Assembly (NCBI GenBank): GCA_965644295.1
Contig: CBFFRP010000425.1
Location: 111,187 to 175,186 of the forward strand
Direction: 5' to 3'
DNA from: Paraphysomonas bandaiensis
Taxonomy: Eukaryota; Protista; Chrysophyceae
DNA: 64,000 nucleotides
Under the pieces are notes generated by a model, which saw only the letters and a program-made list of their open reading frames with translations, ran no database searches and was not told the origin of the DNA. Made by a program: the position numbers and the translations under genes. Position 1 is the first letter of the stretch. Each line of letters opens with the position of its first letter. This document shows positions 1-64,000 of the stretch, in pieces.

Positions 1-115
1 CATTGTTTGTATTACATAGACATATATTTTCTAACTCTCAAATAAACACCACCACAAAAAACAAATTGGAAATACAATGGATACGGCGGTATGAAATGCC
101 ATAACGCTCCCTTGT

Positions 116-1756
116 CTATGCAACGTTTCCGTATTTTTCCTTCGCCAGACGAGGATATATTTTGGTCATTTTCGTTTTTGTCCACTGAGCTATGTGCGAC
201 AGCTTCACGTCGTCTGCATTAATTGTTTTTCCCCCGCCTCCGGCGACGTGTGCATCCTTATTCACTTTCCGTTTCTGTCTCCCCCTACCGAATGTCGACG
301 TTCTCACACTAGGTAGCGGTTTCTCGGCACTGGTTGCGTTAAGAGATATCGTATGGTCATTAACTGTCTGTCGCGACCTCGGTCGAAATCTCGGGCGCAG
401 CGTATCATATCTGTTTAAAGTTATCAGCATAGAATGGGTGAATCAATACAGCGCTCACTTCTCTCCCATCAATGGGATATCCTTCTCCGCTGTTGTCAGG
501 AAACTGGACGATTTATGATTTGGCATTTTAATCTATATAACAGCATCAGATGTACATACTATATAAGGTAGGCCTTGACCACCTCTATGCAACTCTTATC
601 ACAGGCTCCCCTATACTCTCCCGGACCTGCCCTTCCTGTCTCCGGGCGGGGCTCGGGAAGTCCAACCTGAGACTTAGACTTGAAGGAGGGTGCGAATCGC
701 ATCGGGTGCTGCTCAACTTCCGTCTTGAAAGTTATCTTAGTTCCAACGTCGGGGTTAATGAAATCCACACCGTAATTGTAACCCTCATCCCCTTTAGTGC
801 GGGGGTCTACTTGTCTCTTGAGGTCCAGGTTAGCCCGGCTTGTTTCCCATGAAGATGCGCGGTCGAAATCATGGCTGAGTAAAAGACCCGTAGTCTTTAG
901 ATATCGTGGACTGCGGTCTTCAAACCGCTTAGCTCCACCAAATTTAACAGTACCAGAGGTAGAGGGCCGTAAGGGGGAAGTTTCCCTGAAGTAATACGAG
1001 GGCGACGGACACGGTGTCCCCTCAGGTACAACCTCTAGGCTCAACCGGCCGATTTCAATACTGTTAAACTTCAAAGCAGGCTGACTTATTCCATGTCTAC
1101 CTCTGCATTACAAAAAACACCGATTATTATAAAACAGGTCAGAGTAGAATGCATACTTCTCCCACGCAGTGATATCATAGTCTCCAGGACCCATCTCAGT
1201 AGTTATTTGATTCAGAGGTTTTCTCTGGCTTCTAGAGGCAGACCATTTCCCTCCGGGTACCCTCCCCTCCTTCACCTGTTTCCACAATAATCCCTCCTCC
1301 TTGTCTACTCTACCCACACCTATTCGACCAGATGATGTGCTTTTCAATTTATCAGCGCGCTTGTAGATAGCAGCAGCGTCGTTGAAAATATATTCATATG
1401 TATTATCGGGACGCTCCTTTATATATGTTTTCATTGGACTCATAACATTCGTATCACTACATGTAACATATTCGCCTGAAGATATACACCAACACACCAC
1501 ATTCAGTATACACATCAACCGCTCTGTGTGAGTTACCTGTTTTATTCTTTTTAGGAGGATCGACGATCTCATTAGTGTGATATATTTCACGTGAACGGAA
1601 TCGATCTCTTCCGAATTGAGAACTAAAGTCATAATGGTGACGAGATGGTGCATCTCCAGTGTATGCAATGGGCTTATCTTCTAATGAATCGTGCACTCGT
1701 TCAGATGTGTTCTTGTAGAAGAAACGGCCATTCATAAGGTCGAGCTTCTTAGGCAT
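116..1756 (-). CDS. ODF3/STPG-like (SHIPPO-repeat, PG-rich) axonemal protein, 5 exons
   Basis: ORF pieces join through GT-AG introns at about 1476-1536, 1103-1156, 533-584 and 411-458. Repeated motifs MGPGDY, PSPSYY and AGPGEY resemble SHIPPO repeats. Confidence 0.65.
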
Positions 1757-2067
1757 TGTATACGTGTCTTACAGGTGCAATATCATAACAGGCTTATGTA
1801 TGTATGTATATAGTAAATAGGAGTGATGGTGCCCTGCTTCTTAAGGGCGCTGTGTATGTGTATGTATCATATGAACTGTACGTGTACCTGTGTACGTGTA
1901 TAGATACAGAGGGGCATGAAGGGTACACGTCCACCCCTATATGCTGTACGTTACAATATACCCCTCTATACACTACTGTATACCCTCTGTATAAGGGTAT
2001 AACTGCTGATATAAGATGTGTAGTACACCTATCGGCAGTCAGCAAAACTCCTCTCTATTACTGAGAT

Positions 2068-2153
2068 ACAACTACGGCTGGAATACTGATAGTTATTGCC
2101 TCAATAATAGAGGCATCTTTGAACAAAAATATACAAGGATGCCGATAGATGTA
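2068..2153. repeat. ~85 bp dispersed element with a hairpin; second copy at 10928-11013
   Basis: aactacg..tg.aatac..ata.tt.ttg.ctcaata.tagaggcatct.tgaacaaaaata.acaa...atgcc is shared by both loci. Confidence 0.75.
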
Positions 2154-2406
2154 CAGCTAGCTCTATGTGTGTATGTGTGTGTATGTATGTGTATGTATGT
2201 ATAGGGATGCGTGTATATAACTGTTAATATAACATCAGAGTGAAGTTGGTTTAGTTATACTCTCAGACACACCATCGGCACTTAATTGACAATTCCACCA
2301 TAAGAGAGAGATGGACATGATCATGCGTCATGTTATGAGCGTGTTTTACATGCGTTATATTGGCATATGTATATCTGTGTGCGAGTAGTGGCATCCTGAT
2401 CGTATT

Positions 2407-5400
2407 ATGCCCACTAGAAAACAAAAGAAGAAGAATAAGAAGAAGAATTTATCCACGGACACATCTAAACAAGATATCTATGACATAGACGTGATAGATG
2501 AAGACGAAGAGCTCACCAACAATAGAATTTCTAATGGAAATGATGTAAATCGTGAAGAGTCTGCTCCATCTATGGAGGAGGCAGATGATGTTCCAGTTCA
2601 TGTTGAAAGTAGATCGTCTAAATCTGGTCGTGAAGAGTCTGCTCCATCTGTGGAAGAGGCAGACGATGTTCCAGTTCATGTTGAAAGTAGATCGTCTAAA
2701 TCTGGTCGTGAAGAGTCTGCTCCATCTGTGGAGGAGGCAGATGATGTTCCAGTTCATGTTGAAAGTAAATCGTCTAAAGCATCTCGTGGTCAGAAATCTG
2801 GTCGTGAAGAGTCTGCTCCATCTGTGGAGGAGGCAGATGATGTTCCAGTTCATGTTGAAAGTAAATCGTCTAAAGCATCTCGTGGTCAGAGATCTGGTCG
2901 TGAAGAGTCTGCTCCATCTGTGGAGGAGGCAGATGATGTTCCAGTTCATGTTGAAAGTAAATCGTCTAAAGCATCTCGTGGTCAGAGATCTGGTCGTGAA
3001 GAGTCTGCTCCATCTGTGGAGGAGGCAGATGATGTTCCAGTTCATGTTGAAAGTAAATCGTCTAAAGCATCTCGTGGTCAGAGATCTGGTCGTGAAGAGT
3101 CTGCTCCATCTGTGGAGGAGGCAGATGATGTTCCAGCTCATGGAGGCGGTGGATTGACCGAATCTGGTGTTCAGCAAAGTGCTATGGGTGATGAATCTAT
3201 GCCGTCTGAAGATACTAAAGACGGTGGCTTGTCTAATGGCTATACTGGTACTGACGATGGCGGTGGTGCTATCGAAGAGAAATATTCGGACATTGTCGGA
3301 AATAAGTCTACTCGTAGTAGTAGTGACACTGTAGATGGTACGAAGGAAACAGCTGTGGATAATAGAGTGTTTGTGGACTGGATAGGTGACATGGTTGGAC
3401 GGCCAGTGCTGAAAGCAGCCGAAGTGGTGATATGTGAGATGATGCTTCTACATTCACGTAGTGAGGGCGGTTTGTGGCGGTGGGTGATGTCTCAGATAGA
3501 CCGTTTCGATGAGATCAGTAGCTCACATTCGGAAGATAAATCGGATGCATCCAAAGCGGTCATGGTGGACATCAACACTGTATTAGATATTTGGGAAATG
3601 GAGACAGGTGTGCCCCTTTCCTCAAGCGCAATATGTGCTCTGCATGTGCGTTGTGGTTCCCTTATGGTGAGTGCTCTGCGAGAGGTATCTGCCTTAAGTC
3701 ATCCCCCACCTCCGGGGGAGATGACTCCTGCCGCTCTTCCCAGCGAACGTCCTGCCCTTCTCAAAAAGATTCTTGGCAGGTTCTGTGCAAAGAAAATTCA
3801 AGAACATTTGACTAGCTCTGGACAGGATGCGGTTCTTGATAAGCGCCTCTTATGGGGCCTTGTTGAAGAACAGGAATCTTTACTATCTCTCTGGTTGGTA
3901 CAAATGTCTCGTATCAGTCCCTACATTGCTGATTTGGGCGCTGATGCCAGCCTCCCGATTGACCAAGAGCTATTGAAAGGACTTGCTATGCGATTGGGTA
4001 TGCCAGCTCTGAGCAAGGAGCTCTTACTGGCATTCTCAAATTGGGCTCTTCGTGGTGTAGGAACAGAGATTCGGTTTAACTCTGATGGCACTGAGAGACC
4101 TCCCTTAGTACAACTACAGTTGGCTTGCGCGGCGAGATGCAAAGAAGGTGAAGTGAAGACAGTACAAGAACAAATGAATATGCTGGTGTGTCCATACTCA
4201 GGACATAATGCCGATGGAATTCCATCACGGTCTCTGCTCTCACTTTTTTCGAGTGATTCTACTGGTGCTATGGCGGATGTGCCACTCCATATCTTGTGCA
4301 AACATTTGAGACAGGAGAAAAGCGACCTCACAGACAGATTTATAGGCACTTGCATTATGATGTGGACGGGACTGCAGTGGGATGTGGAGGATGGTGAAGG
4401 TGAGCTGAAAAAGGGGATAAACCTCTTGCGGTGTGGAATGGCGTCTACTAATGCGTCGGACTCGTCTATTCTCGTACAACGGAACACAGTAATGCAATTC
4501 TTATTTCCCTTCGGCGTCTCAATACGCGGTGTATCCGTACTTGGCAAAGGGTACTACAGTAGAAAACTCCAGCCTATCGATTCGACGGAGAAGCTGCACT
4601 CATTTCTTGCGAATAAATTCTTCATGAAATTTCGCAAGACGTATTGCAGTGGCGAGGATGGTCGTAAACGAAAGATACCATCAGATGTGCGTATATACGC
4701 GTCTGACAGTGCGGGGGGGAGGGGGGAGGAGATTTTACCTTCCAAGAAGACTATTGTTGCAGACGTATGCGGCGAGGACGACATAATTTTTATAGAGTCT
4801 GCATATGTGTCCGATTTTCATGGAAAACACTTGTCTACTATGGAGCCTGAAACAGAACATCCACCTAGTACAGGTGTTAAGAAAATTGCTGACACGCTTA
4901 CCAAACCATCAGTGGTGACGATCAAACCTGCCAAACGCTTTGACAGAGAGTATGACACTGCCCACATGTGGAGTGTACCAATTGTTTGTCGATATCTCCG
5001 TGAAGTTGTTGAGTTATCGCAGTATGAAGAGAATTTCCTGCGGTATGAGATCAACGGATACGCTTTCTTGTGTTTGGATGAGCCGTCAGTGGTTAAATGC
5101 TGCGGAACTAAGAACACGATCCATGCTGCAAAGATAGCACTACATGCCGGGAACCTCAGAACTTGCGTGTTGAGGACAGCTCTGGACTTCCTTCCGTCAT
5201 CACTGGAGGAATGGCATCCAGTCCATGTCGCCGCCGTTGTGGACAGTGACTTTCATGCACCTGAGGCTGCCATTCAGATACTTCGCCATCAAATGGGTGG
5301 GGAGAAGATTGTGTCTCTAGGCCTCGAAAACATTCCTGGGGCTGTTCAAAAGTTTAAGTGTCGGTCAAGTGAAATTAAGCGATGTACTGATGGGTTACTT

Positions 5401-8400
5401 GAACTTCTTTCGACATACCATAAGATGATTAAGGTTAAATCAAAAGAGCAAATTACTGAGCATGTTGTACCTCCAGGGAAAAAGAGTTCCAATGCCAAAA
5501 AAGAAACCGCGATGGCGAGGAGAAAGAAAAAGATTGAAAATGAGATGAAGCAACGGCGAATTGAGGCGAAGGATACCCCACCTTACGGGATTATTGAGGC
5601 CAAAGCAGGACAATCTATGGAAAGCAAAGATGTAATGCAGCCGACTGTACGCGGAACAGATGAAGAATCGATAGAACATAACAGTAGTGAATGCACGGAA
5701 GAAAACGGCGGGGACGAAGGCGAATCACACGTGAGTTCTGAGGCGAGTACTGCGTTGACCTCTCCTATGCTGGCAAGAGATACGAGTGACAATTTTGTCG
5801 ATGAGAAAGACCCTGAAAATGAATGTTTTGGTCATTGTCTTGCCACTCCAGAGAGTGTATTAGCGGCAAACACTGAAGGTGTCAAGAAATCCTTTGAGAA
5901 TACTATTCATAAACAACCGATAGAAAAGACACAACAACCCTCTGAAACCCGAGAAATGGATCGTCAATCTCGTCCTAGAGGGAAGAAGGTTAATAAATCA
6001 CGTCCAACTGCACGAAATGAATCGACGACGACAAATTCTGAACAGCATGATCTTATTCTTGAGCAGATCAAGGCACTTCAGAATGTTGTCGAAACGCATT
6101 CATCTGTGGTTAATACGTTGAGGAAAGAGAATGAGAAGCTTCGCAAGGAAAAGCGCCGTGCTGAACTAAAGGCGAGACATCAGCAGGAAAATAAAACTAA
6201 CGAGAATAATATTAGAGAATTGATAGAACAGAGAGATACCGCCGTGAGAACACTCGCAACAGTAGCTCAACATTATGTGGAAAATGTCAATGGTGACAGC
6301 GCTATTGTAGATGATACTGTTGAAGGGAGTCCCAATGGAGAGAGTGTAATAGTATCACAACCAGACTATGCTGTTCCTGTTCCTATGCGCAATAACCATG
6401 AAGAGCCTTCGGTTACTCGGACTTCTGGTTTACATGACTCCCTTTCGGAAAAATCAGTTACAGGAAGGAACACAAGGCGTAATATTGCGGAAGAAATAAA
6501 TGTCCCACACGCAGACCATTCTGCACCTGAGACTAGGCGCAATGACCACGAGAAGTTATCTATCAGTCATACATATAAAACACAGCACTCGCCCGTGGCT
6601 AATTCAGTTTCTGAAGGAACTATGCGCCGCACAGAAGGCAACGAGGCGGTATCGCAACTAGACTATGCTGTTCCTGAGTCTAAGCATCGTGATGTCGCAC
6701 AGTTTATTAGTGGTACTTCTTCTCGAACTTCTAACATGCATCGTTCTCCTATGTTAAAGTTAGTGGATTCCACCAAGGATCAGAGCATCACTGAGTTGAT
6801 ATTGGATGATTGTACTGCTGAGTGTAGCTTATGGCAGAAAATTTTAGAGGTGTATCGATACGAGAAAGAGCCGCTGGATATTGGAAAATTCGAAGATGGC
6901 GGCGCCGTGTTTAGACGTATTGCCATAGCATGGATGAGGCTTGGGAAAATAATGTTCGATGATGCCACTGGGCTCAGTGCAGGTGGTTATGGGCATAGTA
7001 TAGCTTATGTACAATATTTACTGATACTATGTACAGATTTGTCCTCAGCTGTTGAACCTGAAGTTATGGCAGGGGTGCTTCGCACCATTCACTCGAGTGT
7101 TGATAAGATAAGGGGAAATGCATCGCGTACAGTTCACAGCAGTCTTCCTGTATTTGCCCTTTATGCTGGACTTGTCTTCACACTGGTATTGGCGCATAAA
7201 ATTCTTAGAAAGTTTTCATCGAGAAACGATCACGTCAACTTGACGGTACGCTATGCGTGCACTATATTACTTATGAATAAACTTGAAATCTCTACAGCAA
7301 CTTCTGCGCAGCCTCCGCAGTGGTGATGCTTTTCCCATGTCAGAAGTATCTCGAGAAGATTTAAAGCTTTTTCTTGAGGAATGTTTTCTTATGGACTGTG
7401 AGAAGTGGCACCTAGTAAGTATACACGTGATATTTTATTTACACTCTAAATATATTGTGTAAGGTTAATTCCATTTGCTTGAAGTTTGAAGCCGACAGAA
7501 ATGGCTATCTCAGCTTGTCCAGGGTTATCAGTTCCTTTGAGAATCTTAATTGTCTTCATATCCCACTGAAAAGTCATAGAGATGGTCAATTGGGAGTCGT
7601 GTTTGTTGTTTGTGTTGCAACAGCACAGATATTGTCATTCAAAATGCGCTTCAGTGATATCGTAAAGAAAATTATTGTTGATTATAGAAAAGTATGCCCG
7701 TCGTTTTCCGCTTACCTAGTCGACAGTCGAAATGAAGAATACTTCAAATCTTGTACTTGCGATGCCAAGTACGCCTCAGAGTCCGCTATTATCGCCGATT
7801 TTCTGTACGTGATGTTGTGCAATTATTTCGGTTATGATGCAGACAGTTTTTCTGGAATTGGTCTGGGAACTTCCACATTTTCAAAGAAACCGGTTGCGAA
7901 GAATAATTACTTTGACGAGGAGATCTCTGTGAATAAAACAACTGTTAGCACTCCACTCACGTCCAACCCACCATATGTATCATTCATTGTATCTAACATT
8001 AGGCCTGTATGCAGTGCAGTGGCTAGAGCATTTTTTCTATACGACTACACTTCTGAGAGACGGCGGCAATGTGTATTTGATAGTCTTCTCACTCTTATTG
8101 TTACGTTTGTCGACTTTTGGTCGAAAAGCCTGCTTGATTGTACAGATTCATCTCGCGAGATGTCAAGAAAGTTTAACCGAATTCTCTCTGATCTAGACGA
8201 AAGACTATGTACTCTGATAGGGACAGAGAATGCATCCAGTATTAGAGAAAGGTCTCACGACTTAAACGCAAAAGGAATGGAAAATTTGGTGTCCGAACTA
8301 ATTGGAATTCCTCTTCCTGAAGGTCATTGTGGAGGCTCCTTGCTATCTTCTGTTGTGGAAGTATCATCTTTGTTTCCGAGCCGTGGCCTTATACAGACTA

Positions 8401-9116
8401 CCATGTCTGATCGAGGTGCCACCATAGGCAGTGGTAATCATGCGCAGTGGTTGAGTGGTGACCAATCGTTCCCGCAGCCTCAAAGGCTTGACACTCGGTC
8501 TTCGCAACGAATGGCGAGAACTAGCTCCGTAGCTCCGACCGCACCTTCTTCGCCCTCTAAAAACGCCCGTCCTCATCCAGGAGCATTGGTGGACAGGACT
8601 TCTCAGCTGCTACATTCCCATAGGTTGGAGCAAGTGTCTCTCTATCTTCATGCACTGAACGAAAAGTCCCGCATCCGCAAGACCATTCTCAAAGCATTGC
8701 TGGCGCTAATGCGAGAGTGCAAATCTTACGTACGTCGCAGAGACAAAGGTGGCGATGGAGAATCTTTGAGGGGCAGAACCTTTATGAATTTTCATTCTCG
8801 CCGTGAGGAGATTCTCGCAGATGTGCGTGTTCAGCAGAGAGTACTTTTGGACGACATGCAGAGGCAGTCGGGAACGCAAATGGAATTGGTAATCTAGTAT
8901 CTTGTTTTGCTTCAATTGATTTCATCATGAATTACATCGTAGGTCGTCAATCACGTCAAAAAGTTGTCAGCTGCGTTAAAGGCCAGCGAAGTAAGCGACC
9001 CCGATGGGTCTCTATCAAAAGCAATTCATGAGACTGAAGAAATGGAGAACAGTATTTTACAATCAAACGATGATGCTCTTCTGCTTATTGATAGCATCAA
9101 ACGATTGATGCAGTAG
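2407..9116 (+). CDS. Large multidomain protein: acidic tandem repeats, SAM-like domain(s), coiled coil, degenerate EF-hand-like loop
   Basis: The 1639-aa ORF splices through introns 7246-7297, ~7415-7462 and 8889-8942 to TAG at 9114-9116. SAM-like segment WSVPIVCRYLREVVELSQYEENFLRYEINGYAFLCLD at ~4960-5160. EF-like loop EADRNGYLS at ~7490. Confidence 0.7.
2551..3141 (+). repeat. In-frame coding tandem repeat: 2 x 78 bp, 4 x 96 bp, then a partial unit
   Basis: Units start at 2551, 2629, 2707, 2803, 2899, 2995 and 3091. Peptide REESAPSVEEADDVPVHVES(R/K)SSK(ASRGQ)xSG. Confidence 0.95.
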
Positions 9117-9691
9117 CACCAAGTTATTTTTGTTTTCTGTAAATACATACTTGTTTCAGACTAAGTGCAATACTAATTGCTCGTAGAAATAATAAACTAT
9201 TGGTAGTATGAATGCTTAAATATTTGTGGTACCTCTTCCTAAGTTATATTGTCACCGGCTAACAGTAATATAGTTGAACGTATTGCGTATTGCAGATACT
9301 GTACAAGATAGTACTATAGATACATAGGTATACGTCAGGGTTAGGGAACAATATATTGCAATTTTATTGTTAGTTTTGGTTGTGTCAATGCCATTACAGC
9401 TTAATAGTACAATGCTTACTTGAACTGTGGATCTGTAGCGGATTACTATATCTTTCCAGCAGCAAGTATGATATCCTTAGGATTGTACGCTACAGAATAC
9501 AGAACATCACGAAACTGCACTCCTTCAACGCTATCAATCAGATGATGTGAATTATTAATATATCAATTCTTATTTAAGAGTAGATATGTACTGCGCATGA
9601 CTCAAACTGAAACTGGAATATTAAATTGTTTTACTGTCCGGAAAATATACACAGGTAGTTCTTCTTTCTTCTTTTATATTCTTGTGACTGT

Positions 9692-10300
9692 GATTATAAG
9701 TGGACATCGCTTTTCTGTTGAAGAAAAGAAGAAGATCACAGAAGATGTTCCTACATTTGAAATATGCAGTGACCTTTTTCCGTGATAAATATAAGAACTG
9801 CTATGTTTAGACATGAAAACGCAAGCAAGTAAGGGGTGAATACTTCAAGAAGGCAAGAGGCAGGCCATAATCATAGGACAACTTAGGATTTTTCAAGTTT
9901 GAAGCTCACAATTACTCCAAGACTCCCCCTGAATTGAAAGCCACTTTTAAATCATGCTGCCAAGAGACGAAGACCCTCAGAAAGCAGACACACAGAAATG
10001 GGAAGGGTATGGGGGACGCTTATGCTTAAGCTCTCCGTAATGTGTTTTTATGAATCTACCATTTCTTGCCTTTCTGACAACACACTCCGCTCTCCAGAAA
10101 CGGTGGATCATTTGGCGTTTGTATCCTGTGATTGTCATCCCAGTCAGGTTGCAGTTCTGATGCAGCCACACTTCATTCAACTGTATTGGGTAGAACTCCA
10201 TCACTTGCTTGTCTTACCATGTCTGAACATCGCAGTTATTCTTTTCATCTTCTGCAATCTTCTTCTTTTCTTCAGCAGGAAAGCAATGTCCACTATAATC
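9692..10300. repeat. Diverged inverted repeat (arms 9692-9831 and 10201-10300)
   Basis: Left arm gattataagtggacatcgcttttctgttgaagaaaagaagaagatcacagaagatg matches the reverse complement of the right arm, gattatagtggacattgctttcctgctgaagaaaagaagaagattgcagaagatg. Similarity resumes after a ~40 nt indel. Confidence 0.8.
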
Positions 10301-10387
10301 TCTTTACCTTCCCAGAGATCTCCTTGCAACACCGCGGTGTCCACTCCTGTCCACGCATCATACATACATACAGCAGTGTAGTGTGTT

Positions 10388-10781
10388 AAGATTCTAGTGC
10401 TGTTTGATGCACCCACCAATCGTGCAGGATATACCACTAATTTCAACTGCATGGATGTGTTTTCGTTTCCCGGTATTCAGAAGGATACGAGATGTCTATG
10501 GGTCGATGATTCCAGAGTGTCGATATTTCCTGGGGCGAGTGGAGTAGTTGGTGTGTCTGATGTAATTACACTGCGAGCGAATAAGATTCGAGCTAAATGT
10601 AAAGTCCTGAACAATGGTCCTGCTTGCAGTACTTGGCAATTTAGTTCATTGGCCTCTATCAGAGTACATGCTCCGCAAACGCCTATTGTTCCCGCTCTAT
10701 CGATTATATCACCTTCTCAGATTGGACCATGTGACTCACTACCTATAGATATTTCTGGATCCAAGGGATCAGGGGGGCGCC
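10388..10781 (+). pseudogene. Isolated fragment of a REJ/PKD-like extracellular protein
   Basis: LFDAPTNRAG..FNC..VFSF..CLWVDD..ITLRANKIRAKC..C.TW..PSQIGPCDSLPIDISGSKGSGGRP resembles the segment leading into the REJ domain of stramenopile REJ proteins. No start codon or continuation is visible. Confidence 0.55.
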
Positions 10782-10927
10782 CCTGTGTATGCTCTGATCA
10801 GTGTACAGAGTATACCTGCAGCAGCTGTATACATGTATGGTATATCAGTGCTGTATGCAGTGCTGTATGTATGCATCTTATTTTTTCGGAAATACATTGA
10901 AGCAAATATACTCTACAGTACGTACAT

Positions 10928-11013
10928 ATAACTACGTATGTAATACACATAATTGTTGTCTCAATATTAGAGGCATCTCTGAACAAAAATACACAAAGAA
11001 TGCCTATACGGTA
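10928..11013. repeat. Second copy of the ~85 bp element at 2068-2153
   Basis: Aligns by eye to 2068-2153 in the same orientation. Confidence 0.75.
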
Positions 11014-11335
11014 GGTATCATATATGCGCGCAGATGTGAGCCTTGAGGACATGCATGAGTGCAGTCCCAAGTCCTCCTCTGCTCTTATGGTTCTACTCGA
11101 TCTCATGATATGAGCGAGGTATATTGCATGATATCACTGTTACAGTGCATATATATCCACATATGACCCCGTATGCACCAACACTCCTCCTCTACTCTAT
11201 CATATGATATCATAGGGGGGTGCTACACTGCAGACGGCGTGTCGTGCGGGTCACTGCATGTGCAGTCCTCTGACCTCCACACACGCCATTATCATATAAG
11301 TGCACATAGCGGCATATACATATACGTGCATCAGT

Positions 11336-13046
11336 ATGTCAGGGACGTCATTGGCATACGATGCGGTTGCAGTCATCATATTCATTGTCGTGTCGTATTG
11401 TTTCTTTCTGCCGTGCAATCGACTGATCCCACTAGACAGGAGATCTGCTGCTCTCATTGGAGCCACACTCTGCTATGCAACTAGATCATTTGGTTTTCCT
11501 AGCAACAAGATGGATATTGTTGACGCGATTGATTTCGATGTACTGGCTCTTCTTGCAGGGATAATGGCAATTAACTTTATCATGGTTCATCAAAAAGAAT
11601 CTAAAAGTGTCATTCGATATGTTCAGACTCAAGTACAGAATAATCCTCGTAGTGGCTTCTGGCTAGTTTCAGTGGCAGCGTTGTCGTTATCTCCCTTTCT
11701 GACCAATGATGGCATTTGTCTTTTATTTGTCGAGCCTATATTAAATGCATTTGAAAGTTTGAGTGACGGCAAACGGATAACGAATGGATCAAAGTTTGAC
11801 CTACAGAAAGGAGATGCATTTTATTTTTTGCTTGCACTAGCATGCTCGGCTAATATTGGAAGTTCGCTGACGTACACTGGTAATCCTCAGGTCAGTATTT
11901 TGTTCTATGGTTATCCTTTGTCTGATGCAGTTGTAGAATATGATTGTCGGAGAGGACGCCGTGGAGGTGCTCTCCCCTGCCCGCTTTTTGCTTTACATGT
12001 GCCTTCCAACATTGACAGCCTTTGTGGTGACGATACTTTGGATTGAGCGTTGTTGGATACGTCATCGATGCACTGTCTCTCTGCTCCAACTGGAGGCAAT
12101 AGCAGGGCCAACGGAGTGTAAGAATGAATCCAATATGTTGACAGTGGTCACATCGGGTGAGCAGGACGGAAAAAAGCGCAGTAAAACACTTCTTTTATCG
12201 CCCTATCGCCGGGAGGTACATGATTCACAGAGACGGAGGAAAGCCGAAATGCCGAGACAACAGCAGAGTATGGTCAAAAGAGTAGTAAAGGTCATTGTTA
12301 CGCCATTTCCTTACGCCATGCTGCTGATAATGTCGTTGATGATTGCCATGCTTTTTGTGGATATTATGTCCATATCAGGCCTGGTGTGCCTCACCGCGGT
12401 TGTTATGGTGGTCACTCTGGTTTTGGGCAATCATCTACAAGGCCTGCCTCTCTGGGGTGAAAGTAATGAGAGTGATCACGGGACAACAGCTGGTGTATGT
12501 TTGCGACCAATGACAGTGAAAGAGAAAGCTGATAATGCGAATCAGTTTTTCGAAGAATTATTTGACTCTATTGACTACAACCTTCTCATGATATTTCTTG
12601 GCCTGTTCGTTGTGGTGGAAAACATTGACTCTACAGGACTTCCTCGACGGATCTGGAACAAAATCGTGGGTCGATCACCATTTGATTCTGTGTCGTCTGT
12701 TGTGGGAATATCAATATTCATACTTGTCACATCACAGTTTTTGGGAAATGTGGCAGTTGTGCAGCTTGCTAAACCAAATGTGGAGGTGCTAGACGACGCA
12801 GAGAGAAAGTATGCCTGGGCAATGATATCTTTTGTGGCGACTGTTGGTGGAAACTTGACGATAACAGGATCTGCAGCGAATATCATTGTTGCAGAGAAGG
12901 CTAACCGTATCGATCCTGAGAACTCCCTCGACTTCTTCAGACATTACGCGGTGTGCTTCTGGGTTACGCTACTCTCGTGCGCTTTAGGAGCCCTCATGAT
13001 CACTGGCATTGTTGTTTGTGACAATGGCATGATTGATGCCTGGTAG
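11336..13046 (+). CDS. Lsi2-like (ArsB/NhaD superfamily) silicon/arsenite efflux-type transporter
   Basis: Intron 11891-11936 restores GNPQ-NMIV. Motifs PFLTNDGIC, FLLALACSANIGSSLTYTGNPQN and ATVGGNLTITGSAANIIVAE parallel plant LSI2. Confidence 0.85.
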
Positions 13047-13670
13047 TATAAAACGAATTAATATGTTCATTAAGGTTCAAGTCTTTTGGCGGGTACAACT
13101 TTGATATTATCGATTAAATACTATCTGTTTTGAATTACACGAATCCTTGCTTTGTCATATCGAGTTTAAGCCTCTTTTCGATACTCATATTATAACGGGT
13201 GGTATTAAATCCGAGTTTTACCACGTCACTTCGGAGTATCTAATCTAATACATGTATATTGTTGCCTTTATCTGCAGTTATTTTTTTTGTAATAACCATC
13301 TGACGTCTAATTATTGAATAGAAAATAAAATTGTCAACAGACAAGTTGTTTTACTACTTGATGGCGTTTTGCTAGTCACCCTTGGTTGATCAGATGCTGA
13401 TACTTGTATTGAGCAAATGAAGCAGAGGACTAAAAGCTTATAATACGAATCAGATACTGATGCTAATGTGCAATTATTTAGCACCAACCAAGTACATTAA
13501 TCTAGTAGAAGTTAATATTGATATATGACTCCAATATAACATCACTTTGAAAGTAAACTGTTCCACACACACTATAATATTTGCATCATCAATAACATCT
13601 AACCGAAAATAGGAAGTGCTTCATTGTGAAGGCACTGAATCCACCACTCAGCTCGAATCTAAGAACTCTA

Positions 13671-15392
13671 CTAACCCCATATTCTAAACGTAGCATCTGA
13701 TGATCCGCTAACCATAAATGCATCATTCGGAGAGAGGCCTACACATTGGACTGCATCGTCATGTCCAGTCAACTGATTTAGCACACCGAAGTTCTGTAGG
13801 TCTAAAACCTTCACTGATCCATCGTCAGATGCACAGACAGCCCTCATTCCACTGCGATCTAGAGAAAGTTTATTTATTGGGTAAGAACCTGTTTCCACAG
13901 AACCTAGTTCAGATACCATTCGGATGTCCCATACCTTGACCACGCCGTCTGCATCACATGAAGCAATGGTATCTCCTCGATTGGACACGGCGAGGTCATT
14001 GCAAGAGTTGGAATGTCCATAGAGAGTCTGCACACACAGACCAGAGCGTGCGTCCCACACAGACACAGTTTTGTCACCTGAGGCGGTACAGGCGTTATTT
14101 GAGAACGGTTGCCACTTCACCGCATTCACACTGTCTACATGTCCTCTGAGACTCTGTCTGCAGCGACCGGATATGACGTCCCATATACGCACCGTATGAT
14201 CCATAGAGCAGCTTGCAATAAAGTCTCCGCCATGATGAAACTCACATCCCCATACAGCTTGTGTGTGCTCGGTAAATGTGTGTGTGCATCGTGCTTGTGC
14301 GAACTCCCATATCTTAACAGTGCTATCGCCGGAAGAGGTGGCAAGATGTGACCCGTGTGGGTGAAAGTGCAGCCCCGAGACCCAACTTGTGTGTCCTTCC
14401 CCAGACATAACAAGATCGCTGTCGGGAGCAGTCCACAGGCGCCAGGTTTCATCATCACTGGCAGTCGCAAAGATGGGCTTCTTTGGGTGAAAAGCAACTG
14501 CAGCTATAGAGTTCAAATGGCCTTTGTAGGTCTTCCGTGTTTTGAACTTGTTAGCTACGCATGGATCGAACTCTACCGTAGAAAAGGGATTAATAACGGA
14601 ATCAGGAGGGAACACAGCCTCCTTCCGTACAGTCCGAGTAGCACTTCGTGCTTTCGGAGTCGGTGACGTATCCTCCTCTGGTCGACTCAAGTTAGCCACC
14701 TGTTCCTCTAATACCTTCACTTTCGCTTTCAGTCGATCGCGCTCCAATTTGATAAGCATTTTTTCTTTCAGGGCAGCCTGGTGTTTTCCTTTCAGTTCAT
14801 CTATCATCGGCTCATAAGACCTTAAGTGGTTGCGAACTCTCTTTAGGTCCTTTATGAGGTTATTTTTTTCCTGTACAACACGTTTATGGTGCATCCTATG
14901 GAAATCTCGCTCCTTTCGAAACTTATCCCAAGTAGCCTGGGCCCGACCTGCAACTTGGCGCATCTTATCCACCTGCTCTCGCAATACGCGAGCCTGTTGG
15001 TCAAGTTCGTCATTTCTCAAATATATATCTGGTACAGCTGATGCTATTTCCGCTGGTAGACGCCCTTTAGATTGCATCTCATACCACTCTGCATTAAAGC
15101 AGTCCAATGTTCGTTTCATACCAGCCTTAATAAGAAAGTTTCTAACAAAATCATCTACTACCGAGGGGCGAACTTGAGTCACAGGAGATGTCGACACATT
15201 AGATCTCTCAGTGGTTGAAGTGGACCGCTTTATATTAATAGATGCAAGAGCGTCAGCTAGATCATCATCTTCGTCATCATCATCATCTGGTTCTTCGGTC
15301 ACCACTTCATATTGAAAGTCGTCCTCGTCGTCACTAATTTCAGCGCGCTCTAGAACTTGAATGCCATCCTCAGGACGAAACGAGTCTGTCAT
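13671..15392 (-). CDS. SPAG16: Central-pair WD40 protein PF20/SPAG16 (intronless)
   Basis: VVDDFVRNFLIK..TLDCFNAEWYE and RKERDFHRMHHKRVVQEKN coiled coil, followed by about seven WD40 repeats. Confidence 0.93.
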   Translation of the reverse strand: MTDSFRPEDGIQVLERAEISDDEDDFQYEVVTEEPDDDDDEDDDLADALASINIKRSTSTTERSNVSTSPVTQVRPSVVDDFVRNFLIKAGMKRTLDCFNAEWYEMQSKGRLPAEIASAVPDIYLRNDELDQQARVLREQVDKMRQVAGRAQATWDKFRKERDFHRMHHKRVVQEKNNLIKDLKRVRNHLRSYEPMIDELKGKHQAALKEKMLIKLERDRLKAKVKVLEEQVANLSRPEEDTSPTPKARSATRTVRKEAVFPPDSVINPFSTVEFDPCVANKFKTRKTYKGHLNSIAAVAFHPKKPIFATASDDETWRLWTAPDSDLVMSGEGHTSWVSGLHFHPHGSHLATSSGDSTVKIWEFAQARCTHTFTEHTQAVWGCEFHHGGDFIASCSMDHTVRIWDVISGRCRQSLRGHVDSVNAVKWQPFSNNACTASGDKTVSVWDARSGLCVQTLYGHSNSCNDLAVSNRGDTIASCDADGVVKVWDIRMVSELGSVETGSYPINKLSLDRSGMRAVCASDDGSVKVLDLQNFGVLNQLTGHDDAVQCVGLSPNDAFMVSGSSDATFRIWG

Positions 15393-15683
15393 CTTCTGCT
15401 AATTGGTACTGCAGCAACTATAATTAAGCAATAACTATACGTCTAATTGACAGCTGACATGCACAATGCATGAAATCGTCGTATAATAGAATAGGGGGGC
15501 TCACTTGAGGGACAACCATACGGCTCTTTCATCTACATAAAAACAAACACCTTTCTTGCCGTTTCAACAACTGACACATAGACTACTCATCCAATCATAA
15601 AACGAGAAATAAGTGCAGAGTCGCTCCATTCGTTATAAAAAAGAGAGATTTTTAGATACAGATTTTTAAAAAAAGCAGCATTT

Positions 15684-16392
15684 CATACATACATACATAC
15701 TGTACATACATACATACATACATACATACATACATACATACATACATACATACATACATACATACATACATACATACATACATACATACATACATACATA
15801 CATACATACATACATACATACATACATACATACATACATACATACATACATACATACATACATACATACATACATACATACATACATACATACATACATA
15901 CATACATACATACATACATACATACATACATACATACATACATACATACATACATACATACATACATACATACATACATACATACATACATACATACATA
16001 CATACATACATACATACATACATACATACATACATACATACATACATACATACATACATACATACATACATACATACATACATACATACATACATACATA
16101 CATACATACATACATACATACATACATACATACATACATACATACATACATACATACACACATACATACATACATACATACATACATACATACATACATA
16201 CATACATACATACATACATACATACATACATACATACATACATACATACATACATACATACATACATACATACATACATACATACATACATACATACATA
16301 CATACATACATACACACATACATACATACATACATACATACATACATACATACATACATACATACATGCATACATACATACATACATACATA
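15684..16392. repeat. (CATA)n microsatellite, ~177 units, few variant units
   Basis: Directly visible; occasional CACA/CATG variants. Confidence 0.99.
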
Positions 16393-16445
16393 TCGTGATC
16401 ATTCTATTGTTTATTGTACGTATACATCACAGACAGTAAAGAAGC

Positions 16446-17720
16446 ATGTCCATCCGTGAGCAAACATCAGTCGCTCTATTTGAGCATGACCGGAATGGGG
16501 ATACTCTCTGTGTGTGGACTTATCCAGGTACATGTATATATATACATACATACCTGTGCTTGACTCCTATGCTCCACAGGGGTGTCTCCTACCATCCAAT
16601 CTCTATGCAAGAGAAGATGTTCAGACGAAGGAAGTGAGAAACGAAGCTTCTTTTTCAGATATAAGACGGAGTGGGTGTATGTGGTCTCTGTGCCTGCGCT
16701 GAAGGACGTCACGCCTGATGTTGAGTCGGTATCCCTGTGTCTCGTATCCAAAATATATAACCCTGAAAAATATGAAGCTATGATAAATATTTTGATTGAA
16801 CAGTATTTAACAACTGGTGATCCCACTAAACTACTGGAAGGTTAACTTATAAGTTTGTCTTGTGCTATTTTTATATAAATGCCAGGTTACCTCAGTGTTT
16901 ATACCACTGGCAAGTTTTCAAAGGGAAAGCTGTCCTTCGACATGGACAGCTATGTTGACTCGAAAGCCATGATAGCAGGAAGTTGTCTGAAGGATATTTC
17001 TCGGTATTATATTGGAAAATTTCCTTTGTCACCGTCATCAATTCGTGCAGAATGCTGGGCGTTGATGCTGTAGTTTTATGGAATGCAGTGCTATTAAAGA
17101 AGAGAATTCTCGTTGTATGTGACAACCTACCGAAACTATTGGCCGTTGTTCGTACCCTACCTCAGCTGGCATGGCACAGGTGTACAGTGTGAAATATAGT
17201 TTTATGTGATGTGTGCTTACCGGAGTCGTCCTCTTTTTCAGAAAAGACTGGAGCATACTGCGTCCTCTGGTCTCAAGCGATCAAGAATACTTAGATGACC
17301 TTGCATCATGTGGTGTGTTTATTGCCGGCACAACAGACCCTACTCTTTCGACCGCCGCTAGTACTTTATTCGACGTGGTGTTTTCAGTGCTCGACAGGCG
17401 GGTTATAGTTGCCGAGTCTGTTGCTGCTGACATGCGTATGGGATCTGTACATCGCGATATCTCTCAGGTAGGGCACCTTGCTTCCATGTTATTAGCGCTC
17501 ATAGATATTGTAGATATTGACTGATGCAGAGTCAAATCCCGAGATGTCGGATCAGGATCTTATTAAGGCTGTCGCTGTGAAGACGGAAAAAATGGTCAAA
17601 AACCTCCAGTCGCTTGCAGGTGATTCAAAATTGACCGAAGCTATAATTAAAGAAAATGTCGCCAATGAATCGATGCAGCAGTGGCTTTGTAGAGTTGCTA
17701 TAGCTGAAGGAATGCTCTGA
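16446..17720 (+). CDS. DENND10: FAM45/DENND10 DENN-like protein, multi-exon
   Basis: FEHDRNGDTLCVWTYP, LVSKIYNPEKY, LWNAVLLKKRILV and VRTLPQLAWHR.DWSILRP; joined by short GT-AG introns. Confidence 0.85.
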
Positions 17721-18543
17721 TTCTGTTTAGTGTGTATTGCTGATGTACGATTCGTAATAGCTGTGAAAAATTTAGACATTATTAATTGACGGACTTTTTG
17801 TGTCGGGATGCACTGCATTCTTATTGAGTGCGAATACCTTTTACAGAGTTGAAAGTCTTTCTGGTAATAAAATGTACAATACTTTGAAGCAAATATGCCG
17901 CATGCCGCGTAATGCGTAATAGGTGTTGGTAAAAGTGTTTTCTCTGGGCGTGTTTTGCCGTTCGCGCCATGTTTCATGTAGCAGTACATATAGACATATA
18001 GTTAGACGCTGATAATTATGGAACCTACTCCGAATGACCTATTTTATCCCTTATGTTTCATAATTTATAGTGTAGATTCTATAAGTATTGTGTCATGGTA
18101 TTAGAATGTATAGGAGTGAAAAGTGAATGTATTTAGTACAAGTGGTATCACGTATCATACAAAAACCACACTATACACTTGTATCCTTCAGATATACAAT
18201 TGGCGAAAAGTGAATACAAATCCATATGATATGAAGGTAGGAACGGAAATATCATGTCAATAGTATTGATCCTACAGCGCTACAGAGCAGGTATTTAACT
18301 GAAAGGTGAAAGGTCATAAGAAGTCAGAAGTGCAAAAAAAGAAATGAAATCAAAATAGTTCTAGAACATTTACTTCCTCAGTTTAATAATGCGCAGAGAA
18401 ATATAAAAAATCTAATGCAAACTACTGCGCGATGCCACTGCTACGAGAGAGAATGTGATCATCTAGCGAATAGAGGAGCGCCAGGAAATAACCTCACTTT
18501 CTCTGCAGAAAATGATACACCACACTTGTCTTGACTAGTATAT

Positions 18544-19421
18544 CTACCCCTGAAAAGGAGTCAGCGATCCATTTTCAAGGAAGAATATTGCGCTTGGGTC
18601 GACCTGCGATTAGAGTTCATTTTAGACGCAAAATTGGAATATTATATAACTAACTCACATTGAACTTCTCGACCAGTAAACTAGGCAGGTCGAAACTCAC
18701 ATCTCCTTGAATCACAACCTAAAACGTATTGGGGTTACAGTGAACCAGATAATTAATTATGATAAGTAAACCTCTTTAGCCCCGGTTGCTCCTTCATTTA
18801 TTGAGGATCCGGACGAAAATTTTTTGCCAAATGCTTTGGAAGCGTCTTTAATCTTCAGGCCTGAACAAAACACAGTGAATGGAAAAGTACAACACGGGAT
18901 TACCAGCCATACCAGGGACAGTTTCTAATCCAGCTACAACTGTTACAAATTTTCTCTTTTGTCGTTGCACCTTCGCAATTACTACCCGGGTATCTACCTC
19001 GTTGACAGTAGCTTTCTTAAGTTTGGGTCCCCCACCGCGTTTGCTCTTTTTCTTCTTCTCAGTTTCAACTACGACCTGAACGCAACATCAATCATTACTT
19101 AGTGAATACTTCATATAGCAAGACCAACCCCTTCAACCGGTTCACCGTCATCGTCAACAGACACTTTCGCAACCATCTGAGCAGCGTAAGAGATTGTATA
19201 CAATGCCACGTGTAGTGTACCTGTGCCAAGACTTCTTCACTGAGCACCTCCGGCATGTTCTTAGCTATCCAAGGCAGGCACTCCTCAAAGCATGGGCCGT
19301 ATTCACAATACTCTGGAGGGAGTGTGCACTTGGGACAATACTGTACATGCAAAGGGTCCCCTAGAGCTAATGACTCGCCCTTCAACTCACTCTCTTGAGA
19401 CTCACTTACGAAATCTGACAT
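18544..19421 (-). CDS. DENR: Density-regulated protein (translation re-initiation factor, SUI1 domain), multi-exon
   Basis: VQYCPKCTLPPEYCEY zinc motif, RQKRKFVTVVAGLE, DASKAFGKKFSSGSS and VIQGD. An alternative last exon ending near 18464 is possible. Confidence 0.9.
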
Positions 19422-20005
19422 GTAACTAAAGAATAATAGCACAGAACGAGAGGATTATTAGATATGACGATCAGTTCTCGTCCTCTTAATGGTGATGGTT
19501 ATATATGTATATGTACATGTAGAAGTAGTATGTGTGTGTGTAGGGGTGGGTATACCAGTGCAGGCAAGCGTCCGGGAAAGGGAACCGCGTTATATCGCGA
19601 GTAGCATAAACTATACAGCAGTATACACTGTACAAAATACACTGTATTTTACATTTCCATTTCTGCAGAACTACATGAAAATACCGTTGTATCCTGATTA
19701 ACACACAAAACTGAATTATGTTCCCCCTCAAGATATATCCCACATGGCGGTTACATATATACGGCTGTACGCACGCATCGCTCTCTACGTATATGATCTA
19801 GACATCCCTCCATATCCCTATATACGTCTACGGGGTTGTTAGATGCACGTTATAAGCGCAGTTAGATTCGTACCACATTCTCATACATCAATCAGTTGTT
19901 TGAGTGCAGAACCTATTAGCAGTCTGCATATAACAACTAGAGGGCTGCATCTGTCGCATCGCATCACACAGTTATTACTGTAACTATCATATCTATATAA
20001 CTACA

Positions 20006-21734
20006 ATGGACAGCAAGAGAACACCCCGATATCATAAAGTTGGGCATAACTCAAGTGTTGATGAGTCATTGTTCGGTAAGAGTCCTCGATCTGCTACTAA
20101 TGGCCGGTAAGTGCTACATATATGTATATATACAGGCAGGGAGCATCTTGTTATCATGTCTCGTGATTATCATATTTTATATGTGATCATTGTTATGCTT
20201 GTGGTGTGATGTGTTGTTGGTCTGACATATATCTTATATACCAGATCTCGCAAGGTAGTTACTGCGCCTATTCCGGCAAATTCAGTTGTTTTATCTACTG
20301 CAGAATTGAATCGTTTAAAGGTTATCAGCTATTATTAAATGTCATTGCATAGACATGTGACACGTTTACTATAGAACGCAGCGACTATTAAAACTGAAGA
20401 GGAGCTCCGTCAAGAGCGAGAGGCGGCTCTGAGACAACAAGAGGAACGAGAAAAAATATCTCGAGATCGAAAAGCAAGAATGATTGCGTTGGAAGAAAAG
20501 GCCAAAAAAAATGCCAAGAAATCAGATGCTGAGCTTGCGAAGGCAGCTCGTGATCAAGCGATTCGGGAGATGGCCGAAGAAAAACTTGTTGATGAGACAG
20601 ATTTGGTGAAAATGTTGACGACATTGGGTGCACGCGCAGCGGCATTTACTATTCGTGACAGGCAATTGGAGGAGAAGAAGAAGCGTGAGGAAGCTGAACT
20701 AGAATATGATCGACGATTGGACATGATGATGGAAGTTGACAGATTGAAAGATTTGCAGAGAAGAGATGAGGAGGAAAATTACAAACGTAGCAAGCGTTTT
20801 GAAGACCGAAAGGTTATCACAGAGCAAATCGAGGAGAGGAGAAGAATGAAGTTGATTGCTGCGGAGGCGAGAGAGCAGGAAAATATTGCCATGCGCAACA
20901 TGATTCAGAAGTACGCTGAGGAAGACAAGCGCACAGCAGAAAAGCGCAGAGCCGAAGTTGAACGCAGTCGACTTGAAGTGCTGGCTGCAAACGAGAAGGC
21001 AATTCAGCGAAAGAAAGATGCCAAATTACAAGAGAAAATGGAGATGGATGAGATACTCAGGTATCAGGCACAGCGTGACGCTGAGCTTGCTCGGCGGGAG
21101 GAAGAGGAGGCTCGGAAGGAGTTACTGAAGAAGGAACAGCAAGCGAAACTTCTCGCCAGTCAGGAGCGGTCGCAGAACAAGCAAGCGGAGTTGGATGAGT
21201 TACGTGCTCGACGTGCAGCAGAAGCTCATGACCGAAAGATAAGGGAGCAGGAGAGAGAGATGGCGAGAAAACGTAAGGCAGAGTTACAGGAGCTTACTCA
21301 AGCGCGTACCAGACAGGCTGAGGAGAAGAAAAACCGCATGCAAGCTCAGAAGGATGCAGATTTGATAGAGATTGAGCATGCCAAAGCGTACGCTGCAAAA
21401 ATGGCAGAAAGAGAGGCACGTGAAGAGGCACATAAGGCGAGACTTGCGAATGAACATCGCGAAAATATCAGAATTCAGATTGAAGAGGCCGAGCAGCAGA
21501 GAGCAAGGTGAGTTAATTGTGTATGATGTTGATCATTGGTGATATCTTGTTCTTAGAGAGCGCCTCGCTAAGTATGACGACGGTGCTGCCAATAGACAGA
21601 AGTTTGTTCAGGATCAAGCACGGTTGGAGGCTATTCGCGAGAAAATGGTGCGGGATCTGGAAGAAAAAGGAGTGAACCCGAATTATTTGTCAGAAATGAA
21701 GAACGTAGACATCAAGAAAATTCTCAACAGATAA
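20006..21734 (+). CDS. CFAP45: Cilia- and flagella-associated protein 45 (TPH coiled coil)
   Basis: N-terminal SSVDESLFG, long E/R/K coiled coil, QAELDELRARRAAE, C-terminal KMVRDLEEKGVNPNYL; three introns. Confidence 0.88.
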
Positions 21735-22610
21735 AGTGGCGGAGTTTACATGTAGTATAGGTACAATACAATTTTGTTGTAAGAAATCCAACATTTGTTA
21801 TAGCTTATATGATAATATTGAGCTGATAGATTGTATTATACTAATGGCTGTCTTCAAGTGTGGTGCGAATGTTTATTGCTGAAGTCATAAATTTATATGT
21901 TAATAATAATGTGGCGAATACACATAGGATTGTATAGGGATCGTATACACTCTTCGCCGTATCATAACATGAAGTAACTGTTTATTTTCCCTATGAATGA
22001 CTTTAAATTCATTCCCATAATAGAGCAGCTGAAGTGGAAATATTAACTACAATACTAGTATTATATATATAAAGATACATGAGTATATCATATTATATCC
22101 ATATTAAGCTATATGACCAAATTGGTTCTACAGTAGTTTATTATAGTAAGTGTGAATAGAAGTAAGTGTTACTAAGTCTTACAGAATACAGAAATACTTC
22201 ATAACTCTACCAGAATTTACAGGCCTAAAATTTAGAAACTTGCATAAACGACCAAGATTCAAACGAAGACTACCAGCACACTTGATTCATACGTTGAGGG
22301 GAATAATTCCTACGTAATGGGGAAGCTGAAGGTGTAACCGAAACCGTATCATTTGGTGATGGAATCACCAATAGGAGCTGCACAGGTGGTGTTTACCAAT
22401 TTACCACTCCTTGTCTGATATTTTTTTCTAATACGAGGGCTTGTAACTGATTTAGAAAAAATCACTAAATAACAAAATAGCAGATTTTCGTATTCACTCC
22501 GCCATGAACGCCTTACAGTGAAAGCTAACACTATTCATTCGATATCAATTATTAACACTATTCAGATATATCACTTTCAGTACACTGAGAAAAGGTTTGC
22601 ACATAAGTAA

Positions 22611-24333
22611 TCAATCGATTTCGTGAATAAGTTTACTATTCGAACCGTTAGATGATCTCGATTCTTGAAGATCAACAGACGGAACTTCTTCCTTTACAGA
22701 TACTATATTCCTGAAGTCTACTGCCAGGCTACTTTCGTTTGTTTTGGCTGCAGTATCAGTCGTGCCTTGAGCTGCAGCCAGCATCTGCTCTTGAAGCGTC
22801 AACTTCCGCGGTTCCTTCGTTCTATCCTTGGTGACTTTTCCCTGCACTGGTTTTGGTTTCGGTTTTGTTCCAAGTTTCTTCGAAAACACAGTTGTTTCAC
22901 GAGGGTTGACCTAATACCAAACCTCAGCAAATCACACGGCAAGTTACAACGCATCAACCTTCGGCATGGTTAGTACCAGGGCTCCTGAGGTCTTGGACCT
23001 TTGACATTTTGTATCTCCTGCACGCACCTCAGACGGGAGTGCAAGCCGCAGTGTCTACATACAAACAAGCACAGGATAAGATGACAAAATACAAAAATTT
23101 TGGCACACCTTTCCCTTGACGATTATGGAGACATAAGTTGGATGCACATCCACGTCAATTAAAGAGCTATCAAGGTGCCGTGGAAGAGACACTTCGAGAA
23201 CTGTTGCCATGATGTGATTAAAATATAATGTAAACATGAGTCCTAACCTATAGACCCTTTTACACCCTCTTCGTCCCAGCTAAACGGGAAGCCTCCCTCG
23301 TTCTTCTGTCGTACTTCACGCTCTCCCATCTCTTCCTCCTTCCTACGTTGAGCAGCCACTGCCTCTGCGTGCTCTTTTTCGTAGTCACGCTCGGGAGGAG
23401 CGTTGGCTCGTGCTCTCTCCGCCTTCTCTCGCTTCTGCTCCGCTATCTCACGATACATCTATGCACAAATAGGTCATATATCATACTCAAGTACGAATAT
23501 ATGTAAGTATACTAACCTCCACTCTGGTTTCAGGAGTGTTCTCAGTGAGCTCCTCATCTTCTCGCACAGGACCTTCATAGTCATCGTCATCGCTACCGAG
23601 CTCTTCCACCACTACATCTCCTCGATGTATAGTCTTCGCTGGAGCCGACCCATCACGACACTTCTCCTCATTCTTAGCTTCTAACTCCGCCCTCTTCGCT
23701 GCAGCTAAGTGTCGCAGTTCCTCCTGTATATACTTTATTTCTGCAGCGAGTAAAACACCCAAACCCATACCTCCATTGCTGGCAGATTCTGAGTGGCAAT
23801 AATTCTCATCGATTTCGTTATCTCCGTTCCGTCCAAAGATTGTAACTGTGGTAGCTTTGCAATAACATATGATTTAAATTTGTCCCAGTTTGCTTCAGCT
23901 GGATTCCCCATCATGTAAAGCTCTCTTAAGCAGTGGCGGGACTGTAGGTGATCAATGCTCTCTTTCAGCTCATCCACATCAATGAAGTTTACAGTCAAAT
24001 CCAGCTTCTTAAGAAATTCACAACTCCTATAAATAGAGATTAAAGTATATCACAGTTTCAACAACACACAACTCACTGCAGCCCTTCGATCTTCCGTATA
24101 TTGTTAAGAGCCAAATTGAGGTACTCGAGATCCTTTAAATGAGTCAGATTCTGTATCTTCGGAATGATATTATTCTGCAAATAGAGAATTTTTATTTTCC
24201 TGCAAGTCACCCCGAGAACCTCATTGATGCCCTCCAGTTCCTCCTGATGCAGAGACACCTCCTCCAGAGTAGATATAATGCCCTCATTGTGCTCTGCTCT
24301 CTTCCTGAGAAGCTCTCTTGTTATCACTGGCAT
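22611..24333 (-). CDS. LRRC6: Dynein assembly factor LRRC6/DNAAF11 (tilB)
   Basis: [56 protein letters not shown], and CS-like C-terminus [15 protein letters not shown]. Confidence 0.93.
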
Positions 24334-24879
24334 AATGATAAATCAATTGATATTATTCACACCACTTTGGAACAAACAGGAGGCTGTGGTGTGTATGTAT
24401 GTGAAGGTCTCTATCTTTTAATGTCTACCTCATAGCGGTCACACACATACATACATACCTCTCCATACCTAACTACTGTACACACAGAGTACATATATAC
24501 GTACAGCAGTAACGGCTCGTTACATACCAAGTCTATACCATGGAATACAGAGTATACTCTACTGTATATATTTCATTCATAGGAAAGTTCTAGATTTTTA
24601 TTCCACCTGTTTTTGGGATGTCCATATGTACACACATGTACGACATGTACGTATGTATGCATGTAGATGCAGCTGTCGTTATGTATGAAAATGTGTGTAG
24701 AGGCATCTGATTTGATGCAACCAGCTGCACATGGAATCATATCAAACCATTCCATCCACACACCTATACAACTATCATCACTCTATACGTTGCAACTGTA
24801 AGAACAATTTCATTGACATCCAGTCCACTTGAACCTCAATAATCCTTATCAGTGTCTATCTATCGATTCATTTATAATT

Positions 24880-27800
24880 ATGGCCAATATAAAGATATCA
24901 TCGAGAAGAGACATATGCAATGCAAATAGAATCGGTAAAACACTCGTACATAAGATGAACACATTGGAGTTGATTTCTTTTAATAGTAATTAAAGCTGGT
25001 ACGAGTATTGTATCGACCCCTTTGGGTTACCCATCTTTACCTCGAATAGCACATATAGTGGAACATGTACTGCAGCGATACTGTGAAGCACGTAAATACT
25101 GTGAATAACATATTTATCAGGCTGCCGATCTGGTACGCGCAGGAAAAGAAGTAATTATTGTAACTTCTGGGGCTGTTGGTGTGGGTAAGCAAAAGCTACG
25201 CTACCAGGGCATGAACAGAGCCAGTGGGTTAGTGTAAAGGATACTATTCAATGTAATGATAATATTTGCATATCGTAGGAAGTGTTTCAAAGCAATTAAT
25301 GAAGCAGACTTTCTCTGTCCTAAGTCCTACAATGCTGCTTGTGCGGCCGCTGGCCAGCTGGGTCTGATGTCTCTGTACTCAACAATGTTCGACCAACATG
25401 ATATTGCCACATCTCAGCTTCTTCTCACCTCTTTCGATTTTGCCTCACCAGATCGATGCAAAAATATTCAGGTGTTTATGGTGTCATGCCTGAGTACTTA
25501 ATCCACTTAACTTGGGTGCAATTAGAATGTCATGGAGCAATTATTGCGACTGGGAATTGTCCCACTTCTGAATGAGAATGATGCAGTTTCTGCTAACCAA
25601 GGGTAGGCACGCCAAATACAGCTATACCTATGAATGTAACTTGTTGTGTGATTACAAGGTATGAACTGTTTGGAAACACATTCTCAGATAATGATTCTCT
25701 AGCATCTCTGGTGGCTGGCGGCATGAATGCAGATGTGAGTACAGCGTTTGTGAGGTTGATACAAACTAATTATATATCAGCTTCTTATTCTCCTGACTGA
25801 TGTGGACGGTGTATATGATCGCCCTCCCTCTCATCCTCAGGCCCGCATTATTAATACATACACCCACAAGACTGGATTTGAGGTTGGAGATAAGAGTGCA
25901 CAAGGTCGAGGGGGAATGGGTGCTAAAGTAGACGCCGCTCTCAAGTAAAGCTCTCAGGAGAATATTTTGATTGTCCAATCTTGACAGAATTGTTACATAA
26001 TACAGAGCAATTGACCGAGGAGTAAAAGCTGTTGTTATTGCGGCGGGAGGACACCCAGAGACCATTCCGAGAATCCTGAAGGGAGAGACATGGGGCACAC
26101 TCTTTCTTGAGTAAGTACTTGCGCGCTTGGATTGTGACGTCTATACTTAGATTGTTACAGAGCTCATGATGAAATTGAGGAAGATGTGATATGTGTAAGT
26201 GAAGACTTCAATCCGGGTGAGAATGACCAGATGCAAGACTGTGCAATGGAGCAGGCAAGAGCTGTTGCAGCAAGTGCACGGGAAGGGAGTCGTGCTCTGC
26301 AGAGAGTCGATTCAGAAACACGGAACTTGATTCTACTTCATAGTAAGTACACAACCGTTTTACTGTACATTTAAATTCCCTCTTTGTATGCAGTCGCTGA
26401 ATTGATTGACAGTAAACGAGAGGAGATCCTGGCGGCCAATCAGGAAGACGTTGACAAAGCAACTATGGAGTGAGTGGCAGCAGTTGTCGCCTGCATGAAA
26501 AAGTCATATATATTACACAGAGGAATTAGTATGCAAATACTTAAGCGACTGAAACTTACAAAACAGAAACTTGACGCATTGGTGGATGGAATTCGTTCCA
26601 TATCTTTACAAATGGAACCATTGCGGAAGGTTCGAGGTTGTTACTCTTTTTCTGTAGTAAATAACCTTGCGTATAGGTCCTGTCCCGTACGAACATATCT
26701 GATGCATTGGTGCTTGACAAAGTATCATGCCCAATTGGTAGAGAACTTGCAGCTGATTGTGTGAACTTTAATTTAAGTATATTTTCAGGTGTCCTATTGG
26801 TGATTTTTGAGGCTAGGCCTGAATGCCTCCCTCAGATCGCAGCATGTGCTATTAGATCCGGCAATGGACTTGTTTTGAAAGGTTATGCTCTGTATATCGT
26901 GTTTTATGTGATCAATTCTAAATGACGAGTTTTCTGTATATTGTAGGCGGAAGAGAAGCAGAGAAAAGTAATGAAATTTTTCATTCTATAGTAACATCGG
27001 CAATCACTTTAGCCTCCGGTGGAAAGGTGCCGGGTGGCATAGTTGGTCTCGTCACGTCACGGTCAGATATACCACCTCTTCTGAAGCAGGATGATGTAAT
27101 TGACCTCGTTATCCCGCGTGGATCATCAAGCTTAGTGCGTTATATAAAGGTAAATAATTGGGTGTTTATGAGTGCTGTGATTCATAATTCTTTATTTTTG
27201 TGGTAGGACAATACTCGCATCCCAGTGATGGGACATGCAGAGGGAATTTGCCATGTGTATGTGGATGAAGCTGCTGATATCAACACCGCTGTTGCTATCA
27301 CCGTAGATTCCAAAGTGGACTATCCTTCAGGTGAAAAATCGCCATCTGAACCAAATTTATATGATATGCATTGCAGCCTGTAACGCTGCTGAAACTGTTC
27401 TCTTCCACCGTAGCACTGTTGATAGTGGACTAGCTACTGCCGTACTTAATGGCCTAAAAGGCGCAGGGGTAGAGATATTAGGGTGAGATATATTCGTTTG
27501 CGTGTGTTCAAATGATAAGTAACACGACTTACAGAAGTGAAAAAGCGGTTGGACTCGGCTTAGCTGATAGGAGAGTGGAGGATTTTAATACCGAATATGG
27601 TGACCTGGCTGTATCTGTGGAAATTGTGGACTCAGTTCATGAAGCCGTGTCTCATATTCATAAATACGGAAGGTGGTAATATTATATTAGAAAGCGATAC
27701 GATGTATCACAATATGTACTCAGCGCTCACACTGACTGTATTGTCACTCAAGACAAAGATACCGCTGAATATTTTCTTCAAGAAGTTGATAGTGCGTGTG

Positions 27801-28108
27801 TTTTTCATAACGCTTCCACCAGATTTGCTGATGGCTACCGGTAAGCAGCACGTAAAGCAGCCAAATTTTTGCTCACTGGGTTGTAGATTTGGTTTGGGGG
27901 CCGAAGTTGGAGTGTCTACGAGTCGGACGGGCCCCAGGGGCCCCGTTGGTGTTGAGGGTCTACTGTCATTTAAGTGGAACTTGAGAAGCGGAACAGCTTG
28001 CGGACATACAGTGGCCTCATTTTCGCCCCTGATACCGGAAGAAGTTCGTAAGAAATTTGATTTTTTTAGTATTTCAGTCGAGTGAGCTTCTCAGGCGTTA
28101 GTACTTAG
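24880..28108 (+). CDS. P5CS: Delta-1-pyrroline-5-carboxylate synthase (glutamate 5-kinase fused to glutamyl-phosphate reductase), ~19 introns
   Basis: [76 protein letters not shown] and GPVGVEGL. Last exon is approximate. Confidence 0.93.
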
Positions 28109-28358
28109 CTTAACTGTGATGATAAACGTTTCGCATAATATAATTCTTTGCGTAACGAAATATTTTGCCGATACGACATATTAAATATCGTGATATCTTC
28201 TTCGTGATTGTTATCGTTAGTTTGCGAAACAAAGCTACTGGTACGAGCACCATGCTAAAGTGTATGCTACAGGGATGGAGAACAGTACATTGTAAAATAT
28301 AATGATTGGTCTCAGCATTGAGGATCTAAGTTCACCTACAGTTGTTAAGTTATTGAAA

Positions 28359-28640
28359 GTCTTTTTATTTAGCAATAGGCGTTAGAAACCTGTGCCAATA
28401 TAGTGGCTAGTTGAATGCTAGACATACTAGTTAGACCTTTACCCATAACTAATCAGCATAAAATTCCATTATCCTACTATTTAACGCTACGGAAGCTGCT
28501 TGTGCGTCACCGCAAGCACCAAGGTGCAACCACTTCCGTTCTTAAGTCGTTAGTGAGTTTCGCCCTGCTCGTGTGTCTTTGGACTCACTGGCGCGTGTTG
28601 TCTGGGGGTCTCTCCTTAAGATAGTTGTTAAGTTATCTCT
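28359..28640 (-). mobile_element. Structured repeat copy 1 (subfamily A); probable 3' end of a truncated non-LTR retrotransposon
   Basis: Core motif at 28491-28537 is shared with the copies at 41.4, 42.6 and 62.1 kb. The upstream frame ends NNYLKERPPDNTRQ*. Confidence 0.6.
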
Positions 28641-28897
28641 TCTCATATAATGTCAAATTTTGATATATAGGATATAGGAGTGACTGGTGAACATATGATA
28701 AACAGATGTTGCTGAGAACAGATATTCATCAGACGTTACATATTACATGAATATGTTGTAAAGAGTTGAGATTAATAATTGTAATTATTACTTGAAAGTG
28801 CATTTTGAACAACGTTCAACAAATCAAAGTTAAGGTTTTAGTGTAGAGCAAGGTTAGCTTCATTGAAATGTCCAATTCTAACAGGATCTATAGTTGC

Positions 28898-29300
28898 CAG
28901 GGCTGCGTAACAATAAATTGCAATTATTTTGCAATTAAATTGCAATTATTAGTTATAGTCGAGGTAATACCAAAAACTGGTAAAGCCCAGTGCCTATTAT
29001 TGTCTAATTAACTTAGTTACTCATTGCAAGCAGGTATAGCATCCTCTTCAACCGTACTTGCATTCCACAGAAATCTATTACAGCGCAAGAACATAAGGGC
29101 CTCTTATCGACGAGGTGCCACAGATTTGCGCAGATCACTCATTTTGAGTTTTGCTCTACTGAAAAGCCTCAAAACACAATTAGTAGTGGAGTAAATATGC
29201 TTCAAGCAGCGGTACTTAGTTGGTTTGGTCGTGCGTATATATAGTCGCTTCTGTTCTTGATGCTCAGATATTTTTCGACTCTCTACTGATGACAGATGGG
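28898..29300 (-). mobile_element. hAT-like DNA transposon remnant (3' end)
   Basis: Terminus CAGGGCTGCGTAACAAT. Decayed transposase C-terminus YRCLKHIYSTTNCV.RLFSRAKL..SDLRKS.APRR*EALMFLR.NR.LW resembles the hAT dimerisation region. Confidence 0.75.
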
Positions 29301-29519
29301 ATATGACTACTAAATTCAACCAAAATTCTAACTACTACCCAGAGCAGGATTTAAGATTTATCGAACAATGCAACTTACAGCTTCAGGGCGCAGATCATCA
29401 TCAACAGTATCAAGGTAATATTATTACTACGTTCCAATTAAATATTTTCAGCAACTCACTGCACCTACAGATTAGATGGACACACTTTGCAGCAGTAATT
29501 GCTCCCAGGCTATCGTGAT

Positions 29520-32500
29520 TTAAGAATATTGCGCTTTTAGCACATTCTTAAGAGCCATTGAAATCAATTTATGTTTGGCCCTTACAGTAACACGGAATCG
29601 ATTTCCAGAAATATCTGCTTCGAGTCTCATCATGACTCCAATCGAGATGTTCCCTCCTCCCTCAGGAGCAGGGGTGCCGGTGCGGAATGATGCGCACCCA
29701 GTCACAGTGAGGTCTGTGTCGAGTCCAGTGGCAAGACCAAGATGCAGTGCGGGTGCGTACACCGACCGGATCTCCTGCATCAGCTGGGCTGTTATCGGGA
29801 CCGCAGAAGAGAACACCTCTTGAACCTCCCTATCCTCGCCCTCAAGAGCCTTCCAGCGCGGCATGAAGTTGCCTTTATCCAGTACCACAGGATCGAAAAA
29901 CGACGTCGCGGTGATAGGCAACCTCAGTGGATACAGGTAGTTGGTGCGGAATCCACTGCTCGAGACTTCGGTGAAAGACACAATGAGTTCCGGCGCGTCT
30001 GCAAAGGGCTTCATACATTGGACTAAGAGTGTCAGCTTTGTCTGGTCTGCAAGAGATATGCGTGACGAGTTCTCCTGCACACAAACACGTCATTCCATAT
30101 TACAAATGTTGATACACACTACCTGTCTCTGCACAGTGATGTAGTCCACAGACTCAGGAATTACAGCCTTCAGGTCTTGAATTTCGTCAGTTCTGTTGTT
30201 GAACACAATCACGATGCGCCCTTGATGGGCTCTGTATTCAGAGGCCACAGTGATTTGAATCACATCATTCTCAAACAATACGGACGGCTTCCCAGGTGGG
30301 CTCACCACACATGCATTGAACCACCTCTTCAAAGACGGTAGGACATCGGCTGATAGACCAGTGGGAGCTGACGACCCACCACCAGTGGACGGCCCATCAT
30401 CGTCGTCAAGAGAAAGCAGGTCAACTTCCCCTGTCGCAGCCTTAACAGGTGGTTCTTCTTCCTCATATCTATTTGACACCTCTTCTTCGTGCCTCTCCGG
30501 GCGGTTCGGTTTCTCAGTCTGCCATGCAGATTTGTCAGTGGTACTCTCCTCGCCCTTATTCAGACGGCTCAGCAAAGCGTTATCCCTGTTCTCCGAATAC
30601 ATGGGCATAGTGTTTAGTACATTCTCCATAATCTCTTGACCCACTGTAGGTAAACGCATGTATTCGCACGCTCTTTGCTGCAGTTCAAGGTGACCTGATG
30701 TTGACTGCTTCTGAAAAATATCCATGATCACATCGTGGCAATCGGGATAAAGATTCATTATCTTTGCGTATGCAGTCAGTAGTAGAGCGCAGACTTTGAT
30801 ATCGCAGCGGTGAAAATGCTGCTGGAGGGCAGCAAACTGGTCATAACCGGACATACCAGCCTGCAGTAAACAGATTTAGAGATAGATTCACACCATATCC
30901 AACAGTATACAAATAGTGGCTTACCTTCTCGCAAATATTGACACCAAATTCACCTAGCACATATCCAGCAAGCGCAACTGCAGTCTCTGGTGCATACTTG
31001 CTCTGCACAATGCCCATCATCTTCTCCGCTGCGTACTCTTGGAGATCCACATTGTTAGTAATTATGTGCACTATACGGTGCCATACATCCTCAGAAACAA
31101 AGTCACCAGCCACCATGATCACCTTCATGAATATATCAGAACGTTAAAAATAAATACAATATTACTCTACCTGCACCATGGTGTCTAGATACCATTGTAA
31201 CTGACTTGCGAATTTCTCCGCAAGAATAGCAATTTTGACCACCATATCATCCTTAATTGAGACGTCGGCGGACGCAAGGTTTAAGAGTAGTTCTCCCACC
31301 ACTTCTTCGGCATTCGTACGGTCTGTCATGACAAAGAGCAGATCCAATGCACGTTTACGCACAGACACGTCAGCATCCTTAAGAGAGTTGATAACGGTCG
31401 CCTGGTGGGGCTGGGTAGGGGTGGGACCGTCCAGTCTGGCTAGCCTGCCCATGGCTTCCAACCCAAGGTATCGGATATTAGCCTCTTTAACGGCAATAAA
31501 TCGACCCATTAGAGTAACCACTTGCTCTTTTATCTCTGGGTCACTGTCAGTAGAATAAGAGATAACAAGATTGCACGTTTCAAAGAAGATTGCGTGCTCT
31601 GCGTTGCTCTTATTCACTGTGTCGCTACTGGCGACTTCGCTGCGTGCTATTAGTTTACGAATTACATCGTTAAGGGACTCGAGAGTGGATGGCTCAGTGG
31701 GGCAACGAAAGTACTGAAGGAAACGAAGACATTTTACCAGTAGCCAAGGACTTGGAATTGTATAGTACGTGTAGTCAGATGTCAACTGTCGAGTGATTAG
31801 AAGGCGCTTTAAAATTTCCACAACATAAGGGACCGCTCCATCATACTCCGCAGGATTACTTGAAGCAAAGGAGAGAAGAACACTCATAGCAGACGTTACG
31901 ACGCCAAGGTCACGGTCCGCAAGTAAGATAGCAAATTGGTCTACCCAATCACTGACATCGATGCACTCCGGGTTAGTTCGGTAGAGACGCAACAGACAGA
32001 GAAGTGCCTTCTTGCGAATAGAGCACTTCACTGCCCTTTCCTCTTCAGGAGACTTAATTAGCGTCGGGTTCATGAATTGATTGCTTGCATTGGGATTCGT
32101 AATTAGCTTCTGTACGTCGGGGCAGATTGATTCGGCTAAATCCATACCACCAATATTGGCCACTGCACAGAGTGCAAGACTCGTTCCATAATGCAAGTTT
32201 CCAATAATATCATTACGCATCGAATTGACAACGAGAGTCATCAACTCATCACCTGGTTTCAACAGCAATGCAACAGCCATATATCCCACACTCTTCTCTT
32301 GAAACTTCGTTGAAGATAGCAAACTTATGATCTCCATATGACCAAAATCCACCTCATATCCGAGCATGTATATGTAGCACATCTTCCATATGTATTTCTT
32401 CTTCTGATAAGAGTTCAGAGAGGAAGAAGAAGTGAACTTAACTCGAATATTTGCTAGTTCTTTATCCACACGGATCCTCTCCTCTTCTTTGCTAGGAGCA

Positions 32501-32550
32501 TTCCGTATATCGGATATGAAGTTATGCAGGCCTCGGGGTTGAGTTGCCAT
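29520..32550 (-). CDS. AP2A: AP-2 adaptor complex alpha subunit
   Basis: RGLHNFISDIRN, RVDKELANIR, YQKKKY, LGYEVDFGH, PSPWL, ELQQRACEY and an appendage domain; three introns. Confidence 0.96.
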
Positions 32551-33096
32551 GGTACAATAGAGCTGTCACGTTCAACTAATATCAACTGCAATGCAATATC
32601 AGTGAATAAACGATGAAATCGATTATAGACACTGTGTAGAACCAGTAGACGTGCAATGTACGTGTATATGTATGTATATGTCTATAATATTAGCAGCATG
32701 TATGTATGTATGTGTGTGTGTATGTGTGTGTATGTATGTGTCAAAAGATAACAACATGTGTGTGTATCCTGATAGTCATGTTTCTACATCCTGCTGATGA
32801 TGAGGACGAACCGATCCACTTCACTTCATATCTTTAGTAGACAGTGAAGGGATTTTCAGTTCATCGCTCAACGGGATAGTTTTTAAATTGCAGGGCTTAT
32901 ATATGGGGGATTTATGCAGGAAGTGATGATATTGTTACAAAATAAGGGGTTTTGTTTGTAAGATGATTTGAATCATGGCTTCAGTGCAGTTAATATCATA
33001 ACAACATCATATATCAAGTAAGTTAATTAATGGGCCGTAGTAGCACAGATCGCTAAGATCATTGGATGCCGTTAAATTAGAGACAAAGAGGTCTCA

Positions 33097-35708
33097 ATGG
33101 AGTCCATTTATCCGAAGCATTCAGAGGAGAGCGCGTCGCTTGAGGCGCAGATACAGGAAGCTCGACGACGAGCTGAAGATTTTACTAAATCACTGCAGAA
33201 TGCTCGAAAGGCAGAAGATGAATCCATGAGATCCGTGGAAGAGGAAAGGAGGCGCTGGGCGGCGTCGTATGAAGAGAAAACAGCTATGGTTGAACAACTG
33301 CAGAGGGAGCTGGCGTATACAGTGGAAGCTCTACATGTTCAAAGGAGTGTTGATAACTCGCTTTCAAAGTCTCGTGATGAAGGGCTTCCTCATACGATAA
33401 CTGATGACAACAGTGGTCGAAATGCTTCAAATGGTAGAAAGCATGACCGCAATTCAGAGTCACTCCATACTTCTGGGCCAACTCGTAGAGAATCCCGCAG
33501 GCACTATGACACGAATGATTCGTCGTATCAGGTTTCATCTTCGGTATACGACGTACAACGTAATCAACATCAATCTAACCGAGAGGCTGATGTCAATTAT
33601 GCCGCTATGTATCATGCTGCTGCCTCTGAAATCGCATCTTTGAAACGGAAATTAACTGATTCGGAAAGTGCTTTCCGAAGTGAGATACTGGAATTGAAAC
33701 AAGAGCTCGAGAATATGCGGAGCGCATGGAGAGATTCAGAGGGAAAACTTCAGTTTAGAAATACCCAGGTATAAGCATTGATACATATATGATTACATAT
33801 ATGATAAGCACATACTACTTCGCTTGCCATCTACTTACTATGCTTCCCGATTTTGCTAGATTGCAATGATAAAGTAATTGCTATTTGCTCTAGGTCCGTC
33901 AGTATGAAGTTGAACGAGAGGCAAGAGATAAAATAGAGTCAGATCTGCGAAGTCAAGTACGGCAGTTAGAAAACATACGGATGTCTCTTGAAATCGATGC
34001 TCGGGTGCACAAAGCTGGGATAGAAGAGAGCACCAGTACTCTAAAGCTAGAGATGGTGGCTATGGAGAAGCAGAATATGGAGTTGGCTCGCAAAACTGAG
34101 AACTTGGAAAACCTAGTATCCACCCTTACAGAGGAACGAAATAGGCTGAGTCGTTTGGTGGAGGATAGTGTTCGGGTTAACTCTGAAAGATTCGTAGAAA
34201 CGCGATCTGGGCGAACGCAGCTCATCGACAATGGTGTCACGGAGTCCACTTCTGTCAACTCTAGTCACTCAGTGAGTAAAAATATTGGCACTACAGCGAA
34301 TTTCCCTAGAGATTCTGTTGATAAATTTACTCAGGTGAAGATATTTGTAGAGTATATCTTGACACACATCTTTGTTATGTTTGAAATTAGTGTGTGCAGA
34401 GTCCGGCACGTGAATCGTCTCCGTCTCGACAATATTCCCCAGATAGATCCCGAGAGGATAGGGCTGATGCACATTTGGTTGGCATTCCATCTTCTCACGA
34501 CAGACAAAAAGTTGGTAAATCAAATTTGCAAAGAGAATATACACTGAGTGAACGAGACGATGCGCAGTGTCTCGTTACCAATGATTATATTTCTGATGAA
34601 CATTTCGATGACACGAGTACATCCGTGCTGAATGAAGGTGGTGACGCTTGCCCGCCACCTCCAATATCATCTGGAACACAGACGGGTGTTGTGGTGGATC
34701 ACAAGTCCATTGGAACAGCCACTCATTCGATACTGGACATGCAAGCTTACAGTCCACCGAGGGTGATGTTACAGCAACATCAACGGGTTGTCGGAAATTC
34801 TCGTGTCTCGGATGTCGTACACACCAGCACAAATAAAGCAAAGGTCATGTCGTTTGATTCCGAGGTTGGCATGGACGACGGGAGTGGAGATGACGGCCGA
34901 GTCAACAGTCCGGAGAGATACACGAAACAATCGTCGCGTGTTGCTTCACCTCAGCCTTCGGGAAGTAGAAATTCCCCGTCAGCAAAGTCTGTTCAGGTGT
35001 GTTATCGCTATTTAGTTCGATATGAAATCCTATATGTTAATACGTTCACGTCAGTCCCGCTTATCTTCGAGCCCGCAAAGTTCTCCCAAACGTCGACTTC
35101 TTGGGCAGAGATCGACTTCTAAGGTGCATGACGTGGCAGGGTATGAGGCCGTCCCTGTGTCCCTTCCATCACCTAGCAGTCGTGGACATTCTGTAAAACG
35201 AGCGAAGACTCCAGTTAGCCGTGTGGTGAATGCTAAAACTGGAGTTCGAAAAGGTGTGATGCAGGAGTCCAATCGAGTTAAAAAGACGACTGGGACGAGT
35301 GCAACACAACGTGCGCGAGGAGTTGTGAACAAGCGAACAAGTAATTCCGACGGCCGGCCAGGAAGCCGGGCGCAAACGCTATCTCGAAATATGTCTTCTA
35401 CTGCGAGTATTCGTAGTACTACTCCGCCTGTTCGCAACCCAGAAAGAACTGTACGGAGCCAACGACGTAGCGCCTCAGCCGCAAGCTCACGCACGCTAAC
35501 TAAAACAACAGCCACCACGCCTACGCCTACAAGAACGCCTCTCGCTCGCCGACAACAGAAAGAAAGCCGGAATAACACTGTTGCTGTTGGCACACAAAGG
35601 AAAACACGCACTCCTATTGTTAACAGGACTCTCAGTGGTGATCGGCATGTTCGTAGACACGAGGAAGTATCGCTGTCACTGAATTCAACTGATGCTCCTT
35701 GGGGTTAG
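33097..35708 (+). CDS. Coiled-coil protein with a long basic S/R/T-rich disordered C-terminus, function unknown
   Basis: Four ORF segments can be linked by GT-AG introns. The true start may lie in small upstream exons (~32.8-33.0 kb). Confidence 0.65.
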
Positions 35709-35838
35709 CTAAATTAGAAAGTGTTTATTTGGTGTGTAGAGTATGTGTATTGTTAAGTAATAACTTCGTTTCGCCATTAGAAATGAATCCTGTAGTAATG
35801 TCGTGCTCAGGTAATGTTGTATATGTAATAAGGGTGAT

Positions 35839-36250
35839 CAGGCTTGCGTAACAATTAATTGGAATTTAATTGGTGACAGGTGTCCAACAGTAAAAATTGC
35901 AATTATTAATCAAGCATCCAATCATTGGCAATGCAATTAATTGCCTTTAATTCTATTGATAGATTTTAGAATAACTTTATTAACTATAATCTCATCCAAA
36001 GAAACATCAACAATTTCACGCAGAAACATCAACATTTCAAGTGTCGAGGTGTCATTCGCTTGCGTAAATAATGTAGTCGTAACAATCGTAACTCGCAAAC
36101 ATTGGTAGTGCTATACAAATACTTCATGCAACGATATCGTGTTGGTAGTTTGATGCGTGCCTTTTGGCGCTTTCGGTTGTATTTAAGTAAACGAATGGCT
36201 TCGTTTTCCTCCTCCTTATCTTTGTCTACATCAAGTTCCCTGTACGTCAT
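35839..36250 (-). mobile_element. hAT-like remnant, same family as 28898-29300
   Basis: Terminus CAGGCTTGCGTAACAAT; frameshifted YRCMKYLYSTTNVCE...LRKRMTPRHL. Confidence 0.75.
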
Positions 36251-36275
36251 TTATCAGTTATTCTTCCCTACCGCG

Positions 36276-36416
36276 CTGGTAACCGTTAATGGCCCATTAA
36301 TGGTAGTCCAGTTCCCGGCAATTATAATGGCATTAATAAAAAATATCCCGACAATTATAATAGCCATTAATACCTACTAACTTAAAGTAGATAATACCGC
36401 TCATAATAGATAGTGT
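36276..36416. mobile_element. Terminal fragment of the second hAT family (see 48583-49789)
   Basis: ctggtaaccgttaatggcccattaatggtagtccagttcccgg...acctactaacttaaagtagata matches 48589-48750. Confidence 0.85.
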
Positions 36417-36915
36417 GAATAATGTATGAATGTAGTGCTTGTGTACTATGCCAAAGCTGTACGAGAAGCAATGTAGACGAAGAAATATCGAACGGTGAAA
36501 TAAATTAGCTTTGCAAAACTTTACAATTGCTTATTCTTTTGAAATGTGTTTTCGAACTCCCTACAAGCTACTAGTGAACAGGGTACAAAATAATATAACA
36601 ACGTAATATTAGGCGATATCACAAAGCAGAATGAATGAGGTAAATGTACTAAATTATTCAGTGATTACACCATGTCTGATTATTTACGCTCGCCTCGTCA
36701 TGTTGTAGTATTGTAACGGTTTCCACGTGTGCGCATCTAACCAGCATTGCATAACAGCAGGTTCAAGGAGTTGCAAGCATAGGACATTAATAATGTGCTT
36801 TAGCATAGGTGTGTTAGCAACAGTCATACGCCCATAATATCTAAAAGTACACAACAAAATTGCACTAATTCCCGAGATTCGCTGAGAAGCATCATATATC
36901 CCACGTAGATAAAAA

Positions 36916-37715
36916 TCACAGATGTGACGGAGAGTGGTTAAGTTCTCGAGAAGATATTAACTTGCGCAATCTCAGTTTCGTTATTTTGGCCTGTTCCCCA
37001 GCTGCAATAACAATCTACGAAAAAATTAAGACATTAAGTATTTTTCCATCGCAGTCTGTTACATACTTCATCGGCAGGGTCATTATGGTATCGAGTCTCA
37101 ATGGCGTCTAACATTTCCTGGGCAGTTTTCCCAGTCGCACATATGAGGAATATATAGCCAAATCTAATAAAGTGAAGGATTAGCTTAACTGGAAATAGAA
37201 TCACAATATTCCACTTCATTACAACACTTACTTGCTAAGATATGCGTCGTTCATTTCTGAAAGCCTATTTAATACAGCCTAATAATGTGCATGAGAGCGA
37301 CTCAACGTATGTGACGTAAATACCTCTGACGCAGTATTCACCCCACTCTGCTCATTGCCTTCCCATCCACTTTGATTTCCTGATGAGAATTTCTTCTTCT
37401 GATAAGCACATGCACCAAACAGATATCTGTAATACCTTCCGTAGAGCTTCTTTGTCTCCGATCCTGTGCCTACCGTTAGTTGAAGTGTTAGCGTATGAAA
37501 GGCTTGTCATACTTGGGATGCGCTGCAAAGGCTTCTTTCCAGTCATCAGGAGAGACAGATGACCACTCTATCTCTGCCCTCTCCATCATATCAGACAATG
37601 AAGAGAAAGGGCGTGAGGCAGACATGTTATTCGCCCATAGAGTGCTTCCACACACTTTAAGCAGCTCACTGACTGCAGTATTATTATCTAACGAATTAAA
37701 CTCTTGAATGTCCAT
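36916..37715 (-). CDS. URAD: OHCU decarboxylase (urate degradation) with a PTS1-like C-terminus
   Basis: CGS..WA..M...RPF, WKEAFAAHP.IGD, EQSGV, Y..KFGYIFLICATGK and EQAKITKLRL; ends in SHL*. Confidence 0.9.
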
Positions 37716-38090
37716 GTGAAAAGTGTTCTATACGGCAGTGGAGTGTTCGACTGCAGGATCATGATATGGAACACAGTTCATTCCAGAGCAGTCCGCAGTG
37801 CTGTAGGCTAGAGGCGCTACACAGCAGCAGCAGCGTACCATACAGCAGCAGTCACACCACTTGTACCGACGTATACTGTTGTATATCGTGGAATACAGTG
37901 TTTGACATGGAATACGTGAAAATACATTGCAACTGGTTAAGTTGTCAGTGGAATGCGATACTGCTGCTGTGGACTTCTATATATACCTTTGACTTCAATG
38001 AAGTCAAGAAGTGAGCCTCTATTTCCCTATCATATCATGATATCACCCCGTGATTTGTGAAAGTGACGAAGTTCAATAGGGTGGGCACAG

Positions 38091-40405
38091 ATGAGTGATA
38101 AGACGAACAGCAATGAGGAGTTAACGCACCCTCTCATAACTAAGTTTCGAGTTCTTCAAAGTTTTATATCTGCAGATATCGAGATTGAAGACCTCCCACA
38201 GCTGAGGTGTGTGATTTCAGTGGTCGTGTAGTGTCTGTAAGACTCTGTGTAGGGAAGCAGCGCCTGTGGTGTTTGTTGAGCTGCACAATTATCTCTGTCA
38301 TGGTAGTGATCAGTGGTACATCGATACACAGAAAGTGTCTGATCCTGTGCTATATCTGAACATTGCGATCAAATTCCTGTGCGAGATGTGTGGTAGAAGT
38401 GATGATCTTGCGCTGGTTTCCAGTCAAAGTGTAGTGAATGGTGACTATATGGCGATCGAGCAATTGGTTGAGGCTTATACTGGTGCCTTCTTAGAAGAGA
38501 TGAGGCTACTTCGTCAGCGAGTTGACTATCTACAGCACCGACTCTGCCGGAAGGAATGTAGTGATATCTCTCCGGGAAAGAAAAATGGACGGCTGAATCG
38601 AAGTGAGAATAGGCCGTCCAGTGCACCCACTCGCCGTCTAATATTATCACAAGGTTAGTTTTCGGAGTATGTGTTATATTGTAGTGTTTGAATAATATGG
38701 ATGCCGATATGTTTAGGCAAGCACACAAAGAGTCACCAATTCAATGTATTGTTAAAAAGTTCAAGGCAAAGAAGTAAGTCGCCTTCGAAAGATAACAAGC
38801 CTAAGTTGTCGGCCACTAATGCATATATCGCCCCAAAGCCTTGTAAGCTTCGCTCTTTTCAGCCATTGCTTCCCTTGGATTTAGTGATATCTGTCAAACA
38901 CTGCAGTGAGTGTGCTCATCATGAATATATCCGTCACGATGAGACGGAGTTTATTTCGCGGGCAGACAGTGTTTTAAGGTACCTCTCCCGAGCTGTTCAT
39001 AAACTGGGCTTGTGTGTACGATGTGGTGTAATACGCCATACCGCAGATGGCAGAGAAGCTGTTGGGGCTTTTGAGGTGCAAGTCACATTAAGAGATGACA
39101 GACAAAATCTTTATGCAGAGGTCCTTCACTCTAGGCTTAGCACTGGACGTTGGCCGGTCAGAGGAATACTCATTTCTCGGTTACATCGCCTCTTAAATTC
39201 TCTAAATTTACCCCATTATCAAGCTACTGCTTCTGGTTTGTATGTGGAACAAAGTAGGCCTGAAATGGCTACGTGTGGGCAACAGCTTGAGGACTACCCC
39301 TGTACTCCATGTTCGTGGGCATCTGTTGCACTTTCAAGTAAAACCTGGTCCTATTCCCGGCCCTCCTTGATGGGGGGATCGGAGGGGGTTTCTGTGGTTC
39401 CGGACTATGTACGATGGGCATTTGATACTAAGATTGAGCTTGTCGGCAGAGTCTGTGGGACTAGCACTTGCCGTGCATTAACTCCGGCACAGTACTCGAA
39501 ATATGTCAATGCCCCTATCACGAGGTATGTATACATTTAGGATGAGTCCGTTTATTATAACATATTTACACAGTCGATACGCCTGCCGGGGAGTGGCCAT
39601 TGACTTCGACAAAGATGAGGATGTGGGATCTACTATTGCAGATAAGAACTACGCCACCGTTGGATGTTCACTGTGTCATAAATCATTCAGTATACCCTCC
39701 TTTAAGCGGCATGCTTGCCTCTGTGGGAAGAATCGGCTAGAAGAAAAGAAGGTCGTCAACGTCTTCGACTCTAAGATTCAACGAGTGTCTGAGGAGATGG
39801 TTGCTGCATCAAGCGCATTGGCATCTTCAAATGGTCATGAATGCTATTCTCGATCATCTAATTTCCAGAGTAGTCGCGGCTTTAGACAAGCGATTCGCGC
39901 ATCAAGGTGTTTGTATTATAAACTGAAACCTGGTAGTGAACTGGGTGATGAAAGGATTGAAATTCATGTTAATCATATAGAGTATCATGATGAAAGTCGA
40001 GTATACTGCTCAAAAATGCTTTACGTTAAATTGCAAATTGAATCGCTCTGGAATGCGGATACTAATGCAGTCGTGCGTAGTGACAAGGATTCTTTTTGGC
40101 TATGGAACGATGCTCTCTCTATGACATTGACTCAACTCGAGATTCTTAGGGCCAAACATTTGGATATATTCGTATATGACGCTGATAACAAAAGCAAACT
40201 AATTTGCAAAGCTGCTGTTCCTACGATTGAGATAATGAAACTCGTCAAGTCATGTTCGTTTGGCCCAGAGTTGGCTAAGTCTTTTAGCTTTGAAACGAAT
40301 AGATATTTTATCGTTGATAATACTGGTGACTACAGAAAAGAGAAAGAAGCTTTTGCTGGGCGAATAGTCGTCAATTTGTACTGCACCAGAAAGGAGTCTG
40401 TTTAG
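38091..40405 (+). CDS. Multidomain protein: CEP95-N/CH-like domain, Rdx/SelW-like CxxC domain, C2H/C zinc-finger-like motif, C2-like domain
   Basis: DLALVSSQSVVNGDYMAIEQLVE; HCSEC..H...RHDE...GAFEVQV...LHSRL.TGRWP; CSLCHKSF...RHAC; LDIFVYDADN. Domain names come from motif resemblance only. Confidence 0.6.
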
Positions 40406-41386
40406 CATTAGCAGTGAAACTTAAATTTTTGAAGCAGTTTATCTCCCAACATGTGTGGTAATTCTTCATTATACCTTTCATTGACGCAACATGTTATATA
40501 CATTGAATATGTTTTGCACAGGCGTTAATTTCTGAGGCAATAATGCATCGAAGCCTTACGTGATTATTTGAATTAAGTAGAAGACTATCACATGAAGTAT
40601 TTCGTCAAGATTTCAAGTCTTCTGCGCTACCGGACTGGATTACCGGATCACATTATTCAGGAACACTTGAAGTAATTGATCCCTTGACGTGATATGAGTT
40701 CTTTACGATATCCATTTCCTTTCAATTGTTGGTATTGTAGTCCGTGTGGTTACTTCCATCCGCACTATCTGGGGCTTGGAGAAGTCTCATAATTTTCTTT
40801 TAGTTTCGTTATTTATGGGAGTTATCGCTCTCACAATTTGCTTTCTGAGGCATTCATAGTTGGAATACGTATGTTTCTTTAAGATTGGACTGTAATACGT
40901 AGTCTAAAATGCTATATAGCTATAACTCTGAAACTGAAGTATTATGATGATTCAAGATACGGAAGTTGACCAGTGTTTGACATGAAAGAAATATAAAATT
41001 ATGTTGTTGATATATATGTTTTACATGAGAACACACAACTGTGTATGCTATAATAGTCGTATCTATCGCCATAACTTCTTTTAACTATCTAAGGTATAAA
41101 ATTACCAAAATTCAATATTCATAACCAGATTAGAAATTGACTTCTTGCTCTTTGTGGCTATGTGATTGGCTTGAAATTCATTTATGTTATGAAACTATAT
41201 GTTACTTATATATTTTGACCTTCACCTCTCTGGTGGTTAAGTGCTTCGATCTAAGAAGCGCAAGTTATTTTCTTTCATATGTAGCCACTATTTATTCTTG
41301 GAGCATTCATTTAGTGTTAAGTTCAACATATAGCATGACTCAAGACAGGTCGATAATAATTTCATTAACCAGCACCTTATTTTATG

Positions 41387-41875
41387 GTAGTTAATGTCTG
41401 ATTATTAGCAATAGGCGTTGAACAGGGTCAATGCTTAACTATGATGTCCTACTATTTAACGTTACGAAAGCTGCTTGTGCGTCACCGAAAGCACCAAAGT
41501 GCAACCACTTTCACTCTAACACTCAAACGCGGAATGTTGATGTACTCTGATATCTGCTGACTTCAGGATTTTAGATTCCTTAAGAGGTGAACAGCCCGGA
41601 TGTTTGACTTCAGCAGGCAGCCCAATACCCCGGATGTCCTTGAGGTGGGCTCATTTCGTCAGGGTCCAATGACGTCTACACAAGTGGCGCTAATTAGTGT
41701 CCCTTGTACCACACTAGCATTTGGCTATATATGAGCTATATGAGCTATGAGTGGGTATAGAACAATATCTGCGGACTATATATTTTGTGGCTCACGTAAG
41801 TTTCCCGGAGAAATATCTCCGGTGTTTATCCCCCAGAGCACCACGAATAGGTGCGAGTCCGACTATGTTGAGGGT
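41387..41875 (-). mobile_element. Structured repeat copy 2 (subfamily A) with GC-richer upstream remnant
   Basis: Core at 41466-41512; tail aacgcctattgctaataatcagacattaactac. The upstream boundary is approximate. Confidence 0.6.
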
Positions 41876-41941
41876 ATTTTATGGTAGGACACGGATACTT
41901 GTACTCTAGTGTACTAGATTATACAGTATAGTTATATTTAA

Positions 41942-42051
41942 CCACGGGCAATAAGGAGGCTATATATCGTCCCGCGCTCAAAATTTTGAAACGAGGGCGA
42001 AAAGGCCGAGTTTTAAAATTTAGACAAGGGACGATACTCCTTATCCCTAGG
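41942..42051. mobile_element. Foldback MITE flanked by TTAA (piggyBac-like)
   Basis: ttaa|CC..ggg..ataaggag..tatcgtccc..aaatttt // aaaattt..gggacgata ctccttat ccc..GG|ttaa. The right end is duplicated at ~42064-42079. Confidence 0.6.
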
Positions 42052-42583
42052 TTAAATTGTAGCTTATCCCTAGGTTAAACTTAATATTAGATTGCTTGTT
42101 GAAATAAGAAATAGGTGTTTCCTGATTAGCATTAAGAAAACAAATGAGTATTCTTATTGTTTCAAATGAATGGTATGTATACTGGCTGTGTATGCTTTGG
42201 GAATAACAATCGCACTATAGGTCAACTCAAACAATAAACCCCCAAATTTATATATATAATAGCTACAACAAATGCATTCCAATCACAGAAGGATACTGAT
42301 GAAATAGCAACTGAGAGGAGTTGAAATTCGTACATAAGTGTGATGATGAATGTAAACAGTTGTAGTCGCACGAAAGGCTTCTTATTGCCTTATTTAGCAT
42401 CATCACATTTATATACAGTGCGCTTAACCTCCTCTGTAGTGCACCTGATTAAATGATGTGAGTATGATATGAGGTAGACTATATCCTCATAAGCACAATG
42501 TAACCTGAACTCTAAAACAACTGGATGCCACTGCCCTTTACCATCTATACAGCATCAGATATGGTACTATACTCTCCTGAGTG

Positions 42584-42865
42584 AGAATATCTGATTATTA
42601 CATGAGAACGGTTGTGTACAGAAACTAGTTTTACATCTATAGACTAACTAATAACTAGACTTGCTATATACGACTAGTGGCGGGCAACCGTCTCGGGACT
42701 GCTTGTGCATCGCTGCGAGCACCATGGTGCAACCGTCCCTTGTAGATACTCTCCAGAAATATTCTTGAAGTTGTTTCGAAGTCCTGGCTATGAAGATCGA
42801 TCGCTTGCACTGACATCATTATGATCTTTTACATCGTCAGACGAAGGGAGGAATATTATTTGAAG
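42584..42865 (-). mobile_element. Structured repeat copy 3 (subfamily B)
   Basis: Core at 42695-42739; stem arms at 42604-42614 and 42685-42694; termini nearly identical to 62042-62205. Confidence 0.65.
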
Positions 42866-43071
42866 TGTCTAATGATTTAACTCATGACTGTGGTTTCCCT
42901 ATAATAGTGTACTGTAATGAAATGACTGTCAATATCATAATCTTAGCATCTGTGGAACCGAATATTAAAGTTGAATGTCTATATTTGCCCGGTGCTGATA
43001 TCAGCGCCCTGTTGAGACAAAATCAGGTAAAAAAAAAGCTTTTTTTGAGACAAAATGGGGATAATATATTT

Positions 43072-43204
43072 CAGGACCTGGTAACCATTAATGGTCTAGT
43101 TCCCGGCAATGATAATGGCATTAATGTAAAATGTCCCGTCAATTACAATGGCATTACCATTAATGGCTACTAATGCCATTACCATTAACGGCTACCAGGC
43201 CCTG
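43072..43204. mobile_element. 133-bp MITE of the CAGGGCCTGGTAACC hAT family
   Basis: caggacctggtaaccattaatgg ... ccattaacggctaccaggccctg; no clear target-site duplication. Confidence 0.8.
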
Positions 43205-43211
43205 AATATTA

Positions 43212-43416
43212 CATTTGTTCCAACTAAATTTTAGAGAAGTTCCTACTAAGTTCTAAGTTTTACTCGCCTTCTTGTTAAATTTAAAATGGCAGCCTATTAA
43301 GTTTTTCAGATATTCCTACTTCCTACTAAGTTGGAAATTTTATTCGATTCTACTACATTTAAATTTTAGTTATTAGTAGAAACAAATGACATTTTTTAGT
43401 TTGGTAGGAACAAATG
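43212..43416. mobile_element. Putative MITE with CATTTGTTCC termini
   Basis: catttgttccaact ... ggtaggaacaaatg, with internal ttcctactaag repeats. Confidence 0.5.
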
Positions 43417-43700
43417 GAAAGGTACATAGGTTTAAAAATGACACCGCTAGAGTATATAGTATATACCCTGTGATAATATATGCTAACAGAGAACTACTAA
43501 CGCCAAGAATATAATTTAATTCGAATGATACGTGTGGTGGTTTATTACGATATAATCTTCAGTTCGGCTATCTGTAACCATCGTATCTATCATAAGACTA
43601 ACACGGGAACGCTGGAATTAACGATAACTAGCATCATGAAGATAAAAAGGTCGTAACAAACAGTTGTGGACGGTATAGTCTACCCTGCCTATCTAATTGG

Positions 43701-46549
43701 TTAAATGGAAAACGCGTCCGATAGAAGTACTTGGGTGATTGGTCCAGGAACAGATCCTACAGCGCTGTAAATAGAATGTTCTCTAACTCTCTCATCTCTC
43801 TCGATTGCATGAACGGTGAATGCCGGATTTACTACACTGTAAAACGAATGTCATCTCCAATGAAGTGGATACATGCATGGCGAGTATACATATACGGCAG
43901 TCATCTACCTGTAGTTGGCGTCAACAAAAATCTTCGCCAGGCGGTTGTCGCACCTGGGGGCACCAAGAAAGAAATCAGATTGTGCCACCACGTTTTCGTG
44001 AATGGGGGCGGTAAATATCCATGCGTCTTGGCTATCCGCACGAATGGGAAGAGAGAGTGAAGAGCCACCAAATATCCATTTGGAGAGTGCAAGGACGGTG
44101 CTATTGGACAGCTTCGTGCTATGTTTAACTAGTTGGAGACTGTCGTCAAAATAAATATCCGCATTGGCGACAATCACCCGCCGGCCACTAAGTCTCTCAT
44201 TGGCCACGCGGAAAGCATCGGCGAAAGTTAATCGTCCACTCTGGAATTGCGTAATTTTATGGGCATTCTTGAGCACTGAGAAGTCATATCTTTCTTCATT
44301 GATAAGGTAAACTTCAGAGATAGCATCATTTTGAAGATTTCTTGCGAGAGCGTCTTGTAGAGCTTGACGAATTATATCAGCATCTTTTACATCTGGTGGT
44401 GGGATGAAAAACTGGGTGATGAGGACCAACCCTTCCTCCGTAGACGAATGGTTTCCATCGTTATGCTCAGGGCGCAACCGCGCGGCTTCAGACAGCACGC
44501 TAAGAGCACCCAACCGGATAGATGAGATATTTTCGTTTTCAGAACCGCCCATACAAGTGAACGCCACAGTGATCAAAGACGACCCGGTGGACTGCACGCG
44601 CCGAATCTAAATGACAAAAAAAATATGTTTAAACAGTGGTATCACCCTCAATGGACATATACATATATGCAAGCAGTTCATACAGCGGTACGGTAAGCAG
44701 GACATAACCTCGTCAAGAAAAGATTTTCCCTCCGGAAGGTTAAGACGACCTGCAGCAGACTCTTTGGTTGCATATTCGTTTAGGTATGGGAGAGTATAAT
44801 CCGACCAGTTCAGGAATGAAAATACAAGAACAGAACCACCACCCTCATTCACAGGTGGAAGAGAAAGTATTCTCAAGCTCTCTTCAACACAAGACTCAAA
44901 CTGAGAGTCCATATTGAGTGCCTGAATCATGTTGTACTGTACATCCTGAGCAGTCATCTGAAACCCAAGGTCTGGAATAGGATCCTCATATCCTGGCTGC
45001 AGCATAAGGTCATAGGCTTCGCGGAAGTACTTAACTGCCTCTGCGCTGCGATCTAAGTACTGGCTTGTTACTCCCACACATCCAAACACCATATGAGATG
45101 GGGAGGAGAGAAGCCGCTGGGATTGGCGGCATAAATCGAAGGCGTTTTGGTACTGACCCCTAAGAGATACACACATTACAAGAAACACACAACGTATGGC
45201 GTAAACTATACACGACGGTGTCATGCATTCGGTGAAATTCGTGTGTAGTACCTTAAGTACTGTGTCATGCCTGCGGCATAGAACCACCACGCTGCGTCCT
45301 CAGAAGGTTCACCAAATGCTCTCAGGACGTTCAAAGCTACGTCCAACTCGGATTGACGGATAGAATTGTTCACGTTTTGCTGAGCCTGCCTTACGCGCTC
45401 AAGTTCACGTGCTGCAGCTTGATGGAGCGTTTCACGAGTGGCTTTCAACTCCGTGTTATTAGGGTTAAGAGCAAAAGCTGTGTCAATGGCAGCAACCGCA
45501 GCGGAGGGGCGATTAATAGAGCTCAAAAATATCGCATAGTTTTCCTGGAGCACAGCATTAGTGGGTGAGTTCGCCACAGCCAGCTTGTACACAGGTAGAG
45601 CTTCCGACAGTTTTCCCATGGAATGAAGAAGAGTGGCAAGATTTGCGGTTGCAGCGTGCATGCTAGGGTCTAGTCGCAGAGCTTCCTCGTACAGCACTCG
45701 TGCTTCGGCGAGGCGGTTCTCGGCATGCAGTACTGCACCTATGTGAAGTAACATTTCAAATACAAACAGCGAGAATAAAGCAAACAAAATATGTATTAGC
45801 TGCAGATCTGAAAGTGTAATCAACTAACCTAGATTGAAGGCAATTCTAGAGCTGTTACTGTTTAAGCTTAGTCCTTGAGCGAGGACTCCTTCAGCATGGC
45901 TATAGTTCAGATGGGGTGCAGGAAACTGGACAGTGGATGCTTTCAACCACGCTGCCTCGTTATTCGGCTTCAAAAATGCAGAGACGAGGTACCATTCAGC
46001 CGCACCCGACATATCTCCCTTCTGCTCAAGGATAGAGCCGGTAATATACTCAAGAATGCCGTTGTTATCTTCTTTGTTCACGCGCAGCATACTCTTCTGG
46101 ACCACTTCCATTGCAAGGTCCAGGTCATTATTCTTCTTCAGCGACTCTGCCAAATTACTGATAGCAGCAACATCAGTGTAATTGGACATACGGACAGCCG
46201 TAAATAGAAAACTTTCGGCAACATCAGCACGATCCAATGCCAAAAAACTGGCTCCGATTAAAGAGTTGGCCTTCTGGTGGTCTGCTTCTGTCTCCAGTAT
46301 CATCAGCAGATCCTCAACAGCAGCAGTGTAATTGTCCGCACTAATCATTTCCTCCGCTCTCTTCAGAGCACTTATCATAGCGGTCGAGTTGAGTTTAACG
46401 ACAGGCTGCGCACTCATTCGAGTGGAGTTTTGTTTTCTAGTGAAAAACGAAGAAATTCGACTCCAAAAACTCTCTCTGTTGTCATCCGCTCCTTCAACGC
46501 AACAACAGGTAAGGAGAATGAACAAAAGTAGTGTTCCAATGTGCTTCAT
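43701..46549 (-). CDS. Secreted or lumenal TPR protein with a C-terminal GT-A-like (DxD) domain, 5 exons
   Basis: Signal peptide MKHIGTLLLFILLTCCCVEGA, several TPRs, then VIVANADIYFD..LALSKW..SQDAWIF..LGAPRCDNRLA..VVNPAF. Stop at 43701 follows the last intron. Confidence 0.75.
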
Positions 46550-47064
46550 TGTTCTATCGCTGCACTGTGTTTATGATGTGAGGCTGTGCAAATTTAAATA
46601 TAGAATACACCGCATCGGATCTACGGCTCCCACCATATATGAGCACAACGATCTATAGACTACAGTATGTATACCACATTTCGTATAGAGATGAGCGTAC
46701 AGAAGTTCGCTGTATCTGTACTGTATACGGTATACCGTGTACAGTGTTCTCCATATGGTGCTGTTTCTGTCCTCATATATATTCAAATACCGTTGCGACA
46801 CACAGCAACTGGAACTGATCCACACATATAGTCTACATACAGCAGTACCTACCTACCTTTCGTAAGGTACATACATACACATCCTGCTGTACATGGTATG
46901 AGCTTCATTTTTTTAGTGTATTTTTGTGACAGTTGAGAATGATCTCCGTGCACTGCTGCATGCTGCAGGTGGATGCGACAGTGATCACTATAAAAATAGT
47001 GATATTAACGTTTGTTTACACTGGTTCCACTTGTTGAATAGTATTTGGCTGACATCACATATGT

Positions 47065-48549
47065 ATGACTGATCTTCCCTGGCCTAACTCTCTGAGAACT
47101 ATGGATAAACATAGAATTGAAGTTCACGTGCCAAAGGCCTCGAAGAGGTCATCCAAAAAAGCTGTCCAGCAACGGCAACAACATGAAATGCGCGCTGCTG
47201 TTGAGGAAATATTAAGATCATTAGCCGACGAGAAGGTTCAACCTAAAGCTGTGCCTAAAAAAGAAACTAATATTAAACGATCCGAAATCACAGCGCTGAA
47301 GAACTCTGTGGCGCAGTTAGAACAAAATGTAGCAGCACAATTTATGCAAGTTGAACACAATATTAATGCATTAAAAGCCATTGTTGATGATCTTCAACGA
47401 ACTGTTTCTCAGAGAAATGATAAATGGGATGCAGAGTTACGCTCTTGCATAGACGGAATCGGGCAAGTTGTTGAGAAGGATAAAGCAAAAACTATAAAAA
47501 CATTACAAAAGTTACATAAACAGCATGATAAAGATGTGAGCGAGCTTAGAGCATCTATTGGTGATGTGCAACGTGTTTCTAATGATGCTCTCCACAACGT
47601 GCAGCTCGACGTAAAGGCTTTGGCGAGGGCGGTGTCAAGCACCAGGGATAATGTTGACTCAATGTATGCTTTATATTCTACATCACTTGTTCTGTTCCAT
47701 ACAATGTTACATTATGCTCACTATTCGTGCTGGAAATGATATGATCCGCGCTTTTGTTTGATTGATAATCTGTATTTATTTACTATAGTCTTGCTAAACC
47801 CAGCGAAGCGAGTAATGATGCAATGAATTCCAGCATGGACCATGGTGTGGATACTGGCGTAGTTATTGATTCCTTGACAGCACGACTAAAGGCATTGGAA
47901 TTGAGATTAGGTGTGCAATGTATTTATTTGACTGATAATTGCATATATATGAAATTTTGCTTACTATGAAATGATTATAGGTGATGTGGAGCAGCAAGAT
48001 TTTGTTGACCATTTTGCTTCCAAAAAGCGGGGTGCCTCTCCACTTCGGACCAGCAGACGACGAGGAGTAATGAAAGACGAAAGTGGATTTGAGAGCACTA
48101 TGTCTTCACTGAACGACTACATGGAACGCACTGACGATGCTATTCGATCTCTACGTTCTAGAATACAAAGTAGCGAAGATGCAATCGAACATTTATCTTA
48201 TTCCAGTCGAGAAAATCGTCATGGAAAACTCTCATCCGCAAATTGCAAGCATGCATCCGATATCACAAAGATACATGAACAGATTCGATCGTTACAGGCG
48301 AAATTAAAGACTCTTGGAAGTAGCACTTCAAGGGCTTGTAAATCCCTTTCTGTGGGTGTATCAGATTCCCAACACGCTGCGCTATTGCTGTACTCGTGGG
48401 CTGATAAAGTTCACCGAGCATTTGAAATTGTTTCTGATAAGTTGGATATACAAAGTGAGCTCTGCCCGCGTCCCCGGATACATGACACTTCTCCAGAGGA
48501 TTTGACCAGACAGATAACTGCGTTGTTTTCATCCGGGAAAGATATTTAG
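47065..48549 (+). CDS. Coiled-coil protein of unknown function, 3 exons
   Basis: ORFs 47065-47739 and 47971-48549 are bridged by a middle exon at ~47789-47910; heptad-rich. Confidence 0.65.
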
Positions 48550-48582
48550 CTAATATATAATATATTTTCGTCTATTACAGAT

Positions 48583-49789
48583 CAGGGCCTGGTAACCATT
48601 AATGGCCCATTAATGGTAGTCCAGTTCCCGGTAATTATAATGGCATTAATGAAAAATGTCCCCGCAATTATAATGGCCATTAATGGCCCTTTAATGGCTA
48701 TTAATACCTACTAACTTAAAGTAGATAGCACCATTCATATAATAGATAGTGTTGTGCTCCCTTAATTACTAATTTTTAGTTAAATAGCAGACTACAAATT
48801 TTAACTACTTCTCGCTCTCTACTGGTACATCATGATCTTCTTGCAGGGCTTCATGGAGGGTATAAACATCCCACAACATGTAATTGGCTCGTAGGAATGC
48901 TTGCGTTCGGGGAAAGGTATGGATGCATCTCTGGAAATTCTTGTAGCAGTATATTAAATAACTGACGGACTTTTGATACTAATTGGTTCCATCTCTTTGT
49001 AAGGCGAGCGTAACACTCTGTAACTTTACAAGTTGGGGCAAATATTGTTTCAGCTTTAAAAGTAAGCTGGAGTTAGAATCTGGAGTAAGGAGATACTTTC
49101 TTTCTTTTATAAAAGACAATAAATCGCCCCCGTGAAGTCTTTCATTTTCCAAAGTTCTGTCGAGTTCCTTGCGCCAAGATAAATCCGCATGTTTGGCACC
49201 CTTCTTGGTTACATGATTCACACTAGTCGTGTAACCTCGCTGTATATCTTGTTTGAGGCGATCATTGCACAACGAACAAATATGATACAGAGCACTGAGA
49301 GGATTCTCTGAATCCACTCGGAAGAAGACTCAGACTGTAAATTACACTGTCATCATATTCGCTTAATATACTGGATGGTATAATATTGTGTACTGCGGCT
49401 TCTTTCAACTCTGAGGAAAAATAGATTTTTATGAATGTTTTAGGTGAAATATGCATATTTGCAATGATTATTTTAGAGTTTTGTATATATGGGTACGTTG
49501 CTATGCATATTGCTCGTCAGAAAACTATTCTCTAAATCTACAGAGCATTGAGAAGATAGTGAACAAAGTTGCCACAAGTGCCTGTAGAGTTGCATGAACA
49601 TTGTTGTCTTATATTGTTCAGAGCTTCTTCGGAGTATAGAGGAGATACTATATTCTATATTAACTTAAAAACACTCAGTTCTATATATAGCAGTACAGGT
49701 CATTAATGGTATCCCATTAATGGCCCATTAATGGTAGTCCGGTTACCGGCAATTATAATGGCATTACCATTAATGGTTACCAGGCCCTG
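48583..49789 (-). mobile_element. Internally deleted hAT transposon with intact ends
   Basis: 23-bp perfect TIR CAGGGCCTGGTAACCATTAATGG and 8-bp TSD TTACAGAT (48575-48582 and 49790-49797). Inside: BED-finger-like CSLC..KQ...GY....HV...H and frameshifted LQSVTLALQ...VRQLFNILLQEFP...YLSPNASI. Confidence 0.92.
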
Positions 49790-50305
49790 TTACAGATGAT
49801 ATGTGTCAACATGTGCTGAAAACAATCAGTTTTTACATACAACAGTTAGAGCTCATCGTCTTAAAGCACTATATTTCCTTAAAGCACTAAAAGGTAGCTG
49901 TGCCATCCATGTTTGTGCCGATGGCAGCGCCAGTTCTTGCCTCTTTGATGAAGTTTTTGTCTCTTTGACGAGATAGCTAGAAAAAAAATGGTATAATGAG
50001 ATAACTCAACCATTTTGACAAGGTTGAATAACATACTCCACATTCGCTGAGTCTTGAGTCATATAAAGTTAATACTAAAACCTTTAAGTTATTTTCACAA
50101 CTAAAGATAACCATTATTGACACAAACTAAAAAAATTAAATTTGATTTTCTGATAGCTGCCAGCAAATACATTTTCCTTGTAACGCATGTTACATTGTTA
50201 AACATATTTAACAGAAAAATAAATGCATTAATTTTCATGCACAATGTGCTTTAACTTCTAATACAATAACAAAAAATATACACTTATAGCAATCAAACGA
50301 GCAAA

Positions 50306-51907
50306 TCACGCCCTCGTTAATTGTAATAACATATCAGACTTTTCTTTTGCCGCAGCAGCTTCCTGAATTCTAGATTCACCATCTTTGAAAGCTTGAAGCG
50401 ATTCTGACTCTATGAATCTGTTCAAACGGTCCCTTTCTAAGATTGCTTCTTTCTTTGCCTGGACCACATCGTCAACAGTAGAATATTTTTCCATTGCCGT
50501 CAAAACAATTTTCATTTTATTCTGCACTCGACTCAGGCGCTCCAATCGCTCTTCCCGTAACCGCTGCATACGTTCGCGCAGATGTGAACTTCGTCTAGGA
50601 TTGTCCAGTACTTCCTGGTACTCCTGAAGTAGAGGTAGGGAGTGTTGTATTTTATGCGTACAGTTAGATAGTGCCCGAACTAAGTGCATGATCTTAGGCA
50701 TGTTGTCTGGCTTATCCATGTTAGTATCTTCCGAGATGTCATCATCGCTCTCCTCTTCAATTGCGTCATCTTTTTCGTCACCACTCTCGATATCCTCTCC
50801 CTCACGCCCATTAAGGCGAATATCTTCCAAGTCATCAAGGTGTTTCGTTGCAGCAAGCCGACCTGTAGCCAATAGTTCTCGTAGATATGCTGGCTCCGGA
50901 ACAGTAGCAAATTCTATATGCGGCAACTTCCCAAATCGAGTACAATACCTTCGGTGAAGAAGCAAAAACGAACCCTCTGAAGTATTTTCATCAAGAAATA
51001 CCCGCTGGATGCACGCAGTGCAGACCAAATTAGTACAATGCAGACACTTTATTGTAGCGCTGTCGTTTTGTCGGCAAATCACACACTGACCGTAGCTGTA
51101 TGGGCGGGGATAGGTCATGGCCTCTTCATCTCGCTTCGCTTTTCGTGCAGGAAATTTGAGATCTTCATATTCCTGAAGGTTAATGTCATCGTCCAAATAC
51201 TGCCGCTCCAGCGACTTTTTGATCACTTTGGGTGGAGGTTTTAAAAGATATCTGTGAAATTCTTGCTCCTCAGAAGTGAGCATATTGAATAGTGCAACCT
51301 TCCATGTGCTGTAGCCTGCCTCAAGAACACCAGCTAAGTCGTCCAATTCCATTGTTCCACACATATATTTTTCACATAGCTTTCGCAGCACAGACGCCTT
51401 GTCGTGATATGATTCTGAGGCAGAGGGGTGTATCTTCGGCCCATAAAGGTCCATGTCTCGTCTAATTGGTGTCAAATGAAACACAATTTGGTCACGTATT
51501 TTCGGTATTAATGATTGCATTTTTCGGAGTGCCTCAGCTTGTATTTGAGGGTTATCGAGAGGAATTAATAGTTGAAAAGCGCTATCTGGTGGCTGCCATT
51601 GAAGCGTATACTTATCAGGACTGTGAAACCTCTCAGATGGATTTAAGGCAACTATCTGATCGTATATGAAATTCTTTTCCATCCATATATTCCTATAAGT
51701 GATGTTCTTAATTTGTAATAAATCTTTCTTTTTCTTCGGTTTAATTGTGCCGTACACAAAATTCCAAGTTTGATTAACTTCAAATTGTTCGATTTGTTTC
51801 TGTCGCAACACAATCATTTTCTTGGCGACCTTTTCTTCTCGTGCTTTCATCTTAGCCTTGTTGGCATCCCCCTTTATCAACCCGTAAAGCCCAGTTAATA
51901 CTTCCAT
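50306..51907 (-). CDS. Intronless 533-aa protein with a Cys-rich zinc-finger-like motif and coiled-coil C-terminus
   Basis: CVIC-x9-CLHC-x4-CTAC...H-x3-C in a long clean ORF. Confidence 0.75.
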   Translation of the reverse strand: MEVLTGLYGLIKGDANKAKMKAREEKVAKKMIVLRQKQIEQFEVNQTWNFVYGTIKPKKKKDLLQIKNITYRNIWMEKNFIYDQIVALNPSERFHSPDKYTLQWQPPDSAFQLLIPLDNPQIQAEALRKMQSLIPKIRDQIVFHLTPIRRDMDLYGPKIHPSASESYHDKASVLRKLCEKYMCGTMELDDLAGVLEAGYSTWKVALFNMLTSEEQEFHRYLLKPPPKVIKKSLERQYLDDDINLQEYEDLKFPARKAKRDEEAMTYPRPYSYGQCVICRQNDSATIKCLHCTNLVCTACIQRVFLDENTSEGSFLLLHRRYCTRFGKLPHIEFATVPEPAYLRELLATGRLAATKHLDDLEDIRLNGREGEDIESGDEKDDAIEEESDDDISEDTNMDKPDNMPKIMHLVRALSNCTHKIQHSLPLLQEYQEVLDNPRRSSHLRERMQRLREERLERLSRVQNKMKIVLTAMEKYSTVDDVVQAKKEAILERDRLNRFIESESLQAFKDGESRIQEAAAAKEKSDMLLQLTRA

Positions 51908-52112
51908 TGTGGTAGACTATAAATCCAACTATCTCAGCAGCTCACCCGTCCCTCAATATACTCAACAACACAACCTATACTCGACACTACAGTGGGAGAG
52001 GTATTGGCTAGCCCACTAGATTCACCACATCTACGCCCCAATCATCACTACTCCCGTCTCTATTTACAAACATACCTCGTAAACAGAAAGACTATTTCCT
52101 CAGTAACTGCTG

Positions 52113-53031
52113 CATACATACATACATACATACATACATACATACATACATACATACATACATACATACATACATACATACATACATACATACATACATA
52201 CATACATACATACATACATACATACATACATACATACATACATACATACATACATACATACATACATACATACATACATACATACATACATACATACATA
52301 CATACATACATACATACATACATACATACATACATACATACATACATACATACATACATACATACATACATACATACATACATACATACATACATACATA
52401 CATACATACATACATACATACATACATACATACATACATACATACATACATACATACATACATACATACATACATACATACATACATACATACATACATA
52501 CATACATACATACATACATACATACATACATACATACATACATACATACATACATACATACATACATACATACATACATACATACATACATACATACATA
52601 CATACATACATACATACATACATACATACATACATACATACATACATACATACATACATACATACATACATACATACATACATACATACATACATACATA
52701 CATACATACATACATACATACATACATACATACATACATACATACATACATACATACATACATACATACATACATACATACATACATACATACATACATA
52801 CATACATACATACATACATACATACATACATACATACATACATACATACATACATACATACATACATACATACATACATACATACATACATACATACATA
52901 CATACATACATACATACATACATACATACATACATACATACATACATACATACATACATACATACATACATACATACATACATACATACATACATACATA
53001 CATACATACATACATACATACATACATACAT
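52113..53031. repeat. Perfect (CATA)n microsatellite, ~230 units
   Basis: Directly visible; no interruptions seen. Confidence 0.99.
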
Positions 53032-53222
53032 CACATACAGATAAAACGGCTGAGGGGATATGTGAATTGTGGTATTCAAATGTAGCATATCCATCATAGT
53101 GTTTTATTAGTACTGAGACGGCGAGACTATTGCTGCATTAAAGTCACTTGTAGTTGTAGTTAGCTGAATTATACATTGTGTACTATATTTGTCTGTCACT
53201 GTTGTAGTTAGCGTCTGCAGGT

Positions 53223-56200
53223 ATGTCTAATCTTGGAGACACTGCGGGCTCAACGGCGTCGCAGCCGTCAATGGCCTCCACGTTCAAGGGACGTAATACT
53301 GCTAAGTCAGCAGATGAATTAAAGCAAGCTCGTGAATCGCGTGCTGCTGAAGCTCTTCGAATGAAAGATGAGCAGCTTCGAATATTAGCACAACAAAACG
53401 AAACTTTAATAGCTTCACTCGATAAGGTACTCTTGTGCTGTTCATACGTCCTCATATGAATGTTAATGTTACACTTTTCAGGTGGAGGAAGAAGCCAATA
53501 CCATACAAATGGCCAAACTGTCTGTGGAACAGGAGAATAGAACCCTGCGAGATAACAATTTCGAATTGCAGAGTAAGTCACGTGCAGCAGAAACACAGAG
53601 CAAGCGTATGCAAACAGAAGTTGCGGAGAAAGAAAAACAGTTACGCATTATGACCGACCAGAACTCTGAGTTACTTAGATTATTAGAAAGTGAAGAAGGG
53701 TTGACTGCACAATTGCAAAGTGAGGTATCTGAACTGCGTAGTGAGCTTGATGAACTGCGACAAAAACACGGTTCTCTTTTGACGACGGCAAAAACTCACG
53801 AAGAAATGTCCACTAAAGCAGCACGTGAAGGTCAGCTTCGTGCAGAAGAAATTCGACTCCTTCGGGCCGAAACAGAACAATTAAAGCAACAGAATTCTGA
53901 ACTTAAAATGAAGACCCAAGTTGAGGTCGAGGCATTGCAGGAACAACTTCGTGTGAGGAAAGAGAAACAATACCAGCTTCTCGAGAAGCTCCAGGCTCAA
54001 GAGGAAGCAAAGCGTCAAGCAGAAGACCAGGTGACGGGAATGGAAGAACAGCTACGAAGTCTTCATGCGAGGAATGTGGAGCTTGAGACTCAACTTCAGT
54101 TCGAGGGACGCATCAAACAAAACCTAGAGGAGACGAATAAGGATCTTCAGATGGAGAATAACAATATTCACTCAGCCAATTCAGAGCTTCAGACCAAAAT
54201 AGATAAGAGTGAAAAAGAACGTCTGAGAATGGAAGCCGAAGCTAGAGATAGTGGTGAGAAGCTTCGAGAGATGGCTGAGAAGGTGTTTCAGCTCTTGGAA
54301 AGGCTTAAATTGGCTGAGCTTGGAAAGACGAAGGCCATGGAGGCGCTCAAGAAAAAGGAACTTGATATGGTGGCACTCCAGAAGAAAAATGCTCGTCTGA
54401 TTAAAGAGAGCACAGAAGAGGGTCGAGCGCGAGTTAAGGCAGAGTTGGATGTGAAAGTACTGCAGGATCAAGTCCGAGCGCTGAAAAAACACAACTCCCA
54501 ATTGACTCAAAAGTGCAAAGAGGAGGCACGGGATAAGGTCCGCGCCACAGAAGAGAATGAGCAATTGAAAGAAAAGATGACAGTGACTGAGTCTCGTCTA
54601 TCGTTTTTGCTGAACAAGGTGCAGTCTGACGAGGAGGCTCGTGTCATCCAGGCGGAAGACAGAAAGAAGTTGGAAGCCCAAGTTCAGACTCTGACTGCCA
54701 AGTGTGAGGAATTCCATCATAAATTGTCGGAGACTGGTGAGAGCAATCGTGTCATTACCCAGGCGATGCGTCTCAAGCAGGAAGAGTTGAATGATATATC
54801 GATGAAGTACGAGGCGTTGTTACGAGAGTGTGAGTCGCGGGAGCGAAATGAAGACAGGGATGACAATACAGGCGCTTCACAGGACCTATCAGGAGCACGC
54901 CCCGGTGCACCTGACGACATCGATAACGTCCGACTGAATGAAGGGCGTGGTCGATTCTACGTTGAAGTCAAAACTGTCGGGGGTGGCTCCATGCTATTAC
55001 TCAGAGGGCGAAAACCGTTGTACAGAGACTGGCTCGATAGGCAGTCGGTAAACGATTTCCTTAAGCGCTGTCAGAAAACTACTAGATTTAGGGATATGAT
55101 TATCGAGAAGCTGGCATCCCTTTATGGATTGCTGATGGTCGAGGAAGAGGAGAAGAACAAAGTCGTCAATGAGGTTCAGGAAAGGGAGAAATTAATTGAC
55201 CACCTTCAAAAGAAACTGGTTTATATTCAGGACTGTTTAGCCACAGAAGAGGATGCAAAGCGACGAATGTTGCTGCGGTATATTCATTCTGTGAAAGAGC
55301 ATGCAGAGGCTGCCTCCGATGGGCTTGGAGGCGTGCTTCAGCTTCCAGAGTCGAATATTTCAGACGAGGAAGTGCATGCTCTTGCTGCGTTGTTGAGAAA
55401 TAATCATGCTATTGAAGAACTCAACCTCCGTGGAAATAATATATCAGACGATGGTGCAAGAGCTCTTGCTGCTGTTTTATCTGGACGCAGTGGGTTGAGG
55501 CTAGTGGATCTTCGTGCGAATAAAATAAGTAAAAGTGCCATCCGCATTATTGCAGAAGCGTTGGAGAGATCAGAGCGTGTGCGTCATGTTTATGTGCATG
55601 CTGGTGGAAAGATAGAGGCTCTTGGCACAGGGAAGTGGGCCAAGAGCCGAACGTCTCTCATGAATACCTCCACTTCGATAGAAGACAGAGAGGAAGGAAG
55701 TACAGGAAAACAAACAATGAATGTCGAAACTGTGTGTGTTGTTGATATCAGAGATAATGTTCCTGCCAAAGCCGCTCTGCCCTTTGATCCAAGTATGGCT
55801 GACTTTACGCAGTCAGAGAGTATAGACTCGTCAAACAAATCGTTCTCGCCAAAGAAAATGCTGGAAAGTACTGGTGCCCCGCCGAGAAGTGCGAATGGGA
55901 CTCGTTCCGAGCCCCACCTGAGCACTGTAAGCAAGACGCCAGCGAAACAGACTCAGGTCTCTCAAACATACTCCGTTCCGTCAAAGACTGACATCAAAAA
56001 GCAACAGAAAAAGGTAGGTTAGTTAGTCGTAGTTATGCTATGCTAAGCATACATTGCAGATACGGAAAAAGAAAGAGCTTGCCATGAAAGAGAGCTCTTG
56101 GCAGGGAAGAATGGGTGGACTTGAGCAAAAGAACGACAAGTCGAAGAAGAGTGTGCAGAGAGGAGAGCTTCCGCCGATTCATCTTGATTCTGAGAGTAGC

Positions 56201-56553
56201 ACTGTACGTATTTGATTTTGTGTATTGATATTAAGTAATTCCATATTTTGCAGTACGAAGAAGGCTCTGATAGCAGAGCTCATTCAGCACCCGAGGGTGT
56301 GCACGATACCGCCACGTTTGGTATATTGGGTGACAGTGGAGTACTAACCGCCAATCGGCCTGGAAGTCCAGAGGATGTTGTTAGACAAGCCATTGTTAAG
56401 GCCCGCGGGAAAGCGGGAAAGAATAAACCTGTCAGCCAGTCCGAGAAACGATTATTACAAAGGTAACTTCCGCAATAATCACTTCATTGTCCTCCTAATA
56501 ATTCATTGTGTTGTAGCCCTTTCGCACAGCCCATCGGCAACAAGAAAAAATAA
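53223..56553 (+). CDS. Long coiled-coil protein with RNI-like leucine-rich repeats
   Basis: About 600 aa of coiled coil, then IEELNLRGNNISDDGARALAAVL and LRLVDLRANKIS; four introns; TAA at 56551-56553. Confidence 0.8.
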
Positions 56554-57150
56554 AGCTGCAATTGTATATGCAGAAACTGTTATAGCAATTACATAGATGT
56601 CATCATTCATTGTTGTCTGTCATCACCTAGCGGTACTATATAATTAATCGTTAATAAGTGTGTGCAGTTACCAAATTTGCTTCTATTTCTATAGTTAAGT
56701 GTTGGATAGTACCATCGCTGATGCAATATGTTTTCTTTACATCGCTGGAAATTCTATTTGGTGTACTGTAATTTGATTGTATTTGCAACATTAAAGTCGA
56801 TTAATGATACTTACGAAACTGATATATCGAAATAGGAAATAGTATACTAGATTACACAGAATACGATGCTCTTACCATGTTGAGTTTTGCTGTTTGTGAA
56901 CAATTAAAAGCTGTAGTTTCCAAGATATTAGAACTATATCCGTTACTCAAAGAATACAGTAGTAGCTAGCTGTAGTATGAGAACCAATAATATGATAGCC
57001 ATTGTAGTGATGAAACTGAAATATTCTGACTGTACAAGATAGTGACGATGTAAGATCGTACTAGAAATGGTTCGTGTAGCAGAGATAAAAAGAGTTGGTG
57101 AATGTCAATGAATGAAGTATGGTAACTCTTATAATTATATTATATTCTAT

Positions 57151-57325
57151 ATAAGTGTTAACGAAGGTCTTATTACTAAAAATGTCACTTTCTAACATAC
57201 CACTTACCACCATGGGTATTGGCTCTGAACGCTCTTTCCCCAAAATAGTAATCCTAATCGTTCTATTATTTTCAATTAGTTCTGACTCCGAAACGCCTAT
57301 TGCTAATATTAAGACATTAACTACT
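57151..57325 (+). mobile_element. Very short 3' remnant of structured repeat subfamily A
   Basis: aacgcctattgctaatattaagacattaactac (57292-57324) matches the tail of copy 2; the core motif is absent. Confidence 0.5.
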
Positions 57326-58142
57326 TCTACTATTTTTGTGCATTTATCCTAAAAGGTGAAAAAAAATCATACATATACGTACATGTACGTATGAAGTTTC
57401 AGCTATAGAAATATATAACTCAATAACGAATAGTGTATTGCAAGCTCCGAGTACTTTCCTAACCTTTTATAACACTACTCTCTTGATTGTACATATCCTA
57501 AATCTAAATTAAGTCGTTATAGTACGGATAAGGAATCTGATCGTTCTTCACATCATTGCTTACCAACAGGGAAGACCTGAGTGGACGACGCTGGACAGAG
57601 TTGTCTCGATACTTACTCCACTATTCTTGTTTTCTGTCAGATTTTTCATAGATCTCTCACCTCCTGTGTTTCCTACGCTGCTACTATCTGGCTCTAGTCT
57701 CGATGTCAACGTTAGGCGCCGAGCGTAAACTAAAAAAACACCTTCGAAACAGGCGCTGATCGCTGTCACGAGCAGAAAAGAATCGTATCATGACTATCTG
57801 TGCATGTAACTGCACATGAAACACATATAGTTTATACCACTACACTGTCTGATAGCGATATCCATGAGGACATTGATGTTCACTCTGCAGACTCAATGGT
57901 GAGGTGGTCTTGATCAGCTGAAGCTGTTGAACGAGGTATGTACTACTTCAGTTGATCAAGAGCATATTGAGTAGCAACACCAATGAGCTCACAATAACCA
58001 GCCGGCTAAAGTAAAATTCCATGTTTGGATATTGTGATCCATGCCAACTGAGGGGCTCTCCGTAGCGTGCGTATGTTTCGTATGTATGCTAGCTATCGCA
58101 TACACACATCCAGGGCGGTGGGTAAAAAAAGATAATATCTAG

Positions 58143-58227
58143 ATATGACATGATGAAAACACCCCTTTTTATAGGAGAAACAGTCAAAAACCAGTGTTTG
58201 TTAAGAAAAGGGGGGTTTCATGCCATA
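58143..58227. repeat. Imperfect inverted repeat (hairpin or tiny MITE)
   Basis: atatgacatgatgaaaacaccccttttt ... aaaaggggggtttcatgccatat. Confidence 0.55.
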
Positions 58228-58897
58228 TATATTGGCAAGATATATGTTGTTTTATATTGGATGGATAATGTTGGATCCAGGACAGCATTTGAATGACAAC
58301 AAGCACTCAGCCTACTCGACGTAGGCTTGGTAAAACTCAAGATAGCAGTATTATGACTCGAGGTTCCTAATATCCAGGATATAGGCCGCAATATTATAGG
58401 AAAGACATGATTGATGAGTCATACCGTTGTATTTTCGTGTTGTGTGTTATGATGATGGTTGTATTTGCAGAGGAACGGTAGGAATTCCTACCCCAGAACT
58501 GGTACAGGTGTACTTGTAAGACCCTCAATCTAGCGGTACACATCCAGCGGTTTATACATAAAATATATGCGTACTGCTGTACATGTATGTATGTAGAGTA
58601 TGTACTGCTATATATGTACTGTACTACTGCTGTGTGTTCGGCGGGCCGGAGTATGCAGCAGATTGTGGGTGGCTTCTCCTTTCCAGTGGACCATACTGGA
58701 CATAGCCACACAGCACACAGCACACAGCACAGTGCTGCAGGAACACATTTCGATCTTGTAATTGCATGAACCCAAACCACTGGTGTGATAAACAATTGCA
58801 ATAAACTATTCTGATTAGTCGTTTCCATGTCATTCACAGTTAATCCTGTTGTCTCTTCTGCAGTGCATCAAGATCACATCAACCGCACTGTACATAT

Positions 58898-61456
58898 ATG
58901 GCAACACCAACAGATAACTCCACAAGCAAAGACTCATCAATGGATGTTTCTTCCACAACAAAAGAACTACGATCTCTTCTATCAAAACAATTGGGTGGAC
59001 TCTCTGCTGAGTTGAAGCATATATCAGGAGGGGTCACACAGGGCAATGGAGAGATCGTTACGTGTATCCCTAAAGGAGGACTGCATGAGTTCGTTGCTAA
59101 CACATTGCCGTTAAAAGCTGAGTTTGATGTCATTACATACTATCCGGAGAGTGAGGTTATATGTCTGTATCAAGGCCCAGATAATATGGTGCAGCTTCCA
59201 ACTGCGAACTTTGGACTCACTACAGATGATATTTGGACACCAGCAGAGATGAGCACATACAGTGGTGATGTTTTGTTCAAAAGGGGTTTAGCAAAGCTAG
59301 CTGTAGCAGCTATTTCATATAAAATAAATCACCTCTTGAATACTGGGCCCAAGTCAAGAGTGCGCTTTCAGGCTGATATCCGACCACAAGTATTGAAGCT
59401 GATGGCACGGCGAAAGAATGTCCTTAACTATGTGCGTGCTCGTAACAAAGATGGCAAGAAGGGTGCACTGAGTCCTAGTCAATTTTCGAAGAAAGATATG
59501 CTAATGCGGATTGTAGCTGCTGTGTACAACGAATTCTTGATTGACTTGCCTCACCCAAATCCTGCGTACGTTGCCTCTGACAGTGATTGGGTCAAGAAAC
59601 AGTGTCTGCTAATTGCTGCCTGCTATGAACACGACGCCGATATATTCAACGCGCTGTTGAGAAATAAATCCGACGATAAGGCAGTTGCAACTCATAAACA
59701 GTTGAAAAATGGTGCACACAAAGTAGATGAAAAAGTTCCCAGTTGCTCGACTATATTCGATGAAATTGTGTTCTCTGGATCGATGCCAATGCTACGAGAT
59801 TACATTAACTCCTACTGCGTCTTCACCACTCTCAACCCTTTAGAGTTGGAGTGGAGTGATTTTTTAAAAATGGATATACAGGTAACGTTTAGGTGGTAGT
59901 GTTCAGGTTGTATATGACGTTTATTTTTCAGAACGAAATTGTGGTAACGATTATCAAGAATATGCCATATTATTTTTTGGTTGCTGCAGACGTCACGCTC
60001 CGAGGTATTGCCCAAGTGTATCTCTGTAATCACCCTATTTCTGGACTTTTTTTCTCGATCGGACTAATCATCACAAACCCGCAGTTGTGGGTATATGCGG
60101 TGGTGGGGTGCATAAGTGAAACTGTCACCTCTTGGGTTGTATGTAAAGAGAGCTGGGACAACATTCAATCTGGACTCTGTGGGTATGTATGGTAATTGGC
60201 TGGTAAGTTGTGGATGTACTGATACGTGTTCATTATTCAGATATGATGGAACCTTGGTAGGATGCGCGGTCTATACTTTCGTGTCTTTACAACAGCCGGC
60301 AAGTGTACACCCCAACCTAGTTAACAACGGACTACTTATTGTTTGGTTACTTGCATCTGCTTCTGGAATCGTTCGAAGTGCTTTCTCGAATATGAGCAAG
60401 CTACCAGCTTTGACAGCTGCCTTCAATTTAGTTTCACTGTGCTTTTTCTTTGCGGTGGCAAGAGGTACCTCAGACGCTGCTCATTTGCAATGGTACACAC
60501 CTTATGATACACCCAGCAGCAGCACTAACACTGAAAATGATTCTTCCTCTGATGAAGGTTTTGAACACATGACGGGGTTATACTTTTACGAGTCCACTGT
60601 TCTCGGTGTGGGACAGTTTATGTTCGTGTCGGACACCTTAGGCGCGTTGTTTGTCATTTTCGGGATCATACTGTGCTCCAGAAAGGCGGCCCTCATGGCT
60701 ATTCTTGGATCTATTGTAGGAACTTTTGCAAGTCGATACGTCATGATTATCCCGAGTGCAGCTCATTCAGCCTTGCGTAATGGGTTGTATTCTTATAATT
60801 CAATGGGTACCGCTGTTGCCGTTGCCGGGGATGTGTTTTTTGAATTCAATTTCGGTTCAATGTGCGTCGGTGTCATTGGTTCGATGCTCTGTTCTTTCGT
60901 TAGCCTAGGTGTGCAGTCTTTACTGAATACGGATCAATTGAGCTTGCCAGTCCTCACTGTTCCGTTTATACTTACGACGTGGATAATGATGCTCACAAGA
61001 TCCGAATGGCTCATACCAACAGTTGCTAATGATGTGGACCTGGATGATGCAATGTTCATGGATCGACGACATGGAGGAGATATCGATTGGTTAAAGTATC
61101 AGATGAATCTCAGAATGAATGGGCAGTTAAACAATGAAACCATGACTCATGAGACTTATGAGAGTCCTTTCCACAGATCTGCTGATCGTAGTGGAACTCA
61201 CAGCGGCGACGAAGAGGAAATTTCTTTGTTGTGTGCTGAATCCGACTCTGCAGATGAAATGTTTGAGGCATCTCGAAAGAGTGATCGGTTCCAAAAGTTT
61301 AAAAAAAAAATGTACGAGAAAGTAGATGACGGTGCTTGGTTTCGCCGCAAAAGTAAATTTGTGGCCAACTCGACGCCTGATGAAGATGATATTGAGATGG
61401 GATCAGAAATTTCTAGAAGCTTTCAATCTACAGGTTATGGTACAAATGACACTTAA
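58898..61456 (+). CDS. SLC14/UT-family urea transporter with a ~290-aa N-terminal soluble domain
   Basis: Introns 59882-59931 and 60183-60240. Motifs LRGIAQVYLCNHPISG, GLCGYDGTLVG, LPALTAAFN, GVGQFMF, GLYSYNS and LPVLTVPF. Confidence 0.85.
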
Positions 61457-62041
61457 TCGTGATCAATGTATTGTTAATAATATTATAAAGATTTGCAATA
61501 TGTGTGTAACCAGTGAAAAAGAATTCTTTTTTACGCATACGACTATTACAATGTCAATACATATATAGCTAATTTTCAGTCACAATTAGAATCCTATTAC
61601 TAGCAGCCATGTTGTGTCTCTGGCAGGGTAAGCTAATATTGTATTGTAAATATTGATCAATCGACCGGATAGAGCAACCTACCACTATTGCTAAAAGCTA
61701 ATAATATATTGCAATGAAGTATATTATAGAATATAGCAACTACTACATAGCAAAAGTTTCTTACTTTATAGCTTGTTGAAATGTAGTGGGATTGATTATC
61801 ATGTGACCTCATGATAAGTACTAAAAGCGGACTGTGCGCATATTATATTGGTCAGTATATTCAATAATATTTTGGACCAGTTTAAAGTGTATTGCAATAT
61901 CATGGTTCGAACGCCACCTTGCCATACCAAGAGCCTTGGTATGTGATGTAGTATGCATTGTCATTGTTTAGCTGCTTAATAGAATCTCCTACGTTATGTA
62001 AGCTAGATATATATGTTCATTATGAAATTGTAGGTGCATAT

Positions 62042-62520
62042 AGAACATCTGATTATTACATGAGAACGGTTGTGTCTAGTATTCGTAAGTAGTGTAGCTA
62101 TGGGTTTAATTAACTATGAAATTCGCTATTTACTAAAGAATTCAACCGTCTCGGGACTGCTTGTGTGCATTGCTGCAAGCACCTTGGTGCAACCGTCCCT
62201 TGTAGTGGTGTTTTTCTGGGGGTCTACCTTTGGGCAGTGTTTCTGTGCCGCACGTTACTTGGGGAGTGGAGTGAGTGGCGTGTAAGTGAGAGTTGAGGTC
62301 AGTTACGGAAAGTCGGCTAGTTCCTGTGCTAGGGGTGCTGTCTATGGCAAGTAGCAGTTGTTTCCGGAGTGGATGTGCAGGCCTGGACCGCGGGCGGGTT
62401 CGAGTGGGGTGTTTGGTTCTGGGAGTGGATGTTGCTCGGAGTAGCCGGAGTAGTGTCGGCTTAGAGTCAGTTCTCTGAGTGCGGTGTATCGGGGAGGAAT
62501 GTAAGTGCAGAGCGACCTGA
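62042..62520 (-). mobile_element. Structured repeat copy 4 (subfamily B) with an upstream T/P/R-rich open frame containing GRPPE
   Basis: Core at 62153-62199; stem arms at 62062-62072 and 62143-62152; aagg.agacccccaga.aacac is shared with copy 1. Confidence 0.65.
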
Positions 62521-62915
62521 GGGATGGATATGGAAGTATCAAATAGATGTCGTACTCATGAAATGGCAGCAATTACTTATACATATTGATGATGAAAATA
62601 GAGGAATGTGGGAAACCTGTAGTATACTTACATTTTTAAGAAATCATAGTTGATAATTTGAATTACGATTATGTTTTGGTAATTATAGCTGCTAAATGTT
62701 ATAAATAAGAGAGCATTGTTTTAATTAACTATTTTTCTGAAACTCACAAATATTTGAAGAGAATTACAATTGCACAAAAAGCAATCGTAATATGGATATG
62801 GATTAGCGAGACAGTGTACGTACATTCTTTACAGTTACGACGATACCAGACGTCTCAGAACAAAAGAGTTTAACGAAATATACCACGACAGAATAAAGCC
62901 CACATGGCGCCTATC

Positions 62916-64000
62916 TCATTTTTTGGACTTACGAACACTACTTTTCCCTTTACTCTTTCCGTCTTTAGTTTTGGTCTTTTGCTTACTCCTCTTCCTAGTA
63001 CTCTTTTTCCTAGTAGACAAAGGCGCTGTCATCCTAGGAGGGAGAATATTCTTGGTTTTCGACTTTTCTACGTTACGTTTACTAGTCTTTTTCTCCTTAG
63101 ATTTCATTGGATTCTTCTTCTTCCTAGTCGCTTTGGTCTTCTTAGATTTTGACATATCCGATTTGTCAATTGCTAGAGTAGGATCCGATGTTGGCGCTTC
63201 AAGTACACCCTGTGATGGAGACGGCGTAGGGTACTTCTTCTTCCTAGTCGCTTTGGTCTTCTTAGATTTTGACATATCCGATTTGTCAATTGCTAGAGTA
63301 GGATCCGATGTTGGCGCTTCAAGTACACCCTGTGATGGAGACGGCGTAGGGTACTTCTTCTTCCTAGTCGCTTTGGTCTTCTTAGATTTTGACATATCCG
63401 ATTTGTCAATTGCTAGAGTAGGATCCGATGTTGGCGCTTCAAGTACACCCTGTGATGGTGACAGCGTAGGGTACTTCTTCTTCCTAGTCGCTTTGGTCTT
63501 CTTAGATTTTGACATATCTGATTTGTCAATTGCTAGAGTAGGATCCGATGTTGGCGCTTCAAGTACACCCTGTGATGGTGACAGCGTAGGGTACTTCTTC
63601 TTCCTAGTCGCTTTTGTCTTCTTAGATTTTGACATATCCGATTTGTCAATTGCTAGAGTAGGATCCGATGTTGGCGCTTCAAGTACACCCTGTGATGGAG
63701 ACGGTGTAGGGTACTTCTTCTTCCTAGTCGACAGTGAAGTTGGATTTGAGGTAACTATTTCTATTTCTCTTGTAGGAAAATCAGATTCAATTACACTAGG
63801 AAAAGAAGATTCCATTAGAGAAGGAAACGAGGACAACGAAGGAAAATCCAGAAAGGGTACAACAGATCGAGTGGCACTTGGGACTAAAGTAACGACGAGA
63901 GTAGGCAATGATGTAGGAATAGACGTCGGTACACTACTTGGCACAGCTGAGGGTATTGCTGATGGCAATAAGGTAAGCAGTGATGTCGGAGCACTAGTCC
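62916..64000 (-). CDS. Mucin-like PT/PS-repeat protein with 40-aa repeats and a Lys-rich C-terminus (5' end lies outside the window)
   Basis: Open frame running to the window edge; PSxxPS/PTxxPT motifs and TRKKK repeats. Confidence 0.75.
   Translation of the reverse strand, partial: TSAPTSLLTLLPSAIPSAVPSSVPTSIPTSLPTLVVTLVPSATRSVVPFLDFPSLSSFPSLMESSFPSVIESDFPTREIEIVTSNPTSLSTRKKKYPTPSPSQGVLEAPTSDPTLAIDKSDMSKSKKTKATRKKKYPTLSPSQGVLEAPTSDPTLAIDKSDMSKSKKTKATRKKKYPTLSPSQGVLEAPTSDPTLAIDKSDMSKSKKTKATRKKKYPTPSPSQGVLEAPTSDPTLAIDKSDMSKSKKTKATRKKKYPTPSPSQGVLEAPTSDPTLAIDKSDMSKSKKTKATRKKKNPMKSKEKKTSKRNVEKSKTKNILPPRMTAPLSTRKKSTRKRSKQKTKTKDGKSKGKSSVRKSKK
63115..63730 (-). repeat. Five nearly identical 120-bp coding tandem repeats
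   Basis: Period 120 (ttcctagtcg at 63121, 63241, 63361, 63481, 63601 and 63721). Confidence 0.97.

Follow-up and report, generated by a model that had tools for sequence, protein, structure and literature searches.

A structured RNA motif in the Paraphysomonas bandaiensis genome forms part of a 3′ tail shared by LINE and SINE-like retroposons

In a 64,000-nt stretch of the genome of the chrysophyte Paraphysomonas bandaiensis (hereafter the window), a compact RNA motif with covarying stems recurs in four dispersed copies on the minus strand, which raises the question of what kind of element it belongs to and what it does there. A sequence-only reading proposed either a self-cleaving ribozyme or a reverse-transcriptase (RT) recognition element and overlooked the larger mobile elements surrounding each copy. 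The motif is a real structured RNA, and we consider it likely to be the 5′ domain of a LINE 3′ tail, shared with SINE-like elements, that would provide the RT with a handle on its own RNA.

The four copies were found at the reported positions and on the reported strand (Table 1), the core of copy 1 being GGUUGCAC...CACAAGCAG. A covariance model made from 19 distinct motif copies recovers these four alone as copies in the window, with scores of 62-80 bits, and the next match, at 16.6 bits, is no copy; a marginal model match at 22371-22412 was rejected as a motif copy. The motif is far more abundant than chance would allow: the strict core pattern GGTTGCACNNNGGTGCN{8,16}GCACAAGCAG has 805 matches in the 62.5 Mb genome against 0 for the reversed control, and the genome holds more than 1500 tail copies, many of them identical. 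In the genome-wide covariance-model pass, 150 of ~24,900 candidates were scored; additionally, a pattern search for a lineage with a 'GGAAY' closing stem returned one decayed copy, and a JGI metagenome scan with the core pattern returned 0 matches. The junction bases, previously described as invariant, are so within these four copies but not beyond them, as GGUCGCAC occurs in abundant lineages and GGUUGAAC in at least seven copies.

Each copy is part of a retroposon insertion and not a free-standing RNA gene. Three insertions (W1, W3 and W4) are 5′-truncated LINE 3′ ends, and W2 is SINE-like. Target-site duplications of 9-14 bp flank three of the four, L005 and L017 likewise bear them, and across copies they measure 9-16 bp. 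The copies end at one common 3′ terminus and are variably truncated at the 5′ side, with 5′ extents from 0 to more than 1500 nt; together with the duplications, this anatomy is the signature of target-primed reverse transcription (TPRT). W1 retains the final ~11 codons and the entire 3′ UTR tail. In W4, positions 62214-62465 encode a remnant with 44% identity to the final 87 residues of the LINE protein P0002, and the 5′ limit of this insertion is approximate because no target-site duplication was detected. The longest stop-free stretch of W2 is 52 aa, its 5′ head is found again at more than 10 other loci, and it resembles LINE A in two places only, across the motif with 17 further nt (94%) and over the terminal 35 nt (94%). 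ARAGORN over the window and Rfam gave no tRNA signal, and a tRNA-derived SINE was rejected on these grounds.

Table 1. Retroposon insertions and motif copies in the window (P1, closing stem; P4, long-range helix; TSD, target-site duplication)
Feature	Positions	Strand	Description	TSD	P4 strands
W1	28354-28622	-	269-nt 5′-truncated LINE 3′ end, family-A-like; 84% identity over 275 nt to L031 LINE A 3′ end	ATAACTTAACAACT, 14 bp (28340-28353, 28623-28636)	GUAGCGUUAA (28481-28490); CUAACG-C-CUAU (28375-28385)
W1 tail remainder	28354-28490	-	P4 strands, variable middle, A-rich 3′ end UGCUAAAUAAAAAGACUUUCA (28354-28374)
W2	41388-41874	-	487-nt non-coding SINE-like retroposon; recurrent head, LINE-like blocks	CCATAAAATA, 10 bp (41378-41387, 41875-41884)
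W3	42578-42745	-	168-nt 5′-truncated tail, type-3a LINE lineage; 3′ end AUGUAAUAAUCAGAU... (42578-42603)	GGAGAGTAT, 9 bp (42569-42577, 42746-42754)	GAGACGGUUG (42685-42694); CAACCG-U-UCUC (42604-42614)
W4	62038-62486	-	~450-nt 3′ part of diverged LINE, type-4d tail; protein remnant; 5′ limit approximate	none detected	62143-62152; 62062-72
Motif copy 1	28491-28537	-	47 nt; P1 GGAAG/CUUCC, extendable to ACGGAAG/CUUCCGU; 80 bits
Motif copy 2	41466-41512	-	P1 GAAAG/CUUUC; 70 bits
Motif copy 3	42695-42739	-	P1 GGGAC/GUCCC; 68 bits
Motif copy 4	62153-62199	-	P1 GGGAC/GUCCC; 2-nt CA insertion in 3′ junction strand; 62 bits

The parent element is an RT-encoding non-LTR retrotransposon that carries the motif in its 3′ UTR on the sense strand. 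In the long copy L031, a 1468-aa ORF with an RVT_1 domain (E 6.5e-15) ends at 9690, the motif begins 49 nt past the stop codon (9739-9785), and the element ends at ~9923, ~140 nt past the motif, with ...CAGACATTCACTA and no poly(A). A total of 116 genomic matches to the RT were found, many of them 100% identical and with open frames of up to 3021-3731 aa, and the LINE family has therefore been active recently. A metagenome relative (P0003, 77% identical) carries an APE-type endonuclease, which suggests, from this relative rather than from the genome's own copy, that the LINE encodes one as well. An RNase H domain past the RT is plausible by eye; none was found by Pfam (E<=1) or by PDB sequence search (E<=10).

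Diverged tails were assigned to LINE lineages by coordinates, all lineages compared coming from one genome or from metagenome contigs probably of the same organism. The LINE lineage matched to type-3a tails has 56-58% protein identity, and the lineages matched to type-4 tails have 40-53%; the P0002 protein is 41.6% identical, and on its contig a type-4 motif directly follows the stop codon. Type 3/4 motifs lie ~2.1 kb from RT matches. Among LINE lineages with only ~40-58% protein identity, the 36-nt core of the motif remains 82-89% identical, and W3 can be aligned with LINE A DNA only at this core (89%) and at the 15-nt 3′ end (93%). The same tail is present on non-coding elements with bodies unrelated to the LINE.

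The fold of the tail is conserved through compensatory change between lineages at two helices. For the closing stem P1, the covariation originally proposed is real: GGAAG/CUUCC, GAAAG/CUUUC, GGAGG/CCUCC and GGGAC/GUCCC all occur and exhibit double-sided changes at four pairs; pairing extends to 90.9% of cells and drops to 23-51% once the 3′ partners are slid. The reported G-U strand asymmetry holds as well, with 40 wobbles in the sense reading versus 7 in the antisense (271 Watson-Crick, 40 wobble and 31 unpaired cells versus 271, 7 and 64), a bias in favour of the LINE coding strand. The tail as a whole is bipartite and the motif makes up just its first half, a point the initial account had missed: downstream come a long-range helix, P4, and a conserved 3′ end. 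P4 comprises 8-10 bp interrupted by a bulge or 1x1 loop that is conserved, and reads, by lineage, GUAG-CGUUAA/UUAACG-C-CUAU, GAGA-CGGUUG/CAACCG-U-UCUC or GAGA-C-AACU/AGUU-C-UCUC; scored with an anchored pair table, the automatic duplex search being noisy, six of its pairs are altered on both sides between lineages while the bulge position is kept. The 3′ end is A-rich and single-stranded (..AAUAAUCAGAYNUUCA..), and short SINE-like tails have lost the middle and retained both blocks, the motif and the 3′ end.

Within the 36-nt near-invariant segment closed by P1, no decisive covariation was found. This segment can be modelled either as a three-way junction whose tetraloops are CUUG-type and GNRA, or as an H-type pseudoknot. 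The inner stem put forward earlier (UCG/CGA versus UUG/CAA) survives as one of three equally fitting inner folds, but its changes are only one-sided and wobble-compatible. P3 shows one double change, from G-C to A-U, which amounts to two CpG transitions, and lineages with GGUCGCAC or GGUUGAAC weaken the three-way-junction helices. Predicted fold energies do not beat those of shuffles: z lies between -0.4 and -1.5 for the motif and between -1.2 and -1.6 for entire tails, with similar values on the antisense strand.

The earlier alternative of an RT recognition element agrees with this anatomy: the site in the 3′ UTR, the sharing with SINE-like elements, the truncation with target-site duplications, and the conservation of the core. 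The tail, ~190-235 nt long and devoid of poly(A), would run from the compact folded core through P4, enclosing a variable or deletable middle, to the A-rich single-stranded 3′ end. On the sense RNA, the folded core would be bound by the element-encoded endonuclease/RT, P4 would draw the 3′ end beside the bound core, and at that 3′ end cDNA synthesis would be primed on nicked target DNA. Protein recognition of the motif, as judged from anatomy and analogy, is most likely, and the tail would be needed for mobility. The SINE-like non-coding elements would parasitise the related LINEs.

LINE proteins of the stringent type bind the 3′ stem-loop of their cognate RNA (PMC4176376, PMC1636434), and the motif, although without an Rfam family match, is a structured RNA of a known kind. 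The tails of UnaL2/UnaSINE1 in eel and ZfL2-1/-2 in zebrafish (PMC1636434, PMC4176376, PMC3747384) are similar in their structured 3′ UTR without poly(A) dependence, in being shared between a LINE and a non-coding SINE, and in their 5′-truncated copies with target-site duplications. In these fish elements the tail has an established role in recognition by the cognate LINE protein, whereas here such a role is proposed by analogy. Their tails are a single short hairpin by terminal repeats, in contrast to the 47-nt multi-helix core, 8-10-bp long-range helix and A-rich end described here; furthermore, their sequence is unrelated to the motif, and the Rfam models of the UnaL2 LINE 3′ element and the R2 RNA element gave no match. 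The 3′ UTR RNA of R2 in Bombyx and birds (PMC11194090, PMC12222951, PMC12180492) likewise has a compact protein-bound core, pseudoknotted in birds, with a downstream A-rich single strand through which the 3′ end reaches the RT active site, and the separation of binding from priming determinants is a further likeness. However, R2 is site-specific in 28S rDNA and uses a restriction-like endonuclease, whereas the copies studied here are dispersed with 9-14-bp target-site duplications and their closest relative carries the APE type. Trypanosomatid ingi/RIME and L1Tc/NARTc (PMC3185411) also pair an autonomous LINE with abundant non-coding derivatives; RIME and NARTc are deletion derivatives sharing both LINE ends, whereas the present elements have just the two tail blocks in common over the part of the LINE that was read. 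The L1Tc head is an HDV-like ribozyme (PMC3185411).

Small ribozymes (hammerhead, twister, pistol, hatchet and HDV-like) resemble the motif in size, junction or pseudoknot topology, conserved unpaired bases and association with retroelements, and a self-cleaving ribozyme in the 3′ UTR would fit the compact junction-type fold with its near-invariant unpaired bases. The 5′ ends of copies cluster at the 5′ edge of the fold, as HDV-style cleavage would give; however, they range from -11 to +28 without a single site. No conserved catalytic core is present, none of the hammerhead, twister or pistol kind being found in the junction strands (G, U, CA and A), and no Rfam 15 ribozyme family matched at gathering score or even at E<=5; more broadly, cmscan returned no match for the window at gathering score or for 41200-43000 and W2 at E<=5, and eight loci at E<=1 gave nothing relevant, only microsatellite-driven miRNA noise. 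Most copies, LINEs with intact ORFs included, are uninterrupted across the motif, and every full tail comprises the whole motif and the same ~140 nt downstream; the RNA template of these full copies was therefore uncut within the motif before copying. Self-cleavage thus finds no support and is extremely unlikely. The clustered 5′ ends also bear on an RNA-protection or processing element, which we regard as unlikely: the fold, with or without a protein, would block 5′-to-3′ decay or mark cleavage at the base of P1, and the poly(A)-less tail RNA would be stabilised and still reverse-transcribable, with RT recognition placed elsewhere (e.g. in the 3′ end block) or as a second job. In a tally by eye on printed rows, with small numbers, 7 of 27 truncated type 3/4 rows begin at -1/0, 4 at +5 and none in -14 to -7, and 4 of ~10 type 1 rows begin 1-2 nt ahead of the extended P1. 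Since an RT travelling 3′ to 5′ is already past the whole fold at the P1 base, stalling on structure does not explain the cluster, and the lack of poly(A) is also consistent with protection. Nevertheless, the junctions do not coincide at a single nucleotide but spread over ~10 nt, junction microhomology can move apparent ends, and no exonuclease-resistant RNA family in Rfam matches. That the 47-nt core additionally sets the 5′ boundary of the RNA, by acting as a plug that resists exonucleases or is shielded by protein, or by serving as a processing site at the P1 base, is quite improbable; tail-only RNAs surviving in this way and being copied would explain the cluster, and viral exonuclease-resistant RNAs would then have in this core a retrotransposon counterpart, kept across LINE lineages of ~40-58% protein identity.

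The fold might instead act on translation termination or capture the nascent protein in cis, without being the priming signal itself, and GGGAY follows a TAA stop by exactly 11 nt in every type 3/4 lineage. This spacing is not conserved, being 49 nt in family A, and SINE-like elements that lack an ORF retain the motif at 94% identity, which makes such a translation-linked role very unlikely. The absence of any function, with the likeness arising from recent common descent or tail swapping among elements, is equally hard to credit, although most tail copies are very young and were dead on arrival, and the fold energies are unexceptional. Outside the core, the UTR cannot be aligned between lineages of 40-58% protein identity, yet the core persists, P1 and P4 are altered by compensatory pairs, and unrelated SINE-like bodies keep exactly the two blocks.

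Template choice by APE-type LINEs is understood for few animal elements, namely L2-clade fish LINEs, R2, and L1 via poly(A). The P. bandaiensis tail offers a natural, recently active, high-copy system, with LINE copies having open frames of at least 3000 aa. Several LINE lineages and SINE-like families act as natural deletion and swap experiments, in which the 36-nt core, P1, P4 and the 3′ end are kept and the rest of the tail is free to vary or be lost; the core, P4 and 3′ end thus make a ready minimal template for binding and TPRT assays. The tail is also an annotation signature for a repeat family that otherwise resembles an orphan 'RNA gene' near host genes. The breaks in Logan contigs, at the start of the motif and the end of the element, are those expected of a repeat, and the tail is found in poly(A)-selected metatranscriptome contigs.

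The four sequences that the sequence-only reading had picked out as a structured RNA were recovered exactly as written, all on the minus strand (see the table), and a degenerate search of the window found only these four copies matching both invariant 5′ blocks. The motif is genuine and highly repeated. A strict pattern for its core, the 36-nt segment inside the closing helix P1, gave 805 matches in the organism's own genome (62.5 Mb, 669 contigs) and 0 in the reversed control, while looser patterns that required only the motif's 3′ half returned 1314 matches of tail types 1/2 and 220 of types 3/4. Across 30 fetched loci, homology downstream of the motif runs for ~140 nt to a single sharp end (...AACGCCUAUUGCUAAAUAAUCAGACAUUCACUA) at which poly(A) is absent, and homology upstream varies in extent from 0 to >1500 nt between copies. 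Given the anatomy of the four insertions that hold the copies, W1 to W4, with their truncation, duplications and LINE remnant, the copies are independent retroposon insertions, not RNA genes. The coding remnant in W4 is 44% identical to the C-terminus of P0002, a related LINE protein, and the first ~125–215 nt of the W2 5′ head, which has no Rfam match at E ≤ 5, recur in >10 other loci. W1 lies ~0.9 kb downstream of an alpha-adaptin-like host gene on the same strand, and may therefore sit in or near its 3′ UTR.

Coordinates of the motif copies, their host insertions and other features of the window, with examples of truncated tail copies
Feature	Position	Strand	Description
Motif copy 1	28491–28537	minus	sequence exact
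Motif copy 2	41466–41512	minus	sequence exact
Motif copy 3	42695–42739	minus	sequence exact
Motif copy 4	62153–62199	minus	sequence exact
W1	28354–28622	minus	LINE end, 5′-truncated; 14-bp target-site duplication
W2	41388–41874	minus	SINE-like, non-coding, 487 nt; 10-bp duplication
W2 5′ head	41651–41874	minus	
W3	42578–42745	minus	truncated tail; 9-bp duplication
W4	about 62038–62486	minus	3′ part of diverged LINE
Truncated tail copy	C73:112121		5′ junction near P1 base
Truncated tail copy	C114:32554		5′ junction near P1 base
Truncated tail copy	C141:215307		5′ junction near P1 base
Truncated tail copy	C17:8629		5′ junction near P1 base
Truncated tail copy	C28:78702		5′ junction near P1 base
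Alpha-adaptin-like host gene	29520–32550	minus	Adaptin_N, E 2.3e-77; Alpha_adaptin_C
CCATTAATGG repeat family	36276–36405, 43064–43159, 48589–48739, 49707–49802		dispersed, palindrome-rich
120-nt tandem repeat	62989–63850		about 6 units, 97–98% identical
ORF over 120-nt repeat	62916–63968	minus	350 aa; no Pfam match
Microsatellite array	15623 to about 17300		long; 8-nt period (ACAT-type)
96-nt tandem repeat	2526–3179		

The host family of the type 1 tail, LINE A, was characterized from a long copy (L031), whose ORF encodes 1468 aa, matches the reverse-transcriptase family RVT_1 (E 6.5e-15), has LINE-1 ORF2p as its best PDB sequence matches, and ends in a stop 49 nt upstream of the motif. The reverse-transcriptase segment has 116 genome matches, many of them 100% identical and in open frames up to 3021–3731 aa, and diverged lineages are present in the same genome at 74, 58, 52, 50 and about 40–47% identity. 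The 3′ part of the LINE, together with its tail, is also found in assembled contigs from poly(A)-selected marine metatranscriptome data. The N-terminal part of the LINE, before the reverse transcriptase, has a 77% identical relative in an ENA metagenome protein (P0003), in which a SET domain (PF00856, E 1.2e-8) stands in front of an APE-type endonuclease (PF03372); the SET domain was unexpected, and would be unusual in a LINE ORF.

By coordinates, type-3a tails are linked to a LINE lineage with 56–58% protein identity (contigs C373, C153 and C58) and type-4 tails to lineages with 40–53% identity (C644, C661, C637, C566, C505 and C77), and in all type-3a and type-4 lineages so linked a TAA stop lies 11 nt upstream of GGGAY. 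P0002 shares 41.6% identity with LINE A across 877 residues, and on its contig (L064) a type-4 motif directly follows its stop codon; the stretch from stop to motif is identical to copies in the own genome, and the contig therefore probably comes from the same organism and so provides no independent cross-species evidence. When the W3 tail was compared with 3 kb of LINE A DNA, the sole significant similarity was the 36-nt core (89%, E 9e-9). The module is conserved across deep LINE lineages, and it is unusually elaborate.

Comparison of the lineages resolves three conserved parts of the tail, namely the 47-nt motif, a long-range helix (P4) and an A-rich 3′ end, with free sequence between them. 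The 5′ strand of P4 starts on the nucleotide after P1 and its partner immediately precedes the 3′ end, the pairing being GUAG-CGUUAA with UUAACG-C-CUAU in type 1, GAGA-CGGUUG with CAACCG-U-UCUC in types 3a and 4d, and GAGA-N-AACU with AGUU-C-UCUC in types 4a–c and 4e. Between types 1 and 3a six pairs are changed on both sides, and in every lineage a bulge or 1×1 loop with a variable unpaired base (C, U or A) follows the fourth pair. In the A-rich end (AAUAAUCAGAYNUUCA), W3 and LINE A are 93% identical across 15 nt. The sequence that P4 encloses cannot be aligned across lineages and is mostly deleted in SINE-like tails. W2 resembles LINE A only in the motif (with the P4 5′ strand) and in the 3′-end P4/A-rich blocks, at 94% each, and its tail amounts to a natural deletion experiment.

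The closing stem does change sequence while keeping its pairing, as had been proposed: GGAAG/CUUCC, GAAAG/CUUUC, GGAGG/CCUCC, GAGAA/UUCUC and GGGAY/GUCCC are all represented, both sides have changed in four of the pairs, and 90.9% of cells are paired, compared with 23–51% for slid partners. G-U wobbles likewise favour the RNA strand chosen by that reading, with 40 on the LINE sense strand against 7 on the antisense strand. Inside P1, energy minimization folds the core into a three-way junction, in which P1 runs into a weak 3-bp P1b, P2 (GCAC/GUGC) is capped by a CUUG-type tetraloop and P3 by a GNRA tetraloop. An H-type pseudoknot (10–14 with 31–35, 22–28 with 43–48) and the small hairpin originally put forward fit as well as the junction (91–92% paired), so that the proposed inner stem is compatible with the alignment but is one of several equally fitting folds. 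RNAalifold retains P1, P1b and P2 only, and P3 has a single double change, which is a pair of CpG transitions. Among lineage-level core variants, the abundant GGUCGCAC and GGUUGAAC (at least 7 copies with a common diagnostic flank) both weaken the junction, and GGUCGCAC strengthens the pseudoknot; nearest-neighbour energies, as a rough estimate, give the junction an advantage of about 5 kcal/mol, and fold energies on either strand are no better than those of shuffles. On this evidence, we take P1 and P4 as shown and place the inner fold between junction, pseudoknot and small hairpin. In the own genome, recurrent changes at motif columns 29–30, 32–33 and 35–36 (TTGTGG, TTGCAG, GGTGAC, GGCAAC, GATGCA) are all CpG transitions, which suggests CpG decay and calls for caution over "covariation" at those columns.

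Two functions had been suggested for the motif, a self-cleaving ribozyme and a reverse-transcriptase recognition element, and it is the latter with which the anatomy, that of a "stringent-type" LINE tail, agrees. The tail resembles those of the eel and zebrafish L2-clade LINEs, in which the ORF2 protein binds a cognate 3′ stem-loop that partner SINEs share (PMC1636434, PMC4176376, PMC3747384). By this likeness, the core would be a putative handle for the LINE protein, P4 would set the 3′ end beside it, and cDNA synthesis at the nicked target would begin from the A-rich end. Because ORF-less elements retain the tail, a cis role in copying is argued for, rather than one in translation. Self-cleavage fares poorly: Rfam gives zero family matches to motif or tail at every threshold tried, the junction strands lack a known catalytic core, and full copies run unbroken over the motif and 140 nt downstream, so the template was uncut there when it was copied. 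The motif most likely belongs to a tail of the reverse-transcriptase-recognition type, and a ribozyme is improbable. A role in processing or protection is kept alive by the 5′ junctions of truncated copies, which cluster at, or 1–2 nt before, the P1 base in a by-eye tally of printed rows. For types 3/4, 7 of 27 junctions fall at −1/0, 4 at +5 and none in −14 to −7, and for type 1, 4 of about 10 fall just before the extended P1, all by eye; the numbers are small, with some scatter.

A LINE 3′ tail common to SINEs is a kind of element already known. UnaL2 and R2 elements have no detectable sequence relation to this module, and Rfam holds no counterpart of it. What the present analysis adds is helix P4, the assignment of tail types to LINE lineages, the competing inner folds and the cluster of 5′ ends. 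The window also carries tandem repeats and a second dispersed repeat family, which is possibly a MITE or foldback element.
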